A model generated the notes under the pieces. It did no database searches and was not told the DNA's origin. It saw nothing but the letters and a program-made list of their open reading frames with translations. Of a stretch of DNA of 64,000 bases, positions 1-64,000 are shown piece after piece. The position numbers and the translations under genes were made by a program. The DNA is from Ruditapes philippinarum. Taxonomy: Eukaryota. Where the stretch lies: assembly GCF_026571515.1 (NCBI RefSeq), contig NW_026860350.1, forward strand, positions 124,001 to 188,000. The letters are read 5' to 3'. Each line of letters begins with the position of its first letter. Position 1 is the first letter of the stretch.

Positions 1-138
1 TTTTTTGTATGACTTAAAAATTGGATCACGTAACGATGTTTCTTCAGAATGATATAAATGACTGAATATTATTATTTTCTTGTTTGCCTTAAGATAAAAC
101 GAGACGGCTGAAATAAATATTAATGTTATCATACTTGC

Positions 139-198
139 CTGAAGCTTATTATAAAAGTGCTCGAATTCTTCCAATTTTTGAAAATTGTAATCAGACAT
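139..198 (-). CDS. Candidate alternative first coding exon of an antisense gene (MSDYNFQKLEEFEHFYNKLQ)
   Basis: ATG, 20 codons, then CAG|GCAAGTAT (consensus GC-type donor); phase 0. Confidence 0.45.
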
Positions 199-1431
199 AT
201 ATATATGATTTAAGGGGAGGTTGACAAGCCCATAAGAATAATAAGTCCATGAAATTTGTAAGGAACATCTGATGCCCCTGAGATGTTGATAGAGATTCAT
301 GTTTCAGTGATAGGGAGGCAATATCTAGAATATTAAAGTAGATATCACAAAAGATTGTCCTCGCAGGGTAGAAAGTTAATGCTTTGGAAATGGAAGGGTA
401 ACAGACTGGCTGCATTATATATACAAAATTCCGACAAAGATCATGGCAAGCGTTCAATTTGGTGACATTCAGTCTTGTTGAGTAGACCTATTAACATTAT
501 AAAATTGTCTGATTTGATTCCATCGATTTTTCCCGTTTAGAGGAAATACAGGTTTATATTGAAATTTCATTTAAGGAAATGGAAATTTGGAATTTGCATT
601 TATAAAAGTTAAAACAAAAAAATTAAGAACGCTTTTATTCCCTGCCCATTTGAATTCTGATAGCATGTGTTCTTTAATGCAAATACGTTTTTTCATAGGA
701 AAAATTGTCACACATTAAATTATAGTGTAGAAATATTAGTGAATTTTACTCCTAAGAAGTGAATAATTGGAAACTAGTAACTTTTTTATAGATTGCTAAA
801 TACACAATAAAGTGACAATATTTGACTAAGAGGTCAGTCATTTTGACAGAGGTACTGTTTGACTATCCAATATTCTATTTTGATTTCTTGGATGGAGGGG
901 GTGAGGGAGTTGGGTTACTTGATTTTTCTGTAAGAAAATGTAAACTGGTTGTAAAACTGAAAATAGAAACAGTGACAGGGTTAGAGAAGAAGACACTAAA
1001 AGCTCAATGAAGATTGAGATATGAGACAAGGAAGCTGTTAATTAAAGGTTCATGGGAGTAAATTCTCCCTTTTTCTCTGACAGCTTACAATCTAATATAT
1101 AAAACTGCAGACATTCTTTATTTGCACATTAATGCTTGAAAGAGCCTGTAGGCAGGATAACATCTGTGTTTTGCATATACATTGATTTATTTATGCTGAA
1201 TAATGTGATGTAATCGAGAAGAGAATAATTTAATTCTAACCTAGTGATTTACATATTTTTTTGCCCTGAAATTCAAATTGCTGTCTTGCTATTATGGGTA
1301 GGCTAAACAAAAGCTATCATTGTATGTGATTTATGTATGTAATGTCTGTAGTGAAGACTTTTATTTTTGCCATATGATATAAGTTCTTGACCTAGTTAAT
1401 TTTCAGTAGGTTTAGGCTGTTTTATAAAGGA

Positions 1432-1790
1432 CTTGTTTTGCTCACAGGCTGCACAAAGTGTCTAGTTTTGCTCTCAGATAGCACAAAATGTATTGTAATG
1501 CTCTCGGGCTGCACAAAGCTTCTTGTTCTGCTCTCGGGCTGCACAAAGTTTCTTGTTCTGCTCTCGGGCTGCACAAAGTTTCTTGTTCTGCTCTCGGGCT
1601 GCACAAAGTTTCTTGTTTTGCTCTCAGGCTGCACAAAGTGTCATGTTTTGCTCTCAAGCAGCACAAAGTGTCTTGTTTCACCTTCAGGTAGCAGAAATGT
1701 CTTGCTTATCTTTCAGGAAGCACAGAGTGTCTTGTTTTAAACTTGGGCAACACAAAATGTCATTTTTGCCCTCTTAGGCTGCGCAGTGTC
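1432..1790. repeat. 30-bp minisatellite (CTCTCGGGCTGCACAAAGTTTCTTGTTCTG)
   Basis: About 11-12 tandem units with a homogeneous core at 1501-1620; explains the overlapping repetitive ORFs. Confidence 0.95.
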
Positions 1791-2482
1791 TGATATTGCT
1801 CTACAAAATTCACAATGCTGAACAAAAGTTGTGTTGGTTTTTTTGTGTGCTTAAATGGAAATGAAATCTTTGCTTGGAGACTTTAAAATCCACATAGGAA
1901 ACATAAATTTTAGGGCAACATCTTTTCCATCTTAAAATGGAGGTTTTATGGTGTTTGTATGAGATATTTTCCACTAATGCATTGTAATACATGTTGTCAG
2001 AGAACTTCAGAGACTCATTATCATGATATCTTGTATGCAAATAGTCTCAACACCTTCATCATAGAATATCTAGATTTGAAATATTTGGCGCATAGTGAAA
2101 AAAAAAGGTTTAGTTGAAATATTTAGATAAAAACTGGCTGTTTTAAATGATAGGAGCAATAATGGTCATTTTGAACTCTTGTTGAACAGACCCTGTATTT
2201 TTTCAGTTATTGCAATTTTATTCAGATTATCACCAATGATAACAATTTCAGCAATTACTACTAAGTACCTTCAATGTTTATTTATACATGATGTTTATGA
2301 TAAACTGTACCTTGTATGTATATATATCAATGAGAGGTGATGGTATAAAACATGAATGTATATATCATAATCTCCTGAATATTTTCTTTAAAAGATTTTT
2401 TTTATCACCTTGAGACTGTGAAGGTCATATGGTGAATAGCTTAACTTGTAAAGAAAATCTGTATGTGCTCTTGTATGAATTA

Positions 2483-2699
2483 CAGTGTAAGAAACGACTA
2501 GGCTGGTCGGACTACCAGATTGGAATATTCACTAGCCCAAAAGACATTTCACTAGCACAATTCATTTGTTCAAAACAGTTGTTTATATTGCCTCTGAAAA
2601 TACAGTAGCCTGGTCGGGCTTGTTACTGTGAAAAGTTGGTAGCCCGAGGAGAAATTTAGCAGTCAGGGGCTATAGGACTACTGCTAATTTCGAACACTG
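2483..2699. mobile_element. Small MITE with CAGTGT...ACACTG termini
   Basis: Imperfect TIRs (cagtgtaagaaa / tttcgaacactg), flanked by direct repeat gaatta; CpG-retaining. Confidence 0.6.
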
Positions 2700-2777
2700 G
2701 AATTATGTCAGGCATGAGTTGGTAATGTTTAAAACCACCAACCTTCCATTAATTAGCTGGACAATTAATTGCTTTAC

Positions 2778-2972
2778 CCAGAATTCATAGTCTCCAATGG
2801 TTTTAAATCCACTGATGGTGTGGAGCATGTAATTCAGTGTGTTAGGGTCAGCTTGTCTGTCACTCAATAAGTCATTAAAGCTACGGTATATGTTCATTGA
2901 ACTATTTTCACTAAATAAAATGATTTCTTCTGCCAAGTTTTGTGAACCTGAGCCATCAATGTAGGTGATCAT
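2778..2972 (-). CDS. Candidate alternative first coding exon (MITYIDGS...GDYEFW)
   Basis: 65 codons to TGG|gtaaag, phase 0. T-rich acceptor (caaaacag|) places the exon start at 3052. Confidence 0.4.
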
Positions 2973-3476
2973 TGTAGTTATTTTAAGTCTTGAAATGTTG
3001 TGAACTAATCAGGTGAGCTGTTTTAAAGTGCTGTTCACTGAGGGATGCTAACCTGTTTTGCAAAAAAAAAGTAAGATGGTTGTTTATTAGTACTATCTCA
3101 GACTGAAGGTAACAAGTCAGGTAACCAGTCTTATCTGATATGATGTAAAAAGGAGGAAAAAAACCCTCAGATTAATTAGTTTAGTAGCATCTGGCATAAT
3201 CATATTAACCTTGTGAAAGATAAAGATCAAAGACACACTCCTATAGAAAATACCTTTAAAAAATCTGATATATCAGAAATTGTTAAACTAAAAACAATAT
3301 TATTACGGGAAGACATTAAGATCCATTTAACAGGTACAGTGAAACTGAAATATTGAAATTTATATTCAAGTTTTTACAATGTGAATTTAAAGATGCCGTT
3401 AATGTACTAAAATTTATATTTTTCTTGTAAGGAACTAAAAACTCAAAAGGTTATTTAAGAAAGATTGTTTGAAACG

Positions 3477-3832
3477 GTATATAGAGGATATTGAATGAGT
3501 GTAAGTTTAATACTGAATTTATTGCACGAGTTGAATAAAATTATTTCATGCGAGCCTCTGGCGAGCATAATATTATTTTATTCGACGAGTTCAATAAATT
3601 CAGTAATGAACTTACACGAATTTAATATTCCATTTATCACATACCTAAAATAAAGAACGTTTAAAGTGAAATAAGAGTCAGTTTTCATTGACGCGCCTAT
3701 AGTATAACGCTACATTTAGCGCGTCTTTACACTATATTTGTATAACGCTAATGACGTCACGTCAAAATATATGCACGGCCGTGCAATACCATATTTACGG
3801 AGTCGCAAAATCGGCACAGGTGTGTGATAAAA
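3477..3832 (+). mobile_element. Dispersed ~360-bp non-autonomous element with internal palindrome, copy 1
   Basis: Highly similar to 55546-55914; internal inverted repeat at about 3500-3617. Confidence 0.85.
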
Positions 3833-6800
3833 GGACATATTAACTATTTTAGCAAACTGTTATTTTGATGATTTGGTGACAATACAGGACAGTAGGGCTG
3901 TTTAAAATGTAGATCAATAGTTGGTGAAGTATAGAGATTGATGGGGTTTTAAAACAGAGAGATATGTGATTGATCTAGAGAATTAATTGGTCTACAGGAC
4001 TGTTCTGGCATTACCTGATCAGGTTTCTATATTCATGTGTCTTTTGAAATGTAATGGTTTTAATATGGAGGGCTTGTCAAAACATCCCTGATACAATGAA
4101 ATTGAATGGTGAGGGCTGGTGACTGCAGTATTGAGGCATAATGATATTACAGAAACTTATCTTGAGGACTGGCTCGATTGCACTGTTGAGGTTATGAAGT
4201 TAAAGAAACTCAGGACTGTTCCAACTCTGATAGCCTATAGAAGGGTAGTGTTGAATATTGTCATTATAATGTTGAACAGGTGATCAGATCTGCTAACCTG
4301 TTCATATGACAATTAAACCATTTTAGTGTTCACTCACTTTTTTCTTAATGCTGATTTCTAAGCTAGGTATGGTCTCAAACAGTAGATAGTAGGCTGGCTA
4401 AACTGTCTAAACATGACTAAATTATTCAGTATATTATAAAAGACTATATTACCTATAGCTTAATGTCAGCTTTATCAGGGTCAGACTATATATCTATTCT
4501 CTTATATTAAAACTATATAAAAAGGTCATATATGCCATAAAGATCTCATATAATGGTCATTTTACAAATTTCATTTATCATATAAAATTTCCATATATCA
4601 CATACAAATTTCATAATATATCATACAAATGTCATAATATCGTATACAAATTTCATAAATAGATTTCATATATCATAATACAATTTTCATATATCATATA
4701 AAAAAAAAGATAAATAGATTTCATATATTATATAAAACTTTCATAATATTATATCGTACCAATTTCATACATCATATCCAGAGTTCATATGATGCCTACA
4801 TGTACATGTTTTATATATCATGTAAAAATTTCTTATGGAACTTGCACATCTGAATTTCACAATCATGTAATATACAAATTTCACCAAACTGTGTCATTCT
4901 TTTTTCAGCCTCGCTTTTATTTTGACACTTCTTAATGTCAACAATTGATAAATGTGTAATTTAGCTGATAGCAAAATATAGTATGGTTAAGTTTCAGCAG
5001 ATTTCTTTTTGAATGGTTTTATTTGATTTACTCAGACACAGACATGCAAACTTAATTTTATTATAACACAAGAGGCTTAATTTCACGTCCCCAGATGGGT
5101 GTCTCCACTTTGATTTATGTTTTAATTTTGTGTACTTTTTGGGCACTTTGTCAAGTTTTGTATGGTACATAGGGAGCATGTTTTGCACATATTGCTGTCA
5201 TAATATATCAATAATATCCAGTGGTAGAGAAACTGTATTCTATTAAATTGCTAGGTATTCAATTTGCCTATCTTAATATCATATGTTTATATAAAATGCC
5301 ATCTGATTGGGAAAAGCCAAGTTTTATTGTAATAGTTACATTTACTTTTCAGCCAACAGCAAATTGATATTTTTGTTTTTATCTGTATAAAAGTTTAAGA
5401 TTTATAGGATAAGGTTTTTTCTATACATTATGCACATGTTGTTTACACAAGGAAAATCTGGAACTTCTTCAGAAAGGTTTGTTTATGCGTTTTGAGAAAC
5501 AGATTTTAAACATGGTAAATGCACCATTTCTGACAAAAGCATGGAATTAAAACAGGTTGCGCCTTTTCCAGTGCAGACAGTACATTATATATAATGTGTA
5601 AATTATAAAGTTTGTGATTAGAAAGTATTAGTTAAACTCATGACACAATGATCATTGTTTTAGTTACATATATGGTTGAAGAACAACCATTTGCTGAATT
5701 TATCATATAAGTAGATTTAGATGTTAGTGTAAAGGTCTTGGCCATTCTACTTCTACAAGGTGATCAAGGCATTACTCACTGGTCAGCAATAAAACACAAC
5801 TTTAAATCTTAAGGAAAAGTGCTTGCTGGCCAACAGACACTACAATCATGGCTTTTGTTTTGGCCAAAATACATGTAGGAATCCGAATGACTCGTGGATT
5901 CAATTGAAAATGATTTAAATGGGGTGTCTGAGAACGAATTGCACATTTGGTTATTCGTTGCAGCCTTTGGTTTATTTGCAGTAGCATAGATTAAATAAAA
6001 TATATGAAGAGGTTGATGCTGGGTTTTGAAGATGACTAAATGTATTGAGATTTAAGTACATTATTTTTCTCTGGCTTTCTGTATGCTTGTAAGCTATGTT
6101 CTGCGGTAAGGAAAATCTAGTCATATATTCAAATATGGCTATAATTGTATTCAGAGATGGTGCTTTATTTTTCTGCATTTTGATATAAACTAATAAAATC
6201 AATTTTTGTATTCAATTTCTTTTGTATAGTGGCAATAAAATTTGCTTTTTATATTTCATAACAGATGTAAGAGATGGCATAAATGAATATTTTATCTTAG
6301 AGTAGGAGATTGGGTGGAAATATGATGGTATATTGAATATATACTAATATTAACGCTAAAAAGGAACTTTGTTCTAATGATTTCAGATCTTATTTCAAGC
6401 ATTTCCATGAAAATCTAGGCATTATTAAGTGATGTCTAATAGTTATATGTTTGTATTTAGGTCAGTAAGATAAGTTATATGAAGGTTACAATGACCTCAA
6501 CTCATTAAGCCTGATGAGGTGATATTTGTTTGTATTTCATTGGAATGAAATATCGAGCATGCCTGATTGTAATATGAATATAAAAAAATTAAAGTTTTAG
6601 TTAGTTAGAGGTCGGGTTAATAGCATTGAAGAGAAAATATTTTCATTATGATTGATTTAAAAAAAACAACACAAGTTTTATGTGTTACAGTAAAATATCA
6701 CAAGGAAAATATGAATTTTATTTCACTAATTAGATTTTCACATGTGTGAAGTATTATAATTATATTTCTTATAAAAAAAAAGTTGTGTGATAATTCAAGC

Positions 6801-7010
6801 TAAACAAATCCTCAACAAAGCTACATTGTTGTATTCATGTTCTCAATAAATACTTAAATTCTTTTTTTCTTTTCTAAAAGTAATACATAACATCAGAATA
6901 GTCTAATCAGAGGTGGTTTTTATAAATAATATGAAAAATATCAGATACATTTACCTAGAAAGTTGAGAAAATAAAATTGAAATCTATGAGTCGACTAATT
7001 CATGAAAAGG

Positions 7011-9027
7011 GTCTGTAAATGAGAGATTAAAATACCAGACTTAGTTTTATTAAGTCTGTAAATGAGAGGTGAAAAAACCAGAGTCAGTTTTATCGAGACT
7101 GTAAATGAGAGGTGAAAATACCAAAATTAGTTTTATTGAGTCCGTAAATGAGAGGTGAAAATACCAGAGTCAGTTTTATCAAGTGTAAATGAGAGGTGAA
7201 AATACCAGAATCAGTTTTATTGAGTCCGTAAATGAGACTCTGGAGAAAATACCAGAATCAGTTTTATAGAGTCTGTAAATGAGAGGTGAAAATACCAGAA
7301 TCAGTTTTATTGAGTCTGTAAATGAGACTCTGAGGTGAAAATACCAGAATCAGTTTTATAGAGTCTGTAATTGAGAGATGAAAATACCAGAATCAGTTTT
7401 ATTGAGTCCATAAATGAGAGGTGAAAATACCAGAATCAGTTTTTAGCTCGACTTTTCTATGAAAAGGGGAGCTATCCTACTCGCCCCGGCGTCGGCGTCG
7501 GCGTTAGCGTTAGCGTTAGCGTTGGCGTCACACCTTGGTTAAGTTTTTCGTACCACCCCACTTTATTTCAGAAGTATTACAAGTATGGCTTTGAAACTTA
7601 CCATACTTGTTCACCATCATAACCTCCATCTACAGACAAGAGTACATAACTCTGTCAAGGTTTTTGACAGAATTATGGCCCTTTTTTGACTTAGAAAGTG
7701 TATTGAGCTTGGTTAAGTTTTTTGTACCACCTCACTTTATTTCAAAACCATTGGAGGTATTGCTTTGAAACTGACCATACTTGTTTACCATCACGACCTT
7801 CATCAACAGACAAGAGGACATAACTCTGTCAAGGTTTTTGACAGAATTATGCCCCTTTTTGACTTAGAAAATACATTGAATATGGGTAAAATCCACTTAT
7901 TGCCTTAACCCTTTGAGATATTGCTTTGAAACTTTTAATGCTATTTCACATCATTACCCCCATCTGTACGCAAGAGAAGGTAACTCTGTCAAGGATTTGT
8001 TTTAAAAATTAAGGCCTTTCATCGACTTAGAATCTTGGTTAAGTTTTTAGTACCAGTCCACTTTTTGACTGAACTGTTTGAGATATTAATTTGAAAGTTG
8101 GAATACTTGTTTACAATCATGATTCCCAAACATGGGCAGGAGAAGGTAATTCTGTTAAGGATTTTATTTGAATTATGGCCCTTTTTGACTTAGAAACTCA
8201 GTTAAGATTTTCATTCTTGTCCACTTGTTGACTTAACCATTTGAGATATTACTTTGGAAGTTGGAGTTCTTATGTGCCATCATGAGACCTATCTGTAAGC
8301 AAGAGAAGATAACTCTGTGAAAATGTTTCTTGATTTGTACTTAGAAATTCCTAGTTAAAGTCTTGTGTGCCCTTAACTGTCAAAGTTTTGTTTTATAGGC
8401 AAGCACTAAAAAAGTCGAGCGCGCTGTCCTTCTGACAGCTCTTGTATAGAGTCTGTAAATGAGAGATGAAAATACCAGAATCAGTTTTATTGAGTCCTTG
8501 AATGAGAGGTGAAAATACCAGAATCAGTTTTATAGTCTGTAAATGAGAGATGAAAATACCAGAATCAGTTTTATTGAGTCCATAAAAATGAGAGGTGAAA
8601 ATACCAGAATCAGTTTTATAGAGTCTGTAATTGAGAGATGAAAATACCAGAATCAGTTTTATTGAGTCCATAAATGAGAGGTGAAAATACCAGAATCAGT
8701 TTTATAGAGTCTGTAAATGAGAGATGAAAATACCAGAATCAGTTTTATTGAGTCCATAAATGAGAGGTGAAAATACCAGAATCAGTTTTATAGTCTGTAA
8801 ATGAGAGGTGAAAATACCAGAATCAGTTTTATTGAGTCCATAAAAATGAGAGGTGAAAATACCAGAATCAGTTTTATAGAGTCTGTAAATGAGAGGTGAA
8901 AATACCAGAATCAGTTTTATAGAGTCTGTAAATGAGAGATGAAAATACCAGAATCAGTTTTATTGAGTCCATAAATGAGAGGTGAAAATACCAGAATCAG
9001 TTTTATAGAGTCTGTAAATGAGAGGTA
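7011..9027. repeat. 43-bp minisatellite (AATACCAGAATCAGTTTTATTGAGTCCATAAATGAGAGGTGAA) split by a 1-kb insertion
   Basis: Tandem units at 7011-7440 and 8446-9027, in the same register across the insert. Confidence 0.95.
7441..8445 (+). mobile_element. Non-autonomous Helentron-like element (HINE / pearl-CvA-type architecture)
   Basis: 5' subterminal gctcgactttt matched by 3' aaaagtcgagc; (GGCGTC/AGCGTT)n microsatellite; about five 160-170 bp internal repeats; 3' hairpin gctgtc-cttct-gacagc; inserted in a T run. Confidence 0.85.
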
Positions 9028-10119
9028 ATGGAAGGTGCAACATCCTCTCAACACACACTAGCACCAGCTATAGCAGTATTCAATATAAACACATATACTA
9101 TAATAGACCAGAAAATTATATCATGAACACAAAAGCCTTCAGTTGAGCTCTGATAATATCTTAATGGGTAAATGGTAACTACAATTAACAAATATATTTA
9201 TACATATATTTATATTTTATTGAGACTTTAATATGTAAATCAATTTTTGTGCAGGGAATGTGGACTTTAATGAGAATTATTCGATTCATTTGAGAATATT
9301 TTGAGATGGATTTATTTCCTCTCTCTCTGCCTTTATTTTTACGAGTGTAACATTAATTTAAAATTTCAGTTTCTTCCATGTCTGTATTCATTTTGTTAGA
9401 ATCTCATATTATTTATTTTTTTGATAATAACAGAGAATTGGTGAAGCAGAGAAAATAAAGACTTTATGTATGTGTCTGAAAATATCCTCAAAATCATTGT
9501 TGTATTCACATCACCGATCTGTAACTCTGTTACTGAAATATCAAGGGATTTTATAATGGTATTCTCAGATCTTTTTTTATCTAAATTTCAATCTTCTGGG
9601 ACAAATATTGAACATATCTGAAACTGACTACATGTAAAGTCACACATATTGTTGATAAGAGATCATACATCAATTTTCAGTGTGATATTTTTTGTTTTCT
9701 CAGTGTTATACTATGGTAATGTATATTGTCAATTAAGGAATGTATATTGTCAATTAAGGATCAAAGCAACATTAAATGTATGCAGCAGTTAGTCCTGGAA
9801 AAATAATACTGTGCCCCATGAGCTATGTTAATTTGAAGTAGATGTAGTAGTCGGATGTAACTATGAACATAGTACCCCTGGTGGTGACAGTAGGGATGGG
9901 GAACAAAGACCTTTAATTTTGGATTTTCATACCATCAAATTGTCTGACTGCGTAGCAAGATTGGGATGGTATCAGATAAGTAATACAGAGGTTGCTGGTT
10001 TGATCCTTGGGTGAGTGACAATTGATCTCGAACATTCAGGTCATTGTCTCTCACTGCAGTTTCAGAAATCATTTGGAATTAGCAGTCAGTGGAGAATTAG
10101 GTCATAATAGGTTATCCAG

Positions 10120-10747
10120 CCCTACTGAAAAATTGACTGTCAATCCCACTGGGATGAGGGTGGGATCCCAGTGGAATTTTAATTGGGATCCCAGTGGGAT
10201 CCACTGGGAAAATTGGTCGGGAGTGGGATCCTGACCAAATTTCCCAGTGGGATCCAACCCTTATCCCAGTGGCAAAAAAAATCATTAAAGTTAATAATAT
10301 ATGGTTTTAAAGTGTATATTATGCATAATTTTCTTATCTTTCTGGATAAAAGAAATTTCCAATGAATATTTTGCAAATGCACCTATTTTTGAATAATCAA
10401 AATTTCGGACATTATCAACTATGACAGAGATTCTTGGACCATGTACATATTTTAGGACCAGAATAATCAAATGATTTCCTTTAACCTTATAGAAGGGACA
10501 ATTCATGAACCCTGTGTGATTCATAAGAAGCTCATCAATTTTCTGGCATTAATCTAATTGATAAGGATGGGATCGCACTGGGAAATCTAAGTGGGATTGA
10601 TATGCCATTTCACTGGGATCCCAGTACCATTATCCCACTGGGATTACTTTACATCCTGCTTATATGATGATATCCCACTGGGATTTGATCATCCTACCAG
10701 GATCCCAGTGGGATCCGGGTCAGATCCCAGTTTGATTTTCTGTAGGG
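10120..10747. mobile_element. Non-autonomous DNA transposon, CCC...GGG termini, CMC/EnSpm-like
   Basis: TIRs ccctactgaaaa / ttttctgtaggg, 2-bp AG duplication, many subterminal CCCACTGGGAT/ATCCCAGTGGG motifs at both ends. Confidence 0.8.
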
Positions 10748-11153
10748 AGGAAAGTCTGTTTGGTGGATCTACCGCTATAGTTTGACCAAAATTTAATAAT
10801 GTGTTACAATTGACAAAAAAGAAACAGAAAAACAAACAAGTATGTGAAATTGTAAAAAAATATGATTATATATGCTCTTGAACTTTTGTGTTGCTTGCAA
10901 TAGTAGTTTTACAAGAAACTTAAGCTTTTGTTGAACTTTCGTGACAACTTGAGATATTTATGATTGCCCTGCAGTCTCAAGATTTTCTTACAATATGAGG
11001 TCTCTATTATAAATTATGACATCTATGCAGAAAAATCTCACTTGTATTGTTAGACAAACAAAGAAGTTTCTATTTTAGTCACGCTTTCATAATTTCCATT
11101 TACAGGGGCAATACTCTTCCACTCGAATGCCAATAACTTGTCTACGATTTCAC

Positions 11154-11249
11154 CATTTTTACAACCCATCTGACTGATTTGTTTTTAAGATGTAAGCTTG
11201 ATGTGGAATAAAATTCTTCAGTAGCAGTAAAAGATCCTGCCATGGACAT
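11154..11249 (-). CDS. Candidate alternative first coding exon (MSMAGSFTATEEF...VVKM)
   Basis: Strong acceptor ttttcctttttaccag| (exon start 11296); weaker donor ATG|gtgaaa; phase 0. Confidence 0.25.
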
Positions 11250-13553
11250 TTCTTCATTTTTATAAGTCTCTTTGTTTTGTAAAGCTATGAAACTATCTGG
11301 TAAAAAGGAAAATGTTGCAGTTCCTTCCAAGTGCCAGTTTTGAAAATAAAATATAGAGGCACTGTAGGTCTGAGATTTTTGTCAGTAAAGCTGAAATTTT
11401 ACCAGTTGACCTTAACTGTGTTGATTTGAGTAGAAAAATCCAAATAAAAGATGTTTTCTTTTTCAAGATAGATATAAAGAAAAACCTCATTGAGATAAAC
11501 ACTGGAGCTATCTGTTATAATGAAGACTTTATGTCTGTTGTTAAAGGATTATTCCACTGATGTTCAGCTTCTACTTGTTTGTTTTGTCTAGTCTATGATG
11601 CCTTATTTGCATAGAATGGTTTTAAACCCTCTCCACCCACACTGTATATGGAAATGAGGTCTGCTACTTATCAATCTAGTTCATAATCTTATAAGGTTAT
11701 AAAAAAATCTAAAAGTCAACATAAAATCTTGATTTGTATACTTTTTAGTCTAAATTTGCAATTAAAAGAAATGAACTATTTCAGCTGGTAGATTTGGTTT
11801 TGCTAATAAAGGTCGGCATACAAATATGGAGATGTTTTTAGCTTTTTTAATTGCGGAAGAGCCTGCCCCATCCCAAAGTGTCCGTCCTTCCATGCAGTAT
11901 TTCATGCATGTGAACTTTCGAACTTTATCTAAGATAAGTAAAGATGGATTAATCAAATGAAAGAATTAAAATAGTCAAAGAAATCTAATAAACAATACTT
12001 GATGCAACCGCAACCTCAGCAACTCCCCCACATCATTTGAAGCCAGTCTCTCATTTCTCACAAACAGCTTACCCTTTACCCTCTCAGACTTTATCAAAAT
12101 ATTCTCATCATTTGAATGTCTTTTATTATCTCTAGATAGTGTAATGAATTACATCAAATAGTTTATTTGTTTGACATTTTAACATATCTATAGTGTTGTG
12201 AAATCATATTATGTTGCTGTGAAAGTCCATTTCATAATTATTGATTGCTTGTTTATACAGACAAAGTTGCCTGGCTTGGATTAGGGATGTCATTTTTAGA
12301 CATTTCTCCTTTTATCAATGTTGACACGGGGATGCATCTTGTCTTGGGAAATAAGAAATTTCAAATGCCAAATGACGCAGTCTGCAAGTGAAGATTTTTT
12401 TTTGCTAAGGCAGTATACACAATTATAAATCTCTTGTCTTCCTACCTTAATATGTGGAGAATATATATTAATTAAAAGAAAATGAAAATATAGTAGTTAT
12501 ACTGTAGTGAATTTGTAAAAACACAAATGCTCATAATTTCCCATTTTATATTTATATATAAATACAGTATGTATTTGATTGTATATGACAATTGGTTGGC
12601 ACTTTTTATGCTGGAAGGCCATTATTTTCTATATTTGGTGCAGTTTACTTCATATTTTCCCAGTGGTTTGGCTCTGGTAGCCAAAATAATTGAGCAATTT
12701 ATTCCATTTCGTTAAATGTCAGCTTGGTTATTTGTCCGAGTTTAACTTGATCTAGAAATATTGTTCTCACCAGAAAACCTAATTACCACTCGGTGTTATG
12801 AAAAGCGTTTTGAGTGAGGAATTGATTCTTTGTTGTATATATTACTACTTAAAATGCGGGTGATTGAGGGGAACCTGTCTCGTTCTGACATGTACATAAT
12901 GTAGCAGAAGAGTACAAGAACCTTCAAACAGAATAACCAGCTAGATTAATTCTATTGATCTATGATAGAAGCTAAAGAATGTCAGAATGTTGGCGCACAT
13001 CATTTTTTGTTCTCAAATTGGCACCAATTGCCTCTTGTAGCTCCGAAATAACAAGTATAATTTATATGGCCTGTAATTTGTTTTAGATTGTCTCCCTTTG
13101 AAGTCAATTTTAGTACTTGTGGAGTTGTCCACTCTTGATTGTTTATATGCTATCTTCCTAATTTACTTTGGCTAAAAGGTAGAATGCAGAAGAAATTGTA
13201 GAAAAAGTCTTGCATTAAATGATATTCAATTTGTATTGAGAAATTCTTATGAAAAACATGTATTATATAAAGGTCCTGGCTAGGAAAAGAGTTTTGACTT
13301 AATGAATGAATAAGAGACTTTTAAAGGTATAGAATGAATGATTACACATGTGTTATGAAATCATGTACATGCATTATTTTGAACACAAAAATAATTATAA
13401 GTATTTAAATTAATAAAAAGGATTAAGGAGGTGAAACACACAAAGTGGGCCAGGTTTCAGTATATTAATTTGGCCATTCAATTTCCTTTATAAAGGTGTA
13501 TAATAATTTATCGGGCAGTTCTTTAACAATGTCATTTTGTTTTCTATTTTCAG

Positions 13554-13616
13554 AATTATGATACAAGTGAATCTAAACTACGTAGAGAATTTGAAGTATA
13601 TGGACCTATACGAAAA
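13554..13616 (+). CDS. SNRNP70: U1 snRNP 70 kDa, RRM exon ([21 protein letters not shown])
   Basis: ttttcag acceptor and gtaagt donor; 63 nt, phase 0/0. Peptide is nearly identical to the U1-70K RRM segment [20 protein letters not shown]. Upstream exons are not in the window. Confidence 0.97.
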
Positions 13617-14598
13617 GTAAGTTGCAATGGTTTTCTTCTGTTAACATTGACATGTGCTGTACCATATGTGCAGGGTCTGTCCATGCCAAATTAATTGTTT
13701 ATAAGAAGGTATATTTTTAGTGTGAATTACTTGCCTATTGACCCTTGCTGATAAGCCTTTGCCACCAGTATAAAGATACCAGTAGGCCGGCCTGCACATC
13801 AGTACAGACTTACTTGACTTTACTAACTTCAAATTTTCATCAAGATATCATGGATAGTTCCAAAACTGGAAACTTTATAAATATAAGAAATTTGGCAGAG
13901 TGAAGGATAAAACTAAAATTACTAAACAGCTAAAACTGCCTCTTTTTAATTTAAGCCCCCCAAAAAATGTTTTTGATAATGGGTTTTAATAATAATCAAA
14001 AATAATATTTGATAATATCATGGATCACACTGATGTTTAATTGATTTTACGCAGTATTTTAGAAGTCAAGAGAGTTTCAGGACTTGAGTAAAAAAATACC
14101 TGTTTATAGTTCAAAGCTTAATATAAGATAAATGATAACTGTTACCTGATAATTCCCATAGAGAAAACATTGTTCTATAATGATATAAGACTTATTTTGT
14201 ATGATAAAGTTTATGATATCTCAGCCTTGTACATGATATATTTTCTATTTATATCACATAAAACTCAAATTCTTACTGAAAAAAAAAAGAAGTTTATTTT
14301 AGTATGAGAATAGATGGAAATTTACACTAAGCAGATTCTGTGGTTTTACGTCATCAAGGTAATAATAATAAAATGTAAGCATTAACGTAGAGTGATATCT
14401 TTCACCCTAGTTTTCTTGATACATTGCATATTGTCAATCTAAGACATGGGGAAACTTGTGCCAGGAAACACTTGTCGGTAACAGTGTTATCTATTAGGCT
14501 TGTTACTGATATATATTCATTAGAATTATGTGTTTCTTAAGTTCATCACAACACTGCAGTTGATTGTTCTTTATGTACTCAACATTGAATTCATTTGT

Positions 14599-16170
14599 TC
14601 TCTGTTACAACATTGCTGTTATTTGTTGTATAAAGTTACTCTGTTACAACATTGCAGTTATTTGTTGTATAAAGTTACTCTGTTACAACATTGCTGTTAT
14701 TTGTTGTTTAAAGTTACTCTGTTACAACATTGCAGTTATATGTTGTTTAAAGTAACTCTGTTACAACATTGCAGTTATTTGTTGTATAAAGTTACTCTGT
14801 TACAACATTGCAGTTATATGTTGTTTAAAGTAACTCTGTTACAACATTGCAGTTATTCATTGTTTATAGTTACTCTGTTACAACATTACAGTTTATTTGT
14901 TGTATAAAGTTACTCTGTAACAACATTGCAGTTATTTGTTGTATAAAGTTACTCTGTTACAACATTGCAGTTATTTGTTGTATAAAGTTACTCTGTAACC
15001 ACATTGCTGTTATTTGTTGTATAAAGTTACTCTGTTACAACATTGCAGTTATTTGTTGTATAAAGTTACTCTGTAACCACATTGCTGTTATTTGTTGTAT
15101 AAAGTTACTCTGTTACAACATTGCAGTTATTTGTTGTATAAAGTTACTCTGTAACCACATTGCTGTAATTTGTTGTATAAAGTTACTCTGTTACAACATT
15201 GCAGTTATTTGTTGTATAAAGTTACTCTGTTACAACATTGCAGTTATTAGTTGTTTAAAGTTACTCTGGTACAACATTGCAGTTATATGTTGTTTAAAGT
15301 AACTCTGTTACAACATTGCAGTTATTCATTGTTTATAGTTACTCTGTTACAACATTACAGTTATTTGTTGTATAAAGTTACTCTGTAACAACATTGCAGT
15401 TATTTGTTGTATAAAGTTACTCTGTTACAACATTGCAGTTATTTGTTGTATAAAGTTACTCTGTAACCAATTGCTGTTATTTGTTATATAAAGTTACTCT
15501 GTTACAACATTGCTGTTATTTGTTGTATAAAGTTACTCTGTTACAACATTGCTGTTATTTGTTGTATAAAGTTACTCTGTTACAACATTGCAGTTATTTG
15601 TTGTATAAAGTTACTCTGTTACAACATTGCTGTTATTTGTTGTATAAAGTTACTCTGTTACAACATTGCTGTTATTTGTTGTATAAAGTTACTCTGTTAC
15701 AACATTGCTGTTATTTGTTGTATAAAGTTACTCTGTTACAACATTGCTGTTATTTGTTGTATAAAGTTACCTCTGTTACAACATTGCTGTTATTTGTTGT
15801 ATAAAGTTACTCTGTTACAACATTGCTGTTATTTGTTGTATAAAGTTACTCTGTTACAACATTGCTGTTATTTGTTGTATAAAGTTACTCTGTTACAACA
15901 TTGCTGTTATTTGTTGATTTAAAGTTACTCTGTTACAACATTGCAGTTATTCGTTGATTAAAGTTACTCTGTTACAACATTACAGTTATAAGTTGTATTA
16001 AGTTACTCTGTTACAACATTGCAGTTATTCGTTATATGAAGTTACTCTGTTACAACATTGCAGTTATTTGTTGTTTAAAATTAACTCTGTTACAACATTG
16101 CAGTTATTTGTCTGTTACAATATTGCAGATGTTTGTTCTTTATGTTTATTCTGTTACAACATTGCAGTTA
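14599..16170. repeat. 39-bp minisatellite (CTCTGTTACAACATTGCWGTTATTTGTTGTATAAAGTTA)
   Basis: About 40 tandem copies; gives the 13-aa repetitive ORFs. Confidence 0.97.
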
Positions 16171-17159
16171 TTTTCGTAGGTAATCATCAATATTAAACAT
16201 GTAGAATTAAAGTTTAGACTTCAGAATGTTTGATTTTCATTTTGCTAGTTTTTGGATATTTAGGAATAATTAACTTGCTGATTATATTACATGGTTTTCA
16301 GTTACTGTAAAGTGATATATTTTATTAAGTAAAGAAATTTAGCAGTCTCAGGCCAGAAACTGATGTTTGTATATTATACATTGTACAAGGGGATTTGCTA
16401 CTGCCTTTAATCTTATCTTTGTTGATTTCTGTGAGTTGAAGGAAATAAACTGGCTGGAAAACAAAATTTGTTTATTGATTTTGGACTGGAATGTTGTGAG
16501 AGAGGTTGAAGTTTGCAATTTTTCATTGGCAAAAGTTCATGGAAACAAGAATATTATTAGCCATTAATTAATGGAATGTAAAAGAAGGATGTTGACCTAC
16601 CAACCGTTACCTTGTTAATACCTTAGATATACTTACCTGCTTTACTCATATTCTTTAAATCAAGACTTATCCAATTATTCTTAGTATTTCATATTAAAAA
16701 TTTTGATTTATGAAGCCGATTTTTAGCAAATTTAAATGTTTTTATTTAAATTAAGGCTTATCAAGTTATTCTTAGAATTTCATATTTGATTTATGAAGCT
16801 GGGTTTGATCAAATTTTGAATTATGAAATAAAGCATTAAGGTTGTGCGGCGGGTTGTGCAGACATTTTGTTTCATGTCAAGAAGTACTCAGTTAAAAGCA
16901 ATTATTAATGATTTTTGTTTAACTAAGAAATTCAAGACAAAAAAGGAGCATTGAATAAACTTGAATTAGACAAGCTACTCCTTGCACCATTTAACACAGT
17001 TCTCAATAATCCTGATTTGATATTATATGATGAATGTGTAATCAAATCAAATATACCTAACTCAATCATTTGAATCAGTGAATACTTTCATTGGTTGGTT
17101 AGTTGGTTTGGAATTCCTGAAAAATTAGGTCAGTGCCTTTGTTGGTTTTGTATAGAAGT

Positions 17160-17345
17160 ATCTTTGTTGATATTGTGTTGTGGTGTCCTTGTTGATATTA
17201 TGTTGAGGTGTCATTTTGTTGATTTGGTATTAAGGTCTCTTTGTTGATTTTGTGTTGAGGTGTAGGCCCCTAATTGTTGATTTGGTGTTAGGTGTCTCTG
17301 TTGATCTTGTGTTGAGGTGTCATTGTTGGTTTTATATTGAGATAT
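17160..17345. repeat. Degenerate ~26-29-bp GT-rich tandem repeat
   Basis: Recurring ttgttgat...tgttgaggtgtc. Confidence 0.6.
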
Positions 17346-18047
17346 GTTCTGTTCTTGCAGAAATTGTCTATGATTATAACACTTTATCTCAGATATTTTC
17401 TTTTTTATATTCCTTAAGTATGTTAAAGCACAATCTTATGGCATTATGTACAGAATTTTTTTGAAGTTTTTTCTTTAGATGTAAACACATTGGTTGCACA
17501 GTGAAATAAATTGTGGGATAGGTTTTCATTTTCGTCTGGAAAAAACAATTTCTTCTCAAATATAAATGGATCATTTAAAAGTTATTTTGCACGGTTGTTT
17601 ATACAAAAGAAAGTTGTATTTCACATAAAACTTGTAACATTACCAGCATCTTTTAATAATGTGACGCTGATATTTCTGCTGTTTATACATTGTCTTAGGT
17701 TCTGATACATATTACAACAAAAGATAACAAATCTCATCTGCAAGTTAGGTGTGACAGTATCATGTATCTTAATTGATAACTTAAATCTAAGTAGATTTAC
17801 ATAATTATAATCATTGTCATCATAATAAGCTCTTTACTGTAATTATATCAGTGTCTTTTAGTAAATGATAACTTAATACAGTAGATTAAAATAGCATTAA
17901 TGTCTAGGGAAAAGGGAGTGTTCAAGGTAAATATATCTAATATATTATAGAATATAATAAGAGTGGAGGGGAATACAGGGAGTGTAATAAATCATTACAT
18001 ATTTCTGTCATGCACATATTAATTGTTATATTTATACAAGCTTTTAC

Positions 18048-18107
18048 CTGGCTTGTTTCTTGGAGACTCTGCCCGGGAGCAATACTTGTACTCACTCGCA
18101 TTGCCAT
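18048..18107 (-). CDS. Candidate alternative first coding exon (MAMR or MAMRVSTSIAPGQSLQETSQ)
   Basis: accATGG Kozak context. Two phase-0 donors: CGA|gtgagt (exon end 18096) and CAG|gtaaaa (18048). Local CpG retention. Confidence 0.5.
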
Positions 18108-21069
18108 GGTTACATACAAACAGAAAAAAACCCCAACCACTCTCAATGTCGTTTATAATTAATACACTTTTTATCACAATTTTTTTTTTTATTATTACAA
18201 ATACACACAAAAAATAAAAATCCAGTATCAGGTAGTGAAAGCACTGGTGAATATTTCACAGTATAATCCTTGTCACTGGTTGTGGAGAATCACAGTAAAA
18301 GTCGGCATCCACACTTATATCATTAAATGAATCAGTTACAGCTTTATAACTCACATAATTATGCTGAATTACTTGCTAATCAGGGAGATGACATTCACTG
18401 TAGCTTTTGGAGAAAAAAAAAAGAGAAATAAAACAAAAAAACAACATTCTCTTGAAGAATAATTTTGAAACAAACAAAGAGCTGTTGTAGCGTGTTAATG
18501 AATGCAACAAATGATTTCTAGTCACAGCTTGTAATCAGTCAAAAAAAATAAAGTAAATGAATTGAAATAAATGATTAATTACTGAACATCCCAGTATGGC
18601 AATATTTTGATTGCATTGACTCTACCTCACAAACTGTCAGCACCGAACAAAATTTGTGATTTTCTTATCACATTTTAGTAAGAAGATAGATAGATAGATA
18701 TATAACTTTGGTGACTAAGATAACCATTCAGCTGTTCTGTATCATTGTATTTTATTAATCCTTGAGAAAACATAGGTAATAGTGTTTTTTTTTTTTATCT
18801 TTATCCAAGTCACACAGAAAATTGTCTTGTTTTGTTCACCTGTTCAGTTCATTACAGTTCATTAGAAAATGAAGGTAAGTAAATGAACAGTAATGTATGT
18901 ATCACGTTTAAGTGTTTATAATTCCAGCAATATTGTCACACAAGAGTGAAAGATAATCATGTTGATGATGACAGTGACTGTGGTGCTATCATTTTTGACA
19001 TTACCTTTGTATAAATGACAGGTCTTGTGTAGTTATTGGTAGGAACGCCAGAAATCACACCTGAACATTGCAGCTGATGCTATCAGCTAACTAGTGGTTT
19101 ATTTTTCGTGCCAGTATGTTTTTGGTTCCATTCCAACACCCTCATAATAAAATGCATGTAGTGAGTTTTATTGTTACAAATTTGATTGAAGACATTGAAA
19201 GTTGTGTACCTGCCCATCAAATTGTTATAGCGGTCTGTAAAATCTCACCTCAACTGTTATATAGAGTAGCAAAAACTTACAAAATTTAAGAATTTCAAAA
19301 AAAAACTAGTATCGTAAATGTCACATTTACATCACTATTAAACTGATAAACATATTTCCTACAAACATCAGAATGTGTTACCAATATGAGACCAATATTC
19401 ATTAAATTAATGGTCCTGAATTTATTTATTTTTGGTAGAATTGAAGGTTAGTTGAAGATAAACATTTTACTATCTAGATACCTAGACAATATCTTCACAG
19501 ATATTAATTTAACTTATTCATTATGAATACTTTAATGCCTGCAATGGTTTGGATTAACAGAATTCAGTTTTCCAAATCTGTAGAGAAAATATGTAGGTAT
19601 AGAATGTAGATGATTTTTAATGAAGCAGTGCAATACCAAGCATTTCGATTGATTATAAAGGAATAACATGCCTAATGCATTTAAAGAGTATTTTATATCC
19701 GTCTAATAAGATAAAGCTGCAACTAACTGCAACCATAGAATATTAAGATTATAGGAATCTCCGGCAACCGACTTATTTACAGTAATACTTTCTGCATTAT
19801 AGTTGATTTTTTTTGTTTCCAAGATGCATTTGCCAAGAGCATTGTGAGTGTTGTTTTATCATTTAATAGAGAAGTTATCATTGACAAACTCTTATCAAAA
19901 CTATTATGATATATATATTGATAGTGTCTATTCAATAAGACTGTAAGGATGTGAGATGTAAACAACAATTTGTGTGTTTGTACTCCTTGCCTCCTTGTCT
20001 TATTTCATGATGGAATTCATCTTCAAGCATAATTTCTTTTGCACCTAGCACATTCAGTATAAGTAGTACCTTAATTAGAGTAAAGTAAAATATAAACTGT
20101 TTTCATGTAAACTCTGACTGTCACAAGATTTATTTTTTCCACATAGTTACCTCCCTTTACTAATCTTACCTCCCTTTAACATAGCAACATTGTATTAAAA
20201 TAGGTCAGTCTTGAGTTTGTTGTATTTAAGACATAGTTTACCACTTTTAAGTTTGTTGTATATTTTCCTGCTTTTAGAATACAAAAAAGTTCAAAGCTCT
20301 AACAAAACATTCTGGTGATAGATTGCTTTAAATCTATTGGGAGGAGAGCTGCAATTCTTATTTGTCTGTACAAAATTGGATTCATTTTTGTCTGCAGTGA
20401 TCAATTAACTGACAAAATAAAACTCATTTTTTGTTCAGAATGATTAAATACTTGAACTCATTTTTTGAATGACGCCTATTAATATTAGAATGAATGATAA
20501 TGATTTACAAACAAAGAGATTTGATACAACTGTAAAGACTGGATCATATTGTAATAATGAATGATAACATATCTGATTATATCTAATTAATCAACATCGT
20601 GCTTTCAATTATGCTTCAATTCCCAGACCACAGTTTTCTATAATAAGAGGGACTGATATGCACTAAGTCTTTATACAGTATATAACAGCTATTCCTAGCC
20701 CTGCTTTTAATTGATGTATGCAACTCATGCAAAAATGGATCGTTTTTTGATGAATGGACCTCCAATTTTCAAGACAATGATACTGTTCTTAATAAAAACA
20801 TTATCCCAGGAGAGTTTGACTTTATGCTGGCTTTGAACAGATAAATTGTTTTGATATCTGTGTATTATCAATACATGTATAGGGGTAGTTTTTCTGTCCA
20901 TGAACATTAATCAGGTAGTTAACAAGATGTTACTATAAATAGATATCTCATTAGGAACTCAACTGCAGCTACCTGGAGTATCTAGAAATGTGTTTGAACT
21001 GTACATGTGGTACTGGCCTGTGGAAAGAACCAATTAAGCCTGTCAAACAACCATAATTGATTTCCCAAT

Positions 21070-21960
21070 TGCCAGGAATGCTAGAAATTTTGTTCATTGT
21101 CAGGGATCCTAGGAATTTGGTACATTGACAAGGATGCCATGATGTTGATACATTGTCAGGGATGTCAGGAACTTGGTACATTGTAAGGGATCCCAGGAAC
21201 TTGATACATTGTCAAAAATGCTAGAAATTTGGTATATTGACAAGGATGCCAGGAACTTGGTACATTGTCAGGGATCCCAGGAACTTGGTACATTGTCAAA
21301 GATGCTAGAAATTTGGTACATTGTTAGGAATGCCATGATCTTGATACATTGTCAGAGATGCCATGATCATGATACATTGCCAGGGGTGCCATGATCTTGA
21401 CACATTGTCAGGGGTCCCATGATCTTGATTCAATTGTCAGGGATCCCATGATCTTGATACTTTGTGAGGGATGCCATGATCTTGATACATTGTCAGGGAT
21501 GCCATGATCTTGATTCCATTGTCAGGGATCTCATGATCATGATACATTGTCAGGGATGCCATGATATGATACATTGTCAGGGGTGCCATGATCTTGATAC
21601 ATTGTCAGGAATGCCATGATCTTGATTCCATTGTCAGGGATCCCATGATCTTGATACATGGTCAGGGATGCCATAATCTTGATTCATTGTCAGGGATGCC
21701 ATGATCTTGATACATTATCAGGGATGCCATAATCTTGATTTGTTGTCAGGGATGCCATGATCTTGATACATTGTCAGGGATGCCATGATCTTGATTCATT
21801 GTCAGGGATGCCATGATCTTGATACATTGTCAGGGATGCCATAATCTTGATTCATTGTCAGGGATGCCATGATCTTGATACATTGTCAGGGATGCCATGA
21901 TCTTGATACATTGTCAGGAATGCCAGGAACTTGGTATATTGTCAGGGATGGCAGAAACTT
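21070..21960. repeat. 28-bp minisatellite (CTTGATACATTGTCAGGGATGCCATGAT)
   Basis: About 30 tandem copies with divergent edges. Confidence 0.95.
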
Positions 21961-22269
21961 GAAACAATGCTATGAACTTGTTTGTTTTTGGCACCTTAAT
22001 TGATCTGATCTAATGTTGATTACATTTCTACATTAAATTTTAACATTTCTTTTATTTTTGTCATTTAGAATGTCAAGAGATCTTTAATCAAATTTCATTC
22101 TCAACACACATTTTCAAAAAGGGAGTTGTTTAGTTGAGTTAAAGAAAATTAATTTTTGAAGTTGGAAGCAATTTCATTAAACTCTGGATGTGATAAATGT
22201 CTTCTGTTTTTCTGATTTTATGTCTTGAAGAATTTGAACTGGTTTCAGAACAGACTGTAGATATACATG

Positions 22270-22550
22270 TAAAGACAACCCATGCTGGAAGTTAACTGTA
22301 AGTTTAAGAAATAGATAGGGTTTCAGCATAGTAAAGATAAAGATACATAAACATTGCAGGAAGGGTAACTTTAAATTGAAGAATTAGATAGGGTTTCAGC
22401 ACAGTAAAGATAAAGATACATAAACAATGCAGGATGGGTAACTTTAAATTGAAGAATTAGATAGGGTTTCAGCACAGTAAAGATAAAGATACATAAACAA
22501 TATAGGAAGTTAACATTAAGTTGAAGAATTAGATAGGGTTTCAGCACAAT
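22270..22550. repeat. 72-bp tandem repeat, 3-4 copies
   Basis: agatagggtttcagca recurs at about 72-bp spacing. Confidence 0.85.
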
Positions 22551-23678
22551 AAAGTGATGGAGACTTAACACTGTGACATTTCATTATACCAGAATATTGC
22601 CAAAATCAAAGAGTTTTTCTTTTAAGATGATACATATACCATTTAGATGATGAAAATGCAAATAAACATATAACAATGATTATATAGAAATGCAATCAAC
22701 GTTTTTTGTGAATATTTATGAAAAATGATATTGTTACCTGCTTTGAAAATATAAGCAGTACTATAATTTGAAATCATGAAAAATAAATTCAAATAAAAAC
22801 TTGATCACTCACAAGAATTGATTGATTTTAACAGGTGTATTAAAATTCACTAAATGAAAGTCAAAATAATATGAACAATAAATACAAAGAGTGGGGCAGT
22901 CTTTCTATAATAGTTTTAAGCTAATCTTAACATATTTCAATATCAACTGTTGTTCAATCACCATTATAACTATAAATTCAACTCAACTTGACAGTGATTA
23001 TAAGAGCATAATGTCACTTTAAATGATCTTGTTACAATGGCTGTGAAATGTTCATGCCCAAACTAAGTGTTAATGGTGATAATAAAAATACTCTTTATGC
23101 ACCTCTCAGAGTGTAGAGCATAAATAAGCCACTTTACAATAATTTTGGGGCTACTCAATTGTTGTTTTTCATATACTACCACAGGACTGTTCTAAATTCA
23201 AGGAAAAAAAGTCAATAATAAAAATACAGCATGTTAGAAATTGATATTGCATTTTAATTTACCTTCATCATTCTAAATTTTCATGATATTTAGAATAGAA
23301 TGATTTTTTGAATGGAAGCATAAAATCAAGATATTTTGTTACGTCATTCGGATGATGATAAGATTTATATTACCGTATCTAAATTAAATCTAGACGTAAC
23401 ATGCAGATGCTTCCGTATATTAGTAATATTATGTTAAGATAGCTCCCATCATTGTAATCAGTGTTGAGCATTTATAGTTGAACATGTTTTTTAATGTTTC
23501 TATTGGGAGACATTAAGTCAGGTTGTTGTCTGTGGGTATGTATGTGTGTGCTGCCATCTGGTGAAATTGTTATTGTTTTTGAACTACATTCATCAATATA
23601 GGTTTCGATGAATCTTTGCAGAAACAATAGGTAAAAATTTTGTAACAGAAAAAAACTGTGCATGTATGTATAATTACA

Positions 23679-23809
23679 TGTCACGGTTCAGAACTGTTCA
23701 CTATTTAGGGGAGAAGATATGTAAGCGGCTGGTAGAACCGCGGAACGGTATTCCGAGGGTCCCGGGTTCGAGTCCTGGTCAGGCTGCACATTTTTCTCAC
23801 CGTGTGACA
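23679..23809 (+). mobile_element. 131-bp solo-LTR-like element containing a tRNA-like B box
   Basis: TGTCAC...GTGACA inverted termini, near-TSD taca/tata, internal GGTTCGAGTCC. Confidence 0.55.
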
Positions 23810-24615
23810 TATATTAAATGAGAAGAAGTCATGTATAAACTGATAGATTCTCGTGACCGCATGTTTTTAATATATGTGACTCCGGGTGCAATGTTAAAAA
23901 CAGCTTTATGCAGTGACGGCCCTAGTAGCTTTATAATCAAAACATTACTGTCAAATGGCATGGCACTTGCACATTAAACAGGCTTTAAATGCATTCTTGT
24001 GCTTCTGCAGATGTTAATGCACATAAAAAGATGCTTTAACTCTCTATTGAACTGCAGTAAAGGTGGCATTTTCATGAGAAGTTTAATGGGTAAGATCAAG
24101 GATTAATACAGTGCATTTAAAAGGGGAAAAAAATCAGTTCTTTAATACAATAAAGAGGTATGAAAAGTCAGCATTATAGAGAAAGCATCATATGCAGGAA
24201 ATTATATAATAATGGAAATGGCCTCAAATAGGCCATAGATATTAAGATCATGCCTTTTCTTTATCTGGAATTACCCCCATCCCCCTCCCCCTTCCCAGTA
24301 AAAGGAGATTTTCTCTAAAAATCCCCATATTTGTCACATTAGTTATCTTGACTATTCAAAGCATAGGGAGAGCTATTGTACTCACCTTTTTTCTGTGCAA
24401 TCTTCAAAACTACTGAACTAGCTCATTCAGAGCATATATTTCTGATAAAAAGAGACCTTTTAAGAAAGTACAAAAATTTCATGAAGTTTTTGTTTTTACA
24501 ATCCATTAGTTAGAGCAGCAAAAACAATTGTCATAATTTATTGCTGTCATAGTTATTTTAAAAAAAAAATGAGTTAAAATTCGATTGTGATAAAATGATG
24601 AGAGCTTTACTTTAC

Positions 24616-24804
24616 CTCATCCGAGTCTTGTGCAGCTATAGCTGCTGCGGTAGTCGATGTAGCCGACTGCGTCCGGTCACGCTCATAACTTCTTGCTTCA
24701 CGTTTACCTCCGCCTGGGCCCCATATTCCTTGTGTGAAGTTTGTATGTCGGCTAGAATGCACCCCTTGAGATAGGGCTTGGACCCCAGATAAATTGTAAC
24801 TCAT
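24616..24804 (-). CDS. Candidate alternative first coding exon (MSYNLSGV...AAQDSDE)
   Basis: 63 codons in a GC/CpG-rich island within an AT-rich intron; in-frame stop just upstream of the ATG; GAG|gtaaag donor, phase 0. Confidence 0.65.
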
Positions 24805-27800
24805 ATTTTTCCTTAGTCAAATCCAAATTAATATCCGTTCTCTTAAATATCTATAATCCTTTGTATTGTTTTAGTTATAAATTTTAACCATTATCTCTCT
24901 AGACTGTTACTAAACTGTTATTCATTCTGGACTTGTGTGAGGTGATGTATAACTTATTTTAGCATGATTGAAACATGAGATGCCTGTTCACAATAGTTTT
25001 ACCCTATCTCACTGCTTACATGATACAATTGCTATGTAAAAAATATAGAAATACTGAAGTTCATTTATTCCATTGAATATCTGAAAACTATAGAGAAGCT
25101 TGCCTGGATTAGATAAAGGAAAATTACTATCCGATATCGATTAAATTGAATAATTAAGATTAATTTGTGCTAAGAAGCCAAGTTTGTGATGATATATAAT
25201 TACAAAACAAAAACTTGAAAAAAGCAATTAAGATCAAGACTTAATGAATACCTGGGTATTTCCAAATATTTCCAGTCAATTTAATTCCATGAAACAGATA
25301 ACTTGTATTTTATCTGGTTAACAACAACAGTTGAAATGAAGTCATTATGCTGTTACCCTAAAAATTCCTGCAGTAATCAGGTGGTCTTTACTTCTTATCT
25401 CCAAAAAAATCTTGATCACTCTCACGCATTATAGCATTATACATTTAAAAATAGCAAAATGTACGATGATGAATAGTTTTGAGTGAAAACAAATTTTGCA
25501 TCCAATATGTCAATATAGAAATCTTTACTGGATGCCTGTACAAAGTGGCGTCAGAAATAAATCCGAGAAATCCTGAAAATCTTAGATAGGTGTGTATGTA
25601 TTTTAATACATAGGAAATGTCAGTAAATTTGTTGCAAGGGGGGAAGCCGTATCTATCTATCAATTTTTTTTCGGTGAAGGAACAAGATTGGAAGCCGTCC
25701 AGCAATATTTCAGTGTATTGAGTGAAAAGCAATATTTATTTGTAGACAAACTGTGCTGCCTTTTGAAACTGTATAGATTGATATAAGAATTATTGGTTAT
25801 TAAAATGTAACGCTAGGAATTAATGATGCTGTATGGTCATACATATATATCTTATAAAGATGTTCTATATATTTATATGAGGGGAAGAAATGATGTTAAT
25901 TTGTTCTAAATTAGCTAGAAATGTTAAAAAGATATCTTATTTCAGTAAAGATTCATTAGAAAAAAAGAAGAAAGAAAAAACGCTAAAAATGTTTTCAACT
26001 TTTGTCAAAGTGAACATGGTGAAAAAAGATCACTTGAAATATAGAAATGTATACAGTAAATGCTGTAATTGGCTGTATTTTTATTGAGGCAGACGAAAAT
26101 ATGCTGTTGCTTTTTATTAATACCTCCTATATATATTTCAGTTTGGGAATCATTTATGTTCTACCCCCACATGCTTACTGTATGAACCACAAGAATATTT
26201 AATTTGTAAACTATCTGACTTCAACTAAACAACTTGAAAATTTGATGTTACAGTGGCCATTTTACATTACATGCTATTTATATCAATGTCAAATTAAATA
26301 AAAAATGAATGTCATAGTATAAATGTAGCAGCAGATAAGAATGGGAACTTCCTAGTACATTCTAATCATATCAAAACATACTCCTCTATATGTATCATAT
26401 CATAGGTAGGTTAGGATGAGTTAAAGCAGATATATTGACAAGCATAAATCTTTAGTAAAATCATGAGTCAGCAATGTAAGTTCTTTTACAACATGATCAG
26501 GAGTTCTTTGTTTGTTTTGGAGCCAGATTTTCATGTGACAGTTGTTCTTGTTCTATATATAAATGAGTTGTGCAGTGTTTGATGACTGAGTAAAAAATTG
26601 CATATTTTGTCTTAGCATGTAGCAGAAAAAAAAACTGAGCAAGATATTTTATGAACTAAATTGTCAGTGCAAAATGATGCAAAATATTTTATTTTCAATT
26701 TAGAATCGTCATAGAAAAAACATTGTGCTTAGTTAATTTTCGATAAGACATAAAATGAATAAAAAGTTAACCTACCGGCTGGAAAACAAAATTTAATAGA
26801 ATTTGCCATTATTTTAGAGCCATGCAAGCAGTCTGACCTGGTGCTATGACTGTTGGCTGACTAGCTTCAAATTTTCATTTCAATATTCCCAAAGTTGATA
26901 ATGGACAGTTCCTAAAATGGAAGCTGGGCAACTCCATTGTGCAGATTCAACAGGTTAAAGGTCAATAATTCAACTTACTGGATGTAATTCAAGTATTTTG
27001 ATAATTAAATTTACAGGATAAATCTGTTCCAAATATAAGGTAGAGAGAGCATCAGGATAAATTTAACCAATTTGGAATTGTTCACATTAAAACTGAGGGT
27101 TTTAATTATGTAAGGTCCCCAGGCACGTATTAATTTTCTTTAAATTAAACAGATTCTAATTGTATGACAAAATAAGATGATGGTTACTAAGAGAGTTATA
27201 TAGAAAGTTTATGGTAGGGCTTCCATGTTTTTCAATTAGTATAAAAAGTTTGAAGAGCAAGATTGACAGTAGATAAGACCAGGAAACATTTTGTGAGGAA
27301 GAAAATTGTTAAACAGCTGTGAAGTATTACAGCAGTGTTGATGAAGAAATATTTATTGTTTTACCAAACAGTTTCTTTGTTTTCAGATTTAGCTTTCATT
27401 TTATACCTTGTACCTTAATTTAGCTCTTTGCTAATATTTTTATATGATTATCAACAATGATCTAGAGCTATATAGAGATTTTACACTGATACTGACTGTT
27501 ACCAGGGAATTTTTGCATGTTAGAATTTGCACAGTTTCCTCTACTTCTTGCTGTAAAATGTTGGACTGGAAATAGACAGCAATTCTTGATTAAGCAAAAC
27601 AAAATTTTCTAGCGATATGGATTAACTGTGATCAGACAAGAAAAAGGTCTATTGTTCAAAAGGAGACAGTTGTCTAGTTTACTCTATTATTTACTTGGCA
27701 CTGGATTATATTGACCTTTCATTTTCTTACATTCATATATCAGAAGTCTGCACTAACTTCAATGTTATGTCTTAATTTGGTAGGTTTGTAGTCAGGTTGA

Positions 27801-28439
27801 CGGAATTAGGGTATCATAAAAAGGGGGAGGTTGACGGGACAGCTGCAACTACCTGACTGCTGTCTATGGAATGATTTGATGTTTTATAACATAGCAATGT
27901 TTCTGACTTCTATCAAGTTTGCCAGAACGTTTCCCAATGAAATAACTTGTACATGGGTACCTAACTGGGCTGTTCATAGCTTGTTAGGAAGACCATAATG
28001 TTGGCTGCCATACATATACTTAGTGTAAAAAAACCCAGAGATGAATGAATAGATAATACTAGTTTAATGCCCAATGACCTGTAAATACATAATTATGTAA
28101 CATTTATAAACATGACAATGGCCTGAAACTGTTAGTGCCTTGACATGATTTCTTACTGATTTTACCAGTTTTAGGACTTCTTCACTTAGGGCAATTAATG
28201 CAATTCCAAGAAATGCCTTCCTCCCTTCACAAACAATTTGTCCAATAAAAAGTAATCACTCAGTTGATAGCCACTTAAAACTTAATTGACCCAATAACAT
28301 TTTACAACAAAAAATATCAATAAACATAAAATTAACTGTAAGATTACACACCAGGGAAGTCATTAGAAGGTATTTAAAAGATATTTTTTCTTCCTTTTTA
28401 ACTTATTTTCTATGTCATTAATGTAAGCTGTGCCACATA

Positions 28440-28615
28440 TCTGATGATAATCATTATGTTGATAATTCATCATAACATTGATAATTAATCATTGTATTGA
28501 TAATTAATCATTGTATTGATAATTCATCATTGCATTGATAATTCATCATTATATTGATAATTCATCTCTGCATTGATAATTCTTCATTATAACATTGATA
28601 ATTCATCATAACTGA
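28440..28615. repeat. ~19-20-bp degenerate tandem repeat (TTGATAATTCATCATT...)
   Basis: Recurring ttgataatt. Confidence 0.75.
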
Positions 28616-29191
28616 TATTTCTTAAACTTCTTTAGACATATTGATGTAATTATTTTGAAATTTGGATTGAAGGATTTCACCAATCATCTGATAAAATCTC
28701 AATGTCTATAATGCACAGCTTTAGTGCAACACTGTTTTATCTGAATCTTATAGTTGTGTGAGTTATGAGGGTATGGCGTGGAAGCCTGCGATCTTAGATC
28801 TTGTCAAGATGTATTTATATTTCACCTCTAAATCCAATTATAGATTGATTCTGGAACTCTTGGTTTTATCTTTAATCTCAATATAAACACACTTTCCTCT
28901 GAATTGAAAGTTCGGGGAAAACAACTGCTTATTAACAGCATGTCTGTTACTTTCTAGTGATGTTGGTTTATATATGTGATATAAATGACTAGATTTTGAT
29001 AGACAGTAATCTAAAACAAAAATGATGGGATGGTTGATGGGGTGGGGTAAGGGGAGTAAAATTTTTAATTTTTGTTAATGAGTATTGTTTGAAAATACGA
29101 TAGAAGAAAAATTATTCATCCAAAGATAAGCCTGTTTAAAGATTATAGTTTGTATGTCACTGATTTGATCCCCAGCATTTCAATACGGAAG

Positions 29192-31492
29192 TGTTTGTAT
29201 AAGTATAGTTAGGACAGGTCAGTTTGTGTGAGTATAGTTAGGACAGGTCAGTTTGTGTGAGTATAGATAGGACAGGTCAGTTTGTATGAGTATATTAAAG
29301 ACAGGTCAGTTTGTGTGAGTATAGTAAGGACAGATCAGTTTGTTTGAGTATATTAAAGACAGGTCAGTTTGTGTGAGTATAGTAAGGACAGATCAGTTTG
29401 TTTGAGTACAGTTAGAACAGGTCAGTTTGTAAAAAGGTCAAGTCACTGTCATTTTGTATAAGTATAAGTTAGGACAGGACAGTTTAAGTATATTTAGGAC
29501 AAGTTAGTTTGTATGAGTATAGTTAGGAACAAGTCAGTTTGTATAAGTATAGTTAGGAACAGGTCAGTTTGTATGAGTTTAGTTAGGACAGGTCAGTTTG
29601 TATGAGTATAGTAAGACAGGTCAGTTTGTGTGAGTATAGTAAGGAACAGGTCAGTTTTATTGAAGTGAGTATAGAGTTAGGACAGGTCAGTTTGTTTGAG
29701 TATAGTAAGGACAGGTCAGTTTGTGTGAGTATAGTAAGGACAGATCAGTTTGTGTGAGTATAGTAAGGACAGGTCAGTTTGTAAAAAGGTCAAGTCACTG
29801 TCAGTTTGTATAAGTATAGTTAGGACAGGACAGTTTAAGTATATTTAGGACAAGTTAGTTTGTATGAGTATAGTTAGGACAGGTCAGTTGGTATAAGTAT
29901 ATTTAGGACAGGTCAGCTTGTATGAGTATAGTTAGGACAGGTCAGTTTGTATGAGTATAGTTAGGACAGGTCAGTTTGTATGAGTATAGTTAGGACAGGT
30001 CAGTTTGTATGAGTATAGTTAGGACAGGTCAGTTTGTATGAGTATAGTTAGGACAGGTCAGTTTGTGTGAGTATAGTTAGGACAGGTCAGTTTGTGTGAG
30101 TATAGATAGGACAGGTCAGTTTGTATGAGTATATTAAAGACAGGTCAGTTTGTGTGAGTATAGTAAGGACAGATCAGTTTGTTTGAGTACAGTTAGAACA
30201 GGTCAGTTTGTAAAAAGGTCAAGTCACTGTCATTTTGTATAAGTATAGTTAGGACAGGACAGTTTAAGTATATTTAGGACAAGTTAGTTTGTATGAGTAT
30301 AGTTAGGACAAGTCAGTTTGTATAAGTATAGTTAGGACAGGTCCCAGTTTGTATGAGTATAGTAAGGACAGGTCAGTTTGTGTGAGTATAGTATAGATAG
30401 GACAGGTCAGTTTGTTGAGTATATTAAATACAGGTCAGTTTGTATGAGTATAGTAAGGACAGGACAGTTTGTATGAGTATTGTTAGGACAGGTCAGTTTT
30501 GTATGAGTATAGTAAGGACAGGTCAGTTTGTATGAGTATAGTTAGGACAGGTCAGTTTGTATGAGTATTGTTTAGGACAGGTCAGTTTGTATGAGTATTG
30601 TTAGGATAGGTCAGTTTGTATGAGTATTGTTAGGACAGGACAGTTTGTATGAGTATAGTAAGGACAGGACAGTTTGTATGAGTATTGTTAGGACAGGACA
30701 GTTTGTATGAGTATTGTTAGGACAGGTCAGTTGTATGAGTATAGTTAGGACAGGTCAGTTTGTATGAAGTATAGTAAGGACAGGACAGTTTGTATGAGTA
30801 TTGTTAGGACAGGACAGTTTGTATGAGTATTGTTAGGACAGGTCAGTTTGTATGAGTATAGTTAGGACATGTCAGTTTGTATAAGTATAGTAAGGACAGG
30901 ACAGTTTGTATGAGTATTGTTAGGACAGGACAGTTTGTATGAGTATTGTTAGGACAGGTCAGTTTGTATGAGTATAGTTAAGGACAGGACAGTTTGTATG
31001 AGTATTGTTAGGACAGGACAGTTTGTATGAGTATTGTTAGGACAGGACAGTTTGTATGAGTATTGTTAGGACAGGTCAGTTTGTATGAGTATTGTTAGGA
31101 CAGGTCAGTTTGTATGAGTATAGTAAGGACAGGACAGTTTGTATGAGTATTGTTAGGACAGGACAGTTTGTATGAGTATTGTTAGGACAGGTCAGTTTGT
31201 ATGAGTATAGTTAGGACAGGTCAGTTTGTATGAGTATAGTTAGGACAGGTCAGTTTGTATGAGTATAGTTAGAACAGGTCAGTTTGTATAAGTATAGTTA
31301 GGACAGGTCAGTTTGTATAAGTATAGTTATGACAGGTCAGTTTGTATAAGTATAGTTAGGACAGGTCAGTTTGTATAAGTATAGTTAGGACAGGTCAGTT
31401 TGTATAAGTATAGTTAGAACAGGTCAGTTGGTATAAGTATAGTTAGAACAGGTCTGTTTGTATAAGTTTAGTTAGGACAGGTCAGTTTGTGT
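29192..31492. repeat. 29-bp minisatellite (GAGTATAGTTAGGACAGGTCAGTTTGTAT)
   Basis: About 75-80 units; variant blocks repeat at higher order. Confidence 0.97.
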
Positions 31493-32483
31493 ATCATTAT
31501 TAATGTCATGTCATTTGTTGCCTTTGGAATATATCAATGAAACAGTGAAAGTTTTCATGGTGTAATCATACTGTTACAGTTTTCCTTAAATAAAAAGAAT
31601 GTTTGACAATAACAACAAGCATCTACCATTTCTGCTTTGTAAGGTTGAGTTGACAGTACAGTTTATGTGACGATTGGATAAGAAAATGTTTGGTGACTTT
31701 GCAACATTTGGAAAAAAAAACCAACATACATGTATTTTCAAATTATATGTTAAAAAGTAAGTTCTCTTACAAGTCCAGAATGAATGAATTCTTTTAACAA
31801 TCATTTTATAAATTCTTTAAGTTATGCAATATTAACACATGAGGTACTTCATCAGCATTAAGTTAACAAATTTTAGATGCATTATATAAATGTTTACCTT
31901 TGGAATAGATCAAAACCATTAAGTTCCCAGCAACACTTAATTTCTGTACTTAACAAGCAATTAAATGCAAATAAAATGTTCACACATTTGATAGAAATAT
32001 TACCTGTAACTAAATAATCCACTGCACTAGTCTTATAGTAACTAGTAAAAAAAAAAGAGAGAGAAAATGTAGAAATACACAAATGTTTCTTATCTTTTGC
32101 ACAACTTTTTACTCCTTTAATAGTTTTTTTTTGCAGAATATATCAGTAAAATTCCTTACACATTTAACAGTCTTGTTTAAGTCCAGTTTAAGAGAAGTAT
32201 TTCCAAAAAAAAGCACCAGTAGTGTAACCGTAGATATTCACAAGATCAGCATTATTTGTTGCGGAACACAAAACATGATATAATTTATTGTTACACCATT
32301 TCCTTTTTGTACGAGAGAGTAAGTTCTTGAGACCAGTGACAAGCAATATTTTTATTATATTTTTCTTCTCGTAACAAAAAAAAGAAAAGAAGTAATTTGG
32401 GTATCCTGCGAGACACGCCAAATTTGGTTGAATTGGATTAGAAAAGGAAAGAGCATGAATAATTGAGTGAATTTATAGCGTAC

Positions 32484-32540
32484 CTGCGTCAATAATTCCG
32501 GAGACTTGTAGCGGTAGGGAAGGTGGTGTAAGAAACACAT
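32484..32540 (-). CDS. Candidate alternative first coding exon (MCFLHHLPYRYKSPELLTQ)
   Basis: caaATG start; CAG|gtacgc donor, phase 0; CpG-rich surroundings. Confidence 0.5.
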
Positions 32541-33549
32541 TTGGATTAATAATTTAAGGCTGTTGTCATTAAACTTGTTAATAAGTCAGCATGTCACCTA
32601 TATTGTTTGATTAATCATATTGTCTTTATATTGTTGCCATTTCTATTTATGCCCATTTCTCTTTTAGAGGGAAGTGGCATTTGTAGAGTGGAATGTTGAG
32701 TTGTTTCATATAGTTCTGATTGCTGTCTACTAGAAAACCAGCAATTTTTTAATAAGTCTCTACTATTTTTCTCTAGCAGTCTCATCTTATATAATCCAAT
32801 TATGATAGTGTTGTTGCAGAGCATATCAGATATAGTTGATACTCCAGGGGGAGGGGACACAGCTAGGGTACATTTTCCAATTTTAGAAAACTCCAGGGGG
32901 AGGGGACGTAGAGCACAGGGTACATTTCCCAATTTTAGGAGTGGGGGGGGGGGAACATTTTGAATTGGTTTGACCTTTACATAATATTGTTACAAACAAT
33001 TTCAGTAATTTAGCAAGGCACAGTTTTCAAATTTTTGAAGACAGATGGCCTATGATAAAAAATTTCTGCAGCATTGTTGGATTCAGGAATTGCAGTTGTA
33101 GACAAAAGTTCTGTAGATTTTGGGCTTAATACAGTGGCCAAATCTTTGCTCCTTTATAACTAATGACAAGGTCTTATACTGCTGCCACTGTCAGGACAAA
33201 TCCTTGAAAATCTAAAGTAAGGCTGCTTCTTTCAAAATTGAAAATTTATTGTCTTAATAAAGTCCTAGTGATTGTTTTCAAGTATATTATTAAAACTGCG
33301 TGTCTGGTTTGTATAGATGTCTTCTGTCTATCCAATAAGCAATTACGCTGCGAGGCATTGCTTCAAACGTCTCCATCTTCATTACTTGTGAGTATACACA
33401 CAGAGAAATGTAATCAATTCTCAAAATCAGTAATTGATTGTAATTTAAATTCAACCTTGCCGTTTTCTTACTGAAGATATTGTCTGTGTATTATACAACA
33501 CAGGATTTAAGATGGATTCTATTGAATACAAATATTTTTTTAAACATTT

Positions 33550-34270
33550 GGGAGCATACCATAAATGTTCCCTTGTCAGTTTTATGTTACTTGGTAGACA
33601 AATTGCCCATGGCCAGAGGATCAACCCTTTTCAGGTCATGAGGTCAAAGGTCAAGGTTAGAGTGACACCATGTTAAGTTGTTGAAAGAGAGAAATAAGAC
33701 TGAGTTTATAAAACATGGTAATGACATTAACTATTGTGAGTTGATGACCTCTATTAATTTTAAGGTCATTAGTCACAATGACACTTTGTGTTAAGTCCTT
33801 GTCCAATAAATCACTTGAGAAGTTATAAGCCCAATTTTTTAAGAAATTCATTACAGATATTGTCCATGGCCATCAGATAACCCCTAGTGTTATTTAGGTC
33901 ATAAGGTCAAAGGTCAGTGACACTTCTTTATGCAAAGTTTTTGTCCAAAATCCTTGTTCAATCAATACCTTAATAAGCCAAAGATTGTGAGACATGGTAG
34001 GTTCCTTTCCCTGATGGCTTTAAGGTGACCTCTAGAGATTTTTAGGCCATTAGGTCAAAGGTCAAGGTTAGAATGACACTGTGCGTAATACCCTTAATAT
34101 ATCAATAGCTTGTGAAGAAATAGAACTTGAAATACTGTTATTACTTACTAAAACAATGTATAACACTTGACCTATGGGTATATTTTTGTATAGTTGCATA
34201 CTGTCTTGACTGATACTTGTCTGGTAACCAAGTTCTTCTTATTAAGCGCCAGTCTTGAAGACAATTTATA
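33550..34270 (+). mobile_element. Decayed Helentron/satellite-type element remnant
   Basis: Periodic aggtcaaaggtca(aggt) motifs at about 33641, 33904 and 34051, with similar flanking sequence. Confidence 0.5.
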
Positions 34271-36911
34271 CAAATATTTTTATTCTGCAACATATGTGCA
34301 TCTTAAGTTTTTATATTTGTTTATGACATTGTTGTTAAATGTCATTAATTTATGACAATTGTTGTCTACATATTGTATAACATAACAAGGATATCTCTGA
34401 TTGTTTCCAAATTCTTCAATATACCTGGCTTAATGCTAACAATACCAGGTAAAATATCAGTCTATAATCTAAACCAGTGTTACAAGGTTCTAGTGCTAGA
34501 TATTCCTGTTTCCAGGTAGTTTAATATGTGTTTATTATAGTCAGTTTTAAATTGTTTTTTCCCTTTTTTTACATTTGGGGATCCTTTAATTTTTTGGTTG
34601 ATTTGCAATAGAAACCCCAAATTTCCATGTTTGACCTTTTATTAATTCAGACATTTAATTTTCAGCAAGAAAAAATTTTTAAAGGGTTTTTAGTTTATGT
34701 AAAACTTTTAATTTTAACAAATAATTTATTAAATTGTTTAAAAATTTAGGAAATTTCGGTGTGAAAGAAATATTTCCTTCTTTTATTTTAAACATTGTCC
34801 TTATACAAAAAACCAAATTTCCTTAATTTAAAATTATTATTTTAAAAAGGGAAATTTAATTGCTCATTGTGCAATAATGTGCCAAAAAAACAAACTGCAT
34901 TGCAGTTACCTTTAGACCAACTTATATTTTAAAGGATGGGCCATAGTCTGTGTTAATAACACATTACCACAGTTACAGAAATATTTCTTTAACTAGCGTG
35001 CATACTTGTTATTGAAAGATTTATTACAAGGTGTGGAAGTGCAGTTGAGAGAGTTCACAAAATAAATTTTTAAATGTTTAGTCTGGAATTGCTGATGAAA
35101 GTTTGTAAGATAGATGTCAACTTTTCTTACATTGTGCCTGTTGTTAAGCTATAATATTGTAGTGTGTTTGTTTTGTAATAGCTGCTCTCTCTCTGTTTAT
35201 TTAATGTCTGCACAATTCATTTATCTTGATTATCCTGAAAACCCGTTACTAATTGAAAATTGGATTATTCCATTTTGCTAATGGTTCTTGTCGAATAAAT
35301 TTTGTTTATTTTTGTACAGTTTGAAAGATTTGAGTGTTACTTAAAACCCATAAAGAAGTTGCCATTACTCGTAGAAGATTTCAAGTGTATCCTGTCCTAT
35401 ATTTGTTTGAAAGAACTTAATTTATGTTCAACTAAGTGTTTAGAAAATGCAAAGAAGAGATAGTCTGTATGTAAAAGCTTGTGGGAATCCTAAAAAAGGT
35501 TTATTGGTTTTAAAGACCCAATTTTTTTTTCCCTTTTCAAATTTTTGCTGAATTAAAAGTAATGTTTCATCACCCAAATTCATACAAAAAAAACCCCCAA
35601 ATTATAGATCCCTCCTTTTTCCTTTTATTTTTTAAAACAATGATTTAACTGCAAATATTGACTTGTGTTCTTTTGATGGCGAAATTCGTATTGTAATCCT
35701 TTAATCTGATAATCCAAAGACATGTAGGATCTATGTATCTCAAGAATTGAGTTTATTCCACAATGCAGATTTATTGTCTGAATTTTTGATCAAGAGAAAA
35801 ATTAAACCCATCACAACATAAGATGCGTAGAGACTTGTTTATTTTCATAAATTTTTGTTCATGTTGCAATATAATCATAATGATATGATGAATGCTGTCA
35901 TATGAAAATATGCTGGTTGAGTGGATGATGTATTTTTATTGCACTGAAGCTTGGTACAGTCTGGTAAAAATGCGTATTGTAGAATGTTCTCTTTTTTTGT
36001 CAGAAGCCTGAATAACTTTAGAATGTTTTATTTGTGTACTCAGTACAGTTCATACTTGGGAACTTTTTTCAATGATCTAGTGGGAGATTTTTCTTCATTT
36101 TAGAATTTGCAATAAGCAAAGAAGGAAGTTCTGTCATCAAAAAAGAGGGAGATTTCTTTAATTTGTGAAAATACCCCTTATTTTAAGAAAAATCTTTGAA
36201 TATATGGCCGCTTAAAGTGGGAGAGTTCACATGAAAACAGTTATTAGAAACAGAAATTTGCATGGAACTGAGATTTGTGCATAAATTGTCAAATTTACAG
36301 CTTGAAAAAAAAAAAGATAAAAAAGAGGTATCATTTCGGTGGTGTTGTGGTGTATTAAAATACTGTTTTGGTGATGATAGTGATGGCAATAATAGTTTTG
36401 TCATGTCCATTGTCCTGATGATGATGACTGATAATTGTGATGATTATAATCATGTTAGTATGACAACAAACATCCCTGACTTATTTCTGTGTTAGAAATT
36501 CCTCTTCTTCATCTTTATTGGTTCTTATGTAACTGACAGAGAATCTTTCTGTCTGTGTGATGAAAGAAGACTGTTAAAAGTTATATACCTTTGAAGACAG
36601 GAAATATAATTTTATTACTGGTTTTCTATATCCTCAGATAAATGAAATGTTAAAGGTCAGTGTGATTATTGCAGGGCAAGTGTGTGAAGTAAAAAAAAAC
36701 AAGTAAATCAATGCTTGTTTTTCTATTGCTTTTTATACCACACTGTTCTGGCATTGTAAAAGTGATGTATCAACTTCCCAGCTTAAATACTGGTGGAGCA
36801 ATTCCACAGATGCTCCTTGTAAAATTATGTCAGTCATGAACTGGCACCACCTAGGATAAGGTAGTGGTATAGAAAATGAGATATATAAACTTTATGATTG
36901 TATAATTTCAG

Positions 36912-36993
36912 ATAAAGATGTTGAGTGACAAGATAAATGGTAAACCACGAGGTTATGCTTTCATAGAGTATGAACATGAGAGGGACATGCACT
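36912..36993 (+). CDS. SNRNP70: U1-70K RRM exon with RNP1 ([27 protein letters not shown])
   Basis: tttcag acceptor and T|gtaagt donor; phase 0/1. RNP1 motif RGYAFIEY; equivalent to human exon 7. Confidence 0.98.
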
Positions 36994-37144
36994 GTAAGTA
37001 TATATATCATCATACTGTACTGTTCTCTCACTGGCAGTACGGATGTTTCTTATATGGTTCTTTATGGTTACTATCCTTACAGAGGGATATTTCCTTTTCT
37101 TTTTTAAAAAAAAACGTCATTACTATATTAGATTGTCAATAAGA

Positions 37145-37280
37145 TTTTATATGATTATGATAATAATGATGATAATAATGATAATAATAATAAGATTTTT
37201 ACGATGATAATCATAATAATCCATAATGATAATGATAATAGTAATAGTAATGATAATAATGATGATGATGGTAATATAAT
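37145..37280. repeat. (AAT/GAT)n microsatellite
   Basis: Trinucleotide low-complexity run. Confidence 0.85.
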
Positions 37281-40200
37281 GGAGCGATATATTTGTAAAA
37301 CAAATTCAATAAAAACTCAATAGTCAATAAACTTATTTTTTGCCTGAGTATAAAAAAAGTCATCACCATTATAAAGAGTAATTCATTTAACAGATCATAA
37401 ATTATTTTTGCTAAAATATGTTTTAAAATAACTATGACATGGTAAAATTTAGTATCATAAAAATTAACTGAATGTTCTTTAAATAAAGTGATAGCTGAAG
37501 ATTCAAAATATGAGCTATTATTTTCAACCAGTAAATGTAAAATATGAACCAAGCGCTAGGTGAATGTGAGTATAAAAGTTGATAAGTGAACAAATTTTAA
37601 CTTAAATTAAACTTACTTCATTGAAATCTAGATAGAGATAAATGTAAAGTAAACTTAAAATAAGTTGAATAGTTATTAGTGTTATTGTAGCTATAAATTA
37701 GTTTTTTTTAAATAATTAGCAAAGAATGTAAGTGAAAGTGTCAAGTTTGAAACTAGTTTTATCTGGTATAATGTTATTGTCAGACTTGTACATTATGTTA
37801 TGTTGGCAAGGTTTTGACAGTAATTGTTGCTCAGGTGAACATTCTGTATAAACAATTGTCTCTTCTTTTCCACTTACAAACTATTGAAAATATGTGTAAT
37901 GACGCATGTAGTAAAGAAAACCTTTGAAATGAAAAAAAAACCTACCACCCTTCCTGAAAAACATTTCCAAGAATCATCAGAGTAGTAAATAAAATAAGGA
38001 AATGGAAGTATAATTAACAATTGTAAACACATGGAGAAACATTTTATATAACAAACATTCGTCATTGTGTACTGATTTATGAAAGTACATCATAACTAGC
38101 AGTGGGATAATGGATAGGATATCTCCTCTTTTACACCTGGACTGAGGTCATGGCCATGTTCTCTTAAGTATACAAATTATAAAAATCATAGTAATGACTA
38201 TATTTAGTAAGTTTAACCAAGAAATTTTATCTTTTCATTATTGAAATTGACACATTAAAAAAGTGGGAATTGTCAGAAATCAGCAGTAAAGCATAACTGG
38301 CAATTAAGTTAAGTAACTAGACATGGAATGGCAGTTAATTAGTGTTATATTTGTTACTGGTAGACTACTAATGATAACATAATGTTACATTGTCTGATGT
38401 ACTAAACTAGAATATTTGTAATGGAGACATGCACTCATAATTTGTATGGAATTCTTTTGTAATAATTGGAATTGTTATGAATAGAAAGCAAATCTGGTAT
38501 TCAGCACTCAAATGCACTGTATAGAATAAAACAGAGAAGTTATGACATGTTAGTCCAAATTCTGTATGATTTTGTTAATGCTGTGGTAGCTTTTGTACTT
38601 TAAAAGTAAATCTAAAATAATCTCCAAATCACAAGTACTCTTGGTGTTCTTGGAATTACAGCCAGACATGTGTTTTTTCTAAAGGCATTTGCACTATACA
38701 GCTGAACAGATTTGATTAAGTTTTTTCATACTTTCTGCCTTCTTCCATGATCAAATTGGTATTGCCCAATTTATTTATAAATTTTATTAGTGGCAAGGTT
38801 AACTCTATATTCTGTGTACAGGATATGGTATAAAGGAGCATCACTATGAAGTTGGCAACACTACACTCTAAAAGAATTTGTGCAATTACTTCAAAAACTT
38901 AAGATAATTAATTTAAGCAGTCGTGCATCTGTAAAACTAATGAGAAAGTTCTGAGAACAATTCTATGATACTTCTATAGTTACATATCTTTGTTGACCTT
39001 TATCTCCCAAAGTTGATTTCCTGTATAATGATATATATGTACATGCAGTAATAATGGTCTCTGTTTCAATAATTTAGTATGAAACATTACTCTAAAAAAA
39101 TTTAAAAAGTAAAGATTTCTCTAAGGTGGTCTGTAGATCTACATGTCTGTTTTTCTAAAAAAAAATCTTTACAGGTGTTTGATTATTTCTGAACCTTGTC
39201 AATTTTAGTACATTATTTTTAATTGTTCACCGAATCACAAAAACAGAAATCATGCTCCAAATCAAAGAATGTTCTGGAAAATGTTTGGAGCAATGGAACC
39301 AGTCTAAAAGAGGTGGTCTAGAATGGCAAATATTTGACTGGTTATGTTTTCAAGCAAAGCTTTATTATTAAAGCTGTAAAGGATTTTGTTACTGGGCTTG
39401 CTTGAGCTTCTTTACAGTTAAAAGACATGGTGCCCTGACCATTATCATTATTAACTGAATAAGCTTTGTTTTAAAATGATATTTTATAATAAAATTAAAA
39501 TGATATTTTATAACGAAATTTACAGATAAAATTTATCGGTTGTTTGGTATCTTTATAAAATCTTCATTTGAAATTGAAATTTTTATAAAATTAAGGTTTA
39601 TTGAAGAAATACTAATTGTAAATAGTGAAGACCCCTTAATTGTCTATTTAAACTGTTTTGATTAATATAGCAATAAAATAACATTTTAATGTTTTACACT
39701 ACTTGAGTTAATATACCTCCATCTATTATAAAACTCTTTAAGATTTAGTTTTACCTGTATATATCTGCTAAATTGTTACCTATAATGGAATGATGTACCA
39801 GTACATAATAGGTGGTCTTATGTTCAGATTCTAGGGTGGTTGGTCATCATGTATTGGTCAGTATTTTGGATATTTTAACAACAACACAAGGTTGACTTGT
39901 CTACATTTTTGGCCTGTAAAAATCAAGGTGACAATTGATTTTGAGAAGAAATCATTATAAAGATTTGCTCAATTAGTATTAAGCTCTTTTTTAACAGCAA
40001 GAATGGGCAAGTTGACACTTGGTCTCAAATTCATGGTGGGTTCACAGAGCAAAATGTTAAATTAAATGTTGTCCTAAAACTAAAGGTTAGTTATAGGTTG
40101 GTTTGATCTGGACCTGGTAAATTTTTAAAGTTGATGTTACAAATTTCTTAACTATCAGAGATTACCATAATGGTGCTTTTGCTGACTATATCAATTAAAT

Positions 40201-41373
40201 TGAAATTGATGCTGTGTGTAAATTGTATTTATGTCAATTTGAAAAGATAAAAAACAACACACACAACTAAATGTTTCTCCTAAATGCCTTTATGCTGTTG
40301 CCTTTCTTCATTTTAATGTTTTCTTAAATGCAGCACAATTTAAGATATTTGTTTTATAGGGCGTTGTTACTGCCTAACTGTTTAATTTTATTGTAGTACC
40401 TACTGAGCTCTGACTGAAGTCTTGGCTCCAGATGAGCTTTGTTCATTCTTTCATTTATCAGATGGTGAAAAAAATAGAGAGAGAAAAAAGCAAGAACATA
40501 GTTCCTGTATCCAAAAAGTGTAACATAAAAAATAAACTGAGGAGATAAAAAAAAATTGGGGGAAATGTTAAAAAAATGGTTTTGATAAGGTTTTTTTTCT
40601 CATTGGATTTACTACTTACATTTTTTATAATTCAACAGTTAAGGTAAAATGCTTCAAACCGTATAAATTTAGTTTGTTATCGTATAAATAAGTTAAAATA
40701 GTATATAACAATATCTAAATTGGTCATAATAATTTAGCTGTGCCATCTAAATTAGTCTCAATTAGTGATAAATAATCTAGATCCTTGTCTTATTCTGGTG
40801 AGTTTTTCAAAAAATTATTGTAAAAAGACAATAGTTTAGCTGAAAGCAAAATTGTCAGACAAGACTGGTGGGCACATTCTGTACAGTGTGACAAGGCATT
40901 ATACTGTTGTCTATAGTTCTTGGTTTGGTCATTGTACTTAACCTACACCCTGCTGGGAGTGACTGATTCTACCTATGTGACCAGTGCAGACCATGGTCAG
41001 ACGGTACGGTACATACATGCTGTCTGATAATGGTCTGTACTGTTACATGTTCAATCAATACATATCTTGATATTTTCCCCTAAAGATTATAGAAACATTT
41101 TATGAAAATGTTCTTAGAATAAAAATATTTTAAGGCTGAAAATATTATATAGATGATAAATTTTGAAATTTTTAGCTAGAAACTTTAAAAAAATTTTTTT
41201 TTTTACTGGACACCTGAAATGGATGAATTTGAAATGTAATAGTCTTGCATAACTTATTTACTGTCCTATCGGAAAGAATAACATACTTTAACTTCAGTTT
41301 TAAGTATGAGGTTTGAAATGTATTCAGTGTCATGATGTGTGTTGTATTTAAAGAAATATAAAGTGTTACATAC

Positions 41374-41430
41374 CTGCTGGTCAGAATGAGTATGCTGGGA
41401 ACACGAAGCAAACTCCACCTCAAACATCAT
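41374..41430 (-). CDS. Candidate alternative first coding exon (MMFEVEFASCSQHTHSDQQ)
   Basis: 19 codons to a strong CAG|gtatgt donor, phase 0; GC content above flanks. Confidence 0.5.
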
Positions 41431-42189
41431 GTGATATAATTCCGAAATATGTTTTTATTATTGAAGTATTCTATATTCCATGTGTATAAACAATTAACAG
41501 GGTGTTTTGTAAATGTTATGGATACACTAGCTAACTCATGTAACCATCTCTACCTGCTGAATGTAATAAAATGCCCTCCTGAAAGACATGTTTTCAAACA
41601 CTTGTTTCATAATTACAATAAATTATGATGGTGAACTTGCACAGAGTACACCATTTTGAATCAGTTGCTATCCAAAAAAACATTGTTTGATCTTGTAAAG
41701 AAATATGAATAATTGACTTGGTGTTTGGTTAACTAAATCCTTCAGCAAGATAAAGGTAAAGAATGTTTTTCCTTCACACCTTTTTAATATGAATGAAGTT
41801 GTCAAGTTTCCATATGTTTATTATTTTGTTTACTCAGTGTAGAGAATTTTTTACTTGCAATCAAATGGAAAGCCTGAGAGTGCAGCCAAAACAGATACCG
41901 ATACTGGGGGGTTTTACATGTTTTTTTTTTCTTGTAGGAAATGCTGTTTAGCTCTTGTGATGTTAATGAGAGGGTTAGAATAGTTTTTATTATCAATCAA
42001 GGTATTTAGCTCTACTCTAGATGAAGTATTTACATTACAACATGTAATTATATCATTAAACCTCGGAAATAACCTTCTGTTCTAATTATACATTTCTTCT
42101 ACAAGAACTGATTAATGGTGGTTTTTGCTGCCAGACCTTGTAACAAGATAAAAACTAAATTGTTGCAATTTTGGTATGTCCTCATCTCT

Positions 42190-42345
42190 TATTGATTATC
42201 TCCCCATTTCTGATAATTTTCCCCATTCTAATGATTATCTCCCCATTTCTTATGATTACCCCCTTCTAATGATTATCTCCTCATTTCTTATGATATCCCC
42301 CTTCTAATGATTATCTCCTCCTTTCTGATGATTTCCCCCTTCTAA
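42190..42345. repeat. Degenerate ~20-bp tandem repeat (GATTATCTCCCCATTTCT)
   Basis: 7-8 imperfect copies. Confidence 0.7.
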
Positions 42346-44090
42346 TTAATGGTTAACTAGTGTCTTGTAATTTCTGTAAAAATGATATGTTGAATTTCAA
42401 TGTTATCCATTGCACAATTTATTAAGATCCATTAATTATCCCCCTTTTTTGGTTATCTCCCTATCTCACACTGTGCTGGTCTAGAATTACTTCCCTTTGT
42501 AAAAGTGATAAAAGTATCCAAAAGCAATGGCTTTGTGCTTCATCTCCTTTTATAAAACAAACATTTCTGTTAATCATTGTTAACTCATGTTTATTTGCAA
42601 GTATGTTTGTAATGGTATACCTGGAGATGGGATGAAAATAACTGAAAATGTTCCTAAAGTATCTGTATGATAAATCAAAATGTTGGACATTTGAAATTCC
42701 TGTGTTGATGATTTCTTGTGTTATTTCCTCTCTACTATATTATGAAACTGACATTAGTTAAGTGTATAATAATAATGGGTGGGTGAAATAGTGGGTGGGT
42801 GAATGGATTGAATCACTATAACATCATTAAAAATAAACAATAAAATAGAAATATATAGATGTATGATGCAGTGTATTAGCCATGTCTGGTAGATGTGTAA
42901 ACAACATCAGGATAACTTCTAACTTCTATAACATACTGTAAATTGGTTGCTTGGATGCGTTGAGGTAATTTGAATAAATAATGAGGAAAACAATAATTTA
43001 CGTATTTATTAGATTGTATCAGGTTTACCACATATTACTTTAGAGACTGAGGGGAAATAATGGATAAAAGTACATAGATATAATCTAGTTTACCTGCCAG
43101 AAACTGTAATTCCCAATATTAATGATACATGAAATTATATTATAAAAGATTATCACAAAAAATGAGTATTAATTAATACATAGAATTTCCATTTAAGAAA
43201 AAACAAAAAATCCCTTTAAGCTTAGTGATAAACAAGTATACAAGAGATTTGTCTTGCTATTGAATTTAATGTTTTACTCTTAGCCAGCTGAATGTTTAAT
43301 ACTGGATTGTCATGTTTTAAACTGGCTATATTTAATATGTAATGAATTTTCCTAGCTTCTAATTAAGAACTGTCTGTTAGCAATTGTGAGGACATTAAAG
43401 AACCAGTATATATAGAGCCTGGTCAAAATTGTATGGAATTTGCTGACTAGCCTGGCTCTATACTGATGACAAATGTTAATTACTTAGTACCAGTTCCAGC
43501 AGGGTTAAGGAAATTTCACTTTCAAATTTCAAATAATTACGTATTAAACAGCCATCAATATTATGTCTGGTCACACTAGACAGGTTTTCTTGCATGTCTG
43601 ACTTCATTATTAAGCCATAGGCAGTTCAAATATTATATTGCCAAAGGGAAATACCAGCTATTGTAGAAGTTTAGAAAGTTATGAAGCAATAACTGATCTG
43701 TTATTTTAACAATGCTGAAATGTATTAATAAAATAATAAAATACTTGAAATCATTAAAGAGAAATTAAACTTGAAATTATAAAGAGAAACTAACATTATA
43801 CCCTGTAGAAATACAAACTGTGATGATTTAAAATTATGATTTTTTTTTCCCTTCAAATTTTGATTTAAAATTTTAATATAATAGCTAGAAACAATAAATG
43901 AAAACAGATTTCTTGGAAATAATAACTTTCAAAGATGTATTTAAAAACTTTATAAAATTTATAACTCAATGGTTGATTATTTATTAATTATAAATTGTTA
44001 ATATTTGTACAAGTTAACATTTTTGTTTATTTTGAATTAAAATATTTGTTGAACTAGTCATGATTTTGTGCATGCATTATTATTGTTCAG

Positions 44091-44573
44091 ATATGAAATG
44101 ATTAATTCAGGATATTAAAAGTAAATTAAAACACATATACTTTGTTACGTCTTTATGTATATGAAAATTCTGTGATGAACTAATTTGATGTTTTTGAATG
44201 CATACATATCCCTTACTTTGTTACCTTTATAGTTATGAATATTAGTTACTGACGGTGTAATGCACAGGTAAATGAAGCAAAAATAAGGAGTGGTAAGTCC
44301 TAAAATGTGTCCTTCATCTTTTTCATCCAAAAACAAACAAAAAACAATAATCTTGGAATCTATGGTAAGAAATATGGTTAAAGGTTTTATTGGGGGGATG
44401 GGAATTAATGTTTGTTAAGTTAAATTTTGGTTTAATCAAGCTGGTAAGTGTTTTTAAACAATGTTGTAAATTTTTGGTAAGTAAAGAAGAAAAAAACAAA
44501 TTTTATGTTAGGGATGTTTTAAGTAAAGGGAAATATGGAATTGGTAAGTTTTGGGGAATAAATTTGGTAAGTG
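44091..44573 (+). promoter_or_regulatory. Putative poison exon plus cluster of U1-binding 5' splice sites in the SNRNP70 intron
   Basis: Acceptors ttgttcag|44091 and aattcag|44111. GT donors at 44268 (CAG|gtaaat), 44365 (ATG|gtaaga) and TG|gtaagt at 44293, 44444, 44477, 44544 and 44567. Confidence 0.65.
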
Positions 44574-46099
44574 CATTAAGTAAAATTGAAACTGTTTAAT
44601 TTAGAATGATTTAGAACCGGACTAATATTTCTATTATTATTTTTGCTTCAGAGTGCAAAATGAAGGTCCGCCATTCAGTAACGAATTTGTCCCGATTTTC
44701 TGCTCAAAATATATCACAAGAATTAGGGTTTGTATACCAGTGGTAAGCTTGGGGATTTAAACAGTTAAATAAAAATCAGTCAGTTAAAACAAGTTATAAA
44801 ACAAACATTCGATATAAGTAAAATTTAAAAAGATTATCGCTTAAAACGTACATGTTAAAGTATTATTTTAATCGAACATCATACCGTGTAAGGGGTATGA
44901 CACAAAAATCTTAAATCTTTCTGATATTTTAAGGTTTTCAAACTATTGGGGGGAAAGTAAAATAAAATTTACATATTAAAAACAAAATCAGGTAAGCTGG
45001 GTTGATCCGTTGTGGATCTTTATCGACGACCCATGCTGCAATGGAAATATAAACCCCCGAGAGCAGTGCTCTAGAGCAATGTTATTTGCTATCTGAATGA
45101 TGGAAAATGTTCCATGTTTTAAGGAAACCGTTGGGTAGGTTAAGGTGTAAGTTTTTCTTTTGTTATGTATTATTGATGTTATCTTTCTTTGATACATAGC
45201 ACAGAAGATTCATTCTGTACAAAAACCCCTTAAATATATAATAAAAAGATTTATTTTAACTAACCCTCCTGTTTTAAAATAAATCACCAAACACACTTCA
45301 AAAAAAGCAAAAATTTCAGCAGATGTGAATTTTGGGACACTTTTGAATTGTTTACACTCTAGAAAAATTAATATTTAAAAGCTTTTCTTTTTTTCAGGGT
45401 AAGTATTGAGAAATCCTTGATATTGTTTCTATGGAAACGAAAATTTGATAATCAAGGATTGTCTCAAATCATGTATTTAGTTTCTATGACAGTTGTTATG
45501 GAATTTTACAGTTGATGATTTTCAGGCACAGTTTTCAAGAATTGTTTCAATTTTAAATTTTATTTTATAATGTTGAGTAAAACCTGTATACCATAAAATC
45601 TTGCACAAATTAATTGCCAAATTAAAGTACTAAGTGATTAATTTTAGGGCTTTTGGTTTCTTGATGCTACTTTTAATAAAACAAAAATCACATTTTTGTA
45701 AAGTGGCCATGTATTTGGAGTATTTTATTTTAGGCTTGACATATTACAGGTTTTACTTCTTTATTTGCACATTTAGGAAATTTCTTTTATTTCCAATGTT
45801 TAATGACTTTTAGGAGCATCACTGACATTTGGATTAAATTATTGAGGAGTGATTTGGAAAACAGAATACAACTCATTTTTACTTTGATTGTAATTCAGGA
45901 AAATGAAAATTTAATAGGTAATTTTGGCACTTTAGAAATATATCCTCCATTATCACAGCATAATGGTAATACATGCTTTGATAATGTGACTGTGGGTTTA
46001 ATACAACTTGGCTGTTATAGATGTTATTGATGTTGAGGTAATAGAGGCATAAATTGAACACCATATAAAACTTGACTATTTTCCCTCCCCTGTATCTAG

Positions 46100-46201
46100 C
46101 GGCATATAAACATGCTGATGGTAAGAAGATTGATGGTCGTAGGGTGTTGGTAGATGTCGAGAGAGGGCGCACCGTCAAGGGGTGGCGACCAAGAAGATTG
46201 G
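46100..46201 (+). CDS. SNRNP70: U1-70K exon ([35 protein letters not shown])
   Basis: Pyrimidine-rich ctag acceptor and G|gtaagc donor; 102 nt, phase 1/1. Hallmark U1-70K sequence. Confidence 0.98.
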
Positions 46202-46507
46202 GTAAGCTTTGAGAAAATTCCAATTTAAAAATTACATTGACTCAAGAAAAATAATAGACATCCTTTCATAAAATAGGATTCAAAGAATTTTCACTTCAGT
46301 GCAAAAAAAATGAAAATAAAGCAAATAAAAGTCTAGAAGTGATAAAAAGACAGAAATATTTTTCACAAACAGTTGTTTATTGCTTATGTACTAAAACTCA
46401 CAAAACAAATAGTTCAGTGACAACAAATATGATGAATATTATTAGGGATCACAGAAGAAAAGAAAGCTTTTGACTAGAATTTATTTTCAAAATTACTGTT
46501 TCAACAG

Positions 46508-46747
46508 GTGGTGGTCTTGGTGGTACAAGAAAAGGTGGCCCTGAGGAAAACACTCGATTCTCTGGAAGAGACGACTATGGCAGCCGAAATGAAGGCTTCC
46601 GAGATCGAGAGAGGGATACAGAACGTGAGAGACCTGCGGAGCGGGAAAGAGAACGACCGGAGCGAAGACGTAGATCAAAGTCGAGAGAGAGGGATCGTGA
46701 TAGGAGGAGGAGAAGTAGAAGTCGAGACAAGAAGAGGGACAAAGAAG
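46508..46747 (+). CDS. SNRNP70: U1-70K exon ([11 protein letters not shown]... RD/RE/RS-rich)
   Basis: caacag acceptor and G|gtttgt donor; 240 nt keeps the frame. Conserved GGGLGGTR followed by an Arg/Asp/Glu/Ser-rich region. Confidence 0.95.
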
Positions 46748-47041
46748 GTTTGTGACATATATACTTTGTTTTCAGTCCAGATAAGACTTATACCTTACAC
46801 AGTTTATTATACTTGAAGCTAAATAATCTTAAACTAATATTATGACAGAATATTATGTAATATTATGTTGTATAATTGCTGATTTGAAATTCATTTATCT
46901 GCAGATAATAATTGTATATCAAAGTTAAGACTTCGTACGACTATATCTGATGGCTTATTATTACCAAACAAGTTTTAGAATAATGGCTTTTTGATTCATT
47001 GGTAAAATTGTGGACTACATTTGGAATAATGAATGTTTCAG

Positions 47042-47242
47042 GTGGCGAGGAAGACGAAAAAGAGAAGGATAAGGATAAAGATAAGGGAGATAGAAAGAAG
47101 CGATCTAGAAGAAGTCGATCACGTGACCGAGATCGCAGCAAGAAACGAAGCAGATCTAAGGATAGGGATCGTAAACGCAAGAGGAGTAGAAGCCGTGATA
47201 GAAAACCGAAGGAAGAACCCACAGATGAACAAGGTGGTGGAG
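47042..47242 (+). CDS. SNRNP70: U1-70K RS-rich exon (GGEEDEKEKDKDK...RSRSRDRKPKEEPTDEQGGG)
   Basis: tttcag acceptor and G|gtaatt donor; 201 nt, phase 1/1; RS dipeptides. Confidence 0.9.
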
Positions 47243-47674
47243 GTAATTGTGTTCAAACTTGAAACATTGGTGGAATCTTTAGAAAATAATTTGATGTACA
47301 AATAATAAGAACTGATTTGGATAATAATAATAAAAATAAAAGCTTTATTTAAAGAGGCTACATATTCGCCAAAAGGATCTTCCATATGTACCTCAACATA
47401 ATTACAAGAACAGTAATGATTGCTTGTATTTAGTCAAATGATTAACAACACAGATGAAAAAAATGCTGAAATTTTTATGTTTATGATTATTTTGAAAACT
47501 TCTTGAACATCTTTTGATAGGTTATCAAAAATTTTTTAATTTAATTTGAGATTCAACTTACAAAGATATTATAATATACAATATTTTTATATATAACAAG
47601 CATGCTATAATTGAAAAAGAAAAACAACAACAAAAAGTAAGTTTCTAACATTGTCATTGATTGTGAATTTATAG

Positions 47675-47832
47675 ATGGTGAACCGGGAGAATACACTGAG
47701 CCAGAAATTAAAGAAGAGCCATTTGATGATGGTGAATACGGGGGAGTTTATAATAACGGTAGCGGAGGTCAGGCCGAACAGGAAGAGGGGCAATATGGGG
47801 AATACCAGGAACAGGAAATGGAGGCTAACTAG
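47675..47832 (+). CDS. SNRNP70: U1-70K terminal coding exon, acidic Gly/Tyr-rich tail ending QEMEAN*
   Basis: tttatag acceptor, phase 1 matches the previous exon; open to TAG at 47830-47832. Confidence 0.88.
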
Positions 47833-48271
47833 GGAGCTGGAATACTCAGTAACAAAGATGCATCATGTATGCATAGATTTGAATGAAAAGATATGTAATA
47901 CACTGTTGTGTAATAGAGACTAGCAAAACATTTTTTGCAATGTCTTTCTCGGTTTTATTTATAGGTGAAAAATCATTGTTTAAATTATTTTAAACATCTT
48001 TTCTTTTGTGTTCATATTTGAAAATGTTATTATATGTAAACCATCAGATAATGTTGTAATACCTGTGTACTTTTAATGAATACCAGTAAATTGTTATCTT
48101 AAAGTACAGACATACTGTTAATTGATCATAAATCATAATTTATACTTCATAATTGAGATAAAATCTTTATCAGAAACTGACATAACTAGGTGAAATTTTT
48201 ATAATATATTTGACATTTTGAATATGTTTATCTAGATAATAGGTATTCACCCTAGAATTTTAATGTAACAA

Positions 48272-49702
48272 AATAAAAAAGTGATCTGCAGAATCCAATT
48301 AACAACTATAATTGTTTGAAATATGACATGTTGTTGTAGTGCAGTGATAAGATTTTTAACTATTGTCATCATTAATCATCTCTCAATCATAATTTGTTCT
48401 CACCAATCATTCATTTTTACCTAACAAATCAAAATCACTAGAATAGAGTAAGATTCTACAATGACTTGTAATGGTAGATAATTCTTCATGAACAATACTG
48501 AGTGTAAGCATTCAAAGCGACTACAGAAATTTATATGGAATAATGAAATATTTTGATTTCAGTTTAAGAAAAGGAATCAAACTGAAATTAAAGTAGTGAA
48601 ATGTTAAACTAAAATGTTACTTCTACAACTGATAGTGTAATATATTCATTTCTATAAAACAAAATGTTGAAGTTTTAATATATAATATAACTGAAAGGTC
48701 TAGTTATAAGTTTTTATAATAATATCATTGAAATTCCACGTAAAATATGAACATTTTACATGTTTAAAAAGACCCATTACTTTGGTGATTTAATTTTACT
48801 ATTATTAAACGGAAAAACTAGTACTTTTTTGTCAAATGTTGATTTAGAAGTAAAATGTTCTTAAGATCAGCATTTATTTTATATAATTATAAAACATAAG
48901 GAAGAATTTACCTTAAAGAATTTACTGTAAGAAGTGTTCATCATAACATGTAAATCCTCGTGACAGTTTTTTCTGTTGGCTTAAACTTCTATATAACAAC
49001 ATACTGTATAAACTGTGGGCTTTTATATGGGCATTTAGGGAACTACCAGTGGATATACCAAAATGTAGTTACAAAATATTTAAATATTTTACCGTTTTTA
49101 TTCTTGTAAGCAATATGTTAATATAAATGAAATCAGCTTATTGTTTTCCTTTTTTTATCTTGATTTTGTTAATATTCCTCACAAATGTTATACAAGCAAA
49201 ATTTCTTTTAATGCTTTATTTCAGAAAATATATTGACAAAAATATTTAAAATAAGTAATTGCAGTAAAATAAATTTCACTGGGAGGAGATTGGGGACATA
49301 CTTATATCATGGTTATTTTTTTAATGCGTCCGGAAAGACAAATGTTTTCTTAAAAGAGGAAATACAGTAATGCTGGATAAAACTGGTGGTATAAGTGGCT
49401 ATGACACCTGTATTCCCTAATTGAACTTAGGTTGTTAGATAGTTTAAATGCTATTTCTATGTAGAGATATTGTTTTTACACCAGCCCATCTGTATATGTA
49501 AGTAGACAAGTTTTCTCCATCTATTTGTTGTCTACACTAATGTGGTGAATAAATAATGAAAAAATGGATTATTGTCTTATCCTTATTGCCCTGTATACTA
49601 CTTGACATAAATGTTCTAATGTACTTTATAGTAAGAAAATTCTAGACAAGATCACTACAGAAATTTGCACATAAATCATGTAAGTCTGTTATTTTGAATA
49701 AA
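48272..49702 (+). terminator. Candidate SNRNP70 polyadenylation signals (AATAAA at 48272, 49548, 49697 among others)
   Basis: AATAAA hexamers downstream of the stop codon. The used site cannot be determined in AT-rich DNA. Confidence 0.35.
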
Positions 49703-49816
49703 AAAGGTTGTGTCCAATGCAGTTGTCATTTAGAAAATTCTGTCAACAGTTGTATTGAAGACAAAAAAAAGCTTCAGAGACACAGGTAGGTTAAAAAAAA
49801 CGGCATCGAAGATTTC

Positions 49817-50212
49817 TTGCAGTATGTCCGCCGCCGAACTAAACGGTTTTATGTTGGCGGTTTTAAACCCAATATAACTGAGGCAAAGTTAGCGAAGTAT
49901 GTTAGTGACAAAGGCCCAACAGTTACCAAAGTTTCAATCTTCAGAAATAAGAAATTTAGATCAACTGTTGTCCGAGTAAATGTTGAGGACAATCATATGG
50001 CTGACTTGCTTGTCAATGACCCATATTTCTGGCCCGAAGGTATCCAATGTAGACCTTGGTTATCATATAACGGTTATAAAAACCGTCATAATGAAGCACC
50101 CCCACGCCAAATAGGTCAAAGAGACCAGAAGGTCAATAATGTAAAGTCCCGCTATCCGTCTCATATGCGGTATTCAAACCGTTATAGAAATGACCAGTAT
50201 ATATCCGGCTGA
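49817..50212 (+). pseudogene. LINE ORF1 C-terminal remnant, RRM-like
   Basis: KRFYVGGFKPNITE...FWPEGIQCRPW pattern typical of LINE ORF1; lies directly upstream of ORF2. Confidence 0.75.
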
Positions 50213-50269
50213 TTATAATCCTTATAGCACTCTAGACGGCGATGTTGAATAGAATCTTTATTATTACTT

Positions 50270-53200
50270 ATGGATACTTTTAATAGTTTAAAAATAGCAA
50301 CATGGAATGCAACTGGTGTAATGTCCAGTGCAAGCTACTTAGCAGACTTTCTGGTAAATAATAAAATAGACATTTGTGGAATATCTGAACATTGGTTATT
50401 TAGACGGGATTTACATTTTTTAGAAAGTATTAACTCTGAATATATAAGTTACGCTATATCTCACCCCGATCTAGATATTTGTTCAACGAGAAAAGTAGGT
50501 AAAGGAGGGCTTGCTCTCTTATGGCATAAACGTTTGAATCCAGCTATAACGAAACTTGAACTGAACTGTGAAAACTTCATTGGTGTTCAAGTTATGACGT
50601 CTCCTGGATGTTATATATTTATAGTGCAAGTGTACTTTCCATGTAAAAATCACACAATACGCTTGTATAAGCAATACATTGAAGATTTAGAAAATATTAT
50701 ATGTGCATATCAAAATAAAGGTACATTATTTATAATTGGCGACTACAATGCTGAACTTGAATCCAGTCGCATTTCAACTTCTATCCATATTGATTCTCGA
50801 AGCAAACTGTTATCAAATCTCATGGCAAAATTTGATCTGAAATCATTAAACACTCTTCCTATATGTAAAGGATCAAAGTTCAGCAATGTACCGTACAATA
50901 GTGATAGACAGACACTCATTGATCATATAATTGTACAGGATACTTGTGTACAAAATGTAATTAATTGTCAAATTTTAGATGACGATGCTCTTAGTGTTTC
51001 TACACACCGGCCTATTGTATGTTGTTATCATGTACATGTAGCGAAAGAAATTTTCAGAAAAAGTACACAAAATATAATTAACTGGCGAAATGTTAAACAG
51101 GAAGATTTATGTGCTTATAGATCATTCTTAGACAATAGTGACGTTCTAAAATGCGCTTTAAGTCTCGAGATTAGTGAAACTTCAGTTATTGACGAATTAT
51201 ACTCGGCTATCGTTCTTATTGTCAACCTAGCGACAGACTTATACATCCCAAAAGTTCGCTTTAAGCCTTACATTAAACCATATTGGAACGAAACGCTGAC
51301 AACACTACATAATGAAATGAAGAAAAAAAGACAATCATGGTCAAGTGAAAATCAATTGAAAGGCACGCCCACCCACGAAAACTACAAAGCTGCGAAACGA
51401 GCATTTAGGAGTTTTCACAGAGATACGGTTTTTCGTTATCTACAGAATCAAGAGGAGGATATAGACTCCGCTGCTGAATACGATAACAATGAATTTTGGA
51501 AATTAATTAATAAGCGACGAAATAAGAAACCATTCACTGCCGGGTCTGAAATGAACTTTAATGGCTGTGTCTTGAATGACCCGAAAGAAATTAATTCCGC
51601 TTGGAAGCATTATTTTAGTGAGCTTTACTCACCAAATGAAGAAGCATCATTCAACCCGGACTATAGGATTAAAATTGTGAATGACTTTCAAGCATTAAAA
51701 GAGGCATTACCACAGCGGAAAGGAAAACACCATATAATTGACGAAGAAATGCTTTTGAAAGCACTTAAATCATGTAAAAATGGTAAGGCGTGTGGAAATG
51801 ACAAAATTTATTATGAAAACATTACTCACGGTGGGTCCTTACTTCAATGTGTATTATTAAAGTTATTCAATGGAATGTTAAACTTATCCCACACCCGACC
51901 GATTTAAAAAGGGGATTATTTCAACACTTTTCAAGGGAGGCAATAAAAAGAAAACTGATCCTAACAGTTACCGAGCAATATCTTTGTGTTCTTGTGTGCT
52001 TAAACTTTATGAAAAAGTCCTCATGCAGTTAATTGAAGATGACGGGAAATTAGAGTTTAACTCATCACAGGGAGGTTTTCAAAAAAATGTGAACTGCCTG
52101 ATGACAACGTATATGTTACGTGAATGTATCAACTACGCAAAAGAAAATAATTCCCCGGTATATACGTGTTTCCTAGACGCCAAGCAAGCGTTCGACAGAA
52201 CATGGACATCTCTTCTATTAATCAAATTATACAATACCGGAATTGACATTACAATATTCAAGGCAATATTATCATTCTTCACAGAATGCTTTAGCTGTGT
52301 TAAATCACAAGGCTATACATCGGACTGGTTCCCGATTCTGCAAGGTACCAGACAAGGGCAGTGCCTAAGTCCTTACCTATATATCGTATTCATTAATCAG
52401 CTGATGAATGAAATAGAAAATAATGAATATTGCTTCAAACTTCATGATATACGATGTGGTTGTCCAACGTCGGCGGATGATATGGTGCTTATATCACATG
52501 TTAAACACGGTCTTGACAACCTTCTTGACATATGTTATGCAAATGCTCAAAACGAACGAATTTTGTACACTCGTATAAAGTATAAAGTCGTTGTTTTCAA
52601 TGACAAATCTAATGTTCCTCGTAAATAGAAATTTGGAAGCAGAGAAATCGAAGAAACTGACAGTTATTTGCACCTGGGAGTGATTTGTAATAAGTCTCAT
52701 TATCTTTATCAGAAATTGTAAAGGAAAGTTGTACTATACTCCGCAAAACATTTTAAAGCTGTGCGGTTTGTGGAATACAAAAACATGGGTTTAACCCGCT
52801 CACGTCTAAGAAAATATATGAATCAGTAGAGTTACCGCGAGCGCTTTATGGGAGTGAACTGTGGAATAAAATTACAGACGCACAGATAGCTCCCCTTGAA
52901 CGAGCTCACCGTCAATACAAAAAGCATATACCAAGCGTTCCGACAAATTCAAGTTAAGCAGCCTAGGCATATTTCCGATAAGCGTCATCAATGACAAAAG
53001 GAAACTCCTCTTCTTCGGTTTACTGTGTCGTTTGAATACAAAATTCAAAATTAAACAAGTATTTTCAAATAGACTTACGTCGTACATGCTGGAACCGAGA
53101 AAAGTGTCTGGATTTATCCCAGATTTATACAAAATATTAGGTCGGTATGGACTAACTTCGTTCTTACGAATTTACATGAACACTGGAACTATACAATCCT

Positions 53201-53694
53201 CATACGCATGGAAAAACACGATCAAATCAGCCATTCACAAAACTGTTGAATTCGAATGGCGCAATAGAATATTATGCGATGCCAGTCTATCTAGTTTCTC
53301 CCGCTTGCACTCAAAGTATGAACCTTGTATGTTATGGAGATTCAGTCGCCAGTATAAAACATATCAGATTCAATGTGTCTATGCATTCAGACTTCTTTCA
53401 AAATTTTTCTCAAGAAGCTATGAAGTAACGTGTGATAAATGTGAATTACCCACTGACTATATTGTGTTACATCTTATTTTCTTCTGTGAGAAAATGGAGA
53501 GTATCAGATCTACATTATGGTCTAACCTGTCACATATGTTAGGCATACAACAATTCGAAATCTTTTGTTCCTTTTCACCAGAATCACAACTTTTAGAAAT
53601 GTTCAGTGGTTTTGATTCTTTTGACATGAACGATAGCCTGAGAGTATCATGTTTTAAGGTGTTCCTAGCAAGTGTCTATAACATGACTACCTAA
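50270..53694 (+). pseudogene. LINE ORF2 (AP endonuclease, reverse transcriptase, C-terminal Cys/His motif) with frameshifts and stops
   Basis: TWNATG, SEHW, GDYNA, IDHI, STHRP (APE); LDAKQAFD, GTRQGQCLSP, SADD (RT); CDKC...HLIFFC. Split over ORFs 50270-51907, 51984-52628 and 53032-53694. Confidence 0.95.
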
Positions 53695-55545
53695 GCAATG
53701 TATAAACTGTGATATAAGCAGATGGCGAATAACTTCATTGCATTAAGTTATATTGAGTTATGAACGTGTACATAAAGATTTAATACTGAATGTTATATAT
53801 GTTCAATTATTTATGTTTGATTTATGAATTTTCTTATTATAAATGTACATTTTTGTGATATCATTACTCTTTGTTCACAACACAACTTACACGCCTTAAT
53901 GTTTAGTTTTCGGTTTAAGGTTAACGTATGTAAGTGTTGTTTTCATTAAGAATCCCTTTTTATCTTTTTTTTTTCCACTATCGCTCAATTTAAATCATAG
54001 ACAATGTAGATTTTAGATAGTCAATAATTGATAGTTTGCGTAAGTGTCCTTATTCATATATAAAATAACAACAACTGGCCTAGCTTAAACACATCTTAAT
54101 TGCCTTGATAATTTCGTTTCGGTTAAGGCTAATTACTTAATGTGTTTTTGGCAATCATTTAAATATTATAAAATTTGTTTTTTGTTGTTTTTTTTTTTTT
54201 CTCAATAATTATTCATCGTCTTTCCTCAAAATTAAAATTATTGTAACTTTAAACTTTACTTAATTGAATTGAATTTTACCTCTGCCTTCACCTAAGTAAT
54301 TTTGTTACACTAAACAAGCTCAGGTCTGATGCTCTTGATATATACATATGAACCTGATATCTATGCAACTAAGTAGCTTATTCCCTTTATATATATATAT
54401 TTATTCATTCAATTAACATTTGTTGATAGATATCACAGATTAATTGCATTATTTTTCTTTTAGTATGTTTGTACATATTATAATTATGCCTTTTCTTTAC
54501 TAATTTATATAATTCTAAAACAATCTTGTATTTATATCTACTGTATATATGATCTTTTGTACTATCTGTAATATGTATAATGTAAATGCTCTTCAGTAAT
54601 GGAGGAAATAAAGATAATAATAATAAACTAGCATGTATGAAGAGTAGGAAAAACAAAAAATGCACCTTATGCGATTGATTGTTAATGATGGATATTTGTT
54701 CAAGTGTTACTGCAGATGATGGCATGTTTGCAAGCTTTTAAGAGATAAAATGAAGGAATCCTCTATTGAAGTTATAAGATCTCTGACAATATTTGTATTT
54801 GTGTAAGATGTCAATGCTCTAGAAATGTTCAATACACGACATTGACGAGAAGTTTAATATATCAGTCACGTTAGTGATATGTTTACATGTCAGATAGATA
54901 TTAATTTTAATCTTGCCTTTAAGGTAATTATTTTCCATGTTTGTCAAGATAGTTTGAATTGACCAATGAACACCATTTGCAAACTATATTCTATAACCAG
55001 CCAATGCCATAGATAAATGGCAGGATTATTAAAAAAAAACGATTTTGAAAAAAAGATAGCCATATCTGAAAATGATGCATGAATGACAATATGAATATGT
55101 GCAACTGATACAACCAATAATTTATGATTCGAGGAAATTATAAGTTGTATGGGAGATAAATAGTCGTTTGAGAAGAAAATTGTATTTGAACGAGTCGCCT
55201 CTCTTCTGATGTTGCAAATGCATTTCAACCAACAAGTAAGCCACCTGTGAATCGCATTCACATAACAACACATTAAAGAATATAAGATAATTTGAAAACG
55301 TAGAGACGTCAATCCAGTATTGCCAGTTGCAACAACGCCGTATGAAATAGAACTGACGAACCACATTTTATATCGACGTTGATTATCTTGTAAATCTAGT
55401 ATTAAGTTTTACGAATAATGGGAAAAGTAGCCGTCACACACAAAAATTTGCTTGTATATCTAATTTGAATAAATGTATACCACCTTTTGGCGACTTTACG
55501 CATGCCGGCGAGTTGACTGGTTAAAAGAAAAAATCATCAAGTCTT

Positions 55546-55914
55546 GTATATAGAGGATATTGAATGAGTGTAAGTTCAATACTGAATTTATTGCACGAGT
55601 TGAATAAAATTATATTATGCGAGCCTCTGCCGAGCATAATACATGTATTATTTTATTCAACAAGTGCAATAAATTCAGTAATGAACTTACACGAATCTAA
55701 TATTCTATTTATCACATAGATCTACCCAAAATAAAAACCGTTTAATGTGAAATAAGAGTCATTTTTCAGTATAACGCTAACATTTACGCGTCTTTACACT
55801 AAATTTGTATAACGCTAATGACGTCACGTCAATATACATTTTTGTACATTATATACACGGCCGTGCAATACCATTTTTACGGAGTCGCAAAATCGGCACG
55901 GGTGTGTGATAAAA
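55546..55914 (+). mobile_element. Dispersed ~370-bp non-autonomous element, copy 2
   Basis: Same ends (gtatatagaggatattgaatg ... gtgtgtgataaaa) as 3477-3832. Confidence 0.85.
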
Positions 55915-58338
55915 AGTTATAAAGTACATCATCTACAGCTGAAAAAGTGCATAACAATAAAAAATCATCAAGAAAAATGTACATTTACTGTACATTGTAT
56001 ATTGGTATGTGAAGATAATAAATATAATTTTAACACCGAATGGCAAGAGCTTTTCAAATTTGGATACACGTACAGGTTCAATTTTATGTTGAACATAATC
56101 TATACTTGCCGAACAATTATTGTGATTAAAATAGCTTTTCGCAATGTTAATAAACGCATTTGATCGTGAAGATAAATGGAGATAAGAAAAGTTGAAAGCG
56201 TCTAAGAACTCCTGCACGTGAAGTTTAATCTCCAATATACTATTAATAAAACAAGATTATTCAAGATAAATGGTCTTTTTTTTTTCCACTTCATTTTGTT
56301 TGGAAGAAAACAAAGAAACAATTCAAAGGTTTTCTTCCAGCTGTAATTTATTTTAAAAAATTAAAGTAATTTATTCTGGTTGTTGATATTCTGAATAATG
56401 ATCGCACATTCTATGTAGGGTTAAATATCTTTAAGTGCATGCATTTATTTTACTACAATATTATAAAAAGGAGGATTAAAAGGCAACATTGAAAGAAAGT
56501 AGTTCCCGTCCTCAAAAGACAAATATTACTTTGTTCAATGACAGCAAGGCACGCAGTAAACAAGCTTAAAACAAAATACGTGAGTCACGTGCATAGTTGA
56601 CCAATAATAACACTGACTTTTAAATCTGAAATAGTTGGTGTCCATCGCTTAATTAACACTAAGAATAACAGGTCACGAGTGTGCGTCACAGAAACGGGAA
56701 TCCATTCTTGCAAGATAGTAATATCCATTAAAAAATGGAAATAAAGGTGTTTATAAATGATACACGCCATAATGCTGAACATTTAACTTAACTGCCAAGA
56801 TTCATTTTCTTGTTTCCATAAAATCTAAATAATGTTGTTTTATAATGGGACCATTGACCACATAACCAAATAAAGAAATGGAAATCTTACAGAAAATGTT
56901 TTAATTAAGAGTTGAAGCAAGAATGTTTTCATTTTAATTCAATAATTTAGGTAATAACATTAAATTAGTAACATCGTTTTATTTCTACATCAATTCTCCA
57001 AGAACATAAAAAAGAATTGTCTCAACAAACAGTTGATTCTCTAGTGTAAACGTAGGAGTCACTTATTTGAAATTTATCTTCATGTTGCTTAAATAGTTTC
57101 AACATTATATTTATCAATGTCATAACTGTTACAAAGACCAATGTGTAAAGTCAAATGAATATAAATTATGGTAAAAAAATAATTGACAACAAAATGAACA
57201 TAGATATATCATGATTCTATGATTCAATTAACAACATAGTTAAATATCAAGCATTTTGCTTTATTATATTCATTTACAGTAGATAAATCTTAGAGAAGAT
57301 TGCTATTTCTAATTTTATATAGAATTAATGATATAAACCAAGATATGATGTTTATGGTTCTGTAAGAAATACCATGATATTGATATCATGTCATCATTCG
57401 GACGATATCATTAGTTAACAATGTTTCATATAATTATGCATAGATTTATAGCTGTCTTCAGATTACAATAGTTACATCTAATCGTTAATCCACCAATGTA
57501 TGTCGAGGAAGGGAGTATTTACTTACAATAAATCTGTCAAGGGAGTCCATACAACATATTTTTATTTGTTTAAATTGTCCTTTTTATTATCGTGGGATTT
57601 TATTATGATGATATTTACTTATTTATTAATAGGGTTTGTCCAACTTGCCAGAAATCAAGTTTAAGGGGACCATACGCCACTTTCATGGAATGGCACGGAA
57701 GTGCCACATTAACCGCCGTATGACACATCGGCGGATGTTTCCAAATTCAAAATTTTACCATTTCATGTTTAAATGTTGAAGTCTGCTTTACATTTTTATC
57801 TTGTGTATTATTATAGACGTTGAAATATGACTTTTTTTCAAAACGGCTTATATTAAGTTTTTTATATATATAAATGATCAGTACATGTGCTGGGATTGAC
57901 AAATATACATTTTATTTGGATTTTAAAAGCGTTTTAAGCTCCACACCACAAGTGTCTGTGTAAAACATTTAATCGTTATAAAACTGACGAAGAAAAAGTT
58001 AATATTTCTGAGTAATAACGTGCCTTTAATATTTAACTTCTAAACTTTTGGGGCAGTATTCATTCCACCTTTTCTTTACACCATTACTTTTATCTTATCA
58101 ACATTTACTGTTAGTTTCTGCTTTAGCTAAACGGGGACATGCTCTCATTATGTCTAACATATCTTTGATACAAACTCTGTAAACTTTAAAAATATCAGTC
58201 ACTCTGAAATCACAATACAACGAAATCGAAAGCCTTTTAGAAATAAAAAAGCAACATATAGCTTTTTCTTTTACTTAATTGATTTTAAGCAAGGTGAAAT
58301 AAGAGCATTTAACATAAAAACATAATCATCTCTTCCCA

Positions 58339-58369
<31 letters not shown>

Positions 58370-58371
58370 AA
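58339..58371. repeat. (AAAT)n microsatellite
   Basis: About 8 copies. Confidence 0.9.
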
Positions 58372-58847
58372 CGCCCTGAGCTGGCCACTATATAAACAGT
58401 ATAAGATTCAGCCCAATTCTGTTATTAACTGTACACAATTTACCAAGTAAATTAAAATTAATAATGCATCACCTTTATAGTATCATTGATTGATCAACAT
58501 CATCATCTTAATGTTTTGGTACTATATAACCTTCACTTCCAATCAGATAAAGCTTTATTTGTATGTTTTTTCAGAGTCGTTATTACACAGTTCATTTCAG
58601 CAATTTCCAGTATAACCTTCATATTCTTACTTTAACAAAAGTTAGCATTGCTTTCAATTCAAGATGAATATTTTCTACTTTTTATATTTTTTCTTAAAAT
58701 ATTTGTTTTCCTGGGGGATTTTTTTTAAATTTTCACCAGATTCAATATATTTAAATTTGTTTTTGATTGACTAAGAAGTCGATCTAACAGTAATGTTAAA
58801 CAATGGTGTATTTTTTTGTTTTAAAAATATTTTTTACCGACACATCC

Positions 58848-61800
58848 AAGTTTCAAGTTTTATTGATACACTCAGCATATTTACATATGATTAGAGGTGT
58901 ACAATAATATATAAACAGAATTACTAAATGTGTAATCAGGTTGTGTATACAAATTAAATGAACTACTGTAGTTTTAAAAAAGTATTTATAACTACAATAT
59001 TTCATAACATACAATGTAACTTACTATGTCATTGTGTACATGCTAAATTTTGCAAAATAGAAAATATTTATAGATTATAAATAAATAAATAAAAAAAAAA
59101 AAAAAAAAAAAAAAAAAACAACAACAAAACAATGTGACTAGCCAGGTGGGTTCTTAAAGTATTCAAGTATAACATAAACATATTTAACTAAGTTGCTTAA
59201 TTTTTGTGGATCTGTTTCATTCATTAATTTTCTAAACGTAAATTATTTTTAAAATAACTACATGAAAAAATGTAATGGAATTCATCACCTATATCATTTG
59301 AGTTACAAAGACTACATTTTCTTTCATTTCTAACAATACCTAACCACCTTCCTCTTTCTATAGGGAGGAGATTGTTACACAACCGAAAATTAACAAATGT
59401 TTTTAAATATTTGTCTGCCAGTAAACAAAGGTACGGTTCAAAGCAATGATCAGTTTTGTACATTCTATAATTTAAACATTTTGGCATTGAGTCGACATCA
59501 CTACGCCATTTTTGTACATATTGGTTACACATTGATATATCAATGGTTTTTAACAATAAGCATTTAGAACCACCCAATTTCTGATTTAACCAAATATAAC
59601 TCATACCTGTTTCGTCAAAAATACTCTTAACATTTAATAACCATTTGTACTCCTTACCATTTCTTACAAAATCTTCATATACAAGCTTATAAATATTTGA
59701 CGATAATTTTTGTATTGAATTACTGTTAACTAAATAATACCAATAACCAGCAATTCGTTTCTTAATAGTAATTGATAATGGAAATCGCCCAAGTTCGCCA
59801 TAAACCATAACATGCGGTGTACTTTTCTTAACACGTAATACATATTTTAGGAAATCTGTATGCACTTTTTCTATAAGCGACAAGTCACCATAACCCCAAA
59901 CTTCACACCCATAAGTTAAAATCGGTACAATTGTATGATCGAATAACTTTAACTGACAATCAATAGGTAAATCTAGATTTCTTATTTTCTTATATAAACC
60001 AAACATTGCCCGTCTTGCTTGATCAACAATATGTTTCTTTGCAACCGCAAATTGTCTGTTCTTAGAAAAAACTACATCAAGATATTTAAACGTGTCTACG
60101 ATCTCTAAAACGTGATTATCTACCGTAATAATCCTGTTTCTATTTCTTTTATCATCAAATACCATTACTTTTGTTTTATCAAAGTTTATATTTAATTTCC
60201 AGGTTTGACAATAATTAGAAAAGGTGTTCAACACAGATATAAGGTCTTGTTCTGTTTTAGCAAAAAGAATGGTATCGTCAGCATATAACAAAACAACTAG
60301 TTTCAAAAATGTTTCAATGTTATTATCTTCTAGTATAATTGAAACATCGTTATTACATAACGTGTAATTTTCTAAGTCATTTAGGTGCAGAGAAAAAATT
60401 ACCGGTGACAAATTTTCTCCTTGTCTTAAGCCCCTATAACAACCAAAAAAAATTGAAAATTTTCCGTTTACAGATACACATGACTTGATTTCACTGTACA
60501 TATTCTTTATTACTTTTAAAATCTTTCCAGAAATATTATATTTGACAAGTTTACACCAAACGCCTGCTCTCCATACAGAGTCAAAGGCTTTTTGAAAGTC
60601 AATAAAAGCACAAAAAGTTTTGCTTTCTTATGTTTAAGGTAATCTGTTAACATGTGGAGAATAAAAATATTATCAACAGTTGAATCCAGCTTGGTTTGAA
60701 TTTAGTAAATTATAACTCTCTAAATATTTTGTCAATATTTCATTTAGTATACTTGTAAATAATTTCCCTAAACAACTACGCAATGTAATAGGTCTATAGT
60801 TTTCAGGCATTTCAATATTACCTTTATTTTTATAGATTGGTACAATACATCCTGTCAACCAAGAATCTGGCAAAAAAAAAAAGTGTTTAGAATACAGTTA
60901 AACAATTTGTGATATAGTGGTATAAGTAAAGTACTGCTTCCCTTAATATATTCGTTAGTAACTTGATCCATACCAGCCGCCTTACCATTCTTATGTTTAT
61001 CTATTGCTCTTTGTATCTCAGAGATTGTTATGCTATCATTAAGCCCATTATCAAAATTAATATTTGGAAAATCTGTTTCTGGGTTGTCATTTGCATCTAC
61101 AGTATCTGTATTAAGCTGTCTATAAAAATCATAAAATGCTGAAACATCAACATCAGTCATTTGTTTTTTCTTACTTATACTATTAACATAATTCCAATAT
61201 TCTTTAGGCGATGAGTTTTTCATGTTTCGTATTTTCTTTCTCTGTTCCCTTTTAAAATTGGCAATACTTTTTCTCAAAATATACTTATAATTTTTACTAG
61301 AATTATATAAATCAGACATGTTACGTTCATTTTTGAAAATCTAATGAAACAGTGATTTTAAACGGAAGGTCGTTTACAGATAAAAATATAGGTAGTTTTA
61401 CTTGACAGTCAAGTAAAACTACCTATATTTTTATCTGTAAACGACCTTCCGTTTAAAATCACTGTTTCATTAGATTTACAAAAATCTACAAGATCTCTTC
61501 CCAAACGATTAGCAACTTTATCCATTGAAATACGTGCTACAGAAAAATATTTTTTCTCAACTCGTTTAAAATATCTACATCAAATATACTGTTATATTCA
61601 ATGTCTATAATATCAAAAAAAATTTCATCAACTTGCAATATATCATCAACATTACCAGTTCTAGCATTGAAGTCACCAAATGTAACTATATGTCTATAAT
61701 TGGTACAGAAATTTTCATACTCTGTGTAACACAAGTCATATATATTTTGTTGAAATATTTAGTATTTTCTGGTGGGATGTAAACAGAGCCAAAAATAACA

Positions 61801-61945
61801 TCTTCGTCTGTTTCAAACAAACATTTTGATAATTTAAACCACTGAACATATTCACATTCAGTATCGATCTGGGTAAAGTATTTTCTCAAGAAGTTTTTAA
61901 CAAACATCGCAATGCCTCCAGACTTCCTAGCAACTCTTTGTTTCC
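58848..61945 (-). mobile_element. Decayed, 5'-truncated LINE (APE-RT-CCHC ORF2), internally deleted
   Basis: SVYIPP, GDFNARTG, ILNGR (APE); NYRPIT, GLRQGENLSP, LYADD (RT); CSLC...GDEFHYIFSC. The 3' end reads AATAAA then ACTTGAAACTT on the minus strand; multiple frameshifts. Confidence 0.95.
61337..61477. repeat. Perfect inverted repeat, 70-bp arms, 1-nt spacer at 61407
   Basis: 61337-61406 is the exact reverse complement of 61408-61477. Confidence 0.97.
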
Positions 61946-63688
61946 GATATGTCTGTAATAAAACGAATATGTGTGATTTTTTTATTGTTGTTATATTGTT
62001 ATAACAATAATAATAAAAAATATATTAAAGTTTTTAATGTATGGATATAATATTACATGAATAACATATTTTAGGTCAAATCAATGCGACTAGCACCTTT
62101 GTTGTGAGTGGCAATAATGGCTACATTATTCTTGCTTTTTAACTAAGAGATAAATGTAAATGGTGAACTTTACAGAAGCATTCATATTGATTGAAGAAGT
62201 ATTTCACATTGTGAAACGTTTTGAAATGTGAAGATGAAAGAAGGAAGGAAGAATTTAGATTGTCTCAGAACGTCTGCACGAGAGACATAATCTCTTCATG
62301 AATATTAATGAGGGTTGAACTTGAGGATAATGCAGGACATTTATTTATTGATTATTATTGTACCATTCTTGTTTGTTTCTTAGAAACACGGAATTATGCC
62401 ATTTCAAATTTTTAAACATTTTTATTTTAAAGTCGCACCGAGTACGAATAACTAATAAAAAGTCCAAAAATGAGTGCAAGATAATTATTCAAAAAACCAA
62501 AAACCTAACCCATCCAAAATCCAACGAGGCGAGAGATTATATTTTTTACACACCCTTCGAGTATTATTTTAAATACCCCGACGAGGCGCGAGACTATATT
62601 TATCACTCCAATGAGGCTCGTGCTGACATTAAACACCCCCACCAGACGCGAATTTGCTAAAATTTACAAATAGTTACAACAAATATGAATGATATAATTT
62701 TAGTGATTTCGAATTTATCTATAATGTTCATAATTTGATTTAAATATACTGATTTAAGTTCAAAACTTAAAACGTACACTGATAATTTGAACAACTTTGT
62801 TATCGTGCCATGACAATATGCGTTATATACGCTCGTAGGAAACATCCGAAGTTTCACGAAAAGGACTAAGAAGATGCGATTGATAATGCTCCTGGGCGCC
62901 CGTCCGTTAGCAATTTAAGTGTCCGCTTAGTATCTTTTGAACCATTGTACTTGGCAAACATAATTATCATAAGGAGACGATCTGGAGAATCTAGGTCTGG
63001 GCTTTCTGGGATCAAGGTCATGGCCATTATATATGTATGAATTGACAGTATCATTTTATCAAAATATCAGTTTTTCTCTATAACTTATGTTAACCGATAA
63101 ATCAATTTTTAAATAAAATTTAAATTAGTTGTAGTTGTTTGACTTGCCAACCAATGTACGAATTATGTATTGAATACTCATATTTATAAATAGATAATCA
63201 GAGAATGTAAATGTTATAACATTTGACTAGAATCGCAATTATCAGGGTCAATTAAATACGTTAAAGTATATATTAGGCTTTCCTCTTACAATCTCTGCAC
63301 ATTTCCAGGAATAGTCCTTTTTGATCTATGTGATAAGATATAGATAATGTTTCATCAGTTGATACAATCAGAACACCAAGAATGATAGGCCATCTTTACT
63401 TCTGGTACATAAATATGTGGCAAAACAGCTTATACTTACTGTCCTTCAACCACAACAAACACTACCTTTAGTTTATTTATACCATTTAACAAACACACAC
63501 GTTGACTCTTTTAAACTTACAGTAAAATAAAATAAATATATTTGGTAATGGTCATTTTTTCTCAGAAATATGTCTGCATGTCTGTGAATATATGGAAGGT
63601 TGCTCTTAAGGTTGGACATGTACATCACCTTGTATGACCATACAGAAGGATTTATTGAAAATGACATCTACTAATTGCTTTATTTCAG

Positions 63689-63767
63689 GTGCATGCATGC
63701 ACGCACGCACGCACGCGCGCGTGCATGCATTCATCCATCCATCCATCCATCCATCTATACATACATA
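63689..63767. repeat. Compound (GCAT)(GCAC)(CCAT) microsatellite
   Basis: Directly visible tetranucleotide runs. Confidence 0.85.
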
Positions 63768-64000
63768 AAGGGTAATATACAGGGTTGCATTGTCTGGTTA
63801 ACTTATATTAATAACTTAGAGTAAACAAATTAACCGTGGTTAAACAAATCATTCGTTAACAAGTCAATTTAAAAATTACGTCAGATTTGTCAAGTATTTT
63901 AAGTGAAACTGGAAATAAAATGTTTCAGTCTATCTTTCAAGAAAACAGCAAAATTTATTACTTCAATCTGACATAGTGACACCATTCAGTAACATCGTTT

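Follow-up and report, generated by a model that had tools for sequence, protein, structure and literature searches.

We report that the minus strand of the window (the whole 64,000-nucleotide stretch analysed, positions 124001-188000 of Ruditapes philippinarum contig C8837) carries, with a probability that we put at about 0.93, the distal part of a Shaker-type Kv1 potassium channel gene interleaved with SNRNP70 (U1-70K), which occupies the plus strand. For the channel gene we count at least eight alternative 5' ends. Shaker is a classical case of alternative N-termini, and RefSeq already contains models of this gene; less ordinary is that so many 5' ends occur along about 80 kb (contig 86.1 kb to 165.4 kb, partly outside the window) and lie in five SNRNP70 introns. 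An earlier interpretation made from the DNA letters (hereafter the sequence-only reading) proposed an antisense gene overlapping this splicing gene, with a 41-kb array of first exons in three of its introns. Such a gene does exist and is the Shaker-like Kv1 channel; the array is real but larger than was proposed. Gene identity, exon positions, reading phases and junctions are established below. Positions refer to the window unless they are marked as contig coordinates.

SNRNP70 and the channel gene on the opposite strand

SNRNP70 is recognized by its U1snRNP70_N domain (Pfam PF12220, 53 bits, contig 85895-86032), an RRM with the RGYAFIEY motif and an Arg-rich (RD/RS-rich) tail. On the plus strand of the window, the RRM starts in exon D (13554-13616, NYDTSESKLRREFEVYGPIRK; acceptor ttttcag/, donor /gtaagt), whose frame fits the neighbouring exons; exon E (36912-36993) encodes the RNP1 motif, and exon F (46100-46201) matches the human U1-70K chains 4pkd, 3cw1 and 3pgw in a PDB sequence search (E 2e-17). 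The Arg/Asp/Ser-rich tail is encoded by exons G (46508-46747), H (47042-47242) and I (47675-47832, with the stop TAG at 47830). Introns F-G, G-H and H-I are 306, 294 and 432 bp long, and introns C-D, D-E and E-F about 46, 23 and 9 kb. These sizes agree with the earlier statement that only the introns bearing antisense segments are huge while the others measure 294-432 bp. We presume that the intron size could be due in part to the housing of Shaker exons and their promoters, together with repeats.

The core of the channel is a single minus-strand exon (contig 83144-84586) that encodes the T1 domain, S1-S6, the pore and the C-terminal ETDV; it adjoins SNRNP70 just upstream, head to head. Each exon was searched separately, and the RefSeq proteins were used in the form returned. 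In the core ORF, Pfam reports the T1 domain (BTB_2, PF02214, E 1e-26, residues 67-157) and Ion_trans (PF00520, E 1e-51), as in a six-transmembrane voltage-gated channel; the T1 region also matches the Kv1.1 T1 structure 1t1d (PDB, E 1e-55), and the translation contains an arginine-repeat S4 and the pore signature TMTTVGYGDM. The gene is nearer to Kv1/Shaker than to Kv2, Kv3 or Kv4, since the PDB ranking is headed by Drosophila Shaker (E 7e-219) and Kv1.2 (E 2e-207), with Kv3.1 (E 2e-85), Kv4.2 (E 3e-82) and Kv2.1 (E 6e-81) further down. Identity to the KCNA2-like protein of Mactra antiquata is 96%.

A shared exon 2 (contig 86976-87365, minus strand, 390 nt, 130 codons) sits antisense in the first coding intron of SNRNP70, 37 kb left of the window. 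As read from the sequence, its phase-0 acceptor is tttcag/CCT AAA GAT, giving PKD..., and its phase-2 donor is CAGAG/gtaaga; the acceptor of the core exon is ttccag/G TCT. The sequence-only reading had expected a minus-strand gene with a shared phase-0 acceptor left of the window, and exon 2 provides it. Shaker exons are found on the opposite strand within SNRNP70 introns A-B, B-C, C-D, D-E and E-F, and the spliced transcript contigs described below belong to the Shaker side.

Alternative 5' exons and their transcripts

Seven minus-strand segments of the window had been proposed as alternative first exons. Each of them begins with ATG, stays open and ends with a donor on a codon boundary (GT in six cases, GC in 139-198); three are proven to be such exons, and the other four are without support in the data consulted. 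The first (24616-24804, 63 codons, MSYNLSGVQ...AAQDSDE; donor GAG/gtaaag, phase 0) is single copy in the genome, and its peptide is identical to residues 1-63 of XP_060607547.1 (RefSeq isoform X1). The second (18048-18107, 20 codons, MAMRVSTSIAPGQSLQETSQ; donor CAG/gtaaaa, phase 0) is identical to residues 1-20 of XP_060607548.1 (isoform X2) and is homologous to the N-terminus of Mya arenaria X1 (tblastn E 3e-8, 55% over 22 aa); its proposed 4-codon variant (18096-18107) was seen neither in the RefSeq isoforms nor in the transcript contigs. The third (41374-41430, 19 codons, MMFEVEFASCSQHTHSDQQ; donor CAG/gtatgt, phase 0) has the best donor in the span, fitting 8 of 9 consensus positions, and is absent from the three R. 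philippinarum RefSeq isoforms returned. The suggestion that the peptides are N-termini of isoforms of one protein is confirmed by RefSeq matches for the first two and not for the others. Some of the “first exons” may be first coding exons behind an unseen 5' UTR exon.

Further minus-strand 5' exons lie left of the window: the first exon of isoform X3 (contig 118349-118408, the N-terminus of XP_060607550.1) and two exons found in transcript contigs, one from contig 114681 onwards with no in-frame ATG and one from contig 89253 onwards, which is non-coding, so that translation then begins at the internal MQQKSDKHK. Exon 2 is bypassed by a conserved N-terminal exon (contig 86133-86167, MATLVSAILETL), joined in phase 2 to the core, and by a read-through start contiguous with the core exon (MEVAMMCSEG...), both on the minus strand. 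A regex search of the region for a WFWG-type N-terminus gave no match. The RefSeq proteins XP_060607547.1, XP_060607548.1 and XP_060607550.1 are of this same gene and map exactly as the respective first exon, exon 2 and the core, with X1 and X2 using exons of the window.

Transcript contigs from public runs X1, X2 and X14 were aligned to contig 86040-88040, which lies between coding exons A and B of SNRNP70. They cover exon 2 and not the flanking intron, break at both splice sites, and downstream read into the core exon in 3/3 runs. On the upstream side, a 450-nt contig of run X2 runs from window 41377-41403 (exact, plus the shared CTG at 41374-41376) through the exon 2 acceptor into the core exon; the end of a contig of run X14 past the acceptor equals window 18051-18080 exactly; and the acceptor is also joined to contig 89256-89285. 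A mixture of two run X14 contigs past the acceptor resolves exactly into window 24618-24647 and contig 114683-114712 (30/30 positions; agreement 0.567 predicted, 0.57 reported). Five distinct upstream sequences are thus found at the exon 2 acceptor in three runs, plus that of RefSeq isoform X3, i.e., several mutually exclusive 5' exons are joined in frame to a common acceptor. Among the seven donors thought to share an acceptor, those at 18048, 24616 and 41374 do so in transcript contigs, and none of the other four was seen there.

We take runs X1, X2 and X14 to be cDNA (their RNA nature is our guess) because of the exon-only coverage and the exact exon-exon joints, and the minus strand of the Shaker transcripts is deduced from the GT-AG orientation. 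The raw-read run X22 is labelled RNA, but it covers introns and exons to the same depth and has GATC at the start of its chimeric ends. It therefore resembles a library made from DNA or by proximity ligation and is uninformative on expression. When exon 2 alone was used for a word search, the only matches were ab initio single-exon predictions in other bivalves; transcript fragments of R. philippinarum were not among them. The RefSeq models of clam Shaker appear incomplete, considering that extra 5' exons were found in public RNA data. The 5' exons missing from the three isoforms returned are window 41374-41430, those from contig 114681 and contig 89253 onwards, and the MATLVSAILETL exon.

One could propose that the antisense transcripts are mainly non-coding natural antisense RNAs regulating SNRNP70, their open frames being incidental. 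SNRNP70 is indeed overlapped in antisense over up to about 80 kb, and the upstream exon at contig 89253 is non-coding. Against this stand the in-frame splicing of the transcripts to a conserved channel gene, the homology between the 18048-18107 exon and the N-terminus of Mya arenaria X1, and the treatment of these exons as coding sequence in RefSeq. We consider such an explanation highly improbable. Instead, mutually exclusive 5' exons, each presumably with its own promoter, are spliced onto exon 2 of the channel gene, and the “orphan” antisense exons are identified as parts of a neuronal ion-channel gene and not noise. Transcription from the distal promoters must then cross up to about 80 kb of the essential, ubiquitously expressed SNRNP70 in antisense. 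Whether this causes transcriptional interference or double-stranded RNA, and for what reason both genes remain linked, are testable questions.

The remaining segments and the chance background

The sequence-only reading warned that short ATG-donor pairs also occur by chance, and they are abundant: in 139-41430, an open phase-0 GT[AG] donor follows 226 of the 832 minus-strand ATGs, and donors in phase 1 or phase 2 follow as often. The bare ATG-to-donor pattern is therefore not above chance. A stricter cut-off (at least 7/9 donor consensus positions) leaves about 10 distinct candidates in 1-48000. These counts, and the failure of a Pfam search to match any of the candidate peptides, could be read to mean that no antisense gene exists and that the seven segments are without exception ATG-to-GT pairs arising by chance in AT-rich introns. 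We find this hardly tenable, as transcript contigs link three of the segments to a conserved coding exon and two of these three match RefSeq isoforms at every residue. Chance remains as an explanation only for 11154-11249, 2778-2972 and 139-198, and perhaps for 32484-32540.

Against a background of GC 0.31 and CpG o/e 0.28, the proven exons have GC 0.51 with 10 CpG (24616-24804), 0.52 (18048-18107) and 0.47 (41374-41430). The candidate 32484-32540 (minus strand, 19 codons, MCFLHHLPYRYKSPELLTQ) resembles them, with GC 0.47 and 3 CpG (o/e 1.06); its donor CAG/gtacgc fits 7/9 consensus positions. The earlier description of several segments as GC/CpG-retaining islands is correct for these four; the other three are at background: 11154-11249 (32 codons, GC 0.34, 0 CpG), 2778-2972 (65 codons, GC 0.37, CpG o/e 0.15) and 139-198 (20 codons, GC 0.28), all on the minus strand. 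Composition of this kind lets a reading of the raw sequence separate real first exons from hundreds of chance ATG-GT pairs.

The four unverified segments might nevertheless be genuine first exons, rare or tissue-specific and missed by three runs. Sampling is far from saturated, considering that only three runs gave five upstream exons, and oysters have at least six such exons; the segment 32484-32540 is also like the proven exons in GC/CpG composition and in the quality of its donor. On the other hand, the other three combine background composition with weak or non-GT donors (ATG/gtgaaa in 11154-11249, the GC-type CAG/gcaagt in 139-198), homology to mollusc N-termini was not found, and chance pairs are abundant. 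For the four together we regard this possibility as quite unlikely. The segment 32484-32540 is used by no RefSeq isoform returned and by no contig of runs X1, X2 and X14; taken by itself, it is a plausible first exon, with the odds against it. The segments 11154-11249, 2778-2972 and 139-198 are without support in the RefSeq isoforms or in the contigs of the three runs, and for each of them the status of a genuine first exon is very doubtful; 11154-11249 is probably a chance ATG-GT pair, and 2778-2972, which is single copy, is probably a chance open frame.

For the longest two candidates (24616-24804 and 2778-2972) we rejected an origin from repeats or transposons, since each is single copy and repetition is confined to short pieces of flanking sequence. 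Rfam gave no match in the whole window at the gathering threshold or in 24300-25100 in E-value mode, and tRNA scans found none.

Relation to known systems and gene order

A short variable N-terminus followed by a PKD[IL]D exon 2 is also present in Magallana gigas isoforms X2, X3, X5, X7 and X8, and the same layout is found in Mya, Mytilus, Haliotis, Pomacea and Conus. A putative minus-strand first exon of clam Shaker (contig 91689-91645, MHSVNVGPLLKREKK followed by gt) overlaps a SNRNP70 coding exon in antisense, and the Mya arenaria X3 N-terminus (MGSLHVGPLL...) matches this antisense stretch, an indication that the arrangement recurs in another order of bivalves. It is tempting to propose, as a tentative possibility that we do not favour, that the head-to-head interleaved Shaker-SNRNP70 pair is an ancient bilaterian microsynteny kept by channel promoters and first exons lodged in SNRNP70 introns. 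In human 19q13.33, KCNA7 and SNRNP70 are, we presume, head-to-head neighbours; were the proposal true, their adjacency would be its relic. Interleaved first exons are not known to us for human KCNA7. Human KCNA7 is described as next to NTF4 and near LIN7B, and SNRNP70 is not mentioned there (PMC3280201). Lin7 (L27 domain), the partner of KCNA in the vertebrate KCNA-LIN7 block, was matched only on another contig and not as a neighbour, and a literature search for KCNA7 with SNRNP70, or for SNRNP70 microsynteny, found nothing useful.

The closest analogue of the 5' array is Drosophila Shaker, where alternative 5' exons give the ShA, ShB, ShC, ShD and ShH N-termini, which differ in inactivation kinetics (summary in PMC3519636). 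Both genes combine mutually exclusive 5' exons, variable cytoplasmic N-termini and a constant channel core; unlike the fly gene, that of the clam accepts 5' exons at two levels (in phase 0 at exon 2, in phase 2 at the core), its core is a single exon, and its 5' exons are threaded antisense through SNRNP70. The proximal clam start MEVAMM...GNGG...NSRSFPKL belongs to the MEVAM... class of other molluscs, and we take Aplysia AKv1 to start in the same way. Protostome Shaker genes vary inactivation through alternative splicing (PMC3519636). In AKv1 (AK01a), a mollusc Shaker orthologue, N-type inactivation is mediated by the N-terminus and depends on its first residues (PMC11639194). Functional work on AKv1 covers a single isoform; the distal clam N-termini and exon 2 are known from sequence. 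By analogy with Drosophila Shaker and AKv1, the variable clam N-termini may tune N-type (“ball”) inactivation and/or targeting in different neurons. With at least eight 5' ends, the clam offers naturally occurring N-terminal variants with which N-type inactivation and neuron-specific promoter choice could be examined in a mollusc.

Many alternative first exons, presumably with their own promoters and with shared downstream exons, are also known in the clustered protocadherins and UGT1A. In contrast to those arrays, the peptides encoded by the clam first exons are short and unrelated to one another, not paralogous domains, and the exons lie inside the introns of another gene.

A Shaker-type channel gene antisense to SNRNP70

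On the minus strand, just upstream of SNRNP70, contig 83144-84691 contains a 516-codon open frame. Two domains, BTB_2 (T1) and Ion_trans, are recognised in it, together with S4 and TVGYG signatures, and its protein ends in ETDV; among PDB entries Drosophila Shaker ranks first (E 7e-219), followed by Kv1.2. The main channel exon (the core) has a phase-2 acceptor, ttccag/G TCT TTT CCA (..SFPKL), about 105 nt inside this frame. The sequence-only reading had proposed an antisense gene overlapping SNRNP70 and a common exon with a phase-0 acceptor left of window position 1. Both exist: the gene is a Kv1 channel gene, as its domains, PDB matches and RefSeq isoforms indicate, and the exon is the 390-nt exon 2 (minus strand, contig 86976-87365, SNRNP70 intron A-B). 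Its acceptor tttcag/CCT AAA GAT is in phase 0 and its donor CAG AG/gtaaga in phase 2, the codon AGG being completed by the first G of the core. Exon 2 adds a long linker, in whose sequence a PPPY motif and the basic residues RIRRSKS can be read; both are putative regulatory sites.

SNRNP70 is encoded on the plus strand by exons A (contig 85895-86032, U1snRNP70_N domain, 53 bits), B (near contig 88066), C (near contig 91680), D (window 13554-13616), E (window 36912-36993), F (window 46100-46201, matched by human U1-70K structures, E 2e-17), G (window 46508-46747), H (window 47042-47242) and I (window 47675-47832). Introns C-D, D-E and E-F measure about 46, 23 and 9 kb; the others had been described as short (294-432 bp), and the final three are indeed 306, 294 and 432 bp. 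Several kb of the large introns are big tandem arrays (window 29193-31490, 14600-16111, 21068-21961, 8445-9026 and 7011-7443), with units that include 29 bp x 79 copies, 39 bp x 39, 28/56 bp x 32 and 43/258 bp.

Alternative 5' exons joined to exon 2

Mutually exclusive 5' exons are spliced in frame to a common Kv1 exon, antisense inside SNRNP70. When the core ORF was used as query in a word search, mollusc Kv1 proteins came back, in clusters that include the R. philippinarum Shaker-like RefSeq isoforms X1, X2 and X3. Exact matches place the N-terminus of isoform X1 (XP_060607547.1, 63 residues) at window 24804-24616, that of X2 (XP_060607548.1, 20 residues) at window 18107-18048 and that of X3 (XP_060607550.1, 20 residues) at contig 118408-118349, which is 5.6 kb beyond the window's left edge; in each isoform, exon 2 and then the core follow, with exact mapping. 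The gene and two window exons are already in RefSeq; what is new here is the additional 5' exons in public RNA data and the extent of the interleaving.

Public runs were searched with exon 2, and the contigs of runs X1, X2 and X14 (labels separate from the isoform names) and the raw reads of run X22 were aligned to contig 86040-88040, a stretch chosen to be flanked by coding exons A and B of SNRNP70; sequence searches were done exon by exon. Contigs of the first three runs are read as cDNA, not DNA, because exon 2 is covered while the flanking intron is silent on both sides. They break at both exon 2 splice sites, and below exon 2 all three go on with the reverse complement of the first bases of the core. 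Above the acceptor, run X2 continues exactly as window 41377-41403, run X14 exactly as window 18051-18080, and run X1 as contig 89256-89285.

Run X14 also shows a two-contig consensus above the acceptor, with an agreement of 0.57. It was resolved by assuming alphabetical tie-breaking and the 24616 exon as one member, and the pattern that this leaves for its partner is matched exactly at a single place in the 1.4-Gb genome, contig 114683-114712, on the gene's own contig and strand. Choosing at each position the alphabetically earlier letter of this stretch and window 24618-24647 reproduces the consensus at 30/30 positions, with a predicted agreement of 17/30 (0.567); therefore the donor at 24616 is also in use. 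The run X14 contigs branch at the acceptor, where one ends and three others overlap it by 30-31 nt, the pattern that a de Bruijn assembly yields for alternative first exons. Run X22 (2026, labelled RNA-Seq) was left out of the transcript evidence: its depth is even across intron and exon, many reads have chimeric ends with GATC at the start, which would suit a proximity-ligation (Hi-C-like) or DNA library, and its RNA label may be wrong.

Outside the window, the contig 89256-89285 sequence is a 5' exon in SNRNP70 intron B-C with an in-frame TAG ahead of the junction; translation would therefore begin at MQQKSDKHK in exon 2, as it likewise does in the Mactra, Mya X4 and Dreissena models. Run X14 joins the minus-strand exon at contig 114681-114749, which is hydrophobic and ends in YAVIANILALVFWIFWSFTK/gtatgt, to exon 2; since the open stretch of the contig 114681 exon holds no in-frame ATG before a stop, this exon may be internal or else non-coding. 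A conserved first exon, MATLVSAILETL (minus strand, contig 86133-86167), is some 100 bp away from SNRNP70 exon A and has a phase-2 donor fitting the core acceptor. It is known from Mya X5, Haliotis X2, Mizuhopecten X2 and Mytilus X2 and is missing from the three RefSeq isoforms that the search gave for R. philippinarum; a 648-nt contig of run X14 stops at its donor. Another 5' end, the read-through start MEVAMMCSEG..., runs directly into the core; starts of this MEVAM... class occur in other molluscs too. Overall, at least eight alternative 5' ends extend from 84.7 to 165.4 kb of the contig and pass through five introns of SNRNP70.

The seven candidate segments of the window

The window covers contig 124001-188000 on the plus strand and is free of N, and all seven minus-strand ATG segments with an open frame and a codon-boundary donor are found where they had been reported. 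The donor is GT in six and GC in 198-139 (CAG/gcaagt). The accompanying caution that short ATG-donor pairs arise by chance was justified: of the 832 minus-strand ATGs in window 139..41430, 226 lead through an open frame to one or more phase-0 GT[AG] donors, phases 1 and 2 are as frequent, and the pattern by itself is at chance level. Under a threshold of at least 7 of 9 donor consensus positions, about ten distinct phase-0 candidates are left in window 1..48000, among them 41430-41374 (8/9), 18107-18048 and 32540-32484.

Composition tells the candidates apart. The description of GC/CpG islands is correct for 24804-24616 (GC 0.51, 10 CpG), 18107-18048 (GC 0.52), 41430-41374 (GC 0.47) and 32540-32484 (GC 0.47, 3 CpG), whereas 11249-11154, 2972-2778 and 198-139 are at the background level (GC 0.31, CpG o/e 0.28). 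The proposal of interchangeable N-termini on one acceptor likewise stands in part: donors 41374, 24616 and 18048 are joined to exon 2, the last in run X14 without the suggested four-codon variant 18107-18096, whereas 32540-32484 and the three segments of background composition are absent from the three RefSeq isoforms and runs X1, X2 and X14, and no likeness to the N-terminus of any other mollusc was found for these four. We read 11249-11154 (donor gtgaaa), 2972-2778 and 198-139, with its GC donor, as probable chance pairs. Segment 32540-32484 shares the composition of the proven exons and has a donor of similar quality; we keep it as a candidate first exon, although at less than even odds. 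A phase-0 ATG-to-donor candidate absent from the original list, MCRPAYWYLYTGGKGLSARVNRQ (minus strand, window 13731-13799, GC 0.49, donor 7/9), is found some 115 bp away from SNRNP70 exon D.

Comparison with other species and minor elements

That Shaker channels have alternative N-termini is textbook knowledge. Annotated proteins with the same layout, a short N-terminus that varies ahead of PKD[IL]D..., occur in Magallana gigas (at least five variants) and in Saccostrea, Ostrea, Mytilus, Haliotis, Pomacea, Conus, Babylonia, Biomphalaria and Mya; window 18113-18048 aligns with the N-terminus of Mya arenaria X1 (E 3e-8). An open phase-0 ATG-to-donor segment, MHSVNVGPLLKREKK/gtaaat (minus strand, contig 91645-91689), begins with ten codons that lie opposite the beginning of SNRNP70 coding exon C, in antisense, and resembles the N-terminus of Mya arenaria Shaker X3, MGSLHVGPLL... 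(tblastn E 0.12). The segment may be a further first exon and a sign of conserved interleaving, and the likeness is a hint of a conserved Shaker-SNRNP70 arrangement. Human KCNA7 and SNRNP70 are, we presume, head-to-head neighbours on 19q13.33; a literature search for a link between them found no paper joining the two genes.

We presume that each 5' exon has its own promoter and that the variable N-termini would change N-type inactivation or targeting, by analogy with Aplysia AKv1 and protostome Shaker. The pore of AKv1 is blocked by its first five residues, roughly nine further residues dock the N-terminus, and N-type inactivation is lost when residues 2-61 are deleted (PMC11639194); in protostome Shaker genes alternative splicing varies inactivation (PMC3519636).

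A CpG-rich patch at window 23601-23900 (13 CpG per 300 bp, GC 0.40-0.48) lies about 0.7-1 kb downstream of the isoform X1 first exon on the minus strand. The strongest CpG peak of the window (19 CpG per 300 bp) is an element of about 355 bp at 3478-3832 with internal inverted-repeat structure; with at least 40 copies at 94-99% identity among the genome matches listed, it looks like a young MITE-type repeat. Downstream of SNRNP70 are two non-LTR retrotransposon remnants, at window 49817-53694 (plus strand, Exo_endo_phos and RVT_1 ORFs) and 59224-61319 (minus strand, RVT_1 ORF).

Follow-up and report, generated by a model that had tools for sequence, protein, structure and literature searches.

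The mollusc SNRNP70 (U1-70K) intron at 36994-46099 of the window, by which we mean the whole 64,000-nucleotide stretch of DNA analysed here, likely carries an orthologue of the vertebrate 'exon 7a' module, which would be dosed by U1 through two conserved 5' splice sites (B and C) and which is supplemented with an added array of U1-type sites (Table 1). The parts of this predicted module are recognized from sequence and by comparison with related loci, and comprise a strong alternative acceptor, sites B and C, further donors at 44992, 45147 and 45399, and a TAG stop. The module sits 7.7 kb into the 9.1-kb intron. The vertebrate switch in SNRNP70 intron 7 was described by Rosel-Hillgartner et al. 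2013 (PMC3798272), with the human poison exon being viewed as a means for the U1 particle to limit its own production, and exon 7a has also been termed a decoy exon (Parra et al. 2020, PMC7373989). Going by the vertebrate experiments, intact U1 snRNP would bind sites B and C and define the poison exon, so that rising U1 snRNP would lead to falling U1-70K mRNA.

The identity of the gene as SNRNP70, proposed in a sequence-only reading of the window, was borne out. The intron splits the RRM after ...EYEHERDMH in phase 1, the position that characterizes the module, and an exon ending in HERDMH plus one base was found in the window and in ~60 metagenome loci. Taxon labels of the metagenome contigs were taken solely from best protein matches; among these, the fish-like contig L084 carries the conserved donor block in the same intron as the window. 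Human sequence came only from the morpholino lists published in the two papers above, no human contig being used. The N-terminal SNRNP70 exons were not found within 1-13.5 kb of the window and are probably located upstream of it, and an Rfam scan of the whole intron gave zero matches.

Table 1. Features of the SNRNP70 intron and its flanking exons, in window coordinates (a slash within a motif marks a splice junction).
Feature	Position	Strand	Details
Constitutive SNRNP70 exon	36912..36993	+	Encodes 27 residues plus one base (T); ends CAC T
Donor of upstream SNRNP70 exon	36994	+	T/GTAAGT
9.1-kb intron, orthologous to vertebrate SNRNP70 intron 7	36994..46099	+	Basis includes PMC3798272 and fish-like contig L084
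Candidate acceptors of the sequence-only reading	44089..44110	+	Exon starts 44091, 44111; weak polypyrimidine tracts, unconserved
Stronger unconserved candidate acceptor	44208..44232	+	Exon start 44233; rank 3/104
U1-type 5' splice-site array	44265..44572	+	Five TG/GTAAGT, CAG/GTAAAT, ATG/GTAAGA
Polypyrimidine tract and AG, conserved alternative 3' splice site	44628..44651	+	TTTCTATTATTATTTTTGCTTCAG/AG
Predicted orthologue of vertebrate poison/decoy 'exon 7a'	44652..44742	+	Comparison; morpholino sequences (PMC3798272, PMC7373989)
Invariant block GGTTTGTAT-6 nt-GGTAAG	44724..44750	+	nhmmer match; counterpart of human regulatory sites B and C
Second conserved donor	44987..45002	+	ATCAG/GTAAGCTGGGT; 16/16 identical to L062, L065
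Further downstream GTAAGT sites	45147..45406	+	45147; AGG/GTAAGTAT at 45399
Following constitutive SNRNP70 exon	46100..46201	+	(S) + 34 residues

The predicted alternative acceptor at 44651/44652 ranked second among the 104 AGs compared by a crude polypyrimidine score, just below the constitutive acceptor. It aligned with the ...TGCTGCAG/AG of three related loci (L062, L063 and L065), as well as with L069, L043 and L073. When the single base (T) left by the upstream exon is joined to the AG that opens the predicted exon 7a, an immediate TAG stop results. Downstream of the acceptor are the weak donor B (AGG/GTTTGTAT at 44727/44728) and the strong donor C (GTG/GTAAGC at 44742/44743), giving predicted exon lengths of 76 and 91 nt, respectively. 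The arrangement of the regulatory donors, AGG/GTTTGTAT and then a nearby GG/GTAAG, was thus present at 44724-44750, and the acceptor, as located from sequence, lies at a distance within the ~60-90 nt that separates alternative acceptor and donors in such a module. From acceptor to site B, the spacing was 76 nt in the window, 74 in L069, 80 in L062 and L063, and 79 in L065, with an overall range of 74-86 nt that also includes L044, L049, L057 and L052; the main human exon 7a is 72 nt (PMC7373989).

The block GGTTTGTAT-N(2-10)-GGTAAG was invariant in alignments A2 and A3 (12 and 10 sequences, respectively). Searches with nhmmer matched the block in ~20 intron-bearing loci (~16 after merging near-identical contigs) in addition to the window. 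Some 16 invertebrate metagenome contigs and the fish-like contig carry it in the orthologous intron. In the fish-like contig it reads GGGTTTGTATGATGGGTAAGAT, and the human sense sequence obtained from published morpholinos is AAGGGTTTGTATCATGGGTAAGATC (PMC3798272), with the human exon/intron boundary marked AAGG/GTTT (PMC7373989). A related block pattern had only 7 occurrences in the 1.4-Gb genome, as against 11 for the control. The second conserved donor, ATCAG/GTAAGCTGGGT, is likewise located downstream of the block in L062 and L065, and the AGG/GTAAGTAT site is immediately preceded by a long polypyrimidine tract plus CAG. The vertebrate exon and the window have in common the gene, the intron position, the phase and a premature stop on inclusion, along with an acceptor 72-76 nt before AGG/GTTTGTAT, a GG/GTAAG after it and further donors. 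No equivalent of human site A (GTTGGT) could be seen in the window. Because the invariant GGTTTGTAT-spacer-GGTAAG block is common to arthropod-like contigs, the fish-like contig and the human morpholino targets, of the two origins raised in the sequence-only reading, deep conservation is favoured over convergence, and, going by the sequence comparison, the feedback element probably predates the divergence of vertebrates from invertebrates. The literature that we found described conservation only from fish to mammals and contained no report of the element outside vertebrates.

Transcript evidence from relatives indicated use of the homologous acceptor there. An insect transcript contig (L040), from which three upstream introns had been spliced out, joins the HERDMH exon to the acceptor corresponding to 5675/5676 of L069 and then continues unspliced for ~1 kb. 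Its identity to L069 was 86% in the exon-7a region and 73% deeper in the intron. In this insect relative, as in HeLa cells, the distal intron is left unspliced once the alternative acceptor has been used. Another contig (L051) contains a 47-nt, stop-containing cassette exactly at the HERDMH junction when compared with three contigs of the same species (L026, L027 and L036).

U1-type sites were abundant across the orthologous introns. In 39 kb from 19 of these introns, there were 78 internal GTAAGT in sense orientation versus 6 in antisense (binomial 5e-17), and sense exceeded antisense in all 19 loci; background in the same loci was 0.27 sense and 0.22 antisense GTAAGT per kb. Almost all internal sites lay downstream of the block (34 of 35, in 11 loci other than the window). 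Five loci (L029, L048, L053, L068 and L070) were GTAAGT enriched, yet had no recognisable block.

Unlike vertebrate exon 7a, the window has five consensus-strength U1 sites upstream of the acceptor. The motifs listed in the sequence-only reading were all located, with the GT of the five TG/GTAAGT at 44293, 44444, 44477, 44544 and 44567, that of CAG/GTAAAT at 44268 and that of ATG/GTAAGA at 44365. There are five plus-strand copies of TGGTAAGT in the 64-kb window, all at 44291-44572 on the SNRNP70 sense strand, and each is complementary over 7 contiguous base pairs to the 5' end of the U1 snRNA encoded in this genome (ATACTTACCTGG). This sense-strand concentration is as unusual as had been claimed: five GGTAAGT fell within a 300-bp span, compared with a maximum of two in 300 dinucleotide-preserving shuffles of the window, and a Poisson estimate for the cluster was ~1e-7. 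The shuffle mean, 4.3 GGTAAGT per strand per 64 kb, agrees with the earlier expectation of one per 15-20 kb. None of the relatives compared has an array 5' of the acceptor, and the five-site array is, on this comparison, probably lineage-specific. It probably represents an added set of U1-binding sites within the same switch. These sites may be used as donors by additional cryptic exons, or they may be decoys, pairing with the alternative acceptor over an interval of just 85-360 nt.

The sequence-only reading had placed the array behind an acceptor that introduces a premature stop, at 44091 or 44111. The frames given for these acceptors are correct when read directly, the upstream T yielding TAT ATG AAA TGA with 44091 and TGA with 44111, but neither was supported as the acceptor of the switch: their polypyrimidine tracts ranked only 24th and 83rd of the 104 AGs, they align with nothing conserved, and the surrounding stretch matches no relative. 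Relatives instead align with the acceptor at 44651/44652, and the five-site array is therefore 80-360 nt upstream of the conserved acceptor and not behind one. It is unlikely that 44091, 44111 or 44233 opens a poison exon bounded by the TGGTAAGT array, with the array, and not the 44652 exon, as the main U1-sensing element in this species. The immediate premature stops at the first two acceptors would suit this arrangement, as would the array sites, which fit U1 better than sites B and C do, and 44233, which has a good polypyrimidine tract and precedes the CAG/GTAAAT donor by 35 nt and the first TGGTAAGT donor by 60 nt. The arrangement is at odds with the low ranks of 44091 and 44111 and with the conserved acceptor, the block and the relatives' transcript evidence, all of which indicate 44652-44748. 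This model and that of an exon-7a orthologue can hold side by side, and 44233 may, judging from its sequence, open an extra cryptic exon. We consider it unlikely that the array is a functionless by-product of local duplication or drift in an AT-rich intron, adjoining a real conserved element. Its absence upstream of the acceptor in the relatives is consistent with such an origin, GGTAAGT-bearing repeats are common in the genome, and a weak direct repeat (D3) joins two of the array units. Triple-GGTAAGT clusters gave ~2,300 matches genome-wide versus ~1,100 for the reversed control; among the matches listed these were mostly tandem satellites, which the SNRNP70 array is not, and with satellites dominating, the pattern is non-discriminating. 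As the sequence-only reading had held, the array is no simple tandem repeat. No tandem repeat was found in the array region, direct repeats nearby were confined to weak two-copy families (<=93% identity over 12-31 nt), and 44000-44700 has one copy in the 1.4-Gb assembly, so that both the periodic units of a tandem repeat and the multiple genomic copies of a dispersed one are lacking. Local alignment lent no support to an origin of the array units by divergence from the B/C block, scoring no better than shuffles (matched by 67 of 500). Five exact 8-mers separated by unrelated spacers greatly exceed chance expectation, and the ~13-fold enrichment of sense GTAAGT that this intron shows across all other taxa examined argues that several U1 sites have been selected for here.

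Two further readings would give the sites roles other than in a poison-exon switch. In telescripting, intronic U1 would block premature cleavage and polyadenylation at AATAAA-like signals close by, and low U1 would produce truncated transcripts. The stretch is AT-rich with AATAAA-type hexamers (e.g., around 44558 and 44768), and a feedback loop working through U1-controlled intronic polyadenylation has been reported for a different processing factor (PMC3708835). This is nevertheless a very unlikely explanation, given that the feedback would be positive (less U1, less U1-70K) and hence not homeostatic, and that a splicing switch accords with the conserved acceptor, the conserved length of the exon and the insect transcript that is spliced there. 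It is extremely improbable that the sites serve recursive or stepwise splicing that aids removal of a long intron. The intron is indeed long, and at 45385-45406 a long polypyrimidine tract and CAG are joined to GTAAGTAT, but the 23-kb neighbouring intron has no comparable array, and none of the five array sites (0/5) shows a polypyrimidine tract followed by AG/GTAAGT. All five are preceded by TG, and not by AG, so that splicing to them from upstream cannot restore a 5' splice site.

Since the extra sites lie 3' of the acceptor elsewhere and the array lies 5' of it, the exon-definition logic of the vertebrate switch fails to explain the array directly. A perfect 14-bp pairing between 44273-44286 and 44637-44650 was present in both the minimum-energy and the centroid folds; this stem loops out the whole five-site array and sequesters the polypyrimidine tract in front of the predicted poison exon. 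On this fold, the array could be a structure-coupled U1 sensor, in which several U1 snRNPs loaded onto the loop would open the stem and expose the acceptor, giving a cooperative threshold read-out of free U1 snRNP. We regard this as decidedly unlikely; the fold z-score of the long-range stem was just -1.5, and no structure-coupled array sensor of the kind proposed has been described for the vertebrate switch.

The predicted exon-7a orthologue and its array resemble several other systems in part. The USSE similarly consists of 5' splice-site motifs in tandem, to which a snRNP binds that contains the protein product of the same gene; these motifs activate an upstream 3' splice site to yield an unstable mRNA, and it is conserved over very long distances; it differs in its U12-type 5' splice sites, the minor spliceosome, two tightly spaced repeats and another gene family. 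In the P-element IVS3 silencer of Drosophila (PMC4647562) and the retroviral negative regulator of splicing, decoy 5' splice sites trap U1 in non-productive complexes. There, U1 on unused 5' splice sites close to a 3' splice site alters splice-site choice, a possible model for the array. Both the IVS3 silencer and the retroviral decoys differ in that they repress a nearby authentic site and need additional proteins; neither such proteins nor such effects are known here. The ultraconserved ENOX1/Enox pseudo-5' splice site (Ding et al. 2026, PMC13100119) is, like the SNRNP70 element, a short intronic U1 motif that is shared by invertebrates and vertebrates and modulates how an adjacent exon is spliced. 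It is, however, a single motif, never spliced, that silences an essential coding exon of an unrelated gene.

The core, made up of the spacing of the acceptor and an invariant pair of donors, one weak and one strong, is conserved at the nucleotide level in a mollusc, in insects and other invertebrate contigs, and in vertebrates. On this evidence the loop would have arisen before protostomes and deuterostomes diverged, and hardly any other intronic regulatory sequence would be recognisable over so great a distance. Described so far only in vertebrates, the U1-70K/U1C feedback loop is the known homeostat of the most abundant spliceosomal particle; it can now be tested in invertebrates amenable to genetics. 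The weak donor GTTTGTAT, being invariant, becomes a candidate for the sensor that is truly essential. The extra five-site array indicates that U1 sites around the core can be remodelled in both number and placement.

The SNRNP70 (U1-70K) gene occupies the + strand of the window and is bivalve-like by best protein matches, its placed exons sharing 86-89% identity with scallop and pearl-oyster proteins. No N-terminal exons were detected in the first 13.5 kb, and their probable location is upstream of the window. The neighbouring intron (13620-36911, ~23 kb) has no concentration of GTAAGT comparable to the array of U1-type 5' splice sites described here. Short tandem arrays at 1396-1790 and 8543-8896, seen as repetitive open frames with LVLLSGCTKF-like units and, twice, MRGENTRISFIESIK, are probably intronic or intergenic minisatellites.

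Features of SNRNP70 and of the intron with the proposed switch in the window (a slash marks a splice boundary)
Feature	Position	Strand	Sequence or content
Exon	~13.55 kb	+	NYDTSESKLRREFEVYGPIRK
HERDMH exon	36912-36993	+	27 residues + one base T
Intron holding array and proposed switch	36994-46099	+	9,106 bp
Block (sites B and C), AGGGTTTGTAT form	44724-44750	+	TAGGGTTTGTAT ACCAGT GGTAAGC
16-mer with CAG/GTAAGC donor, downstream of block	44987-45002	+	ATCAGGTAAGCTGGGT
GTAAGT, downstream of block	45147	+	
U1-type site, downstream of block	45399	+	AGG/GTAAGTAT
Exon	46100-46201	+	(S)AYKHADG...RPRRLG
Arginine-rich exons, two	near 46.5 and 47.0 kb	+	

The array comprises five GTAAGT that all directly follow TG (starts 44293, 44444, 44477, 44544, and 44567), with weaker 5' splice-site motifs at 44268 and 44365; re-reading the sequence confirmed all of these positions as first reported. 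All five + strand copies of TGGTAAGT in the whole window fall within the array, and 300 dinucleotide-preserving shuffles of the window yielded a maximum of two GGTAAGT per 300-bp span. The sequence-only reading had held that this is not a simple tandem repeat, and indeed no tandem repeat was detected in the array region, where direct repeats are weak and two-copy only; nor is it a multicopy repeat, the stretch being single copy in the 1.4-Gb assembly. An Rfam search of the 9,106-bp intron returned no match. Because the U1 snRNA genes of the Ruditapes philippinarum genome start ATACTTACCTGG, each TGGTAAGT offers seven contiguous U1 base pairs. Clusters of GGTAAGT are common genome-wide because satellites at G000:C546:60338-61665 and elsewhere in this genome have units that carry the motif, one example being the 27-nt unit GGTAAGTATGTCCATGTATACAGTCTT.

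Relatives were reached through a search with a 33-residue exon, a full-length relative, named orthologues, and finally a Mactra protein against metagenome contigs. The HERDMH exon (ending ...EYEHERDMH) was present in ~60 of 80 metagenome loci; in those that are genomic it is succeeded by an intron of the same phase as in the window. Both flanking exons were found in 23 loci, or 18 once near-identical contigs were merged. Best protein matches, which make taxon labels approximate, identified contigs as insect-, arachnid- or crustacean-like, annelid- or nemertean-like, or unassignable, and one (L084) as fish-like.

In this intron, AGGTTTGTAT followed after 2-10 nt by GGTAAG recurs in L041, L043, L044, L045, L049, L052, L062, L063, L065, L069, and L073, and nhmmer added the block in L033, L040, L054-L057, and L067. 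Two alignments, one with 12 and one with 10 sequences, had GGTTTGTAT and GGTAA(G) as their sole invariant runs. Across the entire 1.4-Gb genome, the pattern in its AGGTTTGTAT form was matched 7 times (11 for a reversed control), and with a pattern so rare a sense match in one given 9-kb intron is beyond chance expectation. Morpholinos against human cryptic sites A/B and B/C (PMC3798272) are the reverse complements of GTGTATGGTTGGTATAAGGGTTTGT and AAGGGTTTGTATCATGGGTAAGATC; a morpholino against the human SNRNP70 decoy exon of 60/72 nt places the exon/intron boundary at AAGG/GTTT (PMC7373989). In the fish-like L084, the intron that follows HERDMH carries GGGTTTGTATGATGGGTAAGAT at a depth of ~1 kb. 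Since the block matches the human targets and L084, window donors 44727/44728 and 44742/44743 correspond to the weak human donor B and the strong donor C, respectively.

Just 3' of the block, insect-like L069:5745-5785, L056:2833-2870, and L033:909-945 carry ACATACAA, the reverse complement of TTGTATGT in site B; the small hairpin predicted from this would pair the weak donor and leave the strong donor GGTAAG looped out. A near match to this complement is present in L063, and none in the window.

Upstream of the block, a polypyrimidine tract and AG could be aligned across the window, L062, L063, L065, L069, L043, L073, L056, and L033, with 54-95 nt from acceptor to site B. The acceptor reads TTTTTGCTTCAG/AG in the window versus TTTTTGCTGCAG/AC, TTTATGCTGCAG/AG, and TTGTTGCTGCAG/AG in relatives, and exon length to site B is 76 nt in the window, 74 nt in L069, 79 nt in L065, 80 nt in L062 and L063, and 72 nt in the human major exon. 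A crude pyrimidine count, applied to every one of the 104 AGs in the 43.8-46.1 kb interval, ranked 46100 first, 44652 second, and 44233 third. The acceptors originally proposed to introduce a premature stop, 44091 and 44111, had correctly read frames, but they ranked 24th and 83rd and the aligned acceptor is 44652, where the upstream T plus exon reads TAG at its start. The proposed homologous switch lies at 44628-44750, immediately 3' of the interval first proposed. L062 and L065, which may be the window's nearest relatives among the contigs, have a window-type TGCTKCAG/AG acceptor and an immediate TAG.

The homologous acceptor is used in an insect. The spliced transcript contig L040, from an insect close to genomic L069 and with three upstream introns removed, joins the HERDMH exon exactly to L069 position 5676, the aligned acceptor, and then continues unspliced through sites B and C and ~1 kb more. 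The two are 96-99% identical in three of four coding segments, 81% in the remaining, first segment (the one holding the contig 5' end), 86% around exon 7a, and 73% deeper in the intron. L040 thus resembles SNRNP70 in HeLa cells, where the remainder of intron 7 is largely unspliced after alternative acceptor use (PMC3798272). The intron is retained in L043 and L033. In an unassigned animal, metatranscriptome contig L051 differs from same-species normal mRNAs (L026, L027, and L036) solely by a 47-nt insert (337-383) exactly at the HERDMH/S junction, yielding TCA TGA; the GTTTGTAT block is absent from this cassette.

Internal GTAAGT, excluding the true donor, was counted in 19 non-redundant introns, window included. 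These 39.2 kb contained 78 sense and 6 antisense copies (1.99 versus 0.15 per kb), compared with 0.27 sense versus 0.22 antisense per kb in the rest of the same loci. Sense exceeded antisense in each of the 19 introns (binomial p = 5e-17), and some loci were enriched without a recognisable block. L070/L071, contigs whose best protein matches (73-76%) are to very different animals, have a 4.3-kb intron starting GTATGT with no recognisable block and with 7 sense versus 1 antisense GTAAGT, among them a perfect CAG/GTAAGTAT 90 nt upstream of the constitutive acceptor.

The array had been described as lying behind the alternative acceptor; it lies instead upstream of the conserved one. Across the 11 other block-bearing loci, 34 of 35 internal GTAAGT are downstream of the block, as are identical copies of ATCAGGTAAGCTGGGT at L062:2753-2768 and L065:4764-4779. 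The array might provide donors of extra cryptic exons, with the third-ranked acceptor 44233 or with 44091; its sites might pair, as donors or as decoys, with the 44651 acceptor over 85-360 nt, a typical short-intron distance; or it might have no function. A perfect 14-bp complement between 44273-44286 and 44637-44650, its 3' arm being the conserved acceptor's polypyrimidine tract, would loop out the whole array and appears in both minimum-energy and centroid folds, with a z-score of only -1.5. At 45385-45406, a long polypyrimidine tract and CAG are followed one base on by GTAAGTAT (ttttctttttttcagGGTAAGTAT), giving near back-to-back 3' and 5' splice sites that are recursive-like but offset by one base.

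In the papers searched, published conservation of this kind is human-mouse, among vertebrates (PMC3798272), and from fish to mammals (PMC7373989). Our literature search found no report of this element in invertebrates, and SNRNP70 is not named in the text, the eight-gene list aside, of a paper from 2026 that deals with ultraconserved pseudo-5' splice sites (PMC13100119). Although its anatomy had to be redrawn, the central proposal of the sequence-only reading survives: the SNRNP70 intron probably holds a deeply conserved U1-sensing unproductive-splicing switch, by homology and not convergence. The comparison shows that its position, acceptor, donors, and stop codon are homologous and that U1-complementary sites are enriched. 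We regard the upstream array as a variant feature on this otherwise known kind of switch. By extension from vertebrate experiments, U1 snRNP bound at sites B and C would activate the acceptor by exon definition, and the exon-7a product would be degraded or retained, exerting negative feedback on U1-70K.
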